64,000 nucleotides of DNA from assembly GCA_900617105.1 (NCBI GenBank), contig UYFQ01000023.1:372001-436000 (forward strand), read 5' to 3'. The DNA is from Hydrurus foetidus. Taxonomy: Eukaryota. Below are positions 1 to 64,000 of this stretch, in pieces. The stretch's first letter is position 1. Each line of letters begins with the position of its first letter. A program made the position numbers and the translations under genes. The notes under the pieces were generated by a model. The model had not been told where the DNA came from and did not search any database. It was given only the letters and a program-made list of their open reading frames with translations.

Positions 1-258
1 ATCCCCGACGACCCCGCGGGCTTGCATCTTGCCGTGGGCCTGCACGGCGTGCGAGACCAAGCCGTGAGCGACGCGGCCCTGGCCCTGGATCTGGTCGCCC
101 GGCCTTTGAGCGCCTACTACGACAAACCCGAACAAGCACCGCAAGGGCTGGTGCTGGGGTTTGGGGGGATTCAGATCGAGGAGATTGAGGGGGCAGTGCA
201 GTTACTGGCGCGGGCGGTGGAGAAAGCGCAAACCAGCGCCGCGAACGTCAACGATTAG
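1..258 (+). CDS. C-terminal fragment of a MocR/GabR-type PLP-dependent aminotransferase-domain regulator (5' end outside the window)
   Basis: Open frame from base 1; AGLHL...RPLSAYY...QGLVLGFG..EEIEGAV matches the typical MocR C-terminus. Confidence 0.7.
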   Translation: MPDDPAGLHLAVGLHGVRDQAVSDAALALDLVARPLSAYYDKPEQAPQGLVLGFGGIQIEEIEGAVQLLARAVEKAQTSAANVND

Positions 259-265
259 GGCCCCG

Positions 266-1498
266 TCAAGGCTCCACGCCCGTCAACCTGTCGCGCTCTG
301 CCAGCGCAGGGAACAGCTTCAGCCACGCAGCCGCGACCAGCAGCGTGCCCACACCGCCCAGCACCACCGAGCCCACCGGCCCCAGTGCAGCAGCGGTGGC
401 ACCCGATTCAAACTCGCCCAGCTGGTTGCTCGCACCGATAAACACCGAATTCACCGCACCCACCCGGCCACGCATGGCATCAGGGGTTTCCAGCTGCACC
501 AAAGTTTGGCGCACCACCACGCTGACCATATCCGCTGCGCCCGACACCGCCAGCATGGCCAGCGACAGGCCAAACGAGGTGGAGAGGCCAAAAACCAGGG
601 TCGTCGCCCCATAGAGCGCCACCGCTGCCAGCAAGGTACGGCCCACTTTGCGCTCCAGCGGCCAGCGCGTCAGCACTATGGACATCAGCAACGCACCCAA
701 CGCTGGGGCCGATCGCAGCAAGCCTAAACCCCAGGGGCCAACGTGCAGGATGTCTTTGGCGTACATCGGCAACAAGGCGGTAGCACCACCCAGCAGCACG
801 GCGAACAAATCCAACGTCACCGCGCCCAAAATCACTTTACGCTCCCAGATGAACGCGACACCTGCAAACAGCGTGCGCAAACTGATGGGCTCTTGGGGCA
901 AGGGCACATGCGCGTAACGCAGACGCAGCACCAGCGCACCGCCCAGCACAAACAAGGCGGCGCTGGTGCCATAGACCACCACAGCCCCTCCGGCAAACAG
1001 CAGCCCACCCAATGCAGGCCCACCGATGATGGCTGCCTGCAGACCGGCAGCGCTGAAGGCCATCGCACGGGGCAGCAGCAGCTTGGGCACCAGCATGGGC
1101 GTTAAAGCCTGCTGGGCAGGCATCTGAAACGCCCGCGCCGTGCCCAACACCACAGAAAGCAACAGCAACAGTTCGCGCGACGACCAATGGCCTACCGTCG
1201 CCACCATCAACACCCCAGCCACCGCCGCTTGCAACGCCAGACATAGCGCCACAATGCGCCCCCGGTGAAAGCGGTCAACCACATGGCCTGCCAGCAGCGA
1301 CAGCAGCAAAGCAGGTAAAAACTGGTACAGCCCCACCAGCCCCAAATCCCAAGCACTGGCGGTTAAATCGTACATTTGCCACCCCACGGCCACCATCAGC
1401 ATCTGGCCAGCAGCTGTGCCAGCGAGGCGGGCAAACCACAGGCGAATGAATGGTTTTTGGGCAAAAAGGGCAGCAAGTGGGGGCATGGTCACAGTCAT
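266..1498 (-). CDS. MFS transporter (MFS_3/EntS-like)
   Basis: About 12 hydrophobic helices; GHVVDRFHR and QLETPDAMRGRV motifs; start placed at MTVTM. Confidence 0.85.
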   Translation of the reverse strand: MTVTMPPLAALFAQKPFIRLWFARLAGTAAGQMLMVAVGWQMYDLTASAWDLGLVGLYQFLPALLLSLLAGHVVDRFHRGRIVALCLALQAAVAGVLMVATVGHWSSRELLLLLSVVLGTARAFQMPAQQALTPMLVPKLLLPRAMAFSAAGLQAAIIGGPALGGLLFAGGAVVVYGTSAALFVLGGALVLRLRYAHVPLPQEPISLRTLFAGVAFIWERKVILGAVTLDLFAVLLGGATALLPMYAKDILHVGPWGLGLLRSAPALGALLMSIVLTRWPLERKVGRTLLAAVALYGATTLVFGLSTSFGLSLAMLAVSGAADMVSVVVRQTLVQLETPDAMRGRVGAVNSVFIGASNQLGEFESGATAAALGPVGSVVLGGVGTLLVAAAWLKLFPALAERDRLTGVEP

Positions 1499-1692
1499 AA
1501 TTTGACGATAAGCATAGCAGCGGCACGTTAACAGACATGCCCAAAACGGCAATCAAGCCCTCCTGGGCCTGGCCCCAACACCCCGTAAAAACCCTGCAAA
1601 CCCGCGCCAACACTGCTTCATACGCATATTCACATATAGAGCGAACAAAAATATCGTTTGCTTCCATATGTCCCCCGGCTACATTCACGCCC

Positions 1693-2496
1693 ATGCATGA
1701 TTTCATCTTTATTTTTGCGGGCTTCTTTGTGGGCCTGATCGTCGGTTTAACTGGCGTGGGTGGCGGTTCTTTGATGACTCCGCTGTTGATCTTCTTCTTT
1801 GGCGTCAAGCCCCACCTCGCCATCGGCACCGATTTGCTGTTTGCCGCGTTCACCAAAATGGGCGGCTCCATCAACCTCGCCCGTGCCAAGGTGATTGATT
1901 GGTCAGTGGTCGGCCAAGTCGCTTTAGGTAGCGTCCCCGCTACCCTGGTGACGCTGTACATCCTGCGCGAACTCGGGCCTGCCAACGCTGCCGTCCAGCA
2001 CGCCATGACCACGACATTGGGTGTGGCACTGTTGCTGACAGCGGTAGCCACCATGTACAAGGCCATCAAAGGCAAAAACGCCCCTGCTGCCAACGACGCG
2101 TCCTTCACGCCGGGTACAGGCCGCAAACCGACCCAGGCCAAGCACTGGGCGCTGCCCACCTTGTTTGGTGCGTTCATCGGCGTGCTGGTCACGCTCACCT
2201 CTGTGGGTGCAGGCGCGATTGGCGTGCTGGTGCTGATGCTGCTGTACCCCGCCCTCCCCTTGCCACGTATCATCGCCGCCGACATTGCCCACGCAGTGCC
2301 CCTCACCCTGGTGGCGGGCCTGGGCCATGCGGCCAACGGCTCGGTCGATTGGGATTTGCTGCTCAAGCTGCTGGCGGGCTCGCTGCCCGGCATCTGGATC
2401 GGCACCCAACTGTCCCAAAAAACGCCTGAGCGCGTGATCCGCTCGCTGCTCTCGGTACTGATGGCCTATGCCGGCTTCAAGCTGATGGCCATCTGA
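1693..2496 (+). CDS. Sulfite exporter TauE/SafE family protein
   Basis: GLTGVGGGSLMTP, AIGTDL and TSVGAG motifs; first gene of the cys operon. Confidence 0.9.
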   Translation: MHDFIFIFAGFFVGLIVGLTGVGGGSLMTPLLIFFFGVKPHLAIGTDLLFAAFTKMGGSINLARAKVIDWSVVGQVALGSVPATLVTLYILRELGPANAAVQHAMTTTLGVALLLTAVATMYKAIKGKNAPAANDASFTPGTGRKPTQAKHWALPTLFGAFIGVLVTLTSVGAGAIGVLVLMLLYPALPLPRIIAADIAHAVPLTLVAGLGHAANGSVDWDLLLKLLAGSLPGIWIGTQLSQKTPERVIRSLLSVLMAYAGFKLMAI

Positions 2497-2528
2497 TTTC
2501 ATTTCCACATAAAAACACAGTCCCCACG

Positions 2529-4337
2529 ATGTACACCTACACCGATTTCGACAAAGCCTTCGTCAAAGCCCGCGCCGACCAGTTCCGCGACCAACTGGGC
2601 CGCTGGCAGTCAGGCTTGCTGACGGAAGACGAATTCAAACCCTTGCGCCTGCAAAACGGCTGGTACGTGCAGCGCTACGCGCCCATGCTGCGCGTGGCCG
2701 TGCCCTACGGCGAGCTGAACAGCGCCCAAATCCGCGTGCTCGCCAAAATCGCCCGTGACTACGATGCCCCCGGCGCCAAAGCCCTGGCCGCTACCGGCTT
2801 GCAATTGGAACAACCCATGGCAGGCGGCATCACCGGCGGCTACGGCCACTTCACCACACGCCAAAACGTGCAGTACAACTGGATCAGCCTGAAAGACAGC
2901 GCTGATGTGATGGACTTGCTGGCCAGCGTCAACCTGCACGGCATCCAGACCAGCGGCAACTGCATCCGCAACACCACCACCGACGAACGCGCTGGCGTGG
3001 CCGTGGATGAGATCGTTGACCCCCGCCCTTACTGTGAAATTTTGCGCCAGTGGAGCACACTGCAACCTGAGTTCGCGCTGCTGCCACGCAAGTTCAAAGT
3101 CGCCTTCTCAGGTGCAACGGACGACCGCGCGGCCACCCATTGGCACGATGTGGGGATGCACGTCATCAAAAACGAAGCAGGTGAAGTGGGTTTGCGCGTC
3201 CTGGTGGGTGGTGGCATGGGCCGCACGCCTGTGATCGCCAGCACGATTCGCCAGTTCCTGCCCTGGAACCAGATGCTGAACTACCTGGAAGCCATCGTGC
3301 GGGTCTATAACCGCTTTGGTCGCCGCGACAACATCTACAAGGCCCGCATCAAAATTTTGGTGAAAGCCGAAGGCCAGCGCTTCATCGATGAGGTGGAGGC
3401 CGAGTACAAAGCCATCATCGAACTCGACGGCGCACCCCACACCATCACCCAAGCCGAGTTTGACCGTGTTTCAGCCTGTTTTATGCCTCCTGTGCTTACT
3501 GCACGGGCGCAGAGCGCTACAGAAAAAGTAGCAACTTTGGTACAAGCCGATACCGTCAACAACCCTGAATTCAGCCGCTGGCTTGAGCGCAACGTGGCCC
3601 CGCACAAGAACGCCAGCCTGCGCATCGTCACTTTGTCATTCAAGCGTACGTTCAGCCAAGAGGGTTCCGCCCCCGGCGACGCCAGCGCTGACCAGCTGGA
3701 TGCCGTGGCCGAATTGGCCGATCGCTTTTCCGCCGGTGAAACCCGCGTCACGCACGACCAAAACATCGTGCTGCCTTGGATCAACGCCAGCGACTTGCCC
3801 TCCGTCTGGGCAGAGGCGAAACGCCTGGGCCTCGCCCGCGCCCAAACCCGCTTACTGACCGACATGATCGCCTGCCCCGGCGGCGATTTTTGCTCACTCG
3901 CCAACGCCCGCTCCATCCCCCTGGCTGCAGCCATCACCGAACGCTACCAAGACCTCGACGAGCTGTACGACCTGGGCGAGATCGACCTGCACATCAGCGG
4001 CTGCATCAACTCCTGCGGCCACCACCACAGCGGCCACATCGGCATTTTGGGTGTCGATAAAGACGGCCAAGAGTGGTACCAAGTCACCCTGGGCGGCTCA
4101 GACGGCTCCGTGCTGAGCGGCACACCGGTGGCCGGCAAAGCGGTTGGCCCATCCTTTACCGCAGCCGAAGTGCCCGAAGTGATCGAAGCCGTGCTCAACG
4201 TCTACAAACAAGAGCGCCAAAGCCTGACCCTGGGCGCAGAAACCTTCATAGACACCCTGCGCCGCGTGGGCGCTGAGCCGTTCAAGCTGGCAGCGAACGC
4301 AGCACGCACGTCGACACAGCGGGCTGTGGCGGTTTAA
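2529..4337 (+). CDS. cysI: Sulfite reductase siroheme hemoprotein subunit
   Basis: HFTTRQN, LPRKFK, ACPGGDFC and SGCINSCGHH siroheme/4Fe-4S ligands; cys operon context. Confidence 0.92.
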   Translation: MYTYTDFDKAFVKARADQFRDQLGRWQSGLLTEDEFKPLRLQNGWYVQRYAPMLRVAVPYGELNSAQIRVLAKIARDYDAPGAKALAATGLQLEQPMAGGITGGYGHFTTRQNVQYNWISLKDSADVMDLLASVNLHGIQTSGNCIRNTTTDERAGVAVDEIVDPRPYCEILRQWSTLQPEFALLPRKFKVAFSGATDDRAATHWHDVGMHVIKNEAGEVGLRVLVGGGMGRTPVIASTIRQFLPWNQMLNYLEAIVRVYNRFGRRDNIYKARIKILVKAEGQRFIDEVEAEYKAIIELDGAPHTITQAEFDRVSACFMPPVLTARAQSATEKVATLVQADTVNNPEFSRWLERNVAPHKNASLRIVTLSFKRTFSQEGSAPGDASADQLDAVAELADRFSAGETRVTHDQNIVLPWINASDLPSVWAEAKRLGLARAQTRLLTDMIACPGGDFCSLANARSIPLAAAITERYQDLDELYDLGEIDLHISGCINSCGHHHSGHIGILGVDKDGQEWYQVTLGGSDGSVLSGTPVAGKAVGPSFTAAEVPEVIEAVLNVYKQERQSLTLGAETFIDTLRRVGAEPFKLAANAARTSTQRAVAV

Positions 4338-4354
4338 AGAAACGATTGAAAAAT

Positions 4355-4759
4355 ATGAAACTAATAGCACTCAACGCCCGCCAAGAGGGCGCTATCGAGC
4401 AAACTGAAGTCCAAACCGTGGTGTTGGCCAACGATGCCAATCCTTTAGACCTCGCCCTCGAAGGCGTGCAGCGCATCGAGCTGAATTTCCCCAAATTCAC
4501 CGATGGCCGCGCCTTCAGCCAAGCCTTTTTGCTGCGCCGCCGCCGGGGCTTCACGGGTGAAATCCGCGCCACGGGTGATGTGTTGGTTGACCAGCTGGTG
4601 CAGATGCAGCGCAGCGGGTTTGACACCGCCGTGCTGCGTGCTGATTTGGACGTGCCCGGCATTGACGCCATCATCGAGCGCCAGTTCGCCCGCTACCCGG
4701 CGTTTTACCAAGGCGATGCGGTCAACACCGCACCGCACTTTGCGAAGGAAGCCGAATGA
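4355..4759 (+). CDS. DUF934 family protein (CysI partner)
   Basis: FPKFTDGRAFSQA.LLR...GEIRATGDVLVDQ...RSGFD...FYQ signature; lies directly after cysI. Confidence 0.9.
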   Translation: MKLIALNARQEGAIEQTEVQTVVLANDANPLDLALEGVQRIELNFPKFTDGRAFSQAFLLRRRRGFTGEIRATGDVLVDQLVQMQRSGFDTAVLRADLDVPGIDAIIERQFARYPAFYQGDAVNTAPHFAKEAE

Positions 4760-5532
4760 GCACCGTTGATTTGAACGCCAAAGCCTCCGCCACGTTCGAC
4801 GCCAAACTGGCTGAAACACAGGCTCTGCTTACGCAGGCAGCTACAACTTTTGCAGCCAATGAAGTCACCCAAGCGTCCAGCCTGGGGGCGGAAGATGTGG
4901 TCATCACCCATCTCATCAACAGCCTCCAACTTGACCTGCCCATCTTTGTGCTGGAAACCGGCAAGCTGCACGCTGAGACGCTACAGATTTTAGAGCAGAC
5001 TACGCAGTCTTCACGTGCACCAGTGACGGTTTACCGCCCCAACCCTGAAGCGGTCATCACCTTTGTGAAACGCGAAGGCGAAGAGCCGATGTACAAGAGC
5101 ATTGCGCTGCGCAAAGCCTGCTGCCATGTCCGCAAAATCGAGCCCTTGAACCGTGCGCTGGCCGATAAAAAGGGCTGGATCACCGGCCTGCGCCGTGAGC
5201 AATCGGGGGCGCGTGCCGACGTTCCCTTGACCGATGACAGCGAGCTTGCCACCACGGGCCGCCTCAAATACAACCCCCTGGCCAACTGGACATGGGGGGA
5301 TGTATGGCATTACATCAAACTGCATAACGTGGCCTACAACCCACTGCACGACCAGTTTTTCCCCAGCATCGGCTGTGCGCCTTGCACCCGCGCCATCAGC
5401 ATGGGAGAAGACTTCCGCGCTGGGCGCTGGTGGTGGGAGGATGAGAACGCCAAAGAATGTGGCTTGCACGTCAAAGCCGAAGGCACTGAAGCTGTTCAAA
5501 TCAGCAGCCTTTCCGAAAGAACCCCCGCATGA
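4756..5532 (+). CDS. cysH: APS reductase (Fe-S type CysH)
   Basis: CCHVRK, ITGLRREQS, SIGCAPCT and GRWWWE..KECGLH motifs. Confidence 0.93.
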   Translation: MSTVDLNAKASATFDAKLAETQALLTQAATTFAANEVTQASSLGAEDVVITHLINSLQLDLPIFVLETGKLHAETLQILEQTTQSSRAPVTVYRPNPEAVITFVKREGEEPMYKSIALRKACCHVRKIEPLNRALADKKGWITGLRREQSGARADVPLTDDSELATTGRLKYNPLANWTWGDVWHYIKLHNVAYNPLHDQFFPSIGCAPCTRAISMGEDFRAGRWWWEDENAKECGLHVKAEGTEAVQISSLSERTPA

Positions 5533-6488
5533 ACGCCCGCACGGAGCCTGAATTGTTAAAGCACGAAACCACTCACCACCTCAGCAACGCTCACCTCGAT
5601 GCGCTGGAAGAGGAAACCATCTTCATTCTGCGCGAAGTCGCCGCCGTGTTCGAGCGACCTACGCTGCTGTTCTCGGGTGGCAAAGACTCCCTGGTGCTGC
5701 TGAAATGCGCTGAAAAAGCCTTCGGCTCCAAAGTGTCCGGTGGCGGCATTCCCTACCCGCTGCTGATGATCGACACCGGCCACAACTTCCATGAAGTGAC
5801 CGATTTCCGGGATTCACGCGCCAAAGAACTCGGCGCCGAGCTGATCGTGCGCAGCGTCGAAGACTCGATGGCACGTGGCACGGTGCGCTTGAGCCACCCC
5901 GGCGAGTCGCGCAACGTGCACCAGTCCGTCACGCTCTTGGAAGCGATTGACGAATTCCGCTTTGATGCGCTGATCGGTGGTGCCCGCCGCGACGAAGAAA
6001 AAGCCCGCGCCAAAGAACGCATCTTCAGCCACCGCGACAGCTTCGGCCAATGGCAACCCAAGGCGCAGCGCCCTGAGTTGTGGAACCTGTTCAACACCAA
6101 ATTGCAGCCCGGCGAACACTTCCGCGTGTTCCCCATCAGCAACTGGACGGAACTCGACGTGTGGCAGTACATCGACCGCGAAAACATCGCCCTGCCCTCG
6201 CTTTACTACACGCACGAACGTGAAGTGGTCGAGCGCAAAGGCCTGCTGGTGCCCGTAACCCCCCTCACTCCACTCAAAGCCGGTGAAACGGCTGAGACCC
6301 GCCATGTGCGCTTTCGCACTGTGGGTGACATCACCTGCACCTGCCCCGTAGAAAGCCTGGCAGCCACCGCCGCCGACATCGTGATCGAAACCCTTGCCGC
6401 CGATGTGAGCGAGCGCGGTGCAACCCGCATGGACGACAAGACCTCGGATGCGTCGATGGAGAAGCGCAAGAAGGATGGCTACTTTTAA
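5529..6488 (+). CDS. cysD: Sulfate adenylyltransferase subunit 2
   Basis: FSGGKDS, GGARRDEEKARAKER, FRTVGD and C-terminal KKDGYF. Confidence 0.95.
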   Translation: MNARTEPELLKHETTHHLSNAHLDALEEETIFILREVAAVFERPTLLFSGGKDSLVLLKCAEKAFGSKVSGGGIPYPLLMIDTGHNFHEVTDFRDSRAKELGAELIVRSVEDSMARGTVRLSHPGESRNVHQSVTLLEAIDEFRFDALIGGARRDEEKARAKERIFSHRDSFGQWQPKAQRPELWNLFNTKLQPGEHFRVFPISNWTELDVWQYIDRENIALPSLYYTHEREVVERKGLLVPVTPLTPLKAGETAETRHVRFRTVGDITCTCPVESLAATAADIVIETLAADVSERGATRMDDKTSDASMEKRKKDGYF

Positions 6489-6494
6489 GGCGCT

Positions 6495-6515
6495 GCGCTA
6501 AAGTAGCTTTAGCGC
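6495..6515. promoter_or_regulatory. Perfect 9-bp inverted repeat upstream of the TA module (operator or hairpin)
   Basis: gcgctaaag-tag-ctttagcgc. Confidence 0.4.
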
Positions 6516-6545
6516 TTGCAGCCACCTCACCCCGGAGTTTTAGTC

Positions 6546-6770
6546 ATGAACACATTTGTCCCTGCTGTGCATTCCAATCCCCAGATTTTGGGTGGAACCC
6601 CCGTGTTCTCAGGCACGCGGGTGCCGTTTCGCATCTTGTTTGAGTACCTGGAAACAGGTGACAGCCTAGATGTGTTCTTAGATGAATTCCCGTCGGTCAG
6701 CCGCGAGTTGGCTGTGGCAGGGTTAGAGCAAGCCCGGCAAGCGGTGTGTCCCAGCTTGGGCCATGCCTGA
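6546..6770 (+). CDS. DUF433 antitoxin
   Basis: NPQILGGTPVFSGTRVP...L..GDSLD.FL.EFP motif; its TGA overlaps the ATG of the next gene. Confidence 0.88.
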   Translation: MNTFVPAVHSNPQILGGTPVFSGTRVPFRILFEYLETGDSLDVFLDEFPSVSRELAVAGLEQARQAVCPSLGHA

Positions 6771-7102
6771 TGCGTGTGCTGCTGGACGAATCCATCCCCA
6801 AGAAGTTGGGTTTTTTGCTGGGCGGGCACCATGTTCGTACGGTGCAAGCGATGGGTTTTGGTGGTTTGGTCAATGGCCAACTGTTGAAAGCGGCATCGCC
6901 AGATTTTGACGTGCTGGTCAGTGGCGATCAAAACATGGTGTACCAGCAAAACCCGCAAACCTTGCCTATGTCAGTCATTGTGTTAGTCGCCAAAAACAAC
7001 AAGCTGGAAAGCTTTGTGCCCCTGATTCCTGAGCTGCTGCGTACGATTGAGCAGTTGCCACAAAAAAGTTTTTACCGTATCGCCGCCCCCGAGGCAGATT
7101 AA
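6770..7102 (+). CDS. DUF5615/PIN-like toxin
   Basis: MRVLLDES...HHVRTV..MG..G..NG.LL..A...FDVLVSGDQN motif; coupled to the DUF433 gene. Confidence 0.85.
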   Translation: MRVLLDESIPKKLGFLLGGHHVRTVQAMGFGGLVNGQLLKAASPDFDVLVSGDQNMVYQQNPQTLPMSVIVLVAKNNKLESFVPLIPELLRTIEQLPQKSFYRIAAPEAD

Positions 7103-7110
7103 CAATAACC

Positions 7111-8493
7111 ATGAACGCTACACAATCCATAGCTTCCCCCGCAGATACAGCAAGTGCTACAGCCTCTATGACCACAACAACATCCCCCCACAACGCCCTG
7201 CGCTTCATCACCTGCGGCTCCGTCGATGACGGCAAAAGCACGCTGATTGGCCGCTTGCTGGTGGACAGCAAATCGGTCTTGCAAGACCAGCTCGCAGGCG
7301 TGCAGCGTGCGGGCGAAACCGATTTGGCGCTGTTGACCGATGGCCTCTCGGCTGAGCGCGAGCAGGGCATCACCATCGACGTGGCTTACCGCTATTTCGC
7401 CACCCCTGACCGCAAATTCATCATCGGCGACGCACCCGGCCACGAGCAGTACACCCGCAACATGGTGACCGCTGCCAGCAGCGCCGATGCGGCCGTGGTG
7501 CTGGTGGACGCGCTGAAACTGGACTGGGCCAACCCCGCGTTGTTGCTGCTGCCACAAACGCGCCGCCACAGCCTGCTGGTGAAGCTGCTGCGCGTGCCGT
7601 CCATCGTGTTCGCTGTGAACAAACTGGATGCCATCGACAGCCCTGAAACTGCGTTCGCCAACATCAGCGCGGCCTTGGAAAAGTTTGCCCAAGAGGCCGG
7701 CATCACCGCCACCGCCATCGTGCCCGTGTCCGCCCTCAAAGGCTGGAACGTGGTGGATGAAAAGCCGGGTTGGTGCAACTACCAAGGTCAGGGGTTGCTA
7801 CAAATTTTGGAGCAATTACCCAACACCCCTGCGGAACCCGATTTGCCCTTCGCCTTCCCCGTGCAGTGGGTGGAAAAATTCTCCGCCAGCGCCGACACCA
7901 GCCAAGGCCGCCGGGTGTTCTGGGGCCGCGTGGCCACGGGCAGCGCGACGGTGGGGCAAGAAGTCATCGTGTTCCCCGGCAATGCAGGCAAAGGCCAAAT
8001 TGCCAAAATCGCCCAAGTCCTTGACCGCGCACGCCGCCCCGGCAACGTGGAATCGACCCAAAGCGCAGGCATCGTGCTTGACCGTGAAGTGGACGTGTCG
8101 CGTGGCGACTGGCTCCTCGCCCACACCGCACAAACCGTGGATGCCGACAGCTTTGACGAACCAGCCCCGACCAGCCTGCAAGGCCAGCGCGAGATCAGCG
8201 CCACCATCGCCTGGATGGACGACGAAGCCCTGGTCGCAGGCCGCGTCTACTGGGCCTTGCATGGTCACCGCTGGGTGAAAGCCAAAGTCAAGCGCATCGT
8301 CCACCGCCTGGACATCAACACGCTGGAAGAGCTGGACGCGACCGAGCTGCCGCCGAACGCCATCGGCCACATCGAGCTGACCCTGCAAGAAGCCCTGGCC
8401 GTGCGCCCTTACGCCGAGTCACGCAGCCTGGGGCAGTTGGTGCTGGTGGACACGGCTTCGCACAAGACTTCGGGTGCGGTGCTGGTGAACTGA
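7111..8493 (+). CDS. cysN: Sulfate adenylyltransferase subunit 1 (GTPase)
   Basis: [36 protein letters not shown] and NKLD motifs; no fused APS kinase domain. Confidence 0.95.
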
Positions 8494-8506
8494 CCACACT
8501 GCAACG

Positions 8507-8554
8507 CCCCCTCACCCCAACACTATCCCCAAAGTGGCAAGCGGGCGAGGGAGC
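8507..8554. repeat. Degenerate REP-like CCCTCACCCC...GGGCGAGGG intergenic element
   Basis: ccccctcaccccaacactatcccc...gcgggcgagggagc resembles common proteobacterial CCCTCACCC/GGGAGAGGG hairpin repeats; single copy in this window. Confidence 0.45.
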
Positions 8555-8615
8555 AAGACAACGCCATCGCCTCTCAAACCTTAAAATACCAGTTTCACCC
8601 GAAACCCAGAACACC

Positions 8616-8945
8616 ATGACCCACGTCGTCACCGAAGCCTGCATCCGCTGCAAATTTACCGATTGTGTGGACGTTTGTCCCGTGGATTGCTTCCGCGAAG
8701 GCCCGAACTTCCTCACCATTGACCCCGATGAATGCATCGACTGCGCGGTGTGCATCCCCGAATGCCCCGTGAACGCCATCTACGCCGAAGAAGATGTGCC
8801 TGCAGACCAGCAGCACATGATCGGCCTGAATGTCGAACTGGCGCGCCTCTCCAGCTGGAAGAGCATCACCAAGCGCAAGCCACAACTTGACGACGCTGAC
8901 GAGTGGAAAGACCGCACGGGCAAGCTTGAAGAGTTGGTGCGCTGA
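8616..8945 (+). CDS. fdxA: 7Fe ferredoxin
   Basis: [18 protein letters not shown]...[16 protein letters not shown]. Confidence 0.93.
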
Positions 8946-8986
8946 TTTTCAGCATCGGCCCGTATTCATTTGAATCATTTAGCAAC

Positions 8987-10030
8987 GTGATCGAAACCGA
9001 CGCCCTCATCGTCGGTGCGGGCCCCATAGGCTTGTTCCAAGTCTTCCAGCTGGGCCTGCTGGAAATCAACTGTCATGTCATTGATGCCCTGCCCCACCCT
9101 GGCGGGCAGTGTGCGCAGTTGTACCCTGATAAACCGATTTACGATATTCCCGGTCTGCCCGCTACCACCGGGCGGGCGTTGGCGGCAGCGCTTCGGCAGC
9201 AGATTGAGCCTTTCGTTGCCAGCGGCAGTGCGCAATTGCACTGGGGGCAGTTGGTCAGCAGCGTGCGCAGGCTGGACGATGGGCGTTTTGCCATCACGAC
9301 TTCAGCGGGGCTGAATTTCACCGCCAAGACCCTCATCATTGCCGCAGGTGCAGGTGCCTTTGTGCCGCGCAAACTCATGGTGCCAGGGCTGGCTGCGTTT
9401 GAAGGCTTGCAGGTTTTCTATGCACCACCTGAATTCGATGCCCTTACGGGCAAGCATGTGGTGGTTCAGGGGGATGACGATACGGCATTGGGCTGGGCGG
9501 TGCGCTGTGCGGGTTTGGCAGACACTCCACCCCAAAGCGTCACGTTGATCCATCGCCGCGAGGTGTTTACCGCCTCTGTCGAGTTGGTCAGTGCAATGCA
9601 GGATTTGTGCGCTGCCGGAAAAATGCGCTTTGTGGCGGGCCAGATCACGGCAGCGGGGGACACCAACACGCTGACCGCCCTGCAACTCGCCTTGCCGGAT
9701 GGCAGCAGCGAGACGCTTCCCGTTGATGTGCTGCTGGCATCCCTAGGAATGTCCCCCAAGCTTGGGGCCCTGGCCGATTGGGGGCTGGAGATGCAGCGCA
9801 AGCAGTTGCCTGTAGACACGGCGACCTTCCAAACGGCGCAGCCAGGCATCTTTGCCGTGGGTGACATCAACACCTACCCTGGCAAAAAGAAACTCATCGT
9901 CTGCGGGTTTCACGAATGCGTGCTGGCGGCGTTCGCAGCGGCAGAGATCGTGTTCCCCGGCAAACCGCAGCCCTTGCAATACACAACGACCAGCACGCGG
10001 CTGCATGCGCTGTTGGGGGTTGCGGGTTGA
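8987..10030 (+). CDS. Thioredoxin-reductase-type ferredoxin-NADP+ reductase
   Basis: GAGPIG, GGQC.QLYPDKPIYDIPG, GDINTYPGKKKLI.CGFHE and YTTTS motifs. Confidence 0.88.
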   Translation: MIETDALIVGAGPIGLFQVFQLGLLEINCHVIDALPHPGGQCAQLYPDKPIYDIPGLPATTGRALAAALRQQIEPFVASGSAQLHWGQLVSSVRRLDDGRFAITTSAGLNFTAKTLIIAAGAGAFVPRKLMVPGLAAFEGLQVFYAPPEFDALTGKHVVVQGDDDTALGWAVRCAGLADTPPQSVTLIHRREVFTASVELVSAMQDLCAAGKMRFVAGQITAAGDTNTLTALQLALPDGSSETLPVDVLLASLGMSPKLGALADWGLEMQRKQLPVDTATFQTAQPGIFAVGDINTYPGKKKLIVCGFHECVLAAFAAAEIVFPGKPQPLQYTTTSTRLHALLGVAG

Positions 10031-10079
10031 GCTGCGGGTTGCGAACTGCGATTGCGAACTGCGCGTTGGTGAGGCGTAC

Positions 10080-11711
10080 TCAGCGCTGTGGGCGAATGCG
10101 GTAAATCGCGTTGTTCAGATCCGCAGACAGGTAAATGCTGCCATCCGCCCCGACGGCGACACCGGTGGGTATGTACGGTGGCGGTAAACCTGGGCCTGCT
10201 TTCAAACCAATGGGAAGTTTGTCGGCCACGGTACGGCGGGTGCCGTTGGCGGGGTCAATTTCCACTACGCGCTGCGCAGCACTCTCCGCCACGATGAAAC
10301 TGCCCCACGGGGTTTGGGCCAATCCTTCGGGCAGGGCAAGGCCATCGGCCACGGTGGTTTTGCTGCCGTCCACAAGGCTGATGCGGGTCAGTTTGCCTGC
10401 GGCTTCGGTCACGTAGAGCGCACCGTCTTTGCCCAACACCATTTGCACAGGCCCGGCCAAGCCTTCGGCAATCAACTTTTTGTCGGCAAACTTGTCCCCA
10501 CTGGCACGGCTGACGCTGCCTGTTGCGATTTCGATGTAAATGACGCTGCCATCGGCCATGGGCATCGCATCAAACGGTGCCTTCAAGCCATGCAGCACGG
10601 CGCTGGTTTTGAGTGTGCTGCGCTCGATCAACTGCACCGTGCCCGTGAACCAAGAGGTCAAAGCGAAATGGCTGGCCGACAAGCCGACGGCAAACGGGTA
10701 TTCCAGATCTGACGATTGCATACGGAAAATATCGCTCACCTCGCCCGAGGTGACGTTGACGCGCCGAAAGCCGAAAACATCGGCCACCCACAGGTCATTG
10801 CCGTCTATTTTCAGACCCGCAGGCACGGCCACTTTGCCACCCGTCAGCTGTGTGGAATCGCCGGTTGCGGGGTTGATGGCTTCAATCGAATTGTTCGCCA
10901 TGTTGGACACGTAGACCGTGCCGTCAGGCGCAATCGCCAAATTGTCCAGCGCAGGCTTGAGTTTTTTGACGACGGTTTTCATGCCCGTTGCCAACGCCAC
11001 ACGGCTGACTTCGCCCGTTTTGGTGTCCACCACCCACAGATGGCCTTTGCCGTCTAAATTGGCCGCAGCGGGGATGCCAAATTCGCTGTTGATGACGGTC
11101 ATGTCGCCGTTGGTGGGGTTGATTTTGACCACCTGCCCTTTGAACCACAACGGCCCGTACAGCATGCCGTCTGGCCCCACTTCAAAACCATTGAAGCCGC
11201 CCATGTCTTTTTTGATCAGCCGGGGTGGGGTTTTGCCAGTGACATCAATTTCCCACAAAGCATCCCCCAAAAAGACCTGTGAAGCGTAGAGCTTGCCATT
11301 GCGCCGGTCAAAGTCGAGTGAGTTGATGCCGGGTAAATCTTGGGCCAGCACCCGCAGCGGTGCGGCGTCGTTTTCGCGGTAGCGGATCATGCCCATCAGG
11401 TAGTTGGTCCACGCCATTGCCCCGTTGGGGCCCACGGCGATATCGTCCGCTTGGCCCTCGGGGGCAGGCACCAGTACACGGGCGGCACCGGTTTTGCGGT
11501 CAACTTCCCACAGCGAATTGCCCAATACCGAACCCGCCAACAGGCGGCCTTTGGCATCGACGGCCAAACCATGCACGCCGTTGAAGGAAGCGGGTGCCAC
11601 CAGCACCTCGGGGGCTTGCCAGGCGGCAGGGCGTGCCGGTGGCATGGCGGTACAGGCACTCATCAACACAAGGGCTGCACAAAGCAAGCCTGCGGTAAAA
11701 GGTTTTTTCAC
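10080..11711 (-). CDS. Lipoprotein with tandem beta-propellers (SMP-30/gluconolactonase- or NHL-like)
   Basis: Lipobox MSAC; repeated DxIAVGPDG.xY blade motifs. Confidence 0.7.
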   Translation of the reverse strand: MKKPFTAGLLCAALVLMSACTAMPPARPAAWQAPEVLVAPASFNGVHGLAVDAKGRLLAGSVLGNSLWEVDRKTGAARVLVPAPEGQADDIAVGPNGAMAWTNYLMGMIRYRENDAAPLRVLAQDLPGINSLDFDRRNGKLYASQVFLGDALWEIDVTGKTPPRLIKKDMGGFNGFEVGPDGMLYGPLWFKGQVVKINPTNGDMTVINSEFGIPAAANLDGKGHLWVVDTKTGEVSRVALATGMKTVVKKLKPALDNLAIAPDGTVYVSNMANNSIEAINPATGDSTQLTGGKVAVPAGLKIDGNDLWVADVFGFRRVNVTSGEVSDIFRMQSSDLEYPFAVGLSASHFALTSWFTGTVQLIERSTLKTSAVLHGLKAPFDAMPMADGSVIYIEIATGSVSRASGDKFADKKLIAEGLAGPVQMVLGKDGALYVTEAAGKLTRISLVDGSKTTVADGLALPEGLAQTPWGSFIVAESAAQRVVEIDPANGTRRTVADKLPIGLKAGPGLPPPYIPTGVAVGADGSIYLSADLNNAIYRIRPQR

Positions 11712-11884
11712 AGTGGTCTCCTGGTTTTTGGAGACTTCAGTCTAGTGATGAGGTGCGCGGCCCTTGGTCACGCGAGGGACAAGCGGCGCTGCAACTGCAA
11801 AGCGTCGATGAATGCACGGTGGGTATCGGGAAAATAAAGGCGGTGGTTCTTTTACAATGGTGACCGTCCCGTTCTGCGGGGCAA

Positions 11885-11975
11885 CGCTAGGGGTGTCACG
11901 GTTTTCGCGTCAGAAAACCGTTGACTGAGAGAGTCCCTTTGAACCTGATTGAGGTAATCCTCGCGCAGGGAAGCA
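11885..11975 (+). ncRNA. TPP riboswitch
   Basis: CTAGGGGTG...CTGAGA..GTCCCTTTGAACCTGAT...GGTAAT.C..GCGCAGGGAAG matches the THI-box core. Confidence 0.93.
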
Positions 11976-12071
11976 TGATCCAAGGCTTGGCTGCCGCTTT
12001 CTCTGGGGCCTTTGCAGACTTGCTCTGTAGCTTTTGTATTGCCGACCTGCCATTTCGTTGAAAGTAACGTC

Positions 12072-14240
12072 ATGGCATCAAAAATTAAGCCTAACCTGTC
12101 TCTTTCGCTCTGTACAAGGGCGTTGATAGCTACGTTTTTTGTAGCACCCTCCGTCTGGGCACAAACCGATGCTGCCCCTGCGGCCGCCATGCTCAAGCCC
12201 ATCACCGTGAACGACCGCAACAGCGCCCCAACCGCCGATATCAGTGGTTTTGGCGATGTGGCACTCAAAGACTTGCCCGCCTCTGCGCTGGTCATCGACA
12301 GCACACAAATGCAGGCCATAGGCGCACGGCGCTTGGCGGATTTGACTGCCTTTGATGCGTCCGTCACCGATGCCTACAACTCGCCCGGCTACTGGGATTA
12401 CCTGACGATTCGCGGCTTCACCCTGGACAACCGCAGCAACTACCGCCGTGAAGGCCTGCCCATCAGCGCTGAAACCTCCATTCCCCTGGAAAACAAAGAG
12501 CGCGTAGAAATCCTCAAAGGCACCAGCGGCATCCAAGCGGGCACCAGTGCGCCGGGTGGCTTGGTGAATTACGTGGTGAAACGGCCCACCGAAAACAACC
12601 TGCGTTCAGCCCGCATCGAGTTCACCAGCCGCAGCAGCGTGCTGACGGCGCTGGATTTGGGGGGTCGCTTGGGTGTGGACAAGGTGTTTGGCTACCGCTT
12701 CAACGTGGCGCACGAGGAAATGCGCCCCCTCACCCGCAACATCAACGGTCACCGCAATCTGGTCGCCCTGGCCGCCGACTGGCGCATCAGCCGCGACACC
12801 GTGGTTGAGGCCGAACTGGAATGGAGCCACAAAGTGCAGGCCAGCCAAGCGGGTTTCAGCCTGTTGGGCAACACCCTGCCCGCCCCTGTTGACCCCCGCC
12901 TGAACCTGAACAACCAGCCTTGGTCACAGCCCTCGGTGTTTGACGCGCTGACGGGCACGCTGCGCATCGAGCAAGCCATCAACAGCGACTGGCGTTGGTC
13001 AGGCCAATTGGGCAGCCAACGCCTGCGCACAGATGACCGGTTGGCCTACCCCTTTGGCTGCGATGCCGAAGGCAATTACGACCGCTTCTGCTCGAACGGC
13101 ACGTACGATCTTTACGATTTCCGCAGCGAAAACGAACGCCGCACACAGCAAGCGGCCAGCGTGAAGCTGAAGGGCAAGTTCACCACGGCGGGTATTGCAC
13201 ACGATGTGAGCTTTGGGTTGATGCAGAGCCAAGTTAAAAACCGTTTCCAGGTGGGCGCGTACAACTACGCAGGCACGGGCAACATACAAGGCACTCTGGT
13301 CACCCCTGCTGACCCCAGCCAGACAGACCAAAACACCAACCGTGATGAGCGCACACTGGAACTGTCCGCCTACGACGCAATCCGCTGGACACCGCGTCTG
13401 AGCACATGGCTGGGCCTGCGCAGCACCAGCCTGACCCGCGACAGCATCCGCACCAACGGCTCACGCGCTACGCATTACGATGCCAGCATCCTCACGCCTT
13501 GGCTGGCAGCCAGCTACGCACTGAACCCCACTTTGCAGGCCTATGCCAGCTACGGCGAAGGCGTGGAATCGCACATCGTACCGAACAAGGCTTCGCAGTA
13601 CAGCAACCCCGGGGTGGCGCTGCCAGCGCTCAAATCCCGTCAATTAGAGGTTGGATTAAAAGGCGGCACAGCAAACCTGGGCTGGCAACTGACGGCCTTT
13701 CGCATAGCCCGCCCCATGAGCAACCTGGATGCCTGCAACCGCTTGGGTATCTCGCCATGCCTGGGTGCGTATGACGGCCAAGCCGTCCACAAAGGCTTAG
13801 AAGCCAGCACCCAGTGGGCGCAAGGCCCGTGGCGTGTGAACGGTGGCATCACCCTGCTCGATGCCCGTCGCCAAGGCAGCACTCTTGAGCCCACAACCAA
13901 CGGCCAGCGCCCGACCAACGTGCCCAACTGGGTGTTGCGCAGCCAGGCGGCTTACCGCGTGGCCAGCGTACCGGGCTTAGAGCTGCAAGGCCGACTGCAA
14001 CACGAAGGCCAACGCGCCGTGCTGCCCGACAACAGCATCACCCTGCCCGGCTGGACGCGCCTGGACGCCAGCCTGCGCTACAGCACCCAAATCGGTGGCA
14101 CCCGCACCACCTGGAGCGCGGGCATCGACAACGTGGCAGACAAGCGTTACTGGAAAGAATCGCCTTACCAGTTCGGCCATGTCTACCTGCTTCCCGGTGC
14201 ACCACGAACTTTTCGCATCGGAATTCAAGCCGACTTGTAA
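12072..14240 (+). CDS. TonB-dependent receptor, TPP-regulated (thiamine or precursor uptake)
   Basis: IRGF, ERVEILKG..G...PGGLVNYV and DNVADKRYW...GAPRTF motifs; downstream of the TPP riboswitch. Confidence 0.9.
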   Translation: MASKIKPNLSLSLCTRALIATFFVAPSVWAQTDAAPAAAMLKPITVNDRNSAPTADISGFGDVALKDLPASALVIDSTQMQAIGARRLADLTAFDASVTDAYNSPGYWDYLTIRGFTLDNRSNYRREGLPISAETSIPLENKERVEILKGTSGIQAGTSAPGGLVNYVVKRPTENNLRSARIEFTSRSSVLTALDLGGRLGVDKVFGYRFNVAHEEMRPLTRNINGHRNLVALAADWRISRDTVVEAELEWSHKVQASQAGFSLLGNTLPAPVDPRLNLNNQPWSQPSVFDALTGTLRIEQAINSDWRWSGQLGSQRLRTDDRLAYPFGCDAEGNYDRFCSNGTYDLYDFRSENERRTQQAASVKLKGKFTTAGIAHDVSFGLMQSQVKNRFQVGAYNYAGTGNIQGTLVTPADPSQTDQNTNRDERTLELSAYDAIRWTPRLSTWLGLRSTSLTRDSIRTNGSRATHYDASILTPWLAASYALNPTLQAYASYGEGVESHIVPNKASQYSNPGVALPALKSRQLEVGLKGGTANLGWQLTAFRIARPMSNLDACNRLGISPCLGAYDGQAVHKGLEASTQWAQGPWRVNGGITLLDARRQGSTLEPTTNGQRPTNVPNWVLRSQAAYRVASVPGLELQGRLQHEGQRAVLPDNSITLPGWTRLDASLRYSTQIGGTRTTWSAGIDNVADKRYWKESPYQFGHVYLLPGAPRTFRIGIQADL

Positions 14241-14264
14241 AAGGGTCAAAAACCACGCTATAAT
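14235..14264 (+). promoter_or_regulatory. Sigma70 promoter of tRNA-Asn
   Basis: TTGTAA-18 nt-TATAAT, 12 nt upstream of the tRNA. Confidence 0.7.
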
Positions 14265-14276
14265 TTGAGGCTAGAT

Positions 14277-14352
14277 TCCTCGATAGCTCAGTTGGTAGAG
14301 CGCCGGACTGTTAATCCGTAGGTCCCTGGTTCGAGCCCAGGTCGAGGAGCCA
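14277..14352 (+). tRNA. tRNA-Asn (GTT)
   Basis: Acceptor stem TCCTCGA/TCGAGGA, anticodon loop CTGTTAA, GGTTCGAGCC T-arm and encoded CCA. Confidence 0.97.
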
Positions 14353-14360
14353 AAAGATAC

Positions 14361-14400
14361 AACCCCCAAGTGTGTAAATGCTTGGGGGTTTCGTCTTTCT
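14361..14400 (+). terminator. Intrinsic terminator after tRNA-Asn
   Basis: aacccccaag-N10-cttgggggtt followed by a T-rich tail. Confidence 0.75.
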
Positions 14401-14513
14401 GGGGTGCGCTGCCCTGCTGGAATCCTGCTTTGTGTGTTGCACCAGCCGAGCTCAGATCGGGCCGCAGTGGTTCGGTTGAACTGCCCTCTCACATTCAACG
14501 ACTGAAAGAAACA

Positions 14514-14759
14514 ATGTTTGATAAAACCGGCCAATGGATCCACCTTGAAACATTTGAAGGATTTGACAATGGCCTGTCAGACCTGATTGAGCTCTGGTCC
14601 AGTAAGACGGCAACCCAAGACATCAAGGAATCGGCACTCGCTCATTTCAAGGAAGACCTGGAGGGTGCTTCACTCAATTGGGCGGACAACCGGGCCAAGT
14701 TGAAAAAATTCGCTGCCATTAGCAAAGAGTTGGCTGAGTTTGAAGAAGCGCTGAAGTAA
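14514..14759 (+). CDS. Small hypothetical protein or gene remnant in the tRNA islet
   Basis: 81-aa charged, helical-looking ORF with lower GC; no recognised motif. Confidence 0.4.
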   Translation: MFDKTGQWIHLETFEGFDNGLSDLIELWSSKTATQDIKESALAHFKEDLEGASLNWADNRAKLKKFAAISKELAEFEEALK

Positions 14760-14775
14760 GGTCCAAACAATGGCA

Positions 14776-15249
14776 TCAATAAATGAAGCGGCAGCTTGGG
14801 GTTTGAGCGTCAACGCCCAGGTGAACTGGGCGCCATTGGCGACTGTACTCTGCCCCGTGCTTTTTGCACTTCCATTCGCATTCGCCCAGCATCTTGATGC
14901 CTGTGCTGTCCACCAAAAGATGCAGCCCTGAACCGGTGCTTCGCGTAAACGGAATGGCTACTGCCAGCCGATTTTGTCTTCTGCACAGAGTGCTGTAATC
15001 TGGTGTCTCCCAATCCAGTCCTGCGAGTTTTAACAAGCTTTGCACCATCCCTGTCGTTTGACGTAACGCAAGTCCAAACAGACTTTTGATGCTCAGACAG
15101 AACTGGATCGCCGCGTCTGAAAATCTCTCATTGCGCCCACGTCGCCCGTTCGACTTGTCCCAACCAATCCATGTCTTTGTCGAACCACACCAGCAGCGAA
15201 ACGATTCTGCTTTCGACTGCTTGCCACTTCTTTGGCCCACACCCCCCAT
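14776..15249 (-). pseudogene. Truncated IS5-family (IS903-group-like) transposase
   Basis: GRRGR..FSDAAIQFCL..K.LFGLALRQTTG, PDYSTLCRRQ and VDSTGIK..GE.EW..KHG..RQWR.VHLGVD motifs; C-terminal catalytic half missing. Confidence 0.85.
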
Positions 15250-15300
15250 TCAAAAGCTCGAAGTATCTTGACGGAATTCGTTTTTTGACGAAAATCGACT

Positions 15301-15618
15301 ATGCACTAAATTCGCCACTACCTGACTGAAGACAAGAACGACGTTTACCTCGATTGGCTGAAAAAACAGCGGGATACCATTGCAAGAATCTCCATTGATA
15401 GACGCGTCAACCGCGTGGAGCAAGGCAATTTTGGAGATCACAGGTTCTTCCGTGATGGCGTGTGGAAACTTCGCATTGATGTGGGCGCAGGCTACAGGGC
15501 GTACTACGCGATTGAAGGCAAAGAAATCGTGTTGCTGTTGTGTGGCGGCGATAAGCGAAAGCAAGATGCGGACATAGCCCGCGCTTGTGACTACTGGCAA
15601 GATTGGCAACGGAGCGCA
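15301..15618 (+). pseudogene. RelE/HigB-type addiction module toxin, disrupted
   Basis: ATG CAC TAA then in-frame IRHYLT...GNFGDH...GVW.LRIDVGAGYR.YY...LLLCGGDKRKQDADI; has no stop codon of its own. Confidence 0.8.
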
Positions 15619-15930
15619 ATGAAAAACAGAACGCATGGTGAAGCCATGGCTGAGTTGTACCGGGAAGACCCCGCCTATGCCGCTCAACTGCTGAACAGTA
15701 TTCTCGAAGATGGCGATCAACGTGAACTGTTGATCGCACTGCGTCAAATGGCAAAAGCATTTGGTGGTGTGCAGGCTGTTGCCGAACAAGCACACCTCAA
15801 CCCAACGCAGCTTTACCGCACCCTATCGCCAGAGGGTAATCCTGCTTTGAGCAGCTTTTCAGCCATTCTCAAGGCGATGGGTATGCGCCTTGCCATTCAG
15901 CCGATGAGCGGCCCAGCCGTACACGCCTGA
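15619..15930 (+). CDS. HTH addiction module antidote (HigA-like)
   Basis: GGAG RBS before the ATG; ALRQMAKAFGGVQAVAEQAHLNPTQLYRTLSPEGNP HTH. Confidence 0.85.
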   Translation: MKNRTHGEAMAELYREDPAYAAQLLNSILEDGDQRELLIALRQMAKAFGGVQAVAEQAHLNPTQLYRTLSPEGNPALSSFSAILKAMGMRLAIQPMSGPAVHA

Positions 15931-15932
15931 AG

Positions 15933-16688
15933 ATGGCGCTACCGTGGCTTGAACCCGGCGAAGCCTTTCCGCCCATTGAAACCGCCTGGGGTGCTGACGA
16001 CCCCGCGCCCGGCTTGCTGGCGGCGGGTGGGGCATTGGATGTGGATTCTCTGCTGCAAGCCTACAGCCACGGCATCTTCCCCTGGTTCAGCGAAGGTCAG
16101 CCAATTTTGTGGTGGAGCACTGATCCACGCATGGTGCTGCCCCCGGCTGATTTCCGTTTGCACCGCTCGTTGGCGAAGACGCTGCATAAATTCAAAAATG
16201 ATCCGGCTTGTGAACTGCGCTTTGATACCGCGTTTGGCGAGGTGATTCGCGCCTGCGCCCACAGCCCGCGTGATGGCGGCACGGTGGCCAGTGGTACCTG
16301 GATTGTTCCTGACATGGTGGCGGCTTACGAGGCGCTGCACCGAGCGGGGTTCGCGCACAGCGTTGAAACCTGGGTGCATGGGCGGCTGGTGGGCGGCTTG
16401 TACTGCGTGGCGATCGGCCACGCTGTGTTTGGCGAATCCATGTTCAGCCGCGAAACGGATGCCTCCAAAATTGCATTGGCAGGTTTGGTGGCGTTTTGCC
16501 GTGTGCAAGGCGTGGGCTTGATCGACTGCCAGCAGAACACGCGCCACCTCGCTTCACTGGGTGCGCGTGAAATCAGCCGCAGCCGTTTTGCCACACACCT
16601 GACGCAGGCTTGCACGCTGCCTGCCCTGCCCTGGCACTTTGAAAACGTATACTGGAATCGCCTGTTTCAAGCTGAAGCTCCGGCCTGA
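15933..16688 (+). CDS. aat: Leucyl/phenylalanyl-tRNA--protein transferase
   Basis: GLLAAGG, GIFPWFS, WWSTDPR, AHSVE, GESMFS, DASKIAL and IDCQQ motifs. Confidence 0.95.
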
Positions 16689-16735
16689 TACCCCTGAACA
16701 CTGCCCGCTACATTCCGTTTTATGGAGGTTTTCTG

Positions 16736-17482
16736 GTGACGCATCTCAACGACCTCCCCGTTCAGACTTTGCAGTTTTACGCCACGGCCCCTTACGAGTG
16801 CAGCTACATCGCACAACGGCAAGCGCGGTCGCAGGTGGCCACGCCCAGCCATTTGATTCACAACAGCGCTTACTCTGATTTGGTGGACAAAGGCTTTCGC
16901 CGCAGCGGCATGTTCACCTACCGCCCCTACTGCGACAACTGCCAAGCCTGCGTACCTCTGCGCGTGCCGGTGGCACAGTTCAAACCTGACCGCAGCCAGC
17001 GCCGGGCTGCATCACGACACCAGGATTTGCAAGTGCGGGTGTCCCCTCTGCACTTTGTGCCTGAGCATTACGCGCTGTACCTGCGTTACCAGTCCGGGAG
17101 GCACTCGGGTGGTGGCATGGACCACGACAGCATCGACCAGTACACCCAGTTTTTGTTGCAAAGCCGGGTGAATTCGCGCTTGGTGGAATTCCGCACGGCA
17201 ACGGACGATGGCAGCCCTGGCCGCTTGGTGATGGTGTCGATACTGGACATGCTGGATTTGGGTTTGTCAGCGGTCTACACGTTTTACGAACCCGAGGCGG
17301 GTACCAGCTATGGCACGTTCAGTGTGATGTGGCAAATCGATCAAGCACGCTCCCTGGGCTTGCCCTATGTGTACCTGGGTTACTGGATCGCAGAAAGCGG
17401 CAAGATGAATTACAAAGCCGATTTTTTGCCGCATGAAATTTTGCGTGATGGCGAGTGGAAGCCCGGTCAAGAAGCCGCTTGA
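16736..17482 (+). CDS. ATE-like aminoacyl-tRNA--protein transferase (Bpt/Ate)
   Basis: CSY, GFRRSG..YRPYC..C..C, SAVYTFY and YLGYWI..KMNYK motifs; follows aat. Confidence 0.92.
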
Positions 17483-17561
17483 AACAGCGGGTGAAAACGG
17501 CATCAACTGTGAGACTAAATTTCACAAGGTAAAATTTAGTGCATAACCGAATGTGCCGCCC

Positions 17562-18356
17562 ATGAGAACGTCAGACCCGAATACCCCCGTCTCCCCCACC
17601 ATCCAGGTCATTGAACGCATTTTTTCCGTCATGGATGTGCTGGCATCGAAAGAAGAGTCGGTTTCGCTGAAGGAAATCAGCGAAAAAACGGGGCTGCACC
17701 CCTCCACCACCCACCGCATCCTGAACGATCTGACGATTGGCCGTTACGTAGACCGCCCGGAAGCAGGCAGCTACCGGCTGGGCATGCGGTTACTGGAGCT
17801 GGGCAACTTGGTCAAAGGCCGGTTGAATGTGCGCGATGCCGCCTTGACCCCCATGCGCGAGCTGCACAAACTGACGCAGCAACCCGTCAACCTCAGCATG
17901 CGCCAAGGTGATGAGATCGTGTACGTGGAACGCGCCTACAGCGAGCGCTCGGGTATGCAGGTGGTAAGGGCTATTGGGGGTCGAGCACCGCTGCATTTGA
18001 CTTCAGTGGGTAAATTATTCTTAGCAGCAGACGACTTGCAACGCACGCGTGCCTACGCCACCCGCACCGGTCTTTCGGGCCACACCCGCAACAGCATCAC
18101 GCAACTGGCCGTGCTGGAGCGCGAACTGTCCAAAGCCCGCCAATATGGCATTGCACGGGACAACGAAGAGCTGGAATTGGGTGTGCGCTGCATGGCTGCA
18201 GGCATTTACGACGACCAATCGCGCTTGGTGGCAGGGTTGTCGATTTCGGCACCGGCAGACCGGTTAGACGAAAACTGGTTGCCTAAGCTGCAAACCACAG
18301 CGAATGAAATCTCGAATGCATTGGGCTACAAACCCGGCAACAGCTCAAAAAACTAG
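17562..18356 (+). CDS. IclR family transcriptional regulator
   Basis: N-terminal HTH (GLHPSTTHRIL); GGRAPLHLTSVGK and DNEE..LGVRC motifs. Confidence 0.92.
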   Translation: MRTSDPNTPVSPTIQVIERIFSVMDVLASKEESVSLKEISEKTGLHPSTTHRILNDLTIGRYVDRPEAGSYRLGMRLLELGNLVKGRLNVRDAALTPMRELHKLTQQPVNLSMRQGDEIVYVERAYSERSGMQVVRAIGGRAPLHLTSVGKLFLAADDLQRTRAYATRTGLSGHTRNSITQLAVLERELSKARQYGIARDNEELELGVRCMAAGIYDDQSRLVAGLSISAPADRLDENWLPKLQTTANEISNALGYKPGNSSKN

Positions 18357-18389
18357 GCCAGCCCAAGACCTGGTTTTTGAGCGTGAAGC

Positions 18390-19523
18390 TCAGTCATCGC
18401 CACCAGCTTGACGGGCACCCACAGGCATGAACCGGGGACTGGCCTCGACCCAACGGCGCACACGTTCAGCGTCCCCCAAGCGGCTGAGTTTGCCCGCAGA
18501 ATCCAAAAACACCATGATGAGCTTGCGCCCGGCAATCTTGGCCTGCATAACCAAGCACTGCCCGGCTTCGGTGATGTAGCCGGTTTTTTGCAAACCAATT
18601 TCCCATGACGGATTTTTCACCAAGCGGTTGGTGTTGTTGTATTGCAGCGTGCGGTTCCCTACTTCGACTTGGTAGCCTGGTGAGGTTGTCAGCTCGCGCA
18701 ACACAGGGTCTTGGTAAGCGGCATTCACCAAGGTTGCCAAATCATGGGCGCTGGATTGGTTTTGGCTGGACAAGCCGGTGGGCTCTACATAATGCGTGTC
18801 TTTCATCCCCAGCATTTGGGCTTTGGCGTTCATCAGCGATGCAAAAACCTGCAAACCACCGGGGTAGGTGCGGCCTAAAGCGTGAGCAGCACGGTTTTCG
18901 CTGGACATCAGCGCCAAGTGCAGCAATTCACCACGGCTCAAGGTTGCGCCTACACGCAGGCGCGAACTGCTGCCCTTTTCGGTGTCCACGTCGTCTTGCG
19001 TGATGGTGATGAGTTCTTCCATCGGCAAACGCGCTTCACTGATGATGGTGCCGGTCATCAGCTTGGTCAACGAGGCAATCGGCAGCACCGCTTTGTCGTT
19101 CTTGCTGAACAGCACCTCGCGTGTGTCTTGGTCAATCACCAGAGCCACGCTGGATTTCAAATCTAAAGCATCTTGAGCGCCATGCAAACCGGCAAGTTGA
19201 CCGAACGACGGTTTGGCAGGCACGAAAACCGCTTGGCTAACAACGCGTGGGCGGCTCACAGAAGCAACACGCTTGCTTTGCACACGGTTCTTGGCTTGCC
19301 CTGCAGCATGGGCAGGGGTGCGAACAGCGGCATTAGCAGGGGCTTTTTTAACGGCAACTTTGGCCGTTTTGGCAGGCGCATGTTGCACCGCTTGCACAGC
19401 CAGAGGCGCAGTCAAGGCAACGCCCACGACAACCGCGCCCAAGGCAGACCAAACCTGCGGCATAGAGCGCGACAACAACCGGAGGGGAATAAATTGCGAA
19501 AACGTGCTCATTCGGTAGGCCAT
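18390..19523 (-). CDS. pbpG: D-alanyl-D-alanine endopeptidase (PBP7-like)
   Basis: SLTK (SxxK), SEN (SxN) and KTG motifs; exact start uncertain. Confidence 0.88.
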   Translation of the reverse strand: MAYRMSTFSQFIPLRLLSRSMPQVWSALGAVVVGVALTAPLAVQAVQHAPAKTAKVAVKKAPANAAVRTPAHAAGQAKNRVQSKRVASVSRPRVVSQAVFVPAKPSFGQLAGLHGAQDALDLKSSVALVIDQDTREVLFSKNDKAVLPIASLTKLMTGTIISEARLPMEELITITQDDVDTEKGSSSRLRVGATLSRGELLHLALMSSENRAAHALGRTYPGGLQVFASLMNAKAQMLGMKDTHYVEPTGLSSQNQSSAHDLATLVNAAYQDPVLRELTTSPGYQVEVGNRTLQYNNTNRLVKNPSWEIGLQKTGYITEAGQCLVMQAKIAGRKLIMVFLDSAGKLSRLGDAERVRRWVEASPRFMPVGARQAGGDD

Positions 19524-19665
19524 GAATTCATCTCCGGCAAATCAATAAAAGCCAGAGTGTATAGATATATTGAAAACCACAACGGGATCAATCACTTGCG
19601 TTGATTTTTTAATTTAAAAAATGATGTTGCGCCTGCCGCGTCTTTGTGGGGGTCGCCCACAAAAC

Positions 19666-19694
19666 GCAACAGTCGATTTTAATCGGCTGTTGCG
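19666..19694. terminator. Inverted repeat downstream of leuA (probable terminator hairpin)
   Basis: cgcaacagtcgatt-tt-aatcggctgttgcg. Confidence 0.45.
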
Positions 19695-19749
19695 TCCCAA
19701 GAACGCCTGCGCCATGGCAGGGCGCGTAAAGCGGCTCCTTTGCTGACCC

Positions 19750-21288
19750 TTACCCTTGCGCGGCCACCCTGTCCGCTTTGCTGTGCAGCTTGTTCAACGC
19801 GCTCAGGTAGGCCTTGGCCGACGCCACCACGATATCGGGGTCGGCGCCCACTCCGTTGACCACACGGCCACTGTTTTGCAGACGCACCGTCACTTCGCCC
19901 TGGCTTTCAGTTGAGCCACTGATAGCGTTCACCGAGTACAGCACCATTTCGGCACCGCTTTTGACGTGAGATTCAATGGCTTTGAGCGAAGCATCCACCG
20001 GGCCGTTGCCGCTGGATTCCGCTTTGAATTCTTTGCCATCCACCGTGATGACGATGGCCGCATGGGGCTGCTCGCCGGTTTCGCTGCGTTGCGACAACGA
20101 GATAAAGCCATACTGCTCTTTCTCTTCGGTCACGCTTTCATCACTGACCAGCGCCAAGATGTCTTCGTCAAAAATCTCACTTTTGCGGTCTGCCAGTTCT
20201 TTAAAACGGGTGAAGGCATGGTTGATGGCGGTTTCGCTGTCGAGCTGCACGCCCAACTCGGTCAAACGCTGCTTGAAGGCATTGCGTCCGCTGAGCTTGC
20301 CCAGCACAATTTTGTTGGCCGACCAGCCCACGTCTTCGGCACGCATGATTTCGTACGTGTCACGCGCTTTGAGCACACCATCTTGGTGGATACCACTGGC
20401 GTGCGCAAAGGCGTTAGCACCCACCACCGCTTTGTTCGGCTGAACGACAAAACCAGTGGTCTGGCTGACCATGCGGCTGGCAGCCAGAATGTGCAGGGTG
20501 TCTATGCCCATCGTCAAGCCAAAGTAGTCTTTGCGGGTTTTGACCGCCATCACCACTTCTTCGAGCGAACAGTTGCCCGCACGCTCACCCAAACCATTGA
20601 TGGTGCATTCCACTTGGCGCGCGCCACCGATCTTGACCCCGGCCAAGCTGTTCGCCACGGCCATGCCCAAGTCGTTGTGGCAATGGACTGACCAAATGGC
20701 TTTGTCGGAATTGGGAATGCGCTCGCGCAAATTCTTGATGAAATTGCCGTACAGCTCGGGAATGGCGTAGCCCACGGTATCGGGCACGTTGATGGTGGTG
20801 GCACCTTCAGCAATCACCGCCTCGATCACGCGGCAGAGAAAGTCCGGGTCAGAGCGGTAGCCGTCTTCCGGGCTGAACTCGATGTTGTCCATCAAATTGC
20901 GGGCAAAACGGGTGGAAAGCTTGGCCTGCTCGAACACCTGATCGGGCGACATGCGCAGCTTCTTTTCCATGTGCAGGGCGCTGGTGGCCAAGAACAGGTG
21001 CAAACGGCCTGAAGCGGCGGGCTTCAACGCCTCAGCGGCGCGGGCAATGTCGCGGTCGTTAGCGCGGGCCAGTGAGCAAATGGTGGATTCGCGGATCACT
21101 TCGGCAATGGCTTTGACGCATTCAAAATCGCCGTTCGAGCTGGCCGCAAAGCCCGCCTCAATCACGTCCACCTTCAGGCGCTCCAGTTGGCGGGCGATAC
21201 GGACTTTTTCGTCCTTGGTCATGGAAGCGCCGGGCGATTGCTCGCCATCACGCAAGGTGGTGTCAAAAATAATGAGTTTGTCGGTCAT
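19750..21288 (-). CDS. leuA: 2-isopropylmalate synthase, E. coli-type
   Basis: [23 protein letters not shown] and [10 protein letters not shown] motifs. Confidence 0.95.
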
Positions 21289-21312
21289 GGGGGATCTCCG
21301 GTTCAGGTTGTT

Positions 21313-23013
21313 TTAAGCAGTCAAAGATTCAGTAGCGGATGCCGATTGTGGCGCTTTGGCACGCTGCACGCCCGAGAGTATGGCCTTCAACGAGGCGGAC
21401 ACGATGTTGGCATCCATGCCTACACCGAAAAGCGTTTCACGGTCGTCCACGCGCAATTCGAGGTAGGCGACAGCCTTGGCGTTCGCCCCAGAACCCATCG
21501 CATGTTCATGGTAGTCCAGCACCCGCACGCTGTGGCCCGTGGCGGCATTCAGCCCGGCAATGAAGGCGTCGATAGGCCCAGTGCCTTCGCCGTTCAGGGT
21601 GTAAGCCTCGCCTTGCAACGCCACTTGCGCGGCCATTTTGACCCAGGCCGTGCCATCCGCTTGCGTCTCTTCAACAAGCTGGTGGTGAGGTGCTGGCACG
21701 CTGGCAAGACCGTATTCGCGCTCAAACAAATCCCACAAATCTTGCGCCGTTAACTCTTTGCCCGCAGCGTCCATCACGCCTTGCACCACACGGCTGAATT
21801 CGATTTGCAAGCGGCGTGGTAATTCCAGGCCGAATTCGCTCTCCAACAAGTACGCGATACCGCCTTTGCCCGACTGGCTGTTCACGCGAATCACCGCTTC
21901 GTAGCTGCGGCCCAGGTCTTTGGGGTCAATCGGCAAATAAGGCATGTCCCAAATATCATCGGCCTTGCGTGCTGAAAACGCCTTCTTAATGGCATCCTGG
22001 TGTGACCCTGAAAATGAGGTGTAAACCAAATCCCCAGCGTAAGGATGGCGCGGGTGAACGGGCAACTGGTTGCAAAACTCCACCGTTCGGCGAATCTCGT
22101 CGATATTGGAAAAATCCAAGCCCGGTGAAACCCCCTGGGTGTAAAGATTCAACGCCACATTCACCACATCCAAATTGCCGGTACGCTCGCCATTGCCAAA
22201 CAAGCAGCCCTCAATGCGGTCAGCGCCCGCCATCAGCGCGAACTCACCCGCAGCCGTACCCGTGCCCCGGTCGTTGTGGGGATGAACGCACAACACGATG
22301 GACTCGCGCCGTGCCAAGTTGCGGTGCATCCATTCGATCATGTCCGCAAAAATATTGGGCGTGGAATGCTCTACGGTGGAAGGCAAATTGACAATGCATT
22401 TGTGCGATGGTGTAGGCTGCCAGACAGCCGTCACAGCATCGACCACACGTTTGGAAAAGGCCAATTCGGTGCCAGAGAACATCTCAGGGGAATACTGGAA
22501 AGTCCAGTGTGTTTGAGGCTGCCCAGCAGCAAAGTCGTTGAACATTTGAGCGTGTGTCACGGCCAAATCCACAATCTCGTCCTCGTTCATGCCCAGCACG
22601 ACACGGCGCATCACCGGTGCAGTCGCGTTGTAGAGGTGGACGATGGCACGCTTAGCCCCTTGAAGCGACTCGAAGGTGCGGCGAATCAAAGGTTCACGGG
22701 CCTGCGTCAACACCTGAATGGTCACATCGTCAGGAATAAGGTTTTCGTCAATCAACCGGCGAACGAAATCAAATTCAACTTGAGAAGCCGAGGGAAAACC
22801 TACTTCAATCTCTTTGAAACCTACCGCCACCAGCGTCTCGAACATGCGCAACTTGCGGCCCATGTCCATAGGCTCAATAAGCGCTTGGTTGCCGTCGCGC
22901 AGATCGGTACTGAGCCAAATAGGCGCTTGTGTCAGCACAGCATCAGGCCATGTGCGGTCACGCAAGGCGATGGGTTTAAAAGCGGCGTATTTGCTGGCAG
23001 GTTGTTTCAACAT
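21313..23013 (-). CDS. leuA: 2-isopropylmalate synthase, yeast/actinobacterial-type
   Basis: [34 protein letters not shown] and [11 protein letters not shown] motifs. Confidence 0.93.
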
Positions 23014-23054
23014 GATGAGGTTTCACTCGATTTTCAAAAACCAACAGCCCAATG

Positions 23055-23091
23055 CAAAACGGCCCGCTGCTGGTGCAAACGGGCCGTTTTG
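23055..23091 (-). terminator. Attenuator terminator of the leu leader
   Basis: caaaacggcccg...cgggccgttttg hairpin between the leader ORF and leuA. Confidence 0.8.
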
Positions 23092-23109
23092 ACAGGAATC
23101 GCGCGTGCG

Positions 23110-23163
23110 CTACCGTCTCCGCCCGTAGGGGATTAGCAGTAGCGATAGCGAAATTTGGTTCAT
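23110..23163 (-). CDS. leu operon leader peptide MNQISLSLLLIPYGRRR
   Basis: ATG AAC CAA ATT TCG CTA TCG CTA CTG CTA ATC CCC TAC GGG CGG AGA CGG TAG; four Leu codons, three of them CTA. Confidence 0.82.
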   Translation of the reverse strand: MNQISLSLLLIPYGRRR

Positions 23164-23187
23164 GGTTGGATTTTAGTACAAATTACT

Positions 23188-24261
23188 TCACCGCTCCACC
23201 GTCTTGTTCCAGCGTGCATTCCAGGCGGGGCGGTTTTCATTGATCGCATCCCAGTCCACTGCGATGGCGGTTTTCATAAACTCGTTCATCTGCTTGACCA
23301 GCGCAGCCGCCTTGCCTGAAGCCTTGGTTTTGGGGTTGGACGGGATCTGGTCACCAAACTCCAGCGCGGCGGCTTGGGCATCGGGGCTGAGCAGGTATTG
23401 GGCAAGTTTGTGCGACAACTCGGGTTCGCTGTTTTTGGCAATCACGCATTCGCCCACGGTCAGCACGGCGGAACCTTCTTTGGGCTGAATATATTCAACG
23501 GGCAAGCCTTTGTCTTTCAGCACGCCCACTGCCGTGGGTGTGAGCGGAAAGAGGGCTGCCTCGCCGGTTTGCACCATTTCAGAGAGCTTGGCGGAACTTG
23601 GGATGTATTCGAGCACGTTGGGGCCAATGGTGGTGGGCCATGCTTTGAAGCCGGGTTCCACATTTTTGTCATTGCCGCCCTGGATGCGGTTGAACAGCAA
23701 AAAGCCATGCAGCCCGAAGGTGGACGATGACAAAGACTGGAACACCACTTTGCCCTTGAACTTGGGATCAGCCATGTCCATCCACGACGTGGGTGCGGCC
23801 CAGCCCTTTTCTGTGAACATCTTTTTGTTATAGGCCATACCCGTCATGCCGATGTTCACGCCAGCGGCCATATCGCCCTTAAAACGGGCGGTGGGGAACA
23901 GGTCATTCAGGGTTGCGCTGGGCTGCATTTTTTCGCACAAACCCATACCGATCGCGCGGTACATGATGCCGTCGTCCAGGAACATCACATGCATCTGCGG
24001 CTTGTCTTTGTTGGCCTGGGCCTTGGCCAGAATGTCGGACGACGTGCCCGGCACCACCACCACCTTGACGTTGTTGGCCTTTTCAAAAGCGCCAAACACG
24101 TTTTCGGTGTACGTTTTTTCCATGGTGCCACCGTTCATACCAATGTAGAGCGTTTTGGTCTGTGCGATGGCAGATGCCGACGCAAGGCTGGCCATAGCAA
24201 TGGCGCAACACAGGGCGGTGCGGGTTGGCGAAAGGCGCAAAAGATGTGATTGACGGTTCAT
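23188..24261 (-). CDS. ABC transporter substrate-binding protein (PotD/opine-like)
   Basis: Signal peptide; APTSW.D..DPKFKGK and YIQPKEG motifs. Confidence 0.88.
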   Translation of the reverse strand: MNRQSHLLRLSPTRTALCCAIAMASLASASAIAQTKTLYIGMNGGTMEKTYTENVFGAFEKANNVKVVVVPGTSSDILAKAQANKDKPQMHVMFLDDGIMYRAIGMGLCEKMQPSATLNDLFPTARFKGDMAAGVNIGMTGMAYNKKMFTEKGWAAPTSWMDMADPKFKGKVVFQSLSSSTFGLHGFLLFNRIQGGNDKNVEPGFKAWPTTIGPNVLEYIPSSAKLSEMVQTGEAALFPLTPTAVGVLKDKGLPVEYIQPKEGSAVLTVGECVIAKNSEPELSHKLAQYLLSPDAQAAALEFGDQIPSNPKTKASGKAAALVKQMNEFMKTAIAVDWDAINENRPAWNARWNKTVER

Positions 24262-25418
24262 GTTTTCTCCTGATCGGTTGAGGTGGCGGGGTGGGAATGG
24301 GGGGATGAATGAGAAAAACGGGACACAGAAAAAGCAGCAATGGGCGTGGCGGTGGCGCCATCGCGCACCAAATCAGCCAGCACCGCGCCCACAGCGGGGC
24401 CAAGCTGAAAACCACCGCCCGCAAAGCCAAACGCATGCAGCAAACCGGGTGTGGTTGCGCTTGGGCCAATGACGGGCAGGCGGTCGGGCAAATAGCCTTC
24501 GGTGCCACTCCAGGTGCGAATGATGTGGGCGTGGCGCAGAGTGGGCAACAGGTCAACGGTTTGCTGCATCAGCGTGACCAAGCCGTGACGACCGGCACGG
24601 GCACGTTGGTCGTCCAGTGCAAAGCCTTGACCACCGCCGATCACGCAGTTGCCACGTGCCACCTGCCGGGCGTAAACACCGCCCCCTTCAACACCCAGGC
24701 TGAAGTGGATAAAGTGCGGTACCGGCTCAGTCACCGCCATTTCAGGGTGGCCGGAGGTCAGCGGTACGGCATCCCCAAACTGCGCCGCGAGGGGGCCAGC
24801 CCAGGCACCCGCGCAATTCAGCAGATGCGCAGACTTCACTTCCACCGTGTTGCCTGAACGCACCACAAAGGCGTGGCCGTCATGCGCCACCTCGTCTACA
24901 GGAGTATGTTCACGAATGTCGGCACCCAAGCGCCTTGCAGCCAGGGCAAAAGCCGGCGACACCAAGCGCGGATTGGCCTGACCATCGTCAGGGCACAAAG
25001 AGCCGCCCACCGCCGCGGCACCCAGCCAAGGGCAATGGGCACGCAAGGCGCTGGCGGACAAGATTTGGATGCCCATGCCAAAACCGCGTGTACCGTTGCG
25101 GTAGTTTTCCAGCGAGGCCAAATCGGCTTCGCTGCGGGCGATTTTCAGGTGGCCTGAGCGCAGGTATTCACCGTCCATGCCAATCAACTCGGGCAACTGC
25201 GTCCAAATGCTTTGTGCCCGCTGGGCCAGTGGCAACTGGCTCAAGGGGCGGCCCTGGCGACGTACGCCGCCGTAGTTGACTCCACTGGAGCGCGAGCCGC
25301 ACAAGTCCCGCTCCAGCAACACCACAGACAAACCCATGCGGCGCAAAAACAGCGCGGCGGACGATCCCATGATCCCGCCACCCACGATGGTGACATCGGC
25401 TGAAAGGCGCTCCTTCAT
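24258..25418 (-). CDS. FAD-dependent DAO-family oxidoreductase (OoxB/HcnC-like)
   Basis: GGGIMG, SSGVNYGGVR, RTWSG.EG.LPD and GF.GGGFQLGP motifs. Confidence 0.88.
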   Translation of the reverse strand: MKERLSADVTIVGGGIMGSSAALFLRRMGLSVVLLERDLCGSRSSGVNYGGVRRQGRPLSQLPLAQRAQSIWTQLPELIGMDGEYLRSGHLKIARSEADLASLENYRNGTRGFGMGIQILSASALRAHCPWLGAAAVGGSLCPDDGQANPRLVSPAFALAARRLGADIREHTPVDEVAHDGHAFVVRSGNTVEVKSAHLLNCAGAWAGPLAAQFGDAVPLTSGHPEMAVTEPVPHFIHFSLGVEGGGVYARQVARGNCVIGGGQGFALDDQRARAGRHGLVTLMQQTVDLLPTLRHAHIIRTWSGTEGYLPDRLPVIGPSATTPGLLHAFGFAGGGFQLGPAVGAVLADLVRDGATATPIAAFSVSRFSHSSPHSHPATSTDQEKT

Positions 25419-26848
25419 GGGGACTCCCGCAGCGTGGATGCCGCCATTGCCGAAAAAGGCAGCGGTTTGAGCGGGGCTTGACCGCGCAGCCGCCCCACGT
25501 CAGCAGGGCTACAACTGTTGACATGGGCCAAAATTTCAGCCGCCGCCACGCCACATGTGCGCCCCTGGCAGCGGCCCATGCCAACGCGGGTCAAGGCTTT
25601 GAGGCGGTTCATCTCGTGGGTACCGGTGTCGGCCACGCAGCGGCGCAACTGGCCTGCGGTGATGTCTTCGCAGCGGCAAATGACCAAATCGTCAGGCGCA
25701 TCGGCGGCCCAGTCTTGGGGGAACGGAAAAGCCCGCTCCAGAGCCTCCCTGAAAGCCGCTGTGCCTGCCAGTTGGTTTTCCAGCACAGCGCAGCGCGAGA
25801 TGTCCACGCTGTGGCCTGCGTCCGCCAGCAAAGCCAGCGCAGCGCGTTCGCCCGCCCATTCCGCCGCATCGGCCCCCATGATGCCCGCACCGTCACCGGC
25901 CAAATACACCCCAGCCACACTGGAGCGCCCCGCCTTGTCGCGTACCGGCACAGCACCGCGCTGCAAGCCGTCATAGCTGAAACGGCAACCCAGCAAATCG
26001 GCCAATTGGGTTTCAGACCGCAGTGCGTAGCCAAAACCGATGGCATCACAGCGGATGTCATGCTGACGCTCACCTGTGTTGAAACCTGCACGGACACCTG
26101 TGCTGAATTTCAGCCCTGTCACCTGCGTGGTGCCAGTAGCCTCCAGCAGCTTCACCCCCTGATGCACAGGCACGCCATGCGCACGCAGCCATGCCACAAA
26201 GTACAGCCCTTTGGCCAACAGCGCGGGCTGGCGCAACATGCCCGGTGTGGCGGCGATCTTGTCGCGCCAACTGGCGGTGTCCAGCACGGCAGCCACTTTG
26301 GCACCTGCTTTGGCGTACTGGTAAGCGATCAGGTAAAGCAGCGGGCCGGTACCTGCAAAAACGACGTTGGAGCCAATGGCGCAGCCCTGGAATTTCAGCG
26401 CCACCTGCGCCGCCCCCAGCGTGAAAACGCCGGGCAAAGTCCAGCCCGCAAAAGGCAATACCCGGTCAGTAGCACCGGTGGCCAGGATCAACTGCTGGTA
26501 AGGCACCGTGCTCATCTTGCCTTGATGGAGCAAGTCAAGGCATCCACCTTCTGCGCCCCACACCAGTGTATCGGGCCGGTAGTCAATCTGTTCCAGAATA
26601 TCGGCCATCGCGCGGTGGACGGCATCAGCACGACCCGCCTCAAAACCGTACAGCACCTTTTTGCTGCGCTCAAAGCCTGACGGTGGCTGGCGGTAGATTT
26701 GCCCACCCCAGCGCGGGGCTTCGTCCAGCACCACGGGCCGCACGCCGTGCTTGACCAGAGTTTGTGCCGCACGAATACCGGCTGGGCCTGCACCGACGAT
26801 GACGGCTTGCACCGTGCGAAGACCTTTCAAGCTGTCCGCGTCATTCAT
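25415..26848 (-). CDS. FAD/NAD(P) oxidoreductase with a C-terminal BFD-like 2Fe-2S domain (OoxA/HcnB-like)
   Basis: GAGPAG, ATGA.DR..PF.GWTLPGV and ICRCE...TRVGMGRCQGRTC motifs. Confidence 0.88.
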   Translation of the reverse strand: MNDADSLKGLRTVQAVIVGAGPAGIRAAQTLVKHGVRPVVLDEAPRWGGQIYRQPPSGFERSKKVLYGFEAGRADAVHRAMADILEQIDYRPDTLVWGAEGGCLDLLHQGKMSTVPYQQLILATGATDRVLPFAGWTLPGVFTLGAAQVALKFQGCAIGSNVVFAGTGPLLYLIAYQYAKAGAKVAAVLDTASWRDKIAATPGMLRQPALLAKGLYFVAWLRAHGVPVHQGVKLLEATGTTQVTGLKFSTGVRAGFNTGERQHDIRCDAIGFGYALRSETQLADLLGCRFSYDGLQRGAVPVRDKAGRSSVAGVYLAGDGAGIMGADAAEWAGERAALALLADAGHSVDISRCAVLENQLAGTAAFREALERAFPFPQDWAADAPDDLVICRCEDITAGQLRRCVADTGTHEMNRLKALTRVGMGRCQGRTCGVAAAEILAHVNSCSPADVGRLRGQAPLKPLPFSAMAASTLRESP

Positions 26849-27138
26849 GCCACACCTCCGCTGCGGGTACACAACCGCATGCCATCTTCGATGAACGTAC
26901 CGCAAGCCCGCAGGCGCTGACCAGATTCGGTGCTGATCCAGCAGTCTTGGCAGGAGCCCATCATGCAAAACCCGGCACGCGGCTGGCCGCTGAATTCGCT
27001 GGTGCGCAGTTGTGCGGTGTGGGTCAGCACAGCGGTCAACACCGTGTCACCGGCCAGCGCCGTCACAGGCAGGCCATCGAGCACAAAAGCCACGCTGGGG
27101 CGACCGGCCTCAGTCAAGCGTTGGAGCAAGGCGGTCAT
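26845..27138 (-). CDS. (2Fe-2S)-binding subunit (HcnA-like)
   Basis: FCMMGSCQDC...RAC. Confidence 0.88.
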   Translation of the reverse strand: MTALLQRLTEAGRPSVAFVLDGLPVTALAGDTVLTAVLTHTAQLRTSEFSGQPRAGFCMMGSCQDCWISTESGQRLRACGTFIEDGMRLCTRSGGVA

Positions 27139-27929
27139 TGGTGGCCCACCAGAATTTTGTCCAGGCCGTAAATGCGGTCTAGCACCAGCATGGCTAGCGC
27201 CGTCACCGCCACCATCAGCGCAGACACCGCAGCCATCAGCGGGTCAATTGAATCGGTGGCGTACATGTACATGCGCACCGGCAGGGTGATGGTGGAGGGT
27301 GCGGTCACGAATATCGACATGGTGACTTCATCAAAACTGTTGATAAAAGCCAGCAGCCAGCCCCCCGTGACACCCGGCAAAATCATCGGCAAAGTGATGC
27401 GCCGGAACACCGTGGCTTGGCTGGCCCCCAACGACAGCGCCGCCTGTTCGGCGCTGCGGTCAGAGCCCTCCACCGAGGCCAGCACCAAGCGCAAGGCATA
27501 GGGCGTGATGACGACCACATGGGCCAGCGCCAGCCAGACAAAACTGCCGGTGGCACCGATTAACGAAAAAGTACGCAGCAGCGCCACACCCAGTACCAGA
27601 TGCGGAATGATGAGCGGCGACAAAAACAAGCCGTTCAGCACATCCCGCCCCCGAAAGCTGTGCCGTGCAATCGCCAGCCCTGCGGGCACGGCAATCACCG
27701 TGGCCAGCGTGGCCGAGAGCAGCGCGAGGTAGAGGCTGTTTTGAAAAGATTGCACAAAATCAGAATGCGCAAACACCGCCTTGAACCAGCGTAGCGACAG
27801 GTGCGTTGTCGGAATACTCAGCGTGTTTTCGGGCGTGAACGCCACCACACAGACGATGAGCAGCGGTGCCAGCATGAACGCAATGACCAGCGCGTTGAAG
27901 GCAAGAGCGAGAGGGCCGTTTTTTTGCAT
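27135..27929 (-). CDS. ABC transporter permease (PotC-like)
   Basis: EQAALSLGA...FRRITLP...SFDE EAA loop. Confidence 0.9.
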   Translation of the reverse strand: MQKNGPLALAFNALVIAFMLAPLLIVCVVAFTPENTLSIPTTHLSLRWFKAVFAHSDFVQSFQNSLYLALLSATLATVIAVPAGLAIARHSFRGRDVLNGLFLSPLIIPHLVLGVALLRTFSLIGATGSFVWLALAHVVVITPYALRLVLASVEGSDRSAEQAALSLGASQATVFRRITLPMILPGVTGGWLLAFINSFDEVTMSIFVTAPSTITLPVRMYMYATDSIDPLMAAVSALMVAVTALAMLVLDRIYGLDKILVGHQ

Positions 27930-27948
27930 GGTGCTTGTCCTTAAAGCT

Positions 27949-28803
27949 TCAGCCCAGTGATTTTTTGTAAGACCGCTCAAGCAAGCGGTTGTAGCTGAGC
28001 ATCACCACCAGATTGGCGAGCAGCAAGGTAAAAGCGATGGCTGCCCCCAGCGGCCAGTTCAGCTCGTGCAGATATTCGTCATACACAACCGTGGCCACCA
28101 TCTTCAGGCGGCGACCGCCCAGCAAGCCCGGTATGGCAAAGGCGCTGGCGCTCAAGCCAAACACAATCAAGCTGCCTGACAGCACACCCGGCAACACCTG
28201 CGGAAAAATGATGCGCCGCAAGGTGGTGAAGTGCGATGCTTGCAGCGACAACGCGGCATCTTCCACGCCGGGGTCAAGCTTTTGCAACGATGTCCAGACC
28301 GGAATCACCATGAAAGGCAGCATCACATGCACCAGCGCGATGATGACGGCGGCTTCGGTGTACAAAATCTTCAGCGTGGAGAAACCCGCCCAGCGCACCA
28401 GCTGGTTGACCAGCCCTTGCGGCCCCAGCAACATGCTCCAGCCAAACGCCCGCACCACCACCGACACCAGCAGCGGTGCCAGCACCACCAGCAGCAAAAT
28501 TGAGCGCCACGGTTTACCCATGCGGCTCAGCACATACGCCTCGGGCGCCCCCACCAGTACACAAATCAGCGTGACCAGCCCTGATATCCAGAACGTGCGC
28601 CAGAAAATCGCGTGGTAGTAATCGTCCGTCAACACGGCCAGGTAATGCGCCAGCGTGAAGCTGTTTTTGACGCCGGTGGCGTGGTCAAACACCTGAAAAG
28701 ACAACACCAGCGTCAGCGCCAGGGGCACCAGGAGCAGGCAGCCAAACAGCAGCAACGCAGGCGCTGACAGCAGCCACGGCGTGCGTGCTGAGCCGGGGCT
28801 CAT
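27949..28803 (-). CDS. ABC transporter permease (PotB-like)
   Basis: VVVRAFGW, LPFMV and EDAALSL motifs. Confidence 0.9.
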   Translation of the reverse strand: MSPGSARTPWLLSAPALLLFGCLLLVPLALTLVLSFQVFDHATGVKNSFTLAHYLAVLTDDYYHAIFWRTFWISGLVTLICVLVGAPEAYVLSRMGKPWRSILLLVVLAPLLVSVVVRAFGWSMLLGPQGLVNQLVRWAGFSTLKILYTEAAVIIALVHVMLPFMVIPVWTSLQKLDPGVEDAALSLQASHFTTLRRIIFPQVLPGVLSGSLIVFGLSASAFAIPGLLGGRRLKMVATVVYDEYLHELNWPLGAAIAFTLLLANLVVMLSYNRLLERSYKKSLG

Positions 28804-29876
28804 GCGGTCTCCTGCAGCAATCTGACTTGCTGCGCTGACCAGTCCAGGCCAACCGTCTGGGTCTCTTCGGCAGGCACGGTGCCGTCGTTGGGGCACAGCA
28901 CCACCAGCTCACCCGCAGCGGTGTGGATGCAGTACAACCACTGGCTGCCCAGAAAGAAGCGTTCCTTCACTTCACCGGACAGCCGCCCCTGACCGGGTGG
29001 CAGCAGGCGGATTTTTTCAGGGCGCAGGCTCATCACGGCGGCATCCCCCAATATTGCGCCAACGGCAAAGGCATCCCCCGGTGCATCCAACTCAATCTCC
29101 ACAGTGCCCACACGCACCGTGGTCTTGGCACCCACCAGGGCGATGATGCGGCCTTCCAGCAGATTAGCCTTACCCACAAAGTTGGAGATAAAGCGGGTTT
29201 GCGGGTGTTCGTACAACCTGTGCGGTGCATCAATCTGGGTGACACGGCCCGCTTGCATCACCACCACGCGGTCGCTGATGGACATGGCCTCGGTCTGGTC
29301 GTGCGTCACCATGACGGTGGTGGTGCCAACCTTGCGCTGTATTTGCCGCAGCTCAAACTGCATTTCTTCGCGCAACTTGGCATCCAGGTTGGACAGCGGC
29401 TCGTCCAGCAGCAGCACCGGTGGCTCGATCACCAATGCACGCGCTAACGCCACCCGCTGACGCTGGCCGCCGGACAGTTCGCGGGGGTAGCGGCCAGCGT
29501 GGGCTTCCAGATGCACCAGCGCCAAAGCAGCCTTGACGCGCTCGACCCGCTCGTCTTTCGGGGCACGGCGCATTTCAAGACCAAAGCTCACGTTGTCATG
29601 CACCGTCATGTGCGGGAACAGCGCGTAACTCTGGAACACGATGCCCAAGCCCCGGGTGTTGGGCTTGGCATGGGTGATGTCGCGCCCGTCCAGCGTGATG
29701 CTGCCGGAAGTCACGTCTGAGAAGCCCGCAATCATCTGCAAGGTGGTGGTTTTGCCGCAGCCAGAGGGCCCGAGCAAAGACACAAATTCACCCTTGGCCA
29801 CCGACAGGTTCATGTCCATCACGGCGCGGGTGGCACCGTAGGCTTTGTTCACATTCACCAGGGTCAAAAAAGACAT
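28800..29876 (-). CDS. ABC transporter ATP-binding protein (PotA-like)
   Basis: GPSGCGKT, LSGGQRQR, LLLDEP and VTHDQ motifs. Confidence 0.93.
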   Translation of the reverse strand: MSFLTLVNVNKAYGATRAVMDMNLSVAKGEFVSLLGPSGCGKTTTLQMIAGFSDVTSGSITLDGRDITHAKPNTRGLGIVFQSYALFPHMTVHDNVSFGLEMRRAPKDERVERVKAALALVHLEAHAGRYPRELSGGQRQRVALARALVIEPPVLLLDEPLSNLDAKLREEMQFELRQIQRKVGTTTVMVTHDQTEAMSISDRVVVMQAGRVTQIDAPHRLYEHPQTRFISNFVGKANLLEGRIIALVGAKTTVRVGTVEIELDAPGDAFAVGAILGDAAVMSLRPEKIRLLPPGQGRLSGEVKERFFLGSQWLYCIHTAAGELVVLCPNDGTVPAEETQTVGLDWSAQQVRLLQETA

Positions 29877-30027
29877 CAGGAAAACCTCCAGGAAGCAGGT
29901 CAATTCGTCACGCCAGAATGAGATTCAGGTCGCGCTTGGGGGTCATGCTTGGATCATGCGCAGATCAATCCATGCCACCTTAATGCCACGCATACTACGT
30001 GCCACTTTGAAAACAGGTCAACAGAGT

Positions 30028-30115
30028 ATTCCGCATATTGGTATATATTTTTAATTTATTCCACTCTATGGAATTTAAGTAAACTTATATCCATATTAAT
30101 TCCATCAATAGGTAT
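30028..30115. promoter_or_regulatory. Three related 17-bp dyads in the divergent promoter (candidate IclR operators)
   Basis: attccgcatattggtat (30028), attccactctatggaat (30058), attccatcaataggtat (30099). Confidence 0.6.
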
Positions 30116-30118
30116 TCC

Positions 30119-30940
30119 ATGAAAGATGAAGGCAGCGCCTCCAGCAGCGTCCAGCGAGCCTTTGCCGTGCTGCGGGCACTGGCCACCACACAGATCACCG
30201 GTGGCCGCGTCACCCATATCGCCAAGGTCATCGGCTTAACGCAGGCCACCACACACAGGCTTCTGCAAAGTCTGGTGGCCGAACATATGGTGGAGCAGGA
30301 CGCGGACACCAAGCTCTACCGGCTGAGCATTGATTTTTTTGCCCTGGCAGCGCAGGCCGGTAACTCGATGGACTTGCGCGGCCTGTGTCGGCCTTCCATG
30401 CTGCGGCTGTGTGCCAGCTTGGGGGACACCATTTTTTTGCTGGTCAGAAGCGGTTTTGACGCGGTGTGCCTTGACCGCAGCGAAGGGCCTTTCCCGATCC
30501 GCTCCTTCACTGGCGATATTGGCGGGCGGGTGGCGCTGGGCATGGGTCAGGGTGGTTTAGCCATCCTCGCTTTTTTGCCTGCGGCTGAGCGAGAAGAAGT
30601 CATTCGCTACAACCTGCCCAGGGTGCGCGAATACGGTGTGTACGACGAGGTTTACCTGCGCACTGAAATCGAGCGCGTGCGCGAACTGGGCTACGCCGGG
30701 CGCAATACCCACCTGCTGGACGGTATGGCGGGTGTCGGTGTACCTGTGCTTGACCGAGAAGGCCGCGCAGTCGCAGCGCTCAGCGTGGGCACGCTGTCGT
30801 CCCGCCTGACGCCAGACCGCCTGCCCACGGTGGTCGATCTGCTCCAACGTGAAGCCAAAGCGATTGGCCTGCAAATCAACCCGTTTGACAGCACCTTGCG
30901 CCGCCCTGCAAAAAGCCTGTCGCCGTCTGACCGTCTGTGA
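30119..30940 (+). CDS. IclR family regulator of the divergent oxidase/ABC cluster
   Basis: HTH GLTQATTHRLL; IclR effector domain. Confidence 0.9.
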   Translation: MKDEGSASSSVQRAFAVLRALATTQITGGRVTHIAKVIGLTQATTHRLLQSLVAEHMVEQDADTKLYRLSIDFFALAAQAGNSMDLRGLCRPSMLRLCASLGDTIFLLVRSGFDAVCLDRSEGPFPIRSFTGDIGGRVALGMGQGGLAILAFLPAAEREEVIRYNLPRVREYGVYDEVYLRTEIERVRELGYAGRNTHLLDGMAGVGVPVLDREGRAVAALSVGTLSSRLTPDRLPTVVDLLQREAKAIGLQINPFDSTLRRPAKSLSPSDRL

Positions 30941-30974
30941 GCAAACGGCATCCTCTGCTTGCCTTTGCCTGAGA

Positions 30975-31790
30975 TTACTTATGCAAGCCCCGTTCATCCG
31001 GCTCATCCGTGGACGTGCTGATGACGCTGGTCTGCACGCCTTTGAACCTGCGCCAGCCGTAAATCACATAGCCGCTCAAGCCATAAGCGACAAACACGCT
31101 GAACAGGACGATGGGCGGATCGATATTGACCACGCCGATGCCCAAGGCGAACAGCACGATCACGGTGAAAGGGACGCTCTTTTTCATGTGAACGTCTTTG
31201 AAACTGTAGAACGGTACGTTCGTCACCATCGTAAGGCCTGCAAACAGCACAAACCCAAAAATGGGCCATGCCATCTCAGCACCTTTAATGTCAGCATCGG
31301 TCATCAACCAGATAAAGCCCATCACCAAAGCAGCGGCTGCGGGTGAGGGCAAGCCTTGAAAATAACGCTTATCAACTACGCTGGTGTTCACGTTGAAACG
31401 GGCCAAGCGCAGCATGGCGCAAGCACAATAAACGAAAGCAGCGATCCAACCCCAGCGGCCCAAACCTTTCAAGCCCCAGGCGTAGGCAATCAGCGCGGGG
31501 GCAGCACCGAAGGACACCATGTCGGACAAAGAGTCCATTTGCTCGCCAAACGCGCTTTGGGTGTTGGTCATGCGGGCAACGCGGCCGTCCAGGCTGTCGA
31601 GCACCATGGCGCAAAAAACGCCAATCGCGGCTTGGTCAAACCGGCCATTCATTGCCATCACCACGGCGTAAAACCCACCAAACAGCGCGGCCAGCGTGAA
31701 GAGATTGGGCAGGATGTAGATGCCTTTGCGGCGCTTACGCACCACGACCGCATTGTCTGCGTTGCTGTCTGAATCGTTCCCGTCATGCAT
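30975..31790 (-). CDS. pssA: CDP-diacylglycerol--serine O-phosphatidyltransferase
   Basis: LPNLFT, DSLDGRVAR...FG..DSLSD and RLARFN motifs. Confidence 0.93.
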   Translation of the reverse strand: MHDGNDSDSNADNAVVVRKRRKGIYILPNLFTLAALFGGFYAVVMAMNGRFDQAAIGVFCAMVLDSLDGRVARMTNTQSAFGEQMDSLSDMVSFGAAPALIAYAWGLKGLGRWGWIAAFVYCACAMLRLARFNVNTSVVDKRYFQGLPSPAAAALVMGFIWLMTDADIKGAEMAWPIFGFVLFAGLTMVTNVPFYSFKDVHMKKSVPFTVIVLFALGIGVVNIDPPIVLFSVFVAYGLSGYVIYGWRRFKGVQTSVISTSTDEPDERGLHK

Positions 31791-31895
31791 AAATGTGCCT
31801 ATTTTCTTGCCTGTAGTGCTTATCTGTAGGGCATAGTGCGCTACAAAAATAAGAGTATTCAATGAAATAGAGTGTAAGCCAGCGGCTCAAGCACC

Positions 31896-31921
31896 AAAAA
31901 AAAGGGCCACCGAAGTGGCCC
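31896..31921 (-). terminator. Intrinsic terminator after ilvC
   Basis: gggccac-cgaa-gtggccc hairpin with an 8-nt T tail on the minus strand. Confidence 0.85.
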
Positions 31922-31962
31922 TGGCTGATTCTGCCCCAGCAGGGCAACCCTCGCAGCGGTGC

Positions 31963-32879
31963 TTAATTGCGGGTTTGGTCAACCAGCTTGTTCTTGGCAA
32001 TCCAAGGCATCATGGCGCGCAATTTAGCGCCCACAACTTCAATCTGGTGCTCTGCATTCAAGCGGCGACGGCTGATGAGCGTGGGTGCGCCAGCCTTGTT
32101 TTCCAAGATGAAACTCTTGGCGTATTCGCCGGTTTGGATGTCTTTCAGTGGTTTCAGCGGTAACGATGCGCTTCACTTAAGCGAGTTTGTAATCGATAGG
32201 TTGTTGGATGGTTTCCCATTTCATAGATCTGAGCAAGATGGCATGGAACCGGCTTGATCGGCCGAAATGGTTTGGAATGGAATGGAACCGGACAATGTTC
32301 GCCGAACAAGTCGGTTTCGGTTTCTTCACGGAAGTTGGTTTCAATGATGCCGGCACGGCCACCACCGTTGGCCATCGAGTAAGACAACGCCATTTGCAGC
32401 GACTTGCCCGATTTGTCTTGGTACACAGCGACCAAATGAGGCACGCCGCCGCCTTGGGCGTAAGTGCCACGCACGGTGTGACCAGGGGCCTTGGGGGCCA
32501 CCATCCAAACGTCCAGGTCAGCACGGGGGTTGACCAGGCCGTAATGCACGTTAAAGCCGTGGGCGAACACCAGGGCTGCGCCTTGCTTGATGTTGGGTTC
32601 CACGTCGTTGGCGTAAACCACACCGATTTGCTCGTCGGGCAACAAGATCATCACCACGTCAGCGGCTTTCACTGCATCAGCGACTTCAGCGACCTTCAGG
32701 CCAGCCTTTTCGACTTTAGACCACGAAGCGCCACCCTTGCGCAGACCGACGACGACGTTCACGCCGCTGTCGTTCAAGTTCTGTGCGTGCGCATGGCCTT
32801 GGCTGCCGTAGCCGATGATGGCGACGGTCTTGCCTTTGATGAGGCTCAGGTCGCAGTCTTTGTCGTAATAAACTTTCAT
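31963..32879 (-). pseudogene. ilvC: Ketol-acid reductoisomerase, interrupted at 32149-32297 (possibly an artefact)
   Basis: Residues 1-194 (GYGSQG...ETETDLFGE) and the last 61 aa ([11 protein letters not shown]...DQTRN*) are intact but out of frame with each other. Confidence 0.9.
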
Positions 32880-32968
32880 GGGGGTCTCTCAGAAAAAGGC
32901 TTGTCAGCCGGGGGTTGATTCAAAAACAAGGGGGTTGATTCGCATGAAGCAAAGCAACACTGAAAAAC

Positions 32969-33460
32969 TCAAACGCGCAAGATTCTCTCACCTCGGCCAA
33001 TGCCGCTGGGGCCGGTGCGCACCGTTTCCAGAATGGCGGTTTTGTCCACAGCCTCTAAAAACGCATCGTTTTTATCCTGGGTGCCGGTCAATTCGATGGT
33101 GTAGCTCTTCTCGGTCACGTCGATGATGCGGCCACGGAAGATGTCGGCCATGCGCTTCATTTCTTCGCGCTCTTTGCCCACGGCACGCAGCTTGACCATC
33201 ATCAACTCACGCTCGGTGTACGCGCCTTCGGTGAGGTCAACCACTTTGACGACTTCAATCAGGCGGTTCAGGTGCTTGGTGATTTGTTCAATCACGTCAT
33301 CGGAACCCGAGGTTTGGATGGTCATGCGCGACAACGTAGCGTCTTCGGTGGGGGCCACCGTCAACGATTCGATGTTGTAGCCACGGGCAGAGAACAGGCC
33401 AACGACGCGGGACAATGCACCGGGTTCGTTTTCCAGCAAGACGGCAATGATGTGTTTCAT
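32969..33460 (-). CDS. ilvN: Acetolactate synthase small subunit
   Basis: ENEPGALSRVVGLFSARGYNIESL ACT domain. Confidence 0.95.
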   Translation of the reverse strand: MKHIIAVLLENEPGALSRVVGLFSARGYNIESLTVAPTEDATLSRMTIQTSGSDDVIEQITKHLNRLIEVVKVVDLTEGAYTERELMMVKLRAVGKEREEMKRMADIFRGRIIDVTEKSYTIELTGTQDKNDAFLEAVDKTAILETVRTGPSGIGRGERILRV

Positions 33461-33463
33461 AGG

Positions 33464-33536
33464 GACAGATTCCTCTTTTCGCCGCCCTCCCCTTTCACCG
33501 GTAAGTGACAGGCTTGGCGGGCAATAGATTCGTCAA
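33464..33536 (-). ncRNA. Candidate ilvH RNA motif (cis element upstream of the small subunit gene)
   Basis: GACGAATCTATTGCCCGCC...GGCGGCGAAAAGAGGAATC can pair and overlaps the RBS; position fits the betaproteobacterial ilvH motif as recalled; not checked with a covariance model. Confidence 0.45.
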
Positions 33537-33650
33537 AAGTTAAAGTTGATTTAAAAAGGCCAATGCTAGAGGCATTGAGCAGAATCGCTATGCATTCAAT
33601 AGCTGTTTACGCCTATTGGATAAGCGTAAACAGACTATTCAATAGAAAGA

Positions 33651-35441
33651 TTACAAATCTTCGCTGCCCAAAATCATCTCGTTGATGCCCTTACCTGCTT
33701 GCACCATCGGGAACACGTTCTCGGTGGGGTCGGTACGGAAATCCATGAACACGGTGCGATCTTTCAGCTTGCGGGCTTCGCGCAGTGCGGGTTCCACGTC
33801 TTTGGCGTGCTCAATCAACATGCCGACGTGGCCATAAGCCTCGGCCAGCTTGACGAAGTTGGGCAATGCGTCCATGTAGCTGTGGCTGTACCGGCCTTCG
33901 TACTCGATCTCTTGCCACTGACGCACCATACCGAGGTAGCGGTTGTTCAGTGAGACGATTTTGATCGGCGTGTTGTACTGCAAGCAAGTAGACAGCTCTT
34001 GGGTACACATCTGCACCGAGCCTTCGCCCGTGATACAGAACACTTCACTGTCCGGCTTGGCCAGCTTGATGCCCATTGCGTAGGGAATGCCCACGCCCAT
34101 CGTGCCCAGGCCACCCGAGTTGATCCAGCGGCGGGGTTCGTCAAAGCGGTAGTACTGAGCCGCCCACATTTGGTGCTGACCCACGTCGGACGTGATGTAG
34201 GTGTCCGCGTCTTTGGTCATGTTCCACAGCGTTTCGACCACGTACTGAGGCTTGATGATGCCGTCCTTGCCCATGTCGTATTTCAGGCAATCGCGCTTGC
34301 GCCACGCCTCAATCGTTTCCCACCAGTTCGCCAACGCATCGGCATCGGGCCGGACGCTGGTTTCGCGGATCATGGCGATCAGCTCGTTCAACACTTCTTT
34401 CACATCGCCGACGATAGGAATGTCCACTTTCACGCGCTTAGAAATGCTGGACGGGTCAATGTCGATATGGATGATCTTGCGTTCTTCCTGCGCAAAATGC
34501 TTGGGGTTGCCGATCACACGGTCGTCGAAACGGGCCCCAACGGCCAGCAACACGTCGCACTTTTGCATCGCGTTGTTGGCTTCCACCGTGCCGTGCATGC
34601 CTAACATGCCGAGGAATTTACGGTCACTGGCAGGGTACGCGCCCAACCCCATCAAGGTGTTGGTCACAGGCACGCCGAGCATATCCACCAGCGTGCGCAA
34701 CTCTGCGGACGCATTCGACATTAGCACACCGCCACCGGTGTAGATGTAAGGGCGCTTGGCGTTCAACAGCAGCTGCAAAGCCTTGCGGATTTGCCCGCCA
34801 TGGCCTTTGCGCACCGGGTTGTACGAACGCATTTCTACGCTGTCAGGGTAGCCGTGGTAAGGCGTTTTGTTGAAAGAAACATCTTTCGGAATGTCCACCA
34901 CCACCGGGCCTGGACGGCCAGAGCGGGCAATGTGAAAAGCCTTCTTCATCACCATCGCCATGTCGCGCACGTCTTTGACCAAGAAATTGTGCTTCACGAT
35001 GGGGCGGGTGATGCCCACGGTGTCGCATTCTTGGAACGCATCAAGGCCTATGGCGTGGGTAGAAACTTGCCCGGTGATGATGACCATCGGGATGCTGTCC
35101 ATGTACGCAGTCGCGATACCGGTCACCGCATTAGTCGCCCCTGGGCCAGAAGTCACCAGCGCAACGCCTACGTCACCCGTGGCACGGGCATAGCCGTCAG
35201 CCGCGTGGACAGCACCTTGCTCATGGCGCACCAAAATGTGCTGGATGGTGTCTTGCTTGTAGAAAGCATCGTAAATGTGCAACACAGCGCCACCGGGGTA
35301 ACCCCAGATGTACTTGACGTTTTCAGCTTGAAGTGCTTTGATGAGAATCTCAGCCCCGCGAAGTTCTGGGGAAGCTGACGGTGCAGTGGATTGCGCTGAT
35401 GCAGCGGCTGCCGAAGCGATTTCGGCTTTATTGATTTCCAT
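33651..35441 (-). CDS. ilvB: Acetolactate synthase large subunit
   Basis: [34 protein letters not shown] and GEGS..M motifs. Confidence 0.95.
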
Positions 35442-35725
35442 ATTCAACCTTTGTGAATTTCTCTAACGAAAAACCGTGGGTGCCCCTTCGCGGACTCTTG
35501 TGGAGCCGTGTCAGGACTTAAAGCCCAGAACATAAGCGTGCTGCTTGCGCCGCCGGATCGGGACTCGTTTGCCTTTTGACTTGCAACAGCGATTATCGCA
35601 TTGTTGCCACAGCGCCCCGTCAAGCCCCATTGAAGAGACCCTGACCAGTGCCATAATCGTGTGCTCAGTCGGGCAAAATAGCGGCCACAGCGCCATCCCC
35701 TAGCGTCTACCCAGAGCGAGCTCTT

Positions 35726-36292
35726 TTGGCAACAGAACAAGAACTTTCCGACTTTCTGAAAAGCGTGGAAAAACGCGCTTTCAAGCGCAGCGTCTACCAC
35801 GTTCGCGACGCAGAGGCTGCGCTCGACATCGTGCAAGACAGCATGATGAAGCTCGCCGAGCATTACGCTGACAAGCCGCCGAGCGAGCTGCCCATGCTGT
35901 TTCAGCGGATTTTGTCCAACACCACGCTGGACTGGTTTCGCCGCCAAAAGACACGCAAAGCTTTGTTTTCCAACCTGAGCGACTTTGAATCGTCATCCGA
36001 CGAGGGTGATTTCAATATTCTGGAAACTTTAGCCGGCCTTGACAACTCAGAGAAGAACGAGAGCGCGGAAGACTCCACCAGCCGGGCGCAAATCTTGCAT
36101 CAAATTGAGGCCGAAGTTGAAAAACTCCCCGGCCGTCAACGAGAAGCCTTCTTGATGCGTTACTGGGAAGAGATGGATGTGGCAGAGACCGCGACCGCTA
36201 TGGGCTGCTCTGAAGGCAGTGTCAAAACACACTGCTCTCGTGCGGTTCTTGCGCTCAGCAAGGCACTGAAAGCAAAGGGAATACAACTATGA
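35726..36292 (+). CDS. ECF RNA polymerase sigma factor
   Basis: ALDIVQD...DWFRR (region 2) and LP.RQREAF...GSVKTHCSRA (region 4); TTG start. Confidence 0.9.
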   Translation: MATEQELSDFLKSVEKRAFKRSVYHVRDAEAALDIVQDSMMKLAEHYADKPPSELPMLFQRILSNTTLDWFRRQKTRKALFSNLSDFESSSDEGDFNILETLAGLDNSEKNESAEDSTSRAQILHQIEAEVEKLPGRQREAFLMRYWEEMDVAETATAMGCSEGSVKTHCSRAVLALSKALKAKGIQL

Positions 36293-36732
36293 ACACCAGC
36301 ACCACCAATCAATTTCGCGAGCAAGCCCTGCAAGACCAGTTTGGCTCAAAGATTGCTGCGCGCCTGTCACAAGCATCTGCCGAAGTTCCGCACGATATTT
36401 CTGAGCGCTTGCGCGTTGCCCGCCAGCAAGCCGTGGCGCAGCGCAAAAAGCCCCAACTCATGCTGGCCAGCCACGTCAACGTGCAAAACGGTGCTGCCAC
36501 ACTGAATTTTGGCAACGAACGCATCGGCCTCTGGGGTCGCTTTGCCTCCATCTTGCCGCTCATCGCTTTGCTGGTCGGTTTAATCGCTATCAATATCATC
36601 CAAGACGATGATCGCGCCAATGAGTTGGCTGAGGTGGACTCGGCCTTACTGACCGATGACCTCCCCCCCTCGGCTTACACCGATCCTGGCTTCACCCAGT
36701 TTCTGCGCGTGAGCAAGGAACAAGCGCAGTGA
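36289..36732 (+). CDS. DUF3619 family protein (putative anti-sigma)
   Basis: ISERLRVARQQA, a single TM helix and LLTDDLPP.AY.D.GF. Confidence 0.82.
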   Translation: MNTSTTNQFREQALQDQFGSKIAARLSQASAEVPHDISERLRVARQQAVAQRKKPQLMLASHVNVQNGAATLNFGNERIGLWGRFASILPLIALLVGLIAINIIQDDDRANELAEVDSALLTDDLPPSAYTDPGFTQFLRVSKEQAQ

Positions 36733-37466
36733 GTGCGATGAAAGCATTCTTTCCTTCTGTTTTGACCCATTCCGGCACGGCTTGCGCTCTTAGCTTGGCG
36801 TGCCTGCTGAGCAGCTTTGCAGTGGACACTGTTGCAGCCCCAGCGGCCAGCCCTGTGGACGTGGCTGGCGTGGCCCCCGGCATCAAACTGAACAGCAAAC
36901 CCGATTGGCATCAGTTGACTGTTACACAGCAATTAGCCCTCAAACCACTCATGGGCAACTGGGTAAATATCAGTGAAGGCCACAAACGCAAATGGTTGGT
37001 GATTTCTCAGAATTTTGCAACATTGCCTGCGGCTGAGCAAACCCGTATGCATGAACGCATGACTGAATGGGCTGCACTCAGCCCTGCTGAGCGCTCACAA
37101 GCACGGTTGAATTACGCAGGGGTTCGCGAGCTGCCTGCCGATGAGCGACTCGCCAAATGGCAAGCCTACCAAGCGCTGACACCCGAGCAACGCCAGCAGC
37201 TGGCCGCCACCGGTGGCCCCACCAAGCCTGCGGGCGCTGCACCTGCGGTCAAGCCTGTGGCACCTCAAAAATTGACCGTCGTGCCCACACCTGTTGCACG
37301 GCTCCCCGGGGACACCAGCTCCCCCCTGCGTAGCCCCAAAATTGCAGCTGCACCGCATCAGGTTGACCACAACACCTTGCTGCCCCAGCCGGTACAGGTG
37401 TCTGCACCGCTGCCTGTGCCGCAAGCCGCGCCGGTCAGTGAATCCAGCTCAACCACTGCCAATTAG
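36729..37466 (+). CDS. DUF3106 family protein
   Basis: Repeated W..L...Q helical motifs (WAALSPAER, YQALTPEQR). Confidence 0.8.
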   Translation: MSAMKAFFPSVLTHSGTACALSLACLLSSFAVDTVAAPAASPVDVAGVAPGIKLNSKPDWHQLTVTQQLALKPLMGNWVNISEGHKRKWLVISQNFATLPAAEQTRMHERMTEWAALSPAERSQARLNYAGVRELPADERLAKWQAYQALTPEQRQQLAATGGPTKPAGAAPAVKPVAPQKLTVVPTPVARLPGDTSSPLRSPKIAAAPHQVDHNTLLPQPVQVSAPLPVPQAAPVSESSSTTAN

Positions 37467-37469
37467 CCC

Positions 37470-37964
37470 GTGACTGCGTTGACGTTGACTGCGCCCAGCC
37501 TGCGCCGCCGCATGGCCTGCTGGCTCTACGAAGGCATGTTGATGTTTGGGGTGGTCTTCATCTCAGGCTATTTGTTTGGTGCCCTCAGCCAAACCCGCAA
37601 CGCTATGGACAACCGCCATGGCCTGCAAGCTTTTTTGTTCGTGATCTTTGGCATCTACTTCACTTGGTTCGGTGCAAAAGGGCAAACCTTGGCGATGAAA
37701 ACCTGGAATATCCGCTTGGTAGATGCTCTGGGCCGACCCGTTAAACAAATCCGTGCCCTGTGGCGCTACGTGCTGAGTTGGTTGTGGTTTTTGCCACCCT
37801 TGGCCGTGCTCGCGCCCTTTCAAGTGACAGGCGGTGAAACAGCCGTGTTGGTGCTAGGCTGGGTCGTCGTGTGGGCGGTACTGAGCCGATTCCAGCCGCA
37901 AAAACAGTTTTGGCACGATGCCCTGGCCGGTACGCGCTTGGTCAGCAGCGTGGACACTGACTGA
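37470..37964 (+). CDS. RDD family membrane protein
   Basis: RRMA, GQTLAMKTW.IR and WHDALAGT motifs. Confidence 0.88.
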   Translation: MTALTLTAPSLRRRMACWLYEGMLMFGVVFISGYLFGALSQTRNAMDNRHGLQAFLFVIFGIYFTWFGAKGQTLAMKTWNIRLVDALGRPVKQIRALWRYVLSWLWFLPPLAVLAPFQVTGGETAVLVLGWVVVWAVLSRFQPQKQFWHDALAGTRLVSSVDTD

Positions 37965-38005
37965 GGGCTGAGGGACTGAGTTTGCAGCCATGCCAAAATC
38001 TGACC

Positions 38006-38605
38006 ATGACTTTGACAACCTCCACCACATCCACACCCCCCAACTTTTCTCTGTGCGTCTACTGCGCCTCCCGCCTGGGCCATGATGAGGCCTATACCCA
38101 AGTCGCACAAACCGTAGGCACCTGGATTGGTGAACATGGCGGGCAGCTTGTCTACGGCGGCGGTAAAAGCGGCTTGATGGGCGTTGTGGCCACCGCCACG
38201 TTGCAAGCCGGTGGCCGTGTCGTCGGCATCATCCCTAAAGCCTTGGTCGAAAAAGAGTTTGCCTACACCGCCTGCACCGAGTTGCACATCGTGGACACCA
38301 TGCACGAGCGCAAACACATGATGGCGGAACGGTCTGATGCGTTCATCGCCTTGCCCGGTGGCATTGGCACCTTTGAAGAGTTTTTTGAAGTCTGGACATG
38401 GCGGCAACTGGGCTACCACCACAAGCCTGTGGGGTTGCTCAACACCAACGGCTATTACGACGCGCTGCACCAGTTCTTGCAAGCCTCGGTCGCCTCCAAG
38501 CTGATGGACGCATGGCAAATGGATTTGGTGCAGTGGGACAACAGCCCCGAAGCCCTGCTGCACGGCTTGGTTAAAGCGGCGGGGCTGAGCACCACGAAGC
38601 CGTAG
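38006..38605 (+). CDS. LOG family nucleotide phosphoribohydrolase
   Basis: VYGGG..GLMG, MHERK and PGGIGTFEE motifs. Confidence 0.92.
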   Translation: MTLTTSTTSTPPNFSLCVYCASRLGHDEAYTQVAQTVGTWIGEHGGQLVYGGGKSGLMGVVATATLQAGGRVVGIIPKALVEKEFAYTACTELHIVDTMHERKHMMAERSDAFIALPGGIGTFEEFFEVWTWRQLGYHHKPVGLLNTNGYYDALHQFLQASVASKLMDAWQMDLVQWDNSPEALLHGLVKAAGLSTTKP

Positions 38606-38608
38606 ACC

Positions 38609-38645
38609 ATCGTTAAGCGTCGTTAAGCGTCGTGAAGCGTTAAGC
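38609..38645. repeat. Short tandem repeat between convergent genes
   Basis: About 3.5 copies of tcgttaagcg. Confidence 0.6.
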
Positions 38646-39851
38646 CGCCAACCGCTGCAAACGCCACACCCGGTACGCACACCCAACCGCTATCAAAGCC
38701 ATAGCTAAAGACATCCAGTAGACCTGCACAAGCCCGTATTTTTCACTTAATATCCCACCCAGCAGGCCACCCAGCACGCCCGAAAATCCGTAGCCAATCA
38801 CCGAGTACAGCGCCTGCCCTCGGCCCCGCAGCCGCCCAGGGAAATACGCGGTCAGCAGGCTGATGCACACCGCGTGGTGCGCCGCAAAAGTGAGTGCGTG
38901 CAGCGCTTGCGCCAATACAAGCACCCACAGCACAGAGGCGCTGGAAGCCGTCAAACCCAACCTCAGCGCCATTGCCAGCCCGCACACGATCAACCACACG
39001 CTAGGGCTGAGAAGCGGCAACCAGCGGCTTTGGGTAAAGAACCAGCCGATTTCCACGATCACCGCCACCGCCCACATCAGGCCAATCAGCGTTTTGCTGT
39101 AGCCCAGCGAATCCAGGTAAAGCGAAAAGAACACGTAGATGCCGATGTGCGAGAGCACATGAAAAAAGATCGCCGCAAAAAACCATTGCACATGCCGCTG
39201 ACGCAGCACCGGCCACACGGGCAAACGCTCATGCTGAGCAGACACGGCTTCTTTCAAATCAGGCATCCACCACACGCTGGCGACCACAGCCAGCAGCGTC
39301 AGCCCCGTCCACGCAGGAAAGTGATGCATCCCAAAATGCTCAAACCACGCACCTGCGGCAAATACCGTCACCAAAAAACCCACCGACCCCCACAACCGCA
39401 CCCGCCCGTAGCGCCGCGTGTCAATTTGCCCACCCGTGCTGACCAGATGGGCCATCGCCGCTTCGCTCATCGGCATCATCGAACTGGTGTGCGTAAACAC
39501 CACGAACAGCAGCAGCGTCAAACCCACCACGCCCATCGGAAACCACAGCCCCAGCGACAGCAGCAACGCGACGGTGGCGCTGTAGCGCATCAGCTTGACG
39601 CGCTCACCGGTATGGTCGCTGAGCGCCCCCCAGACATACGGCGCGAACAGCCGGGTGGCGGCTTGCACCGATGTCAGCAAGCTGATAGCGACGATGCCAT
39701 AGCCCAGGTCTTTGAGCCACAACGGCAAGTAGGGGTTAAAAAACCCGATGTGTGCGAAATAGCTGGCCGACAGCGCAGCAAAGGGCCACAGCTGGCGACC
39801 GGCAGCCAGGGGGGGTACTCCTGAAGAGACCTTTGAAAAGGAGACTGTCAC
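38640..39851 (-). CDS. MFS transporter (HcaT/MFS_1_like)
   Basis: PYLPLWL, YGRVRLWGS.GF and ALHALTF motifs. Confidence 0.88.
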   Translation of the reverse strand: MTVSFSKVSSGVPPLAAGRQLWPFAALSASYFAHIGFFNPYLPLWLKDLGYGIVAISLLTSVQAATRLFAPYVWGALSDHTGERVKLMRYSATVALLLSLGLWFPMGVVGLTLLLFVVFTHTSSMMPMSEAAMAHLVSTGGQIDTRRYGRVRLWGSVGFLVTVFAAGAWFEHFGMHHFPAWTGLTLLAVVASVWWMPDLKEAVSAQHERLPVWPVLRQRHVQWFFAAIFFHVLSHIGIYVFFSLYLDSLGYSKTLIGLMWAVAVIVEIGWFFTQSRWLPLLSPSVWLIVCGLAMALRLGLTASSASVLWVLVLAQALHALTFAAHHAVCISLLTAYFPGRLRGRGQALYSVIGYGFSGVLGGLLGGILSEKYGLVQVYWMSLAMALIAVGCAYRVWRLQRLAA

Positions 39852-39855
39852 ACCA

Positions 39856-40962
39856 TCACGGCGCTAAAGTCGCTGCGCCTGCAATTTGCTTCGATGCCAC
39901 CACCACATCCCCACACTGCGCACGGTGGCGCAATGCGTGCTCCATCACCACCAGCGCCAACATGGCCTCAGCAATCGGTGCGGCGCGTATGCCCACGCAG
40001 GGGTCATGGCGGCCCTTGGTGATGACCTCGGTGCTGGTGCCGTGGATGTCAATCGTCTCACGCGGGGTGGTGATAGAGCTGGTGGGCTTGATGGCGATGG
40101 ACACCTCCAAATCCTGCCCCGTGCTGATGCCCCCGAGCACACCACCCGCGTTGTTGGTGCGAAAACCCTCTGGTGACAACGAATCGCCATGCGTCGTACC
40201 GCGCTGCGCAACGCTGGCAAAACCCGCACCAATCTCAACCCCCTTCACCGCGTTGATGCCCATCATGGCAAAGGCGATATCAGCGTCCAGCTTGTCAAAC
40301 AGCGGTTCACCCAGGCCCACCGGCATGTGGGTCGCCACCACACGAATGCGTGCGCCGCAGGAATCTTGCGCATGGCGCAGCTTGTCCATGTAGGTTTCCA
40401 GCGCGGACACATCGGCGATAGGTGCAAAAAACGGGTTGTTCGGCACATGGCTCCACGACTCAAACGGAATCGCCAGCTCGCCAATCTGCGTCATGCAGCC
40501 GTGAAAACCAATGCCGTGGTGCTCAGCCAGCCATTTTTTAGCCACCGCGCCAGCCGCCACCATCGGGGCTGTCAACCGTGCCGACGAACGCCCACCGCCA
40601 CGCGGGTCGCGCAAGCCGTATTTGTGCAAATAGGTGTAGTCCGCGTGACCAGGGCGAAAGCTTTGCGCGATGGCGCTGTAGTCTTTGGAGCGCTGATCGG
40701 TGTTTTTAATCAACAAGCAAATCGGCGTGCCGGTGGTTTTGCCCTCGTACACGCCGCTCATAATTTCAACAATGTCCAACTCGGCCCGCTGCGTCACATG
40801 ACGGCTGGTGCCGGGGCGGCGGCGGTCTAAGTCCGGCTGAATGTCTGCCTCAGAAAGCGTCATGCCCGGCGGGCAGCCGTCAATCACGCAGCCTATAGCT
40901 GGGCCGTGGGATTCACCAAAGTTGGTGACTGCGAATAGGGTTCCGAAGGTATTGCCGCTCAT
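39856..40962 (-). CDS. aroC: Chorismate synthase
   Basis: [24 protein letters not shown] and GRHDPC motifs. Confidence 0.97.
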
Positions 40963-40985
40963 AGGGCGACATTATCCCTGCCAAT

Positions 40986-41441
40986 TCACCCCGAACTCGC
41001 CTCGTCGGCCGCAGGCCAATCGCGGATGTAAGCCTTGAGCATTTTGTTTTCAAAGTTTTGGCTGTCAACAACTGCCTTGGCCACGTCGTAAAAGCTGATG
41101 ACACCCATCAGCATTTTCTTGTCCATCACCGGCAGGTAACGGGCATGTTGCAGCAGCATCATGCGACGCACTTCGTCCAGCTCGGTCTCGGGGGTACAGG
41201 TCAGCGGATGGTCATCCATCGCAGTGCGAACCAAAATGGTGCCAATCGCGTTGCCGTTTTTCACCACGCTTTGAATCACTTCGCGGAAGGTCAACATACC
41301 CACCATATCGCCATGGTGCATAACCACCAACGAGCCGATGTCTTTTTCTGCCATCAACTCGACCGCGCGGGCCAACGGCTCATCGGGGGACGCGGTGTAC
41401 AACGTATTGCCTTTGACACGCAGGATATCGCTAACTTTCAT
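40986..41441 (-). CDS. CBS domain protein
   Basis: Two CBS repeats (IGSLVV...VGMLT and RYLPV...GVIS..D). Confidence 0.88.
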   Translation of the reverse strand: MKVSDILRVKGNTLYTASPDEPLARAVELMAEKDIGSLVVMHHGDMVGMLTFREVIQSVVKNGNAIGTILVRTAMDDHPLTCTPETELDEVRRMMLLQHARYLPVMDKKMLMGVISFYDVAKAVVDSQNFENKMLKAYIRDWPAADEASSG

Positions 41442-41574
41442 GGGGTTCTCCTCAGATACAGGGGTGTTTGAAAGACTATAGCCCAGATAGTGCGCCGTGG
41501 CTGTCACGATCCTTCACAATAGCCTTGACCCCATCGCCCCGATACATCCCCTTACTGAGACAACAGGAATACCC

Positions 41575-42888
41575 ATGCCCGGCTACGCTGACCCTGGTTT
41601 CGACACCCTCGCCCTCCACGCCGGTGCCGCGCCTGACCCCACCACGGGGGCACGCGCTGTGCCCATTCACCTCACCACCTCGTTCGTCTTCGAGTCCAGC
41701 GACCACGCCGCCGCGCTCTTCAATCTGGAGCGCAGCGGCCATGTCTACAGCCGTATCAGCAACCCCACCAACGCTGTGCTGGAGCAGCGCGTATCAGCGC
41801 TGGAAGGCGGCATCGGAGCCATCGCCACAGCCAGTGGACAGGCGGCCTTGCACTTGTCGATCGCCACGCTGATGGGCGCAGGCTCGCACATAGTGGCCAG
41901 CACGGCGCTGTATGGCGGGTCACAAAACCTACTGCACTACACGCTGCGGCGCTTTGGCATTGAGACCACCTTCGTCAAACCCGGCGACACCGACGGCTGG
42001 CGGGCTGCGGTTCGGCCCAACACCAAGCTGTTTTTCGGTGAAACCGTAGGCAACCCCGGCCTGGACGTGCTGGACATCCCCACCATCAGCGCCCTGGCAC
42101 ACGAGCACGGCGTGCCGCTGCTGGTCGATTCCACCCTCACATCGCCTTGGTTGATGAAGCCTTTTGAGCATGGTGCTGACTTGGTGTACCACTCGGCCAC
42201 CAAGTTCCTCAGCGGTCACGGCACGGTAATTGGCGGCATCGTTGTGGATGGTGGCAGTTTCGACTGGGATAAGAGCGGCAAATTCCCCGAGCTGACCAGC
42301 GCTTACGACGGCTTCCACAACATGGTGTTCAGCGAAGAATCCACCGTCGGTGCTTTTTTGCTGCGTGCCCGGCGCGAAGGGCTGCGCGACTTCGGTGCCT
42401 GCATGAGCCCGCACACCGCGTGGCTGATCCTGCAAGGCATTGAAACCCTGCCCCTGCGCATGGCACGGCACATGAGTAACACGCAAAAAGTGGTGGCGTT
42501 TTTGGCCAGTCACCCCTTTGTATCGCGCGTCGGCCACCCCATGTTGGAAAGCCACAGCAGCCACGCGCTCGCACAAAAGCTGCTGCCACGCGGCGCGGGT
42601 TCGGTCTTCAGCTTCGACCTCAAAGGCCACCGCGAGCAGGGCAAAAAATTCATCGAAACACTGAAAGTCTTCAGCCACCTCGCCAACGTGGGCGACTGCC
42701 GCAGCTTGGTGATCCACCCCGCCAGCACCACACACTTCCGCATGAGCGACGACGCGCTGGCCGGTGCGGGCATCAGCGCAGGCACGGTGCGGTTGTCGAT
42801 TGGCCTGGAAGACCCGGACGATTTGATAGACGACCTGAAACGGGCTTTGAAAGCCGCTGAAAAATCGACAGCCAAGGAAGGGGCTTGA
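41575..42888 (+). CDS. metY: O-acetylhomoserine aminocarboxypropyltransferase (Cys/Met PLP family)
   Basis: YSRISNPT, ASGQAA, HSATKFLSGHG, HPASTTH and RLSIGLE motifs. Confidence 0.88.
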   Translation: MPGYADPGFDTLALHAGAAPDPTTGARAVPIHLTTSFVFESSDHAAALFNLERSGHVYSRISNPTNAVLEQRVSALEGGIGAIATASGQAALHLSIATLMGAGSHIVASTALYGGSQNLLHYTLRRFGIETTFVKPGDTDGWRAAVRPNTKLFFGETVGNPGLDVLDIPTISALAHEHGVPLLVDSTLTSPWLMKPFEHGADLVYHSATKFLSGHGTVIGGIVVDGGSFDWDKSGKFPELTSAYDGFHNMVFSEESTVGAFLLRARREGLRDFGACMSPHTAWLILQGIETLPLRMARHMSNTQKVVAFLASHPFVSRVGHPMLESHSSHALAQKLLPRGAGSVFSFDLKGHREQGKKFIETLKVFSHLANVGDCRSLVIHPASTTHFRMSDDALAGAGISAGTVRLSIGLEDPDDLIDDLKRALKAAEKSTAKEGA

Positions 42889-42890
42889 GC

Positions 42891-43697
42891 ATGTACCTCA
42901 CCGTCAACCACCACAGCACCTACTGCTACACCGGCGGCAAAGCTTTTGATGCCACCAAGCCCACTGTCGTCTTCATCCACGGCGTGCTGAACGACCACAG
43001 CGTGTGGATTTTGCAAACCCGCTACTTCGCCAACCACGGCTGGAACGTGCTGGCCCCCGATTTGCCCGGCCACTGCAAAAGCGAAGGCGAACCACCCATC
43101 ACGGTAGAGGCCGCCGCCAGCTTCATCCTCGCGCTGCTGGACGCGGTGGGCGCCCCCCAAGCCGCGCTGGTGGGCCACAGCTTTGGCTCGTTGATCGCGC
43201 TGCACACCGCCGCCGTTGCACCTGACCGGGTGACGCATTTGGCGTTGGTGGGTACCGCTTTCCCGATGAAAGTGTCCCCCGCCCTGCTGGATACAGCACT
43301 GAACGCACCGCACCAAGCCATAGCGATGGTGAACCAGTTTTCGCATTCGATGCTCGCCCCGCCACCGTCATCCCTGGGGCCGGGCACCTGGCTCTATGGC
43401 AGCTCACAAGCCTTGATGCGCCGTGTGCTGGCCAGCAACCCCAAAACCAATGTTTTCCACACTGGATTCAAGGCTTGTGATGACTACAAAGACGGCTTAG
43501 CGCATATAGAACGTGTTAGATGCGATATTCTTTTCATAGTGGGCAGTGAAGATCAAATGACACCACCGAAAGCCGCACAAACGCTGATCGCCAAAGCCCG
43601 CCAATCTCAAGTCGTCACCCTGCAAGCTGGGCATTCGCTGATGTCGGAAGCGCCGGACGGGGTACTTTTTGCGTTGCGTGATTTTTTGAACCGTTGA
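42891..43697 (+). CDS. Alpha/beta hydrolase
   Basis: FIHG, DLPGH, GHSFG nucleophile elbow and AGH motifs. Confidence 0.9.
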   Translation: MYLTVNHHSTYCYTGGKAFDATKPTVVFIHGVLNDHSVWILQTRYFANHGWNVLAPDLPGHCKSEGEPPITVEAAASFILALLDAVGAPQAALVGHSFGSLIALHTAAVAPDRVTHLALVGTAFPMKVSPALLDTALNAPHQAIAMVNQFSHSMLAPPPSSLGPGTWLYGSSQALMRRVLASNPKTNVFHTGFKACDDYKDGLAHIERVRCDILFIVGSEDQMTPPKAAQTLIAKARQSQVVTLQAGHSLMSEAPDGVLFALRDFLNR

Positions 43698-43707
43698 GAC
43701 CGCTGCC

Positions 43708-46305
43708 CTAAAACGCCCGCTGCCGAAAGGCCAACACCACTTGGTTGCGCAACGTTCCCATCAGCGCCAACTCTTTCGCCCCCAGAGGCAATGCTGAAGA
43801 CTCCGCAGTGCCTCGGTCAGCGTAAATTACCCCTAGCGGTTGGGATTTGAGGTGCAGCGGCAACATCAGCACACTGTTAGCCCCCATAGATTTAAGTCTC
43901 CATGTGGGCAGCGCATCCGTCGGGTGCCGTGTCAAATGACTGGCCACATCAGGTAGCCACAGGTCGTCGCCTTTGATGATGGTCGCCGTGAACAAATCAC
44001 CGCTATCGTCCATAGCGAGACGTAAACGGCCTGGATCTTTGTCGCCCAAAGGGGACGCACCAACGGCAATACAGCCCACCAGTGTGTTCGATTTGGCCTC
44101 GCGTACACAGAAAATAACTTGCCTGAAACCTGCGGCTTGCTGCAAAGTATGCAACACGCTCAGCACAATGGTATTGAGTTTGAACGGCTCTAGCAGGCGA
44201 TGGGCCAAATCTTGGACACCTGTGGCGAGCAGCTCTTGACAAGTCTGGCGCTGCAACTCCGCAGTGCGCACAGGCGCTGATGTGGGTACGGCAACCACTG
44301 GCTGCGGCACCAACCCCAAACGGTGCGCTACGTGGCTGTGTTGCATGTCCATGCGCAACAGTTGCAGCAATTGCGAGGTTGCCACAGCAGCCACCTCGAG
44401 CGCCGCCATGACTTCTTTGGTGGTCAAGGCTAACGCCTTGGCGTAGCGCTGGCTGGCCACCGTCAGGGCAGCGTGCTGGCGAGCTGCGCTGGGCTGCACC
44501 CAGGCACTGGCCAGCTCCGTCGCGAACGCACTCAAAGTGCGCAGCATCTCGGTGTGGTTACCGGGTGTAGGCACTGCTGTCACGGTGCTCAAGGACATGG
44601 CATCGTCAGCACTGACGTCCTCCACCACGGCACGCATGCTGCGCCACACGGCTTCCGGTAGACCCCACGCTTTAGCAACACCAATGCCCAAAGCATCGCA
44701 GCCCAGACCCAGAACTTGGCGAACGACACGGTCACGTTGGGTGGCAGCACTGCTCAAAGCGCCAGAGGATGCGGTTTGGCACAACCGGTCAATCTCAGCC
44801 GACTCTTCGGGGAAGTAATGGTGCAGAAGAACCTCACCCAGGCGGTGAAAACTGCCACAGATAAAGACCTCTTCGGCATCACGGTCGCGCAAGCCTGACA
44901 GTTCCCGCGCCAAGGTTCCACTGAAGTGGGCCAGCAGGCGATCGTCCAGCAAACGACCAGCATGGGCTTTGTCTTTGTTCGGTGCCAACAGTGGCAATGA
45001 GGTGGCAGCGGTGCGCACCGCTGCGTAGCCCAGCAGCTGGATGGCGCGTGACACGGTGCTGACCGCACCACCCCCAAAGCTGCGGTGCGCGGCCGAATTC
45101 ACCATGCGCAGCAGCTTTTGCGTGACGGCCATATCACCTAGCACCGCCTCGGTCAGCACGGTCAGGTTTTGTCGATCAGAAGAGGACAAACGGTTGACCA
45201 GCACCAGAGATTCAGCCAGCGCGGGGAAGTCACTTTTGAAACGAATGCGCCGTAACAAAGCCTCCAGCGCCACGGCTTGGGCAGTAGCGGAGACGACAGC
45301 CCCAGCGCGTCCACTGGCCAAACCTGATGAGCTGAGTGCATCGCCTTCAAACTGAGCCAACGAAGGATTTGCCCAACCCGTCAGGGCATCAACCAAATCC
45401 ACCATGCAGGCATAACGCAGCGCTGGGTCACGGGCCAGGGCTCGGCCTATGACGGCACGCAGACGATCGTCCACCGGGTAGGGAGTGATGTCGGGCAAGG
45501 CGATGTCGGTGTTCACCAAAAAATGGATGGCGGCAAAACCGGAATCCCCCGGCACGGCGCGCCGTCCGGTCAGCATTTCAAACAGGATCAAGCCCGCAGA
45601 AAACACGTCCATCTGCGAGGAAACGCGGCCATGCTGGATGTATTCCGGGGCCATGTAAGCGGGGGTTCCAACCAAAGCGTGCGGGTCGGCGGCATCGTCG
45701 AAAATACTGTCACTCACAGCAGCCTGTGCGCTGGCATTGGCGCTGACCTCGTCGTCACTCACTTGGCGCACAGCAATGCCAAAATCCATCACCCGTGCCA
45801 TGCCGCGCCGGTCCATCAAGATGTTGGAGGGTTTGAGGTCACGGTGAATGACATTGTTGGCGTGCGCATAGGCCACAGCATCCAGCACCGGCAGCAACAT
45901 TTTGACGGCAAGCGACGGCACCAGTGCGCCCTGCAGGCGCAGCACTTCGGCCAGCGTGGGGCCAGACACGTACTCGAACACCAAATACGCACTGCTCGCC
46001 CTTTGCCCATTACTTTGCTCATTCACCGCATCGTCTTGCGTCGCATTGACGGCTTCAAACACCGGGATGATGGCCGCGTGGCTCAACCGACTGACGGCGC
46101 GAGCCTCATTGAGCAAAGCCTTGGCCGTGTCCGCTGAGCCACGCAGGGCTTTCAGTGCCACCTCGCGGTGCAGCTGCGGGTCAAACGCGAGGTAGACCAC
46201 GCTTTGCGCGCCCTGCCCGAGTTGCCGCACGATGTGAAACCGGCCCAACGTGGACGGCAACTGCGGTGCAGCAGACAAGGGTAATGGTGCAGAATTAGCT
46301 ATCAT
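43708..46305 (-). CDS. Hanks-type Ser/Thr kinase fused to HDOD and a C-terminal GAF-like domain
   Basis: LGQGAQSVVY, VALK, HRDLKPSN, DFG and GTPAYMAPE; then HDOD motifs KLLRMVNSA..STVSRAI.LLG; then GVIYAD. Confidence 0.88.
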   Translation of the reverse strand: MIANSAPLPLSAAPQLPSTLGRFHIVRQLGQGAQSVVYLAFDPQLHREVALKALRGSADTAKALLNEARAVSRLSHAAIIPVFEAVNATQDDAVNEQSNGQRASSAYLVFEYVSGPTLAEVLRLQGALVPSLAVKMLLPVLDAVAYAHANNVIHRDLKPSNILMDRRGMARVMDFGIAVRQVSDDEVSANASAQAAVSDSIFDDAADPHALVGTPAYMAPEYIQHGRVSSQMDVFSAGLILFEMLTGRRAVPGDSGFAAIHFLVNTDIALPDITPYPVDDRLRAVIGRALARDPALRYACMVDLVDALTGWANPSLAQFEGDALSSSGLASGRAGAVVSATAQAVALEALLRRIRFKSDFPALAESLVLVNRLSSSDRQNLTVLTEAVLGDMAVTQKLLRMVNSAAHRSFGGGAVSTVSRAIQLLGYAAVRTAATSLPLLAPNKDKAHAGRLLDDRLLAHFSGTLARELSGLRDRDAEEVFICGSFHRLGEVLLHHYFPEESAEIDRLCQTASSGALSSAATQRDRVVRQVLGLGCDALGIGVAKAWGLPEAVWRSMRAVVEDVSADDAMSLSTVTAVPTPGNHTEMLRTLSAFATELASAWVQPSAARQHAALTVASQRYAKALALTTKEVMAALEVAAVATSQLLQLLRMDMQHSHVAHRLGLVPQPVVAVPTSAPVRTAELQRQTCQELLATGVQDLAHRLLEPFKLNTIVLSVLHTLQQAAGFRQVIFCVREAKSNTLVGCIAVGASPLGDKDPGRLRLAMDDSGDLFTATIIKGDDLWLPDVASHLTRHPTDALPTWRLKSMGANSVLMLPLHLKSQPLGVIYADRGTAESSALPLGAKELALMGTLRNQVVLAFRQRAF

Positions 46306-47556
46306 TTATGCAGCAATAAATTCAGGTAATGGAAGCACATCACGCAACTTAAGGAGAGAGAGATGGGCATTGTCCCAAAAATTTTGCACCGCGCAGTCAG
46401 GGAGGATAAGCAGCCGCTCCACCAACCCGGCAAGCGGTGTGGTGTCCACATTGGCCAGCAGCACCAAACGGGCTTCAGGCATGGTGTCTGAGGGTTCAAG
46501 GATGCCGATCCAGCCCAGTGCGAACAAGGCTTCGAGCACAGGTTCCAGCTGCACCTGCTCGACTTGCAGGGCACCAGCCAGCTGAGCACGTGCTAGGTGA
46601 GGAAGATGCGATTGCGTGCGCTGGTGCAGCGCTTGTAAAACTTCCAGCGCCAGTTGAAACGGCCAGCCCGGCGTACCACCCCGCCGCGCCACCCCTGCCA
46701 GCAGGCTGGGTAAATACGCAGCCAGCACCGCACCCAACAGCACAATGACCCACACCACATAGACCCACAACAGCAGAATTGGAAAAGTAGCAAATGCACC
46801 ATACACCGCGCTGTAGGTAGGCACCGAAGCCAAATACAGGGCCAACAGCTTTTTGGCCAGCTCAATGCCCACAGCAACGAACACACCACCTGACCCAGCG
46901 TGTACCCACTTCACCTGAGTGTTCGGAACGTAGTAAAACAAAGCGGCCATACCTGCTGCCACCAGTCCAAACTCCAACGTATTCACCACAAACTGCAATA
47001 CATCCGTACCACCGCCCACAACATGACCCACGGCGCTGGAAGATGCTGTCAGCAGGTACGAGGTCATCGTCAAACTGGCCCCCAGCAGCAGTGGCCCCAG
47101 CGTCAACCCGGCCCAGTAAATCAGCACCCGTTGCGCCAACTGACGGGGACGTTTCACACGCCAAATGGTGTTGAGCGTGCGGTCAATCGTCAAAATCAAC
47201 ATCAACGCGGTGGTCAACACGCTGACAAAGCCCACCAGCCCCAGTTTGCCGGCTTTGCTGGAAAACTGTGACAGATAGCCCAACACTTGGCGAGCAATGT
47301 TGTCAGGAATCAAACTTTCAATCAGCCACTTTTGCAACACAGTTTGCAGTGTGGCAAACATCGGAAAGGCGGTGAACACGGCCAGCATCACCGTGAACAA
47401 CGGCACCAGCGCGAGCATGGTGGTGAAGGTGAGGCTGCTTGCAGTCAGGCCCAGTTGGTCTTCACGAAAGCGTTGGCGCAGCGCAAAAGCGGTGTTGCGC
47501 CAGGGGAAGTGGGCCAGGGTGTGGCGCAGGTCATGGATAAAAACAGAGAACTTCAT
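46306..47556 (-). CDS. YihY/virulence factor BrkB family inner membrane protein
   Basis: ASSLTFTTMLALVP, LNTIW, YVPN and YGAFA.FPI motifs. Confidence 0.9.
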   Translation of the reverse strand: MKFSVFIHDLRHTLAHFPWRNTAFALRQRFREDQLGLTASSLTFTTMLALVPLFTVMLAVFTAFPMFATLQTVLQKWLIESLIPDNIARQVLGYLSQFSSKAGKLGLVGFVSVLTTALMLILTIDRTLNTIWRVKRPRQLAQRVLIYWAGLTLGPLLLGASLTMTSYLLTASSSAVGHVVGGGTDVLQFVVNTLEFGLVAAGMAALFYYVPNTQVKWVHAGSGGVFVAVGIELAKKLLALYLASVPTYSAVYGAFATFPILLLWVYVVWVIVLLGAVLAAYLPSLLAGVARRGGTPGWPFQLALEVLQALHQRTQSHLPHLARAQLAGALQVEQVQLEPVLEALFALGWIGILEPSDTMPEARLVLLANVDTTPLAGLVERLLILPDCAVQNFWDNAHLSLLKLRDVLPLPEFIAA

Positions 47557-47577
47557 CGCCGCTATGATGCCACCGAC

Positions 47578-48051
47578 ATGAATACCCAAGACCCCAAGGC
47601 CGCAGCGCCTACCGCCGCCACTCTTGCGCAAGCCCCCCTTACGCCCAACATTACGCACCAAATCAACCCCAACGCCCGCGCCCAAGTCGAGATCACCCGC
47701 TGGCTCGCCGTGGGCAGCGTCGTCGGCCTGATCGTGTTGGGCTTGGCCTGGGAGCTGTGGCTGGCCCCGCTTCGCCCCGGTGGCTCGTGGCTGGTCTTCA
47801 AAGTGCTGCCGCTGTGCCTGCCGCTGGCCGGTCTGCTGAAAAACCGCATGTACACCTACCGCTGGGTGAGTCTGTTGGTGTGGCTGTACTTCACCGAAGG
47901 GGCTGTACGAGCCTGGGGCGACAAGGCACCGGGCAATTACCTGGCGTTTGCCGAGGTGCTGCTGTGCCTGCTGCTGTTCACCGCCTGTGCGCTGCATGTG
48001 CGGATTCGGCTGCGGTCAGTGTCTGCACCCGCGGCAACCGTTACGCCATGA
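47578..48051 (+). CDS. DUF2069 family membrane protein
   Basis: WELWLAPLRPGGS and YTYRW..LL..LYFTEG motifs. Confidence 0.85.
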   Translation: MNTQDPKAAAPTAATLAQAPLTPNITHQINPNARAQVEITRWLAVGSVVGLIVLGLAWELWLAPLRPGGSWLVFKVLPLCLPLAGLLKNRMYTYRWVSLLVWLYFTEGAVRAWGDKAPGNYLAFAEVLLCLLLFTACALHVRIRLRSVSAPAATVTP

Positions 48052-48095
48052 CATCGCACGACAACGCACGACCACGCTTATCAAAACTTTCGCCC

Positions 48096-49514
48096 ATGAA
48101 CACACTGCTCACCACCCTCGCCCACATCGTCGGCCCCGCCCATGTCTTGGAAGCATCAAAGCAAGACCTGACCCCCTGGGAGCAAGACTGGCGTAAACGT
48201 AAACCTGGCAAAGCGCTTGCTGTCGTTAGGCCCAGCGCTACCAAAGAAGTAGCAGATGTCGTCAAAGCCTGCGCAGCAGCAGGTGTCAGCATCGTGCCCC
48301 AAGGCGGCAACACGGGTTTGGTGGACGGCTCTACGCCAGACAACTCGGGCACACAAATCGTGCTGAGTTTGCAGCGCATGAACCAGGTGCGGGCCATTGA
48401 CGGGGCCAATCTGACGATGACGGCGGAAGCAGGCTGCATTTTGCAAACGCTGCAAGAAACCGCCCGCAACCAAGACTTTTTATTCCCCTTGAGCCTCGCG
48501 GCCGAAGGCAGCTGTACGCTGGGCGGCAACCTGGGCACCAATGCGGGGGGCACGCAGGTGCTGCGCTATGGCAATGCACGCGAGCTGTGCCTGGGACTGG
48601 AGGTTGTGACGGCGCAGGGTGAGGTATGGAGTGGCCTCTCGGGTCTGCGCAAAGACAACACCGGCTATGACCTGCGCGACCTGTTCATTGGCAGCGAAGG
48701 CACGCTGGGCATCATCACTGCTGCGACGATGAAGCTTTACCCGCTGCCCGCTGCCCGTTTGACCGCCTGGGCCGCCGTACCCTCGTTTGACCATGCGGTG
48801 ACGCTCTTGGGGCTGGCGCACCGGCATTTGGGTGCCGGGTTGACCGGGTTTGAGGTGATGGGCCAGTTCGCGCTGAGTTTGGTGACCAAGCATTACCCGC
48901 AGCAGCGCGTGCCGCTGTACCTGGACACGCCTTACTGCGTGCTGCTGGAAGCCAGTGACCACGAATCAGAAACCCACGCCCGTGCGTTGTTTGAGCGCTT
49001 GCTGGAAGTGGCACTGGAGCAAGAATGTGTCACCGATGCGGTGGTGGCTGAGAACATCGCCCAGTCCAAGGCGCTGTGGCATATCCGCGAAAGCATTCCG
49101 CTGGCGCAGGCCGATGAAGGGCCAAACATCAAGCATGACATCTCCGTCGCCGTGTCGCTGATTCCTGAGTTTGTGCGGGTGGCTGAAGCCAGACTGGCAC
49201 AAGCGCTGCCCGGCGTACGTCTGGTGAATTTTGGGCATTTGGGCGATGGTAATTTGCATTTCAACGTGCAAGCGCCTGTGGGGGGTGAGGCGCCGGCCTT
49301 TTTGCTTGACCACGAAGAAGCGGTCAACGCCATCGTTTACGACACGGTGCAGCAGTTTGGCGGCTCCATCTCTGCCGAGCATGGCGTGGGCGGGCTGAAG
49401 GTGGACAAGCTTCCGCATTACAAGCCAGCCGTCGCGCTAGAGATGATGCGGGCCATCAAACGCGGCCTTGATCCGCAAAACCTGATGAACCCTGGGCGCG
49501 TGGTACGTGTTTGA
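48096..49514 (+). CDS. FAD-linked oxidase (GlcD/D-2-hydroxyacid dehydrogenase-like)
   Basis: PQGGNTG, TNAGG, KDNTGYDL, GSEGTLG, GHLGDGNLH and SAEHGVG motifs. Confidence 0.92.
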   Translation: MNTLLTTLAHIVGPAHVLEASKQDLTPWEQDWRKRKPGKALAVVRPSATKEVADVVKACAAAGVSIVPQGGNTGLVDGSTPDNSGTQIVLSLQRMNQVRAIDGANLTMTAEAGCILQTLQETARNQDFLFPLSLAAEGSCTLGGNLGTNAGGTQVLRYGNARELCLGLEVVTAQGEVWSGLSGLRKDNTGYDLRDLFIGSEGTLGIITAATMKLYPLPAARLTAWAAVPSFDHAVTLLGLAHRHLGAGLTGFEVMGQFALSLVTKHYPQQRVPLYLDTPYCVLLEASDHESETHARALFERLLEVALEQECVTDAVVAENIAQSKALWHIRESIPLAQADEGPNIKHDISVAVSLIPEFVRVAEARLAQALPGVRLVNFGHLGDGNLHFNVQAPVGGEAPAFLLDHEEAVNAIVYDTVQQFGGSISAEHGVGGLKVDKLPHYKPAVALEMMRAIKRGLDPQNLMNPGRVVRV

Positions 49515-49615
49515 CAGTTCATCAGCAGGATATTCCAACAATTTTCATGCGCAAAAACTCTGCGCATCAAACTTAAGCATAAACTTCGCACACTACACTC
49601 TCTGTGGAGTCCTTT

Positions 49616-49855
49616 ATGCTGCATTTTGAAAACGCCCCCAAGAAAGCCACCAACCTGTCGCTGAACAGCAAAGTGCTGGAAACAGCACGCGATTTGGGGA
49701 TGAACATCTCCCAAACCGTAGATACCTTGCTGGCAGACGAAGTACAACGCCGCTACTGGCTTAAATGGAACGATGACAACGCGCTAGCGATTGACCATTA
49801 CAACGCTCGCATCAAAACAGAAGGTCTGCCGCTTGAGCAATACCGTTCGTTTTAA
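49616..49855 (+). CDS. ccdA: CcdA family antitoxin
   Basis: KKATNLSL...AR.LGMNIS...W...N..AI..YN.RI..EGLPL..YRSF. Confidence 0.9.
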   Translation: MLHFENAPKKATNLSLNSKVLETARDLGMNISQTVDTLLADEVQRRYWLKWNDDNALAIDHYNARIKTEGLPLEQYRSF

Positions 49856-49867
49856 GCGGTTGTCAAT

Positions 49868-50182
49868 ATGGCCCGCTTTGATGTTTACCCTCACCCCGAT
49901 ACGGCCCGCCGTGCTGCCACGCCCTTTTTAATGGACGTACAAAACAACTTTATTGACCGAGTCGAGAGTCGTGTAGTGATTCCCTTGCGCCACGCTCATG
50001 CTTTCGGCCCGCGCATGCGTGACTTGAACCCCGTATTTGAAATCGCAGGCAAAGAAGTGGTGTTGGACACAGCAGCACTCGCCTCATTCCCAGCCGCAGG
50101 TCTTAAAAAGCCCGTTGCCAGCCTTGCGGCACATCGAACAGACGTGGTTGCTGCGCTGGACACACTCTTTGGCGCTTATTGA
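49868..50182 (+). CDS. ccdB: CcdB family toxin
   Basis: MARFDVY...PFLMDVQ...SRVVIPL...LNPVFEI...ALD.LF; downstream of ccdA. Confidence 0.88.
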
Positions 50183-50204
50183 GCACTTTCCTTTTTTGAC
50201 TGCC

Positions 50205-51032
50205 ATGACCCACCCCACCCGCACCCAATACGAAGACTTCATGCGCCTGGTGTACACCCAGGGTGTCAACAAAGCTGACCGCACCGGCACCGGCACGCAA
50301 AGCGTGTTCGGCCACCAAATGCGGTTTGACCTGAACGAAGGCTTTCCGCTGGTGACGACCAAAAAAGTCCACCTCAAATCCATCATCCAAGAGCTGCTGT
50401 GGTTCCTCACTGGCAGCAGCAACAACAACTGGCTCAAAGAGCGCGGCGTGTCGATTTGGGACGAATGGGCGGCGGCCGACGGTGAACTTGGCCCCGTCTA
50501 CGGCGTGCAATGGCGCTCTTGGCCCACACCGGACGGTGGGCACATCGATCAGATCACCGACGTTATCAACACCCTCAAAACCAACCCCGACAGCCGCCGC
50601 ATCATCGTAAGCAGCTGGAACGTGGCTGATTTGAGCAAGATGGCGCTGATGCCCTGCCATGCGTTCTTTCAGTTCTATGTGGCGCCTGCGGTTGAAGGCG
50701 CAAAAGCTCGCCTCTCGTGCCAGCTTTACCAGCGCAGCGCAGACATCTTTTTGGGCGTGCCCTTCAACATCGCCAGCTACGCGCTGCTCACCCACATGGT
50801 GGCGCAGCAGTGCGATCTGGACGTGGGCGATTTCATCTGGACAGGCGGCGATTGCCATATCTACAGCAACCACGTCGAGCAGGTAGAACTGCAACTCAGC
50901 CGTACACCCTACCCCTACCCCACGCTTCACATCAACCGCAAACCCGAGTCGATTTTTGACTACCAGTTTGAAGATTTTGAGGTACGCGATTACTTGCATC
51001 ACCCGGCCATCAAAGCGCCAGTAGCTGTTTAA
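50205..51032 (+). CDS. thyA: Thymidylate synthase
   Basis: DRTGTGT, ELLWFL, PCH and [14 protein letters not shown] motifs. Confidence 0.97.
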
Positions 51033-51044
51033 TTTATAGCAATC

Positions 51045-51566
51045 ATGATGCAACAACTGAACCTGATCCTTGCCCGCGCCCGCAACGGCGTGATTGGAAT
51101 CAACAACGCCCTTCCCTGGCACCTGCCCGAAGACATGGCGCATTTCAAGCGCACGACCCTGGGCTGCACCGTCATCATGGGGCGCAAAACCTGGGATTCG
51201 TTGCCCGCTAAATTCCGGCCTTTACCAGGGCGCACCAATGTGGTGGTGACACGGCAAACCGATTGGCATGCCGAGGGCGCAGTGGTGGTGCATTCGGTGC
51301 AAGAGGCCATAGCGAAAGCCCAGCAACACAGCACATCGGAACAAGCTGCGGTGGCCTGGGTCATCGGTGGTGCAAAAATTTACGCGGCCACGCTGCCCCA
51401 TGCCAGCACCGCCATCGTGACCGAAATCGACGCGGATTTTGAAGGCGATGCCTTTGCGCCACAATTCGGCCCCGACTGGCGTGAAAGCCACCGGGAAAAC
51501 CACGTATCCAGCAACGGTTTGGCGTTCAGTTTTGTCACGTACACACGGCACAATCCGGGCGTTTAA
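51045..51566 (+). CDS. folA: Dihydrofolate reductase
   Basis: LPWHLPED, MGRKTWDS, RPLPGR, IGGA and GDAF motifs. Confidence 0.95.
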   Translation: MMQQLNLILARARNGVIGINNALPWHLPEDMAHFKRTTLGCTVIMGRKTWDSLPAKFRPLPGRTNVVVTRQTDWHAEGAVVVHSVQEAIAKAQQHSTSEQAAVAWVIGGAKIYAATLPHASTAIVTEIDADFEGDAFAPQFGPDWRESHRENHVSSNGLAFSFVTYTRHNPGV

Positions 51567-51637
51567 CGGCTCAGCACGGCACCACCCGTGCTGTACGTCA
51601 TTTTCTTTCTCACTTCATTGATACACAGGAATTCACC

Positions 51638-52252
51638 ATGTCTTCAGGCGGTTTTCACGTCCACGGCCCCCACGACCACGAACTAGAGCACGCCGCACAA
51701 GGCGGCCACGATGACCACGGCAGCCAGCATGGCGACGCGCACAAAAGCAGCGGCATGACGGCGCAAATCGCCGTTGTCACAGCCGTCATCGCGACGGTAG
51801 GCGCGCTGTTCTCGTACATGGGCGGGGCCACCCAGGCCAACGCGGGTTTACTCAAAAACGACGCTGCCATCAAGAAAACAGAAGCCTCCAACCAGTGGAA
51901 TTACTTCCAATCCAAGAGCACCAAGCAATCGCTGTCTGAGCTGGCACGCGACTTGGCCCCTGAAGAAAAGAAAGCCATCTACCAGGCCAAGATTGAGCGC
52001 TACGAGAAAGAAAAAGGCGAGATCAAAGTACAGGCCGAAAAGCTCGAAGCCGAATCCACCGCCAAAGACCATCAAAGCGATGAGCAAATGCACCAGCACC
52101 ACCGCTGGGCGCAGGCCACCACGGCACTGCAAGTCTCCATCGCCTTGGCCGCTATGGCGCTGCTGACCAAAAAGAAATGGTTGGAGTACGGCATGTTCGG
52201 CTTAGCCGGACTGGGTATTGTGGTCGGTGGGCTGGCTGCGCTTCATATTTAA
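51638..52252 (+). CDS. DUF4337 family membrane protein
   Basis: His-rich N-terminus; ASNQWNYFQSKSTKQ motif; three TM segments. Confidence 0.82.
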   Translation: MSSGGFHVHGPHDHELEHAAQGGHDDHGSQHGDAHKSSGMTAQIAVVTAVIATVGALFSYMGGATQANAGLLKNDAAIKKTEASNQWNYFQSKSTKQSLSELARDLAPEEKKAIYQAKIERYEKEKGEIKVQAEKLEAESTAKDHQSDEQMHQHHRWAQATTALQVSIALAAMALLTKKKWLEYGMFGLAGLGIVVGGLAALHI

Positions 52253-52320
52253 TAGCACACTACACATATGAAATAAGCGTAAAGTGGTTAAAAGGCTTTT
52301 AAAAATTGCCCTCAATCACC

Positions 52321-53715
52321 TTACCGACCGCCTTGCACCTCTGCCGCCGTAATCGGCGCGGCGTGGTTGCCCCAGGCTTGGCGGATGTAAGACACCACCA
52401 CCGCCAAATCCTCGGGGTTTAAATCAAACGGCGGCATGCTGAACGGGCGTGGATTGCCCGCCGTGGCAGGCGGGAAACCCCCACTGCGCACGATGCGCAC
52501 GAGGTTGGTGCTCGATGCCATCGTCACCGCCCGGTTGCCCGCCAATGCCGGGTAGGCCAGAGGCCCGGTAGTCAGCCCCGCCAAGCGCCCACCCACCCCC
52601 TGCGCACCGTGGCAATCCCCGCAATGCTGTTCATACAGTTTTTGGCCCTTTGCCATGTCCACGGTAGCCACGCTAGAGCGTCTGTCTGTGGCAGCGGCCT
52701 CAGACGACGCAGGCGCAGACTGCGGTAAATCCTTCAAAAACACTGCCATCGCCTGCAAATCGGCATCGGTCAAATGCTGGGTGCTGCGGTAAACCACCTC
52801 GGCCATCGGCCCCAATACAGACGCATGAACCGAGGCATTCACCGAAGCATCAACCGTGTCATGGCCCACAACGCCGTTCTTCAGCAAATCCACCACCTGC
52901 TGCACGCTCCAGCCCGCCACACCCGCTTCAGCGGCTGCGTTGAGCGAAGGCGCGTACCAGCCCTGCATGGGGATCAGCCCCCCGCCAAACTCTGCACGGC
53001 CACTGCTGCTGTCCGTCGTTGCCCCCATCGCGTTGCGGCTGGCATGGCAAGCGTTGCAATGGCCTAAACCACGTACCAGATAGGCACCGCGCTGCCATTG
53101 CGCAGAGCGGTTTGAACTGTTGGGTTCGGGCTTGTCAGCCCCTGGCGTGAAAAACAGCGCCCGCCACACCGCCAGCGCAGCCTGGGTGTTGTAAGGGAAG
53201 CGCAAGTCGTTTGCGGGCTGCGCCTGGGCCACAGCGGGCAGGCTTTGCAGATAGGCAAACAGCGCATCCGAATCCTCGCGTGTCACCCGCGTGGTGTTGG
53301 TGTACGGGAACACGGGGTAAAGCAAATGGCCGTCCTTGGAGCGGCCATTGTGCAAGGCACGCCAAAAATGAGCACTGCTCCACGCCCCCAAACCTGTCTG
53401 AACATCCGGCGTCAAATTGCCTGCATAAACCTTGCCAAAAGGCGTGTCGATCCCCGCCCCTCCCGCATACAGCGCACCGCCTCGCGCAGTGTGGCAGGCC
53501 GCACAGTTGCCCGCCGTCGCCAAGTAAGCACCACGGGCGATCTGTTCTGGGGATGTTGATGGAGGGGCTGCTTGCGAGGCAGACTGTGCAGAAACAGGGG
53601 CCAACACGGGCAAAGCCTCTTCACCCCGTTGGTTCAGATAAACCACAACACCCACCCCCAGGGCCAGCAGCACCAGCAGAGTCACGACAACCGTCGTCCA
53701 GCGGATCCATTTCAT
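52321..53715 (-). CDS. Membrane-anchored triheme cytochrome c (dehydrogenase cytochrome-subunit-like)
   Basis: CAACH, CNACH and CGDCH heme sites; NLTPD..TGLGAWS. Confidence 0.9.
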   Translation of the reverse strand: MKWIRWTTVVVTLLVLLALGVGVVVYLNQRGEEALPVLAPVSAQSASQAAPPSTSPEQIARGAYLATAGNCAACHTARGGALYAGGAGIDTPFGKVYAGNLTPDVQTGLGAWSSAHFWRALHNGRSKDGHLLYPVFPYTNTTRVTREDSDALFAYLQSLPAVAQAQPANDLRFPYNTQAALAVWRALFFTPGADKPEPNSSNRSAQWQRGAYLVRGLGHCNACHASRNAMGATTDSSSGRAEFGGGLIPMQGWYAPSLNAAAEAGVAGWSVQQVVDLLKNGVVGHDTVDASVNASVHASVLGPMAEVVYRSTQHLTDADLQAMAVFLKDLPQSAPASSEAAATDRRSSVATVDMAKGQKLYEQHCGDCHGAQGVGGRLAGLTTGPLAYPALAGNRAVTMASSTNLVRIVRSGGFPPATAGNPRPFSMPPFDLNPEDLAVVVSYIRQAWGNHAAPITAAEVQGGR

Positions 53716-53724
53716 GGGTGGGCC

Positions 53725-54513
53725 TCAGTTCACCGCGCTGCCACAGCGCAAGGCGGGGGATTCATCCCCGGGTTTCGCAGACCCGGCGTTCACAGCTTTC
53801 ACCGTTCCCACCATTTTCACGGGCTCAGGCTTCCCCCCCACAGGCACCGTTTGCTGCGACAGCCACGTCGTCACCGCGCCCACATCCTCGGGCGACAGCC
53901 GCTTGGCGATCTCAGCCATGCAGTCCGGGGCCATCGCGTGGCGCTCAAGGGTACGCCACGCGCCCAATTCAGCCAGCAGGTAGTCACGCGGCAAACCCAG
54001 CAAACCGGGCGTGGCGGGCTGCACGCCCATCAACTGCGCTCCGTGGCATTGCGCACAAGCAGGCAGCTGGCGCGATTTGTCCCCCCGCAAGGCCAGCGTT
54101 TCACCTCGGGCGCGGGCATCCGCAGACTGCGGCAAGGGTTGAGGCGCAGCATATGGCACATCCAGCCCTGCAAAGTAGGCGGCGATTTCACGCAGATAAG
54201 CATCCGGCAACAGCTCGACGAAATTCACCATCACCAAGTTATGCCGACGGCCTTCACGGAAATTCAGCAGCTGGTTGTACAGGTAGCCCGCAGGCTTGCC
54301 CGCGATGCGCGGAAAGTACCCGTCGCTGGTAGCGCGGCCCTCTTTGCCGTGGCAGGCGGCGCAAGCGGCGAGGCGCTGGGCGATGGTGTCTGGGATGGCA
54401 GTTGGGGTGGGGTTGACAGGTGCAGCGCAGACGTAACCCAAGCCCAGCCACGCAGCACAAACGGTGGTGAAGATACGTTTGAAAACCACGGTGGGGATTA
54501 TGTTTCGGGGCAT
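53725..54513 (-). CDS. Diheme cytochrome c4/c553
   Basis: CAACH and CAQCH heme sites; start uncertain. Confidence 0.88.
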   Translation of the reverse strand: MPRNIIPTVVFKRIFTTVCAAWLGLGYVCAAPVNPTPTAIPDTIAQRLAACAACHGKEGRATSDGYFPRIAGKPAGYLYNQLLNFREGRRHNLVMVNFVELLPDAYLREIAAYFAGLDVPYAAPQPLPQSADARARGETLALRGDKSRQLPACAQCHGAQLMGVQPATPGLLGLPRDYLLAELGAWRTLERHAMAPDCMAEIAKRLSPEDVGAVTTWLSQQTVPVGGKPEPVKMVGTVKAVNAGSAKPGDESPALRCGSAVN

Positions 54514-54520
54514 ACCAGCT

Positions 54521-54745
54521 TCATTTCAAACAATCCTCACCGCGTGTTTCGCGCAAAATTTCTTCAGTACTCAGACCTACAATGCCCATACCGAGAAATT
54601 GGCGAAATGGGTTTTCAGATGCGTCGGGGGCCTTCGGCGAAACTTCAACATTGACCGCTACCCCTGGCTGCACACCCAAATTCAGGTGCATGGCTTTAAG
54701 AAGGGTCGCTTGGCTTTTGCTGGTCTGTGCGTAGCCCATAGTCAA
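54521..54745 (-). pseudogene. Degenerate orphan AbrB/MazE/SpoVT-type antitoxin
   Basis: TSKSQATLLKA..LNLGVQPG..V..EV resembles TSKGQVTIPK..LG..PG; C-terminal GLSTEEILRETRGE; no toxin gene follows. Confidence 0.55.
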
Positions 54746-54792
54746 TGCCCCTTAAAGTAATACTTCATTTTATTCTGCTTGGAAAGCATGAC

Positions 54793-55060
54793 CTTTCAAG
54801 CATCCTCCCCACGCGAGCCCAGCCATCAACCCTCTGTACCGCTTGCAGGGTGTTCATCTTGATGACCGCCCAAAACTCCCACCGCCTGTGTCTCCGGCAG
54901 CGCCTCCACAGCCCGCAGGGCGCGGCTCATCACGTTGGTGCGGGTCTGCGCTTGGTCTAGTGTGTTCAGCACCGTTGTGTACGGCGGCTCCACGTACTTC
55001 TTTGATATGGATTTGACCTCGGTACGGATTTGCAGCTCCAGCGCCTGGCCCGCTAATTCC
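54793..55060 (-). pseudogene. Duplicated, internally deleted 3' fragment of rmuC
   Basis: Direct repeat of 60430-60966 lacking 60613-60882; encodes ELAGQALEL...KYVEPPYT|TVLNTLDQAQ...ASGTEG. Confidence 0.92.
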
Positions 55061-55138
55061 TCGATCACACACAATAGCCAGAACTTTCGAAGAAGGGATT
55101 GGTACGCCTGTGTTACCCAAAAACAGTGTTTTTGAGCC

Positions 55139-55177
55139 ACGCCGAACAGTTGATTGATCTAATCAATTGTTCGGCGT
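55139..55177. terminator. 17-bp inverted repeat downstream of the surface protein gene
   Basis: acgccgaacagttgatt-gatct-aatcaattgttcggcgt (1 mismatch). Confidence 0.6.
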
Positions 55178-55227
55178 AGTTACCCGGATTGCCTCGGTAG
55201 CCAACATCCGATGCGGCGGCCCTTCCC

Positions 55228-58200
55228 TCAGCCCCGGTATCGGGTCCGCTGGAGTTGCCCCATCCCAAACATCGCCATCAGACCCGCCAGAATATAAAGC
55301 GCCCACTCAGAGAGCGTTGGGACAGACGTTACGCCCGCGGTTGGGTCAGGCACACCAGGTCCACCTGGATCCACGATGACGCTGTTGGCAGTTATATCGC
55401 TGTCGCCAATCAGCCCGTCAGTGATCGTCAAGGTGATGGTATTTCCAGCGATCGCCACCTGCGAAGGGGGGAGCCGGTACCAGTGAGGCGTGGTGTTCCC
55501 AGGTGCTGGTTTGGGTCCATATTTCCAATACACCGTACCTGCAGGCAATGGGTTTGGGTAGGTAATGGTGATCACTGCGGCAGAGCCGGCTGTACCAGTT
55601 TTCAGCGTGAAGTCAAACAGACCATGAGGAAAGCTAAAGCCCGGGGGGGCCGTGCCTGCCGGCGGAGATTTGGCATTGCCCGTGACAGGAATAAAGCCTG
55701 CGGAGTTGGCGGTATCCACTACCCAGCCGTTAGTTGCCGCCACGGCCGCAGTCCCGGAGCCGGTTCCAGTTGATGTGGATTGGGTTGCCGCAGCACAGCT
55801 CGCAGTCGTGCCCCCGTTAGAACCCGTGCATGACCAGCCCCATGCAGCACCACCACTCACGGCGCTGGCGCTTCCTGCCAAACAAAGATTGCTGCTAGGT
55901 TTGAACGCACTGAAAACACCGGAAGCTGAGCCGCAGGCACCATTGACCTGCAGCAGCCATTGCGCATACAGCGTCACGTTAGCCCCGCCCATGACAAAGG
56001 TCGAAGCAGGCGCGCGGGCGGTTCCACTGCCATCGGCAACGGTGTTCCAGCCGTTGAAGGTGTACCCGGTCTTGACCAGGCTACCCGAATTGCCCAGCAC
56101 AGTCACTGTCGCACCGTTCAGGTAGGCACCAGCGTCCGTGGGTACGCTGCCCCCCGTGCTAGCGTTACCACTGTAGGTCACGCTGTACGTGGGCAAGGCT
56201 GTCCATTGGGCGTACAGCGTCACGTTCGCGCCGCCCATGGCGAAGGTCGCAGCAGGTGCGCGGGCAGTTCCACTGCCATCGGCAACGGTGTTCCAGCCAC
56301 TGAAACTGAACCCAGCCTTGACCAGAGTACCTGTATTCCCAAGCACAGTCACTGTCGCACCGTTCAGGTAGGCACCAGCGTCCGTGGGCACGCTTCCCCC
56401 GGTGCTGGTGTTGCCGTCATAGGTCACGCTGTACGTGGGCAAGGCTGTCCACTGGGCATACAGCGTCACGTTCGCGCCGCCCATGGCGAAGGTCGCAGCA
56501 GGCGCGCGGGCGGTTCCGCTGCCATCGGCAACGGTGTTCCAACCACTGAAGCTGTACCCGGTCTTGACCAAAGTACCTGTATTGCCAAGCACAGTCACTG
56601 TCACACCGTTCAGGTACGTACCAGCGTCCGTGGGTACGCTGCCCCCCGTGCTGGTGTTGCCGTCATAGGTCACGCTGTACGTGGGCAGGCTTGTCCACTG
56701 GGCATACAGCGTCACGTTGGCGCTACCCATGGCAAAGGTCGCAGCCGGTGCTCGAGCGGATCCACTGCCGTTGGCAGCGGTGTTCCAGCCGTTGAAGGTG
56801 TACCCGGTCTTGACCAGGCTACCCGAATTGCCCAGCACAGTCACTGTCGCACCGTTCAGGTAGGCACCAGCGTCCGTGGGTACGCTGCCCCCCGTGCTAG
56901 CGTTACCACTGTAGGTCACGCTGTACGTGGGCAAGGCTGTCCATTGGGCGTACAGCGTCACGTTCGCGCCGCCCATGGCGAAGGTCGCAGCAGGTGCGCG
57001 GGCAGTTCCACTGCCATCGGCAACGGTGTTCCAGCCACTGAAACTGAACCCAGCCTTGACCAGAGTACCTGTATTCCCAAGCACAGTCACTGTCGCACCG
57101 TTCAGGTAGGCACCAGCGTCCGTGGGCACGCTTCCCCCGGTGCTGGTGTTGCCGTCATAGGTCACGCTGTACGTGGGCAAGGCTGTCCACTGGGCATACA
57201 GCGTCACGTTCGCGCCGCCCATGGCGAAGGTCGCAGCAGGCGCGCGGGCGGTTCCGCTGCCATCGGCAACGGTGTTCCAACCACTGAAGCTGTACCCGGT
57301 CTTGACCAAAGTACCTGTATTGCCAAGCACAGTCACTGTCGCACCGTTCAGGTACGTACCAGCGTCCGTGGGTACGCTGCCCCCCGTGCTGGTGTTGCCG
57401 TCATAGGTCACGCTGTACGTGGGCAGGCTTGTCCACTGGGCATACAGCGTCACGTTGGCGCTACCCATGGCAAAGGTCGCAGCCGGTGCTCGAGCGGATC
57501 CACTGCCGTTGGCAGCGGTGTTCCAGCCGTTGAAGGTGTACCCGGTCTTGACCAGGCTACCCGAATTGCCCAGCACAGTCACTGTGGCACCGTTCAAGTA
57601 ACCGCTAGCGTCCGTAGGTACGCTGCCGCCTGTGCTGGCATTGCCGCTGTAAGTCACGTGATAACCCGGCAGCAACAAGACCCGCGCCTCAATGCTTGCG
57701 CTGGTACCGTCACCGGTGTTGTCGGTCCATGCCGTCGCAAAAACATCTGACGCCAACGCCGTCATCACAGGTGAATTTTGATCACCACTCCGAAACTCGT
57801 TCACCTCAAAATCAGTGGAATCAACCGCAACCCCGGTAGAACTGAATCGCCGCCCGAAGATACCGTTGAGATCGTAATCACCGTTATCAGACTGCCAGCC
57901 CACCACAAACCCACCGCCAGACAAGGCCGCTAATCCTGGTTTGTCTCGATATTGATTTATAGCTGAAGAATTGTTGGCCAGCGTCACAGAACCTTGCACT
58001 GCCCCCGCATTGTTGTAGCGTTGGAATAATATATCCGTTCTATCGTAATTAGCATCAGGATACCCACCCCAGGCGACAATAAAATCACCCCCTGTCAAAC
58101 CTATAACACGAGGAGCGGGGATGCCCAATACATTTGAGTAAACCAATGCATTACTCGTCACGCTGATAATGGTTGATATTGCCGAACTGACAACTGCCTT

Positions 58201-60210
58201 GGCATCATAGGTAGCGCTATCACCCCATACAACGGCATATTCACCGTTACTCAACGCCGAAATACTAGGTGCTACATCGGTTGCAGATGAACTGATTGAT
58301 ATTTCAGCTCCATTTTTTGATCCATTGCTGGCATTGAATTTTTGAGCCTTAATGGTGCCAACCGTAGATGTCCAAGCAATGACAAAAGAACCATCGGTCA
58401 ACGTTGTGATGGTTGGTGAATTTTGATCACCGCTTACCGTGGTATTGGCAATCAGTTCACTTCCAACCGTACCATCGGCAGCAACAATTCGATAGGCAAT
58501 ATCCAAACCATTTGCACCCGGCGTTGTACCGTAGGCAACGACAAATCTTCCGTTATCCAAAGCAGCAACGACAGGGGTAACTTCATCAATACCATTACCA
58601 GCGCTTGTGATTGAGAATTCAGAACCAACAGCACTGCCACTTGAATTATAAATTTTCCCGTAAATACCATTTTTGGAACTGTTTTCACCGCCTTGTCCTG
58701 ACGATTGCCAAACAACAACAAAATTCCCATTGCTAAGTGTTGCCGTTGCTGGATTTTTTTGATCGTTTGTGGTAAATGTATTGACCTTGATATCACCACC
58801 AAAATTCAAATCATTGGATTGCCCATTGACGACATTGAAAGTCAACTGTTTGCTGTATCCTTGACCATTAATGGGATTTCCGCTGGTATCTGTTTGGTAA
58901 AAATCATAATAGCGAACATTTACCGTTGCAGATTGCCCAATAGCAGGTAAAACACCGGTACTCAGCGTTAAAGTTGCAACATTACTTGTGGATGCATTAA
59001 ACGTGATTGCAAACAAATTGGGCACCGATTGGCTGTCAATAGCCCAATAACCACCCGTTGTATAACCCGTATCAGTAGGCGTTAGCGTCGTGACCGCAGC
59101 ACCTTGGCTGGCATCCGTAAGAACATAGCTTCGCCCAGGCACAATGTTTGTAGGTGGATTATCTGGATATACCGTTGACCCGCTTCCAGCACTGTTGGCA
59201 CCGCCAGTTTTCCATGCATTTCCTACACTGTTTGTTGTTGTTGTATCGCCAGGCAAGCTGTCCACAAATCTCCAGATTGTTCCGGTGACATTCACAAAAG
59301 TAACAGTGGAAAAACCGATAGGATAGGGATAGTCAACCCAACTGCTCCCGCTATTGGTGCTGTATTGATATTTACCACGGGTTAGAAGCCAAGGTGGTGT
59401 GAAATTGACATTGTAATAAGCAACCTCTGTAATTTGAGCATAAGTGCTTAAATTAACTGGATTTGCTCCATTGCCATAAGTCCACGTGTGACTTGTACCG
59501 CCTGGCCGAACATAAACAGCCCCACCAGATAAAGTAAAAACTTGCGCTGCAGAAAGTAATTTTTGATAATCAACATCAGGAGAAATTACTGGCGATGAGT
59601 CAATTATTCCAATTTTTGACTCAAGAACCCAATCACCACCAAGACTTGCCGCACCAGTGGCATTGGTTGATGCGGCCACATTTTTATGAGTTACAGCTGC
59701 AATAGCTCGAATAAAGCGATTTCCGTAAAATCCTTGTGCAACATCGCACCCATAGAAAAGTATGCTTCCATCTTTTCGGATAGATTGAGCAATAGATTTC
59801 AGTTGATTTTCATAGGCGTTAATTTTCTCTAGAGATAAAACCCCAGTACCGAGATAAACAGACCCAGGTGCTCCGTGGGAAACTATACTCACAGAGGATA
59901 AATTTTGTCTCTGCGACAATATTTCTGCCATTTGTGTCACACCATCTCTGCGAGCATCCAGTACAATTTTTTCCGTACCAAGCTCTACAGATGACAATAT
60001 CGTTTTATAATCTTCTACCGCTGAGTCAATGAACAGAATAGAATTTTTTGATTTTTCTTTTAATATTGAATTTACATCAATATAATAATCTTTATGCACC
60101 AAATTCTGGATCGGAAAATTTGAGGCATGCACGATCCCAGTTAACACAAAAAAACAAAGAAAGCTGAAAAATGCAAGTACGATCCGAAGATCAATTTTTC
60201 GATACTTCAA
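55228..60210 (-). CDS. Large surface protein: signal peptide, DUF4347, VNT..DQ..P..L.NG.FVV.W repeats, 7 InlB-B/Listeria-Bacteroides repeats, choice-of-anchor U-like domain, IPTL-CTERM
   Basis: FIDSAV.DY...VSHG..G...YGCDVA.G...GGDW.LE; GYTFNGWNT.ADGSG...TLYAQW x7; IVDPGGP; VPTLSEW plus TM and basic tail; TTG start. Confidence 0.88.
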   Translation of the reverse strand: MKYRKIDLRIVLAFFSFLCFFVLTGIVHASNFPIQNLVHKDYYIDVNSILKEKSKNSILFIDSAVEDYKTILSSVELGTEKIVLDARRDGVTQMAEILSQRQNLSSVSIVSHGAPGSVYLGTGVLSLEKINAYENQLKSIAQSIRKDGSILFYGCDVAQGFYGNRFIRAIAAVTHKNVAASTNATGAASLGGDWVLESKIGIIDSSPVISPDVDYQKLLSAAQVFTLSGGAVYVRPGGTSHTWTYGNGANPVNLSTYAQITEVAYYNVNFTPPWLLTRGKYQYSTNSGSSWVDYPYPIGFSTVTFVNVTGTIWRFVDSLPGDTTTTNSVGNAWKTGGANSAGSGSTVYPDNPPTNIVPGRSYVLTDASQGAAVTTLTPTDTGYTTGGYWAIDSQSVPNLFAITFNASTSNVATLTLSTGVLPAIGQSATVNVRYYDFYQTDTSGNPINGQGYSKQLTFNVVNGQSNDLNFGGDIKVNTFTTNDQKNPATATLSNGNFVVVWQSSGQGGENSSKNGIYGKIYNSSGSAVGSEFSITSAGNGIDEVTPVVAALDNGRFVVAYGTTPGANGLDIAYRIVAADGTVGSELIANTTVSGDQNSPTITTLTDGSFVIAWTSTVGTIKAQKFNASNGSKNGAEISISSSATDVAPSISALSNGEYAVVWGDSATYDAKAVVSSAISTIISVTSNALVYSNVLGIPAPRVIGLTGGDFIVAWGGYPDANYDRTDILFQRYNNAGAVQGSVTLANNSSAINQYRDKPGLAALSGGGFVVGWQSDNGDYDLNGIFGRRFSSTGVAVDSTDFEVNEFRSGDQNSPVMTALASDVFATAWTDNTGDGTSASIEARVLLLPGYHVTYSGNASTGGSVPTDASGYLNGATVTVLGNSGSLVKTGYTFNGWNTAANGSGSARAPAATFAMGSANVTLYAQWTSLPTYSVTYDGNTSTGGSVPTDAGTYLNGATVTVLGNTGTLVKTGYSFSGWNTVADGSGTARAPAATFAMGGANVTLYAQWTALPTYSVTYDGNTSTGGSVPTDAGAYLNGATVTVLGNTGTLVKAGFSFSGWNTVADGSGTARAPAATFAMGGANVTLYAQWTALPTYSVTYSGNASTGGSVPTDAGAYLNGATVTVLGNSGSLVKTGYTFNGWNTAANGSGSARAPAATFAMGSANVTLYAQWTSLPTYSVTYDGNTSTGGSVPTDAGTYLNGVTVTVLGNTGTLVKTGYSFSGWNTVADGSGTARAPAATFAMGGANVTLYAQWTALPTYSVTYDGNTSTGGSVPTDAGAYLNGATVTVLGNTGTLVKAGFSFSGWNTVADGSGTARAPAATFAMGGANVTLYAQWTALPTYSVTYSGNASTGGSVPTDAGAYLNGATVTVLGNSGSLVKTGYTFNGWNTVADGSGTARAPASTFVMGGANVTLYAQWLLQVNGACGSASGVFSAFKPSSNLCLAGSASAVSGGAAWGWSCTGSNGGTTASCAAATQSTSTGTGSGTAAVAATNGWVVDTANSAGFIPVTGNAKSPPAGTAPPGFSFPHGLFDFTLKTGTAGSAAVITITYPNPLPAGTVYWKYGPKPAPGNTTPHWYRLPPSQVAIAGNTITLTITDGLIGDSDITANSVIVDPGGPGVPDPTAGVTSVPTLSEWALYILAGLMAMFGMGQLQRTRYRG
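55958..57663 (-). repeat. Seven tandem 246-bp units in a 738-bp higher-order pattern (A-B-C-A-B-C-A')
   Basis: Units recur every 246 bp; units 738 bp apart are nearly identical. Confidence 0.93.
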
Positions 60211-60461
60211 AAAATTCCCCCTAAAAATATTATTACTAATAAATGCTGAAAAATAATTTTTAAATCAATAAGACAAAAATTTTCGCAAAAAAATTATTCA
60301 AAAAATAACTCTAGCACAAAAATAAAGACTTTGCATTTACTCAACTACTCGAGGTGGAGTCAAGGTCAACTTGAGGCCAATCGCAGCAAACCATGCTGGA
60401 CAGCTTCTCGAATTTGAACTCGCGTTACTTTTCAAGCAACTTACCCACGCGAGCCCAGCCA

Positions 60462-61832
60462 TCAACCCTCTGTACCGCTTGCAGGGTGTGCATCTTGATG
60501 ACCGCCCAAAACCCCCACCGCCTGTGTCTCCGGCAGCGCTTCCACCGCCCGCAGGGCGCGGCTCATCACGTTGGTGCGCGTCTGCGCTTGGTCAAGCGTG
60601 TTCAGCACCGTTTGCGCCTGGGTTTTGACCTTGGCCAGCACATCGCCGAACTTGCCGAATTCGGTCTTCACCGCGCCCAACACCTGCCAGACCTCGCTGG
60701 AGCGGCGTTCCAGCGCCAGGGTGCGAAAGCCCATTTGCAGGGAATTGAGGATAGCCATCAGCGTGGTGGGCCCGGCCAGGGTGACACGGTGCTCGCGCTG
60801 TAAAACTTCCATCAAACCAGGGCGGCGCAGCACTTCGGCGTAAAGCCCTTCTGTGGGTAAAAACAGGATGGCGAAATCGGTGGTGTAAGGCGGCTCTACG
60901 TACTTCTCTGCTATGGATTTTGCTTCTGTGCGGATGCGCAGCTCCAGCGCCCGGCCCGCCAACTCCGCAGCCACAGCATCAGCACGGCCTTGGGCGTCGA
61001 GCAGGCGCTCGTAGTCTTCGTTGGGGAATTTAGCGTCGATGGGCAGCCACAGCGGCGTGCCATCGGGGGATTTACCGGGCAGTTTGATGGCGAAATCCAC
61101 CGGGTTGCGGCTGCCAGGGCGGGTGATGACCTGCACGCCGTACTGGTCGGGCGCGAACACCTGCTCCAGCAAGGCGCTGAGCTGGGCTTCACCGAACATG
61201 CCTCGGGTTTTGACGTTCGTCAGCAGGTGCTTAAGGTCGCCCACACCAGCGGCCAGGGATTGCATTTCACCCAGCCCTTTGTGGACTTGCTCCAGGCGGT
61301 CAGCGACTTGTTTGAAGCTTTCACCCAGGCGGGTTTCCAGCGTGGTTTGCAGCTTTTCGTCCACCGTTTGGCGCATTTCATCGAGCTTGGCGGCGTTGCT
61401 GAGCTGGAGTTGCGCGAGCTGCTGCTCCAGCGTGGCCCGCACTTCACTCAAGCGCCGGGCATTGGCTTCGCTCAACCCTTGCAGCTGCGTGGTGAGCGTG
61501 TCCGAGAGGTTTTTTTGCAGCAAACCCAGCTGCTGCGCCAGCGCATCAATCTGGGTGTTTTGCGTGCGGGTGGCTTCAGCCGATTGGCGGGTCAATGTTT
61601 GCTGGAAAGCCGCGAACGATTGCGTCAACTCTTGACGGCCCCCGCGCGAACTTTCGCTGATCTCACGGCGCAACTCCGCCTGCGTCCGCTCAGCCCGCTC
61701 GTGGCCCGCCCCCAAAAGGGCCAGCAAAGCCTGCCGTCCGTTGTCCGCCGTGGGGCGCAGCAGCAGCCACAGCAGGATGAAGAAATTCAGGGTGGTGAGG
61801 GCCAGGAGGAGCCAGAAGGAGAGTTCGGTCAT
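60462..61832 (-). CDS. rmuC: DNA recombination protein RmuC
   Basis: N-terminal TM, coiled coil, KTRG.FGE.QL, PIDAKFP, FLPTEGLY and LQMGFRTLA motifs. Confidence 0.93.
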   Translation of the reverse strand: MTELSFWLLLALTTLNFFILLWLLLRPTADNGRQALLALLGAGHERAERTQAELRREISESSRGGRQELTQSFAAFQQTLTRQSAEATRTQNTQIDALAQQLGLLQKNLSDTLTTQLQGLSEANARRLSEVRATLEQQLAQLQLSNAAKLDEMRQTVDEKLQTTLETRLGESFKQVADRLEQVHKGLGEMQSLAAGVGDLKHLLTNVKTRGMFGEAQLSALLEQVFAPDQYGVQVITRPGSRNPVDFAIKLPGKSPDGTPLWLPIDAKFPNEDYERLLDAQGRADAVAAELAGRALELRIRTEAKSIAEKYVEPPYTTDFAILFLPTEGLYAEVLRRPGLMEVLQREHRVTLAGPTTLMAILNSLQMGFRTLALERRSSEVWQVLGAVKTEFGKFGDVLAKVKTQAQTVLNTLDQAQTRTNVMSRALRAVEALPETQAVGVLGGHQDAHPASGTEG

Positions 61833-61860
61833 GCGGCATGTAAATCAAGTAAACTGCTAT

Positions 61861-62847
61861 TTATTTTATAGCTATAACCACTGAATTTAAGGGCGTTAAA
61901 GCCGTATTCTTCGTCAAATACCCAATCAGGTTATCCGCCGCCAAATTCGCCATCGCCAAACGTGTGGGCACGGTGGCGCTGGCAATGTGGGGGGTCAGCA
62001 CCACGTTGCTCAGCGCGAGCAAATCGGGGTGGACTTTCGGCTCGCCTTCGAACACGTCCAGGCCAGCAGCGGCGATGCGTTTGTCTTTCAGGGCTGCCGC
62101 CAGCGCCACGTCATCGACGATGCCGCCTCGGGCGATGTTGACCAGGCAGGCGGTGGGCTTCATCAGGGCCAGCTCGGCGGCAGCTATGGTGTGGTGCGAG
62201 GCGGCGCTGTACGGCACGACCAGCACGATGTGGTCAGCCGTTTTCAGCAGGGTTTCTTTGCTGACGTAACTGGCTTTACAGTCGGCTTCCAGCGCTGCGT
62301 CCAAGCGGGAACGGTTGTGGTAAATCACGTTCATGCCAAAGCCATGTGCGCCACGTTTGGCGATGCCCTGCCCGATGCGGCCCATGCCGATGATGCCCAA
62401 AGTGCTGCCGTGGATATCCGAGCCGCTGAACATGTCGTAAGACCATTTCGTCCACAGCCCGGCACGCAGGTAGTGCTCGCTCTCGGTCACGCGGCGGGCC
62501 GTGGCCATCAGCAGCGCAAAGCCAAAATCAGCGGTGGTTTCGGTCAGCACATCGGGGGCATTGGTGCCAAGCACGCCAGCGGCGGTCATCGCGTCCACAT
62601 CAAAATTGTTGTACCCCACGGCCATGTTGGCGCAGATTTTGAGGTGCGGCGCAGCGGCCAGCACCTCCGCATCAATGCGCTCGCTGCCGGTGGTGAACAC
62701 CCCCACCTTGTCCGCGAGCTTCGCCGCCAACTGGGCTTTGCTCCACACCTCATCGGATGGGTTGGATTCCACCTCGAAATGCTCAGCCAGTTTGGCAATG
62801 ATCTCAGGGAAGATGGCGCGGGCGACGAGGATGCGGGGTTTGGTCAT
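61861..62847 (-). CDS. D-2-hydroxyacid dehydrogenase (glyoxylate/hydroxypyruvate reductase-like)
   Basis: GMGRIG, NIARG, LDVFEGEP and TPHIASA motifs. Confidence 0.92.
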   Translation of the reverse strand: MTKPRILVARAIFPEIIAKLAEHFEVESNPSDEVWSKAQLAAKLADKVGVFTTGSERIDAEVLAAAPHLKICANMAVGYNNFDVDAMTAAGVLGTNAPDVLTETTADFGFALLMATARRVTESEHYLRAGLWTKWSYDMFSGSDIHGSTLGIIGMGRIGQGIAKRGAHGFGMNVIYHNRSRLDAALEADCKASYVSKETLLKTADHIVLVVPYSAASHHTIAAAELALMKPTACLVNIARGGIVDDVALAAALKDKRIAAAGLDVFEGEPKVHPDLLALSNVVLTPHIASATVPTRLAMANLAADNLIGYLTKNTALTPLNSVVIAIK

Positions 62848-63072
62848 GAAATCACCTTGTTGTTCAGGATACATATGCGGGAGCAGCTACTGAATCAGGA
62901 GCATTAAATCAGAAGCGGTGGGGCTTGTCTGTGGGGCGGGCATCATTGGGAGGCACTCGCCAGAGGATTCCATGCCGCGTTTATCGCGTACTCTACAGAT
63001 TATTTTTCTGCACTTGCAAGGTGCATTGCGCGAGGCCGCTTACGTCACCCTTCCCCTTCCTGAAAGCCCTGA

Positions 63073-63495
63073 ATGCAAGTCGAACACCGAATCTCAATCG
63101 CTGCGTCTCCCGAAACAATCTTTCGGATATACGAGGATGTCCAAAACTGGCACACGTGGGATCCGGACACGAAACAGGCCTTTCTTGAAGGCCCATTTCG
63201 CGTCGGTAGCCGTGGCCGAATCACCCCTCCTAAAGGCATGACCGTTCCCATGGTGCTGACTCAAGTGGAGCCTGGCAAGTGCTTCACCGTCGAGTCGAAG
63301 ATTCCCCTGTTTCGCATGCTGTTCGAGCACGAGCTCATCCCCGTGCCAGGGGCGACAGAGGTCGTTCACAGAGTTACTTTTTCAGGTTTACTGTCCTTTG
63401 TTATCGGTTCAATGCTGTCCAAGCAACTGAACTCAGGCCTTCCGGTCACACTGCGCAAGCTGAAGGCGCTTGCTGAGGGGACGGGTGCAGCCTAA
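63073..63495 (+). CDS. SRPBCC/polyketide cyclase family protein
   Basis: I.IAASPE.IF..Y.DV.NW..WDP...L..LK..AE. Confidence 0.8.
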   Translation: MQVEHRISIAASPETIFRIYEDVQNWHTWDPDTKQAFLEGPFRVGSRGRITPPKGMTVPMVLTQVEPGKCFTVESKIPLFRMLFEHELIPVPGATEVVHRVTFSGLLSFVIGSMLSKQLNSGLPVTLRKLKALAEGTGAA

Positions 63496-63537
63496 CGGAG
63501 GTCATCGAATACTGAAGGTCAGTAGTGAGGTGGCCTT

Positions 63538-64000
63538 TTAAATGCCCACATCCGGGTGCCACCCCAGCACGGCCAGCAGCACGCCGAAGCCCACCACGTA
63601 AGCCAGCGCCACATGCCAGCCGCCTTTGAGCCATGCGCCTACCGATTTGGCTTCGGGGTACATGCCTGACAAGGCCACACCTGCTGACGAGCCGAACCAC
63701 ACCATGCTGCCGCCAAAGCCGACGGCGTAGGCTAAAAAGCCCCAGTCGTAGCCGCCTTGGCGCAAGGCCAGGGCGGTCAGGGGGATGTTGTCGAACACGG
63801 CGCTGACGAAGCCTAAACCCAAGGCGCTGGGCCAGGATGCGGGGGGCAAGTGCTGGACGGGCATCATCGCGGCGCACAGCACCAAGGCGAGCAAAAAGAC
63901 ACTGCCCCGCAAAGCGTCTGGCAAGAGCGCCCAGTTGGGTTTGCGCCAAGGCGTGGTAATCGCAATCGCGCCCCAGACGGCCATGCCGATGACGGGCCAG
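63538..64000 (-). CDS. C-terminal part of an IT-superfamily (NhaD/citrate-type) transporter (5' end outside the window)
   Basis: SAVFDNIPL and GFGGSMVWFGSSAGVA motifs. Confidence 0.8.
   Translation of the reverse strand, partial: WPVIGMAVWGAIAITTPWRKPNWALLPDALRGSVFLLALVLCAAMMPVQHLPPASWPSALGLGFVSAVFDNIPLTALALRQGGYDWGFLAYAVGFGGSMVWFGSSAGVALSGMYPEAKSVGAWLKGGWHVALAYVVGFGVLLAVLGWHPDVGI

Follow-up and report, generated by a model that had tools for sequence, protein, structure and literature searches.

Introduction

MatP/matS, SlmA/SBS, Noc/NBS, ParB/parS and FtsK/KOPS are sequence-specific chromosome organisers, and two of the proteins, SlmA and Noc, are derived from regulator or partition folds. 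Uptake sequences, i.e., DUS and USS, accumulate in place by substitution, including within codons, and combine a core with phased A/T tracts in lineage dialects. On a smaller scale, MarR/DUF24 regulators such as HypR, YodB, CatR and QsrR bind an A/T-centred inverted-repeat operator, of which a copy lies at their own promoter, and occupy few promoter sites (PMC3351151). Finally, Tong, Schliekelman and Mrazek (2017) reported unexplained spaced motifs as separate pentamer pairs, including GCTAT_ATAGC at distance 7 in Acidovorax ebreus (89) and Rhodoferax ferrireducens (101), GCTTAT(N)5AAGCG in A. ebreus (114 copies) and ATAGCT(N)22CAAAAG in Polaromonas naphthalenivorans (125 copies; PMC5217627).

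Here, we analysed a stretch of 64,000 nucleotides deposited under Hydrurus foetidus (GCA_900617105.1, UYFQ01000023.1:372001-436000; referred to as the window), which represents Rhodoferax-like Comamonadaceae DNA. A first-pass annotation of this stretch had described a dispersed bipartite element, GCTAY-N7-RTAGC-N6-CGC-N11-GCG, without deciding on its novelty. The dispersed element is confirmed. It has no Rfam match, but its pieces had already been listed: the A. ebreus motif GCTTAT(N)5AAGCG equals the second dyad and the P. naphthalenivorans motif the link between core and tail, with the same convergent bias as found here, while the part of that report available to us holds no assembled element, protein, in-gene sites, phages or account of evolution (PMC5217627). 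New here is the link of the core to an HxlR/DUF24-like protein subfamily. We propose, with a probability of roughly 60% as judged from sequence comparisons, that the operator of an autorepressor has expanded into a genome-wide, likely architectural site in many Comamonadaceae. Thereby, a named and testable candidate protein becomes available for a motif that is very common, yet unexplained, in a major bacterial family of freshwater, soil and wastewater.

A dispersed element in the window

All 17 positions listed initially bear their 17-mers. Exact GCTAY-N7-RTAGC cores occur seven times per 64 kb versus 0.01 expected (shuffle mean; none of 100 shuffles reached seven), and cores with at most one mismatch at 18 places. 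A 69-column element matrix, trained on 143 sites of other genomes, gave 11 matches in the window versus none in 30 local dinucleotide shuffles. In codon-preserving shuffles over the 55,059 coding bases of the window, a check set beforehand, the excess persisted for exact cores (5 vs. 0.04, maximum 1 in 100 shuffles) and the full element (4 vs. 0.03), and was weak for cores with one mismatch (12 vs. 4.6, shuffle maximum 10).

Scored with the operator matrix, which is only partly independent evidence, 13 of the 17 cores reach at least 14 (shuffle mean 0.5), whereas those at 4840, 43524 and 4352 are at chance level and that at 38689 is borderline. The tail at the 6-nt offset lies well over the null 99th percentile (-7.7) in 11 of the 17 sites, including 4352 and 4840 with good tails despite their chance-level cores; it is marginal at 38689, 43524 and 51024 and absent at 7797, 46298 and 48237.

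Some copies indeed lie within coding sequences, as had been claimed for many. A full element with an exact core at 3516-3532 and a leftward tail (3469-3532, minus strand; core 24.6, tail 9.7) occupies a linker of cysI, the length of which is unchanged compared to several orthologues. The start of the DUF934 gene bears a weak core with a good second dyad (4352-4415, plus strand; core 7.1, tail 1.8), kept at four related loci. Within cysH, a one-mismatch core at 4840 with tail (4793-4856, minus strand; 9.6 and 6.7) is followed by a full element in the conserved PAPS-reductase domain (4980-5043, plus strand; 18.4 and 10.3), which aligns without gaps to cysH orthologues and uses the rare Leu codons CTA and TTA. 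The full element at 7117-7180 (plus strand; 17.7 and 14.0) encodes the CysN N-terminus and is also found at ten related loci; a core without tail within cysN (7797-7813, unoriented; core 25.2) is likewise gap-free and recurs in L003. An exact core without tail lies within an ORF (48237-48253, unoriented; core 17.3), and a doubtful site in an alpha/beta-hydrolase gene (43524-43540, unoriented; 8.3 and -7.0) is probably a chance match.

Several other listed sites mark gene ends or starts. A full element is located at the N-terminus of a TonB-dependent receptor or shortly before it, downstream of a TPP riboswitch (12082-12145, minus strand; core 22.6, tail 8.3), and another element either at the beginning of a CDP-alcohol phosphatidyltransferase gene or immediately upstream (31793-31856, minus strand; 15.0 and 2.7). 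Directly 3' of the ilvI stop codon follows a full element (33587-33650, plus strand), and the C-terminus of an MFS gene carries an exact core with weak tail (38689-38752, plus strand; 10.9 and -3.5). The junction of a BrkB-domain and a kinase gene bears a core without tail (46298-46314, unoriented; core 17.1), the thyA/folA junction a core with its weak tail lying in thyA (50977-51040, minus strand; 18.5 and -7.4) and the convergent gap 3' of a DUF4337 gene an element (52240-52303, plus strand; 20.7 and 5.0). Finally, a full element spans the stop codon of the 2-hydroxyacid dehydrogenase gene before rmuC (61856-61919, plus strand; 21.7 and 17.3), and a further element the start of the 2-hydroxyacid dehydrogenase gene (62839-62902, minus strand; 15.1 and 9.9).

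Anatomy of the element

The element measures about 64 bp and consists of a 17-bp core and a rigidly spaced, A/T-phased tail, the letters of which differ between lineages. T3 (98%) and A15 (99%) make the core a T-N11-A dyad, and ATAG is present in 82% of sites at an internal position. The second dyad, noted earlier as CGC-N11-GCG, is present but better written as GCGC-N11-GCGC with lineage-dependent letters, and the element reaches to about position 64, with GGC at positions 46-48 followed by two A/T tracts (51-54 and 62-64). Tracts in the tail recur about every 10.8 bp. The fixed spacing reported at first holds strictly, as all 68 and all 79 copies have the distal block at offset 0, i.e., 147 copies are free of indels. 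Correlations within the element are chiefly between adjacent bases, and its ends are asymmetric.

A strong plus a weak dyad at such spacing is the geometry of LysR tetramers, a likeness pointed out in the first-pass annotation. The T-N11-A core and dyad centres 23 bp apart are in line with a LysR-type tetramer on both dyads; however, the second dyad is C-N11-G rather than T-N11-A and variable between lineages, and the core footprints lead to HxlR-like genes (see below), which leaves this option very improbable. LysR could nevertheless be a reader of the tail.

Even less probable, close to negligible in our view, is an RNA hairpin acting as terminator or mRNA stabiliser. At the ilvI site, the second dyad does form a covarying hairpin (both bases change in 7 of 10 pairs; 88.9% of cells pair vs. 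22-42% in slid registers), folding of the window copy gives z = -6.5, and G409 paralogues show weak covariation (+0.47 pairs). Yet, among the window copies this is so at ilvI alone, the other five tested giving z of -0.9 to +0.3, and the ilvI site alone supplies 32 of 40 compensated pairs. G003 paralogues do not covary (-0.22 pairs), nor does the core, and Rfam matches in the window at gathering score are ilvH, tRNA and TPP only, none of them on an element.

Genomic distribution and evolution

Among 401 Comamonadaceae genomes, 114 contain 40-732 cores. In two complete genomes, sampled as 20-kb pieces at even intervals (16 in G003, 20 in G409), the cores are spread all round the chromosome. Their counts per 20 kb are Poisson-like and thus without even spacing, a point against the reading proposed here. 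Neither regional restriction nor replichore polarity was found in these pieces and among 34 oriented G003 sites. The element may be likened to the sites of known chromosome organisers, where a regulator-fold dimer binds a dispersed palindrome, also inside genes; it differs from them by the lack of restriction and polarity in the two sampled genomes, by about ten times more sites and by a lineage-specific tail of 47 bp.

Convergent gaps and the DNA directly 3' of stop codons hold most sites in the two genomes. A site is present in 20/27 convergent versus 10/43 divergent gaps in one and 13/24 versus 6/40 in the other, and 45/67 and 39/52 intergenic sites are at most 25 nt from a stop. Coding sites account for 7/78 and 22/80, though about 86% of the sequence is coding. 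The earlier view of a genome-wide, rigidly spaced site for a double-stranded-DNA protein, largely outside promoters, is supported. An ordinary, very large regulon of the candidate winged-helix protein (see below) acting on adjacent promoters is improbable. Such a regulon would agree with the divergent gaps bearing a site and with paralogues for which the core appears to serve as a conventional operator, but not with most sites being behind stops, in convergent gaps or within genes in both orientations, or with the lack of a common theme among genes beside sites in core-poor genomes.

Once present, sites are well kept: 391 of 421 orthologous pair comparisons retained the site, and core and A-tract positions diverge less than 4-fold sites. 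Sites occur inside conserved genes without indels, and near-consensus copies are also found in phage genes. The low-GC pieces L102, L105 and L335 hold 0-1 copies each, and in G388 sites have decayed back to GC-rich codons. One site loss is a clean 63-nt deletion; a close empty/filled site pair was not found among the comparisons made, 22 absent-site comparisons being too divergent. Pair identity among copies averages 0.53-0.57 with maxima of 0.83 and 0.91. Copy similarity equals the Markov null in G003 and slightly exceeds it in G409 (0.71 vs. 0.683 +/- 0.006), an excess which, like the 63-nt deletion, would also suit copying. Overall, we consider it rather likely that each site is built up in place by successive substitutions, first of the core and then of the tail, and that selection keeps it.

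The alternative of a REP/REPIN-like non-autonomous repeat, anciently spread by a single-copy TIRYT-type HUH nuclease, having captured an operator and now being kept by the host, appears unlikely. REP, BIME and REPIN elements also reach hundreds of copies after stops, in convergent gaps and partly in frame, and as in RAYT/TIRYT systems a single-copy HUH gene often has an adjacent copy (PMC3733652, PMC6006769, 10.1101/119735). Besides this REP-typical placement (PMC3733652), the lineage dialects, the clean deletion, the phage-gene copies and the slight G409 excess would fit, and by eye a copy or half a core was seen behind the stop of the HUH gene in 17 of 20 core-rich genomes. However, three core-rich genomes lack the adjacent copy, which is confined to the 3' side, and unlike in RAYT/TIRYT pairing the HUH gene is not limited to genomes with the element, as genomes nearly free of cores carry it together with GGGGWSA-type inverted repeats of its own. 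Moreover, near-identical young copies are missing, the sites in conserved domains are gap-free, no indels occur in the 147 copies and the tail appears to have been added in place onto an older operator. Of six window copies, five show no more folding than their shuffles. Hairpin covariation, weak among G409 paralogues, is missing among those of G003, and the REP-type terminal GTAG (or CGTC) tag with stem-loop was not found in the element. In contrast to REP/BIME/REPIN, the element has no general hairpin, GTAG-plus-stem unit, dimers, arrays or young copies (PMC3733652, PMC6006769, 10.1101/119735). A recent MITE, already disfavoured by the first-pass annotation, was rejected, as the asymmetric ends lack terminal inverted repeats and no young near-identical copies exist. 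BRE of Bordetella and other Betaproteobacteria are likewise dispersed, present in Comamonadaceae and sometimes in genes, but going by their description are set apart by about 90 bp, 69% GC, tandem arrangement and at most 29 copies per genome (PMC3110155).

A self-marking or uptake-type signal, comparable to the DUS of Neisseria or USS of Haemophilus and accumulating by molecular drive via preferred uptake, protection or recombination, is more doubtful still. In-place accumulation within codons against codon bias (above codon-shuffled expectation), phased A/T tracts and dialects are shared, and few low-GC copies, phage-gene copies and the decay in G388 would also be expected. The core, however, is palindromic and matches the operator of a cytoplasmic-type regulator subfamily, sites are mostly intergenic with strong avoidance of coding DNA and divergent gaps, and a literature search on Comamonadaceae uptake sequences yielded no papers.

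A candidate winged-helix regulator

A search for the known core pattern, rather than de novo motif discovery, in the 200 bp upstream of distant HxlR/DUF24-like winged-helix genes found an exact core at 17 of 19 loci, the remaining two bearing cores with one and two mismatches, respectively. These paralogue loci usually carry two cores 19-34 bp apart. As the 14 source genomes hold just 2-15 exact cores each, the core is very likely the operator of this subfamily across Proteobacteria, which would assign an operator to an uncharacterised group of regulators. The same palindrome before the genes of one winged-helix subfamily in turn suggests that one such regulator likely binds the dispersed sites.

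A single-copy orthologue is present in 112/114 genomes with at least 40 cores, 28/33 with 11-39 and 30/254 with 0-10, a profile of the kind suggested at the outset; these counts are without tree correction, and since the gene is mostly distributed along the Comamonadaceae clade, a similar profile would be expected of any marker of this clade. No orthologue was found in the core-rich G424 and G024, and in G011 (113 cores) its coding sequence is divided between two reading frames. Seven core-poor genomes of the cysD set (two Limnohabitans, one Hydrogenophaga MAG and four loosely labelled MAGs) likewise yielded no orthologue. The orthologue is at best necessary and not sufficient for many cores, because 30 genomes carry it with 0-10 cores.

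The protein matches PF01638 (26.8 bits vs. the curated cut-off of 20.8), and its model (pLDDT 83.6) has YodB among the top Foldseek matches (E 2e-4), indicating a YodB/QsrR-like winged-helix fold. It thus shares the small fold of HypR, YodB, CatR and QsrR as well as the A/T-centred inverted repeat with a copy at its own promoter, whereas the HypR operator is a 7-2-7 repeat unlike the core (PMC3351151), and the presumed sites of the orthologue number in the hundreds, are mostly found at 3' ends and each carry a long tail, instead of being few and at promoters. The conserved N-terminal cysteine by which these regulators sense redox state (PMC3351151) is missing, as no invariant or near-invariant Cys was found in 26 sequences.

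Upstream of the orthologue, the core is found in 13/13 core-rich and 8/14 core-poor genomes (21/27 loci), being absent in the other 6/14 core-poor ones. It overlies the predicted -35 box of the gene, and at many loci its right half is followed, about 17 bp further on, by a TATAGT-like hexamer. Here, the tail scores positive in 9/13 core-rich (absent in 4/13) versus 0/8 core-poor genomes, and in core-poor genomes it is absent at 16/17 tested sites. We find it quite likely that a winged-helix dimer binds the core, reading the A/T spacer by shape, and probable that the protein represses its own gene via the core; under self-repression, its level would rise with site number. The second dyad receives only negative scores from the operator matrix (best -8.4 at +22/+24), so the winged-helix protein does not explain the tail, which probably reflects a second partner that bends or wraps the DNA.

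Possible role and evolution of the regulator

According to the proposed expansion, a conserved single-copy HxlR/DUF24-like protein would have turned from local autorepressor into a chromosome-wide, sequence-specific binder that would organise or insulate DNA at gene ends. The chromosome-organising role remains, as in the first-pass annotation, an inference; tentatively, it may be an architectural one where transcription ends and positive supercoils accumulate. Similarly speculative, a ligand-free HxlR-type descendant might serve as a Comamonadaceae nucleoid protein which, with a putative partner, would wrap stretches of some 64 bp at the ends of hundreds of genes, with sites written in place into intergenic DNA, coding genes and resident phages and repeatedly gained and lost across the family.

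If the protein occupies the sites, the family would display the transition from local regulator to genome-wide DNA organiser, as a series from paralogues with two sites over orthologues with few bare cores to lineages with 100-700 tailed sites; if the nucleoid-protein reading is true, the genomes sequenced to date include the ancestral, the intermediate and the derived state of this transition. A DNA signal here also leaves its mark on protein sequences, codon usage, the starts and stops of genes, and phage genes, a point of importance for annotation and for selection estimates in these genomes. The orthologue gene is absent from the window, and no link to the contig of the window was found; two orthologue-bearing contigs are present in each of the two runs holding the window.

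Architecture of the element in the window and its relatives

The element is real and family-wide. All 17 17-mers listed by the first-pass annotation were recovered at their positions, and the exact core, GCTAY-N7-RTAGC, occurs seven times in the window versus 0.01 expected. Trained on candidate sites from other genomes (143 of 203), a matrix gave 11 matches in the window and none in 30 local shuffles. The codon-preserving shuffles that the annotation had proposed gave a more divided picture for the coding DNA of the window: exact cores (5 vs. 0.04) and full elements (4 vs. 0.03) were clearly in excess, but cores with one mismatch were less so (just 12 vs. 4.6), and some of these in-gene cores are consequently chance matches. 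Such shuffles also revealed an excess of in-gene full elements in pieces of the complete core-rich genome G003 (23 vs. 0.3) and of full elements in loci of the Rhodoferax group (6 vs. 0), where one-mismatch cores were not enriched (15 vs. 15.3). Scored site by site, 13 of the 17 listed window sites have strong cores, and the tail, i.e., the rigidly spaced remainder including the second dyad, is clear in 11, marginal in three and missing in three; the site at 43524 is probably a chance match. The genes of the window are Comamonadaceae-like, CysD sharing 89-93% identity with loci of Rhodoferax and Albidiferax, and the genome-wide tests were run on genomes of relatives rather than on that of the window itself.

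The element is about 64 bp long, with the core at positions 1-17 contributing 20 bits and the tail 28 bits. Behind the core come TGC and then a second dyad, GCGC-N11-GCGC, whose centre is at position 32; GGC occupies 46-48, and two A/T tracts span 51-54 and 62-64. In the element table, the A/T share peaks near positions 9, 21, 31, 42, 52 and 63, at intervals of roughly a helical turn. The rigid spacing noticed at the outset proved exact, as the distal block showed an offset of 0 in 68/68 copies of G409, the second complete core-rich genome, and in 79/79 copies of G003. The letters of the tail differ by lineage (“dialects”), and the consensus sequences of Fis and IHF would fit only some of them. 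In the G409 and G003 copies, the strongest position correlations link neighbouring bases, e.g., A-tract versus T-tract, a pattern that readout of double-stranded DNA by its shape would be expected to produce. Some G409 copies (loci L321, L326, L337, L338) show full symmetry, the second dyad being flanked on both sides by a core-like half. The right half of the core may have its degenerate mirror image in the tail.

A general RNA hairpin is rejected, except at ilvI: solely after this gene does the second dyad form a true covarying hairpin, with 7 of 10 pairs changing on both sides, which represents a local co-option. This hairpin may be part of the Rfam ilvH RNA element. The post-ilvI copy of the window (33587-33650; extracted loci L295, L299, L301, L303, L305, L309, L311, L312) lies about 50 nt from the ilvH motif (33467-33534), and the Rfam matches in the window comprise just ilvH, one tRNA and one TPP riboswitch.

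Distribution among genomes, along chromosomes and in phages

Exact cores were counted in a family sample of 401 genomes: 114 contain at least 40 (core-rich), 90 at least 100, with a maximum of 732, and 254 contain 0-10 (core-poor). Named core-rich genomes belong to Rhodoferax, Albidiferax, Xylophilus, Paracidovorax and Ottowia; few cores are present in Variovorax, Comamonas, Ramlibacter and Curvibacter, and about zero in Hydrogenophaga, Limnohabitans and outgroups. Two complete genomes were sampled in evenly spaced 20-kb pieces (16 of G003, 20 of G409), and the genome-wide scatter proposed for the element was found as such: sites occur throughout the 36 pieces, in both orientations and with Poisson-like counts (0-1 in some low-GC pieces), and neither restriction to ori/ter nor replichore polarity was seen in them.

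With respect to genes, sites were found in 20/27 convergent versus 10/43 divergent gaps in G409 (P = 5e-5) and in 13/24 versus 6/40 in G003 (P = 0.002), counts that rest on our own simple gene caller. Intergenic sites lie at most 25 nt from a stop in 45/67 and 39/52 cases (G409 and G003, respectively). The original description of the sites as largely outside promoters is supported. Those wholly within genes number 7/78 and 22/80.

Of 119 matches on viral contigs, 41 score as full elements, and a stricter pattern gave 0-4 sites per record in 34 viral records. The phage genes hosting them (54 of 138 ORFs scanned) encode terminase subunits, Cro-like repressors, primase, RecE-like exonuclease, methylases and DarB-like proteins. 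Phage full elements (L340-L398, L481-L535) recur at the C-terminus of Cro-like repressors and terminases, and two giant genes for virion or DarB-like proteins carry three. Similarity searches returned three plasmid and no phage records, the plasmid hits carrying little weight as the query coordinates were guessed. A prophage attachment site was considered and rejected, the sole contig with matches at both ends being a terminal repeat without the element.

A candidate reader of the core

In the core-poor genome G123, a three-core cluster flanks a small winged-helix gene, and a search with this gene gave 12 loci, all with an upstream core (11 exact). Distant members of the same HxlR-like subfamily were compiled from a 301-genome phylum sample (14 loci, with seven orthologue loci left out) and from 5 of 15 plasmid matches, hosted by Ralstonia, Nitratireductor, Sphingopyxis, Pseudoalteromonas and Embleya. 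Scanning for the known core pattern, rather than by de novo motif discovery, placed an exact core at most 200 bp upstream of 17/19 of these paralogue loci, usually in two copies. Since the 14 paralogue genomes hold just 2-15 exact cores each in 3.4-8.8 Mb, chance upstream cores are negligible. Across Proteobacteria, the subfamily (L455-L480, L401-L405) features paired GCTAC-N7-GTAGC putative operators, and several loci adjoin genes of the carboxymuconolactone-decarboxylase family.

Within the Comamonadaceae, the orthologue is single-copy, at least about 60% identical, and present in 112/114 core-rich, 28/33 intermediate (11-39 cores) and 30/254 core-poor genomes, a presence that is confounded by clade. 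It was missed in the core-rich genomes G011 and G024, and in G424 outside the 401-genome sample, and was not found in seven core-poor genomes of the cysD set. In G011 it is split over two frames (G011:C1:1687347-1687647, L413), by sequencing error or recent loss, and the genome still holds 113 cores. A core lies upstream of the orthologue in 13/13 core-rich and 8/14 core-poor genomes, its right half often 17 bp before a TATAGT-like hexamer, and we infer that it serves as an operator over the predicted -35 box. At this upstream core the tail was positive, on the upstream side, in 9/13 core-rich and 0/8 core-poor genomes, and it was absent at 16/17 sites tested in core-poor genomes; the orthologue protein does not explain the tail. 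The protein is PF01638-positive, has a predicted fold like YodB and shows no conserved cysteine in the aligned sequences. Its gene neighbours, often a MarR gene upstream and an FKBP gene downstream, are alike in core-rich and core-poor genomes, and close core pairs, as possible marks of a partner gene, numbered just three in five genomes. Each of two runs containing the window holds two orthologue-bearing contigs, neither tied to the window.

Proposed mechanism

The element appears to belong, as a variant, with the dispersed chromosomal sites that proteins bind, and sequence data give strong support to a putative reader of its core. An HxlR-like dimer likely binds each core, and negative autoregulation would let the protein level follow site number. 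The phased tail likely has a reader of its own, a second factor whose gain or loss would account for the few sites in some orthologue-bearing lineages. According to the twin-domain model, positive supercoils collect where transcription ends, and the bias of the sites to gene ends suggests a role there, although promoter avoidance alone could give part of this bias. An architectural function would be the weakest step of this putative mechanism. LysR-type geometry, matS/SBS/KOPS and DUS/USS are known systems for comparison.

Origin of the sites

Orthologous comparisons within one genus (10 genomes) and the window numbered 421; the site was kept in 391 and absent in 22. One of the losses is a 63-nt deletion, another a decay to GC-rich codons that preserves the peptide. 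Orthologues without the site show no gap when aligned to the window sites in cysH (4980) and cysN (7797), and the site-bearing cysI linker equals several site-free orthologues in length. In G003, copies resembled each other no more than under a Markov null (0.725 vs. 0.719), and in G409 slightly more (0.71 vs. 0.683). These observations favour stepwise formation in place; gene-end sites could also stem from old insertions. In phage terminase genes, the regions aligned to compare insertion with overwriting are highly divergent, and among the matches listed for close-relative contigs of four runs, none had a clean deletion of element size. Relative to 4-fold sites, divergence is lower at conserved and higher at variable element positions. 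The faster-than-4-fold divergence of the second dyad has a match in that of the tail (5.2 vs. 4.3 differences per 23 nt) and is not read as targeted rewriting.

Spread by an HUH nuclease of the RAYT/TIRYT type would agree with an element copy or core half following the stop of this gene in 17/20 core-rich genomes. However, a family search found the gene in 38/43 genomes whatever their core count, a protein query found it in G032, and genomes lacking the element have it just as commonly, so that this nuclease is rejected as sole cause. The promoter downstream of it is presumably sigma-54-like. The family HUH gene is single-copy and TIRYT-like by its flanking GGGGWSA repeats, a label based on PMC3733652 and PMC6006769. 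It is conserved across Comamonadaceae, with the GGGGWSA repeats inverted (L269-L293, L314-L317). The main text of PMC3733652 makes no mention of the Comamonadaceae genera searched. Pieces of the element appear among potential novel motifs, without mechanism, in PMC5217627, and PMC3110155, judged by an excerpt, describes a different, GC-rich dispersed repeat. Literature searches outside subscription journals turned up nothing that describes the element as a whole or its HxlR link.

Further features of the window and loci

A different GC-rich palindromic repeat occupies cys gene junctions in Comamonas phosphati (L019, 9850-11080), where Ottowia has the present element. About 630 bp between cysD and cysN of the window (6481-7111) are absent in close relatives from three runs and look like a recent insertion; in them, two small ORFs lie side by side (about 6546-6770 and 6770-7102), possibly a toxin-antitoxin-sized pair. 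At the start of a 19.7-kb element-free stretch (12146-31792) are a tRNA and, behind it, a DDE_Tnp_1_5 transposase fragment (14277-15249), and two different leuA-type isopropylmalate synthase genes lie in tandem at 19750-23013. At 31963-32879, ilvC looks cut, with a 241-aa ORF carrying the N-terminal KARI domain only and then a short ORF, reflecting a frameshift, a pseudogene or an assembly error. Finally, 55228-60210 encodes a 1660-aa DUF4347/Listeria-Bacteroides-repeat protein with an IPTL-CTERM sorting motif.

Follow-up and report, generated by a model that had tools for sequence, protein, structure and literature searches.

Six repeats within a cys operon as probable members of a genome-wide DNA site family with a candidate HxlR/DUF24 binding protein

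The cys sulfur-assimilation genes in the stretch of DNA analyzed here (the window: 64,000 nucleotides, positions 372,001 to 436,000 of contig UYFQ01000023.1 in assembly GCA_900617105.1, deposited under Hydrurus foetidus) carry six copies of one short DNA site, which raises the questions of whether the site was inserted into these genes, whether it serves the cys operon, and what maintains it inside coding sequence. Its core is a 17-bp palindrome, GCTAY-N7-RTAGC, to which a one-sided 48-bp tail is usually attached. A motif scan of the window found seven perfect cores, compared with 0.03–0.17 in Markov controls (30 sequences per order), and a spacer of 7 was the only one enriched among spacers of 3 to 13 (seven matches, with one other match, at spacer 5). 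We also constructed a 69-bp site model, the training set of which consisted only of 42 non-coding sites from two sister genomes. This model detected exactly the six cys sites between positions 2400 and 9000 and 15 sites in the whole window, and it gave no matches in 10 order-5 Markov sequences. The six copies described by the first-pass annotation were thus confirmed by both the scan and an independently trained model, and the peptides and both DNA strings quoted there were correct (Table 1). Rfam gave no family for the 65-bp element. Six sites in 4.35 kb constitute the densest stretch observed (the maximum elsewhere, among 320 sister sites, was four), and the chance of one such cluster in a 4-Mb genome is approximately 11%.

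Table 1. Genes of the cys operon and copies of the site in the window
Feature	Position	Strand	Details
cysI, sulfite reductase haemoprotein	2529..4337	+	PF01077, PF03460
DUF934 gene	4355..4759	+	PF06073
cysH, (P)APS reductase	4756..5532	+	PF01507
cysD	5529-6488		gene call
cysN, sulfate adenylyltransferase GTPase subunit	7111..8493	+	PF00009, PF22594
Site 1, in cysI	3468..3536	-	perfect core 3516-3532, full tail; score 40.8
Site 2, over DUF934 start codon	4348..4416	+	core 4352-4368, two mismatches, contains ATG; tail; score 18.2
Site 3, in cysH	4792..4860	-	core 4840-4856, one mismatch; weak tail; score 14.0
Site 4, in cysH	4976..5044	+	core 4980-4996, one mismatch; tail; score 19.6
Site 5, in variable N-terminal extension of CysN	7113..7181	+	perfect core 7117-7133; tail; score 25.1
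Site 6, in cysN	7749..7817	-	core 7797-7813, one mismatch; score 19.2
Nine additional copies	cores 12129, 31840, 33587, 38689, 46298, 51024, 52240, 61856, 62886		motif scan and 69-bp model
Tail-less perfect core	48237		motif scan

Alignment with orthologues addressed the choice between insertion and substitution that the first-pass annotation had raised. The CysI segment under site 1, which reads ATEKVA, has 38 amino acids in the window and in 60 of 78 orthologues; the CysH segment under site 4 has 31 in the window and in 40 of 45; and the CysN segment under site 6 has 27 in all 67. None of these three shows an indel. The fourth internal site, site 3, adjoins a two-codon insertion common to three close relatives (25 amino acids, versus 23 in 40 of 45 CysH orthologues). 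As far as such alignments can tell, the idea that the internal cys copies are inserted elements is largely refuted. Site 5 is shared with both sisters (L001 and L002) and with L011, L013 and L021; the CysN extension that carries it is lacking in L015, L017, L020 and L034, whereas L055, L057 and L060 have the extension but not the site. The long cysN start is supported because the same ATG in the sisters overlaps the cysD stop.

The first-pass annotation had also proposed that selection on the DNA site overrides codon bias and local protein sequence. The codon part is strong. A perfect core was found in 36 of 90 compatible peptides, against 1.4 expected, and 73 of 86 arm bases at synonymous positions were kept between the sisters, against 41 expected. 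In the five cys genes, all three CTA codons and two of the three ATA codons lie within cores; TTA, which had likewise been tied to the sites, does so in only one of five cases, and one further TTA stands directly beside a core. Under synonymous recoding, the tails gave P=1e-4 at site 1, P=0.008 at site 4 (over the conserved SRAPVTVYRP), P=0.07 at site 3 and a non-significant P=0.31 at site 6. The core of site 1 is retained in both sisters and site 6 occurs in both sisters and in a Polaromonas (L071), while site 3 is retained in L002 and decayed in L001, and the CTA codon of site 4 is CTG in L002.

The protein part, in contrast, is weak, since the peptides are largely ancestral. ATEKVA of CysI compares with ADAKIA in 31 of 78 orthologues, TLALLER occurs in 10 of 45 CysH orthologues, and helices of the LL[EDQRS][IL]LE[EHGQ] type are found throughout the CysN orthologues, two of the 67 having LLQILEQ itself. 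LQILEQ is indeed common to CysH and CysN, but it is mostly an ancestral L-x-x-L-E helix in both, plus a Gln forced by the motif. Orthologues without the site carry near-identical peptides but different codons, which fulfills half of the refuting observation named in the first-pass annotation (the same peptides and codons in taxa lacking the element). In these comparisons, the site is maintained more by bending codon choice than by rewriting protein, and the amino-acid change attributable to the sites is small, with each internal site needing approximately one change.

We also analyzed how the sites are distributed over whole genomes. The sister genomes contain approximately 1.7 sites per 10 kb, more than half of them within genes, and extrapolation gives about 700 sites per genome. 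In one sister (G001), 115 of 195 sites are intragenic (62 in one orientation, 53 in the other), and 7 of 62 intergenic sites fall in divergent gaps, which make up 125 of 547 gaps. Spacings below 500 bp numbered only 4 of 183, against 17 expected. On one complete chromosome, 100 sites fall in the first 3.27 Mb and 31 in the 0.94 Mb that follow, and replichore polarity was absent there (26+/36- versus 19+/19-, p=0.54, for the first 100 of 131 sites). Site density was 2.38 per 10 kb in the lowest quartile of gene identity and 0.43 in the highest, genes with atypical codon usage had fewer sites (0.6 versus 1.1–1.35), and intragenic sites showed a strong frame bias. The pattern is therefore genome-wide and not a feature of the cys operon; beyond this lineage, a cys-specific role found no support in the flank comparison or in other site-rich genomes.

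If the sites are bound, then this introduces the question of which protein binds them. We found a previously unstudied 104-residue winged-helix protein of the HxlR/DUF24 family (PF01638, 27.7 bits against a cut-off of 20.8). Its predicted structure was taken from an alignment-based model (pLDDT 84.7) in place of a single-sequence fold (pLDDT 59.7); it is a winged helix with a long C-terminal helix, and its best match is YodB (E 2.7e-5). A sequence search of solved structures gave no match, and NCBIfam gave matches below cut-off only. Of 66 orthologue loci, 58 have a perfect core in the 300 bp upstream of the gene; for loci in site-poor genomes, the figure is 13 of 20. The core usually coincides with a TTGTAG-17-TATAGT promoter, where it covers the gene's own -35 box. 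Distant homologues in a 301-genome sample of the phylum carry two copies upstream in 13 of 13 cases, 21 of the 26 copies being perfect; their genomes hold only 1–5 copies, and in six of the eight with listed copies every copy adjoins the gene. The core is thus kept, across the family and beyond, over the promoter of the protein's gene, as it is kept elsewhere at synonymous positions and over ancestral peptides without insertion, and these comparisons make it very likely that the core is the operator of the HxlR/DUF24 protein. The literature searched, mostly non-subscription, yielded no report that connects the site with a protein.

Of 43 site-rich genomes, 42 carry the gene, compared with 22 of 107 site-poor ones, a correlation that lacks phylogenetic independence. 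No match to the gene was obtained in one site-rich genome (G024, 2.1 Mb), and in another (G011, 89 sites) the gene is split. The gene is not sufficient for site richness: 22 of 64 genomes that carry it have 15 or fewer sites. A quick, poorly resolved protein tree left site-rich and site-poor genomes unseparated (15 label changes). In site-poor genomes, the orthologues lie further from the consensus (identity 0.796 versus 0.839, p=2e-4), and long C-termini are commoner among them (9 of 20 versus 2 of 45). The gene was not found in the 64-kb window, and we infer its presence in the window's genome from the sisters (91–92% mean protein identity).

Overall, we give a probability of roughly 0.55 to the reading that the six copies are part of a genome-wide site family, likely bound by this HxlR/DUF24 protein, which would probably be a chromosome organizer rather than a cys switch. 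The even spread, the lack of replichore polarity and the small number of copies at divergent promoters suggest that a local repressor was co-opted as a sequence-specific chromosome organizer; it is this distribution that suggests the architectural role.

We also considered the possibility that this protein regulates transcription globally, with sites in genes or at gene starts acting as roadblocks or tuners and the cys operon as a favored target. Characterized DUF24 proteins are autoregulated regulators with short inverted-repeat operators, as described for HypR in PMC3351151, and the cores of site-poor genomes occupy promoters and stems that resemble terminators. The copy at the DUF934 start (site 2) is found at the same position in both sisters and in eight of the nine other genomes measured as site-rich, and the operons of the sisters hold four and five sites, with no site in 10 kb of flanking sequence. 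However, in those nine genomes the operon (12 sites in 43 kb) exceeds its flanks (11 in 73 kb) only 1.8-fold, mostly owing to the single DUF934 site. The mid-gene position of most sites, the under-use of divergent gaps and the extrapolated number per genome also argue against this reading, as does the protein itself: that of the sisters is free of cysteine and thereby lacks the thiol switch known from YodB and HypR, although 13 of 66 orthologues have a cysteine in the first 20 residues. On balance, it seems unlikely.

An uptake-like drive, in which site-bearing DNA is more often taken up, protected or recombined in natural transformation and copies accumulate without direct benefit to each locus, appears improbable. 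The helically phased A/T tracts of the tail, at 10.5-bp intervals, are reminiscent of USS. Like Neisseria DUS and Pasteurellaceae USS, the sites occur in hundreds of copies, many intragenic, with a frame bias, a preference for tolerant genes and positions, scarcity in atypical genes and occurrence at terminators, as described in PMC2817400. Unlike them, the site, known here from sequence, has a palindromic core that appears to serve a cytoplasmic regulator as its operator even in genomes with 1–5 copies, and its effect on peptides appears weaker, with encoded peptides enriched at most 1.3-fold over independence (91 versus 69.6, a value approached by neighboring spacers at 60–82) compared with about 2-fold for uptake sequences. 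Among the Comamonadaceae competence papers listed, titles and abstract openings contained nothing on uptake specificity.

Finally, we compared the copies with one another. The tail differs by lineage (in G122, 8 of 416 cores bear the tail found here), and its consensus positions were not detectably conserved between the sisters (54 of 85 versus 48.6, p=0.14). The footprint was free of gaps in 104 of 115 one-direction sister comparisons (195 of 222 with both directions counted together), and among 53 intergenic comparisons none of the four ‘absent’ cases was a clean 65-bp indel. Against an outgroup (G039), the net length change was -4 to +5 residues at seven distinct sites in 400 kb of its 2.7 Mb; because this covered only seven sites, the genome-wide claim of no insertion draws chiefly on the cys orthologues and the sister comparisons. 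Identity among 171 copies reached at most 74%, with none of 14,535 pairs above 80%, and no sign of transposition was found. The core showed no excess pairing and no covariation between its arms, as expected for a duplex read by a dimer, and three tail pairs gave p 0.008–0.05 (18 tested, uncorrected); a REP-like hairpin function is without support, compensatory pairs being lacking in the core. A MITE- or REP-like mobile unit with a captured operator, inserting into genes in the manner of Rickettsia palindromic elements and leaving decaying relics, would suit the fixed-length, one-sided tail with its lineage dialects and undetectable conservation, as well as a CysN extension about one element long and missing in four site-free taxa, but it is very improbable given the alignments and copy comparisons above, in which no terminal repeats were seen.

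Other known systems also differ. MatP/matS, SlmA/SBS, Noc/NBS, KOPS and Chi are sequence-specific chromosome organizers or motifs. The present site resembles theirs in being a dimer-type site dispersed over the chromosome and often intragenic, but it differs in having no regional limit, no polarity, many more copies and another protein family; a KOPS-, Chi-, matS- or SBS-like motif was rejected on the absence of polarity and regional restriction in the one complete chromosome. The protein resembles the MarR/DUF24 (HxlR) members YodB, QsrR and HypR in predicted fold, Pfam family, short inverted-repeat operator with an A/T center and apparent autoregulation, and differs in the lack of a sensing cysteine in this lineage, its hundreds of chromosomal sites in place of a few promoters, and the directional tail of those sites. 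The HypR box is given as a 7-2-7 repeat in PMC3351151. Rickettsia elements, GTAG/CGTC REPs and BRE are, like this site, short repeats in frame in genes, but they are insertions or hairpins. BRE of Betaproteobacteria, described in PMC3110155 as about 90 bp with 69% GC and at most 29 copies, was judged a different repeat on that description, and the main text of the GTAG/CGTC REP survey does not mention the genera concerned here. Uncharacterized motif pairs have also been listed by Tong, Schliekelman and Mrazek (2017; PMC5217627), among them ATAGCT(N22)CAAAAG in Polaromonas and GCTTAT(N5)AAGCG in Acidovorax. These pairs, together with entries of the supplement such as GCTAT_TATAG, correspond to parts of our core and tail; they are given as fragments, with no unit, binding protein or coding-sequence test in the part considered here. 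What is likely new here is the link of the core to an HxlR/DUF24 protein as its candidate operator.

We suggest the following route to such a chromosome organizer. The ancestral protein may have been a local autorepressor with two operators, its dimer reading two 5-bp arms across an A/T-rich center, while the one-sided tail with phased A/T tracts would bend DNA or wrap it round a larger oligomer or partner. Binding at one site per 5–6 kb could then have become useful in some Comamonadaceae lineages, and point mutation would have created sites where there was room for them, in non-coding stretches, free N-termini, loose loops or compatible helices, under a per-site selection stronger than codon preference and weaker than most protein constraint. 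Tentatively, and at somewhat less than even odds, an ordinary two-operator autorepressor would thus have become an architectural protein acting across the whole chromosome in some of the Comamonadaceae, and point mutations would have written its 65-bp bent footprint into each genome at several hundred positions, over half of them intragenic; this would be the third DNA code imposed on a bacterial proteome, after two uptake sequences, and the first to be driven by the operator of a transcription factor. For a large environmental family, the present link provides an abundant and unexplained repeat with a named candidate binding protein, and relatives with the same protein, spanning 0 to 600 sites, offer a natural series for the change from a local to a genome-wide regulator. 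In addition, hundreds of genes have rare codons that are fixed by constraint at the DNA level, a point relevant to codon-bias studies and to the recoding of these bacteria's genes.

The palindromic core GCTAY-N7-RTAGC is present in seven perfect copies in the 64-kb window, as against 0.03-0.17 in Markov sequences, and a spacer of 7 is the only one enriched between the arms. A tail on one side of the core contains GC-N11-GC together with one T and one A tract; its A/T periodicity is strongest at 10.5 bp. A 69-bp model trained on 42 non-coding sites of the sister genomes (those of the two closest relatives, G001 and G002) found 15 sites in the window and none in 10 null sequences. Between 2400 and 9000 it recovered exactly the six copies that the first-pass annotation had placed in the cys genes, and no other. 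The same model gave 195 sites in 1.07 Mb of G001, of which 115 lie inside genes, 17 at gene edges and 63 in intergenic DNA, according to genes called with a purpose-written codon-score script whose gene starts are approximate. Cores with an A/T centre number 221 in G001, and core counts are bimodal among 150 further genomes of the family: 43 'site-rich' genomes carry 31-605 and 107 'site-poor' genomes carry 0-15, with 0-11 for reversed-pattern controls. In genome G122 (loci L305-L330 and L154), only 8 of 416 cores carry the GC-N11-GC tail, which indicates a different tail dialect or none. In several site-poor genomes the core is the centre of terminator-like hairpins (see table), one lying downstream of a tRNA-like stretch and two downstream of presumed ribosomal protein genes.

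It had been proposed that selection on the DNA site overrides both codon bias and local protein sequence, and the first part of this proposal is well supported. Synonymous-codon shuffling (20 shuffles, maxima 3 and 5) gave an expectation of 1.55 perfect internal cores, against 20 in G001 and 14 in G002. Of the peptides able to carry a frame-0 core, 36 of 90 have one in G001, and the figure for G002 is 24 of 64 (expected, 1.4 and 1.0). At the 46 coding sites found among 429 gene pairs, the sisters share 73 of 86 synonymous arm bases, compared with 41.0 for the same codons elsewhere, and 70 of 93 spacer bases (56.5 expected); the tail showed no significant excess (54/85 versus 48.6). Among 20,000 recodings of the window peptides, each of the six site scores was reached by at most 0.3%, values that come from chosen sites and describe codon choice only. 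In cysI, DUF934 and cysN, codon adaptation is also lowest at the sites, and in cysH the two sites rank first and third from the bottom. Effects on amino acids are smaller than those on codons: the site-compatible peptide was counted 91 times where 69.6 would be expected (60-82 for other spacers), and amino-acid identity is 0.90 at cores versus 0.93. Sites are commoner in fast-evolving genes.

In G123, a genome with three counted copies, perfect cores cluster directly upstream of two neighbouring genes, one for an HxlR protein and one for a member of the carboxymuconolactone-decarboxylase family. A search with the HxlR protein led to a conserved 104-residue relative (PF01638, with a predicted fold like YodB and generic database names) in both sisters and also in Rhodoferax, Polaromonas and Variovorax. 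Each of these genes is preceded by a perfect core; the gene lies outside the window. At 66 orthologue loci, a perfect core was found in 58 and a core within one mismatch in 61, with a second core downstream at several. In the protein's own promoter, the right arm provides the -35 box (TTGTAG), and 17 bp separate it from a -10 box (TATAGT). No core was found in Pseudorhodoferax, in L200 or at 5 of 20 loci in site-poor genomes; four of six Hydrogenophaga carriers have a one-mismatch variant and two have no core. Of 301 sampled genomes of the phylum, 13 carry a distant homologue that falls outside this clade. All 13 have two tandem cores upstream, no more than 134 bp from the match, and these genomes contain only 1-5 cores in all. 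The gene was found in all but one of the 43 site-rich genomes (42) and in 22 of the 107 site-poor ones (Fisher p=9e-20, uncorrected for kinship; the count takes in one split gene and one match at 57% identity), and site-poor genomes average 5.3 sites in carriers versus 0.4 in others. The characterised relative HypR recognises a 7-2-7 repeat and is probably self-repressing (PMC3351151). Sequence comparison strongly indicates this HxlR/DUF24 protein as the candidate cognate protein, and we put at about 85% the probability that its predicted dimer binds the core. In 22 carriers sites are few and the protein is more diverged, which makes it likely that there is a second factor or that the genome-wide role was lost. 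The gene occurs twice in G003 (L104 and L106). Paralogous HxlR genes in L081 and L201 have two or three perfect cores and make up small local circuits; cross-binding to the genome-wide sites would be expected wherever the two occur together. Motif fragments of the unit appear as uncharacterised in PMC5217627; the literature covered, with few subscription journals, yielded no paper naming the binding protein or testing coding copies, and an earlier operator assignment to this site may exist.

The function of this binding is less sure than the binding itself. A dimer would occupy the core, and the phased tail would contribute bending or a partner; the tail differs by lineage and is missing at most of the HxlR gene's own operators. 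A rival reading makes the protein a global transcription regulator. Sites are evenly spread without polarity on one complete chromosome, lie in both orientations inside genes, are seldom less than 500 bp apart, under-use divergent promoter gaps (7/62 versus 125/547 gaps) and over-use convergent ones (11/62 versus 55/547), a distribution more in keeping with the spacing of a structural protein than with the control of genes. An uptake-like drive, compared with PMC2817400 and PMC2397512, is a further rival.

We also compared 80 cys loci, keeping cysH orthologues of at least 45% identity. The segments at three internal sites show no length change (CysI, 38 residues in the window and 60/78 orthologues; second CysH site, 31 in the window and 40/45; internal CysN site, 27 in 67/67), and the first CysH segment has 25 residues against 23 in 40/45. 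Both N-terminal copies, in DUF934 and CysN, fall in length-variable regions; the CysN extension is missing in four site-free taxa, and three others have it but lack the site. In Macromonas, Tepidimonas, L015 and two Hydrogenophaga, which have neither site nor match to the HxlR protein, the segments at the three sites free of indels differ from the window's by no more than one residue in length. These taxa have nearly the same peptides (SDEKIA, TDEKVA; TLALLER; LLEILEQ, LLQLLEK) but encode them by the usual G/C-ending codons. Between sisters, the footprint is gap-free in 104 of 115 comparisons, and no clean 65-bp indel was found in 53 intergenic ones. Copies resemble one another about as independent profile draws do (mean identity 0.448 versus 0.452, maximum 0.74 versus 0.67), and no covariation between core arms was detected. 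Together these observations make it most likely that sites were built in place by substitution; a mobile relic, compared with PMC3733652 and PMC10969869, is at odds with the unchanged lengths at three internal sites and the lack of clean 65-bp indels. Turnover is visible at site 3 (the first in cysH), decayed in the sister locus L001, and at site 4 (the second), which lacks its CTA in L002.

Further features, with positions in the window unless another sequence is named
Feature	Position	Remark
Perfect 9-bp inverted repeat	6495-6515	ahead of DUF433/DUF5615 pair
DUF433/DUF5615 toxin-antitoxin-like pair	6546-7102	separates cysD from cysN
TPP riboswitch	11879-11988	within about 150 bp of core 12129
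ilvH RNA	33467-33534	within about 150 bp of core 33587
Two direct-repeat pairs (191 bp at 93%, 96 bp at 80%)	54786-55069 and 60422-60975	flank tandem-repeat gene region
Seven tandem copies of 246-bp unit	55957-57732	74-95% identity; likely encodes 82-residue protein repeat
Paralogous HxlR gene	L081:7007-8011	
Split regulator gene	G011:C1:1687347-1687653	either a true frameshift or an error of assembly; the genome has 89 sites
Hairpin-centred core	L174, L179, L180, L181, around 1501	site-poor genomes

The gene order in the window is tauE-cysI-DUF934-cysH-cysD-(toxin-antitoxin-like pair)-cysN-ferredoxin. By CysI, the closest relatives are two Betaproteobacteria MAGs (96-97% identity), followed by Comamonadaceae (62-73%). 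In both sisters the end of cysD and the beginning of cysN overlap at their stop and start codons, so the intervening pair is a recent insertion. Six sites lie in 4.35 kb of the cys cluster, against a maximum of four in the rest of the 1.87 Mb examined from the sisters, whose cys operons have 4 and 5. Under a random model, the chance that a genome has one such six-site cluster is about 11%. Among the six, the site at the DUF934 start is alone in being broadly conserved between genera, with 8 of the 9 site-rich genomes measured having it; it is absent in L069, and also in L072, L074 and L076, whose genomes are outside the site-richness count. The cys operon is a good example of the site-bearing genes and at most a candidate special target; the site is real and genome-wide, and the codon-level constraint that it sets is well supported.
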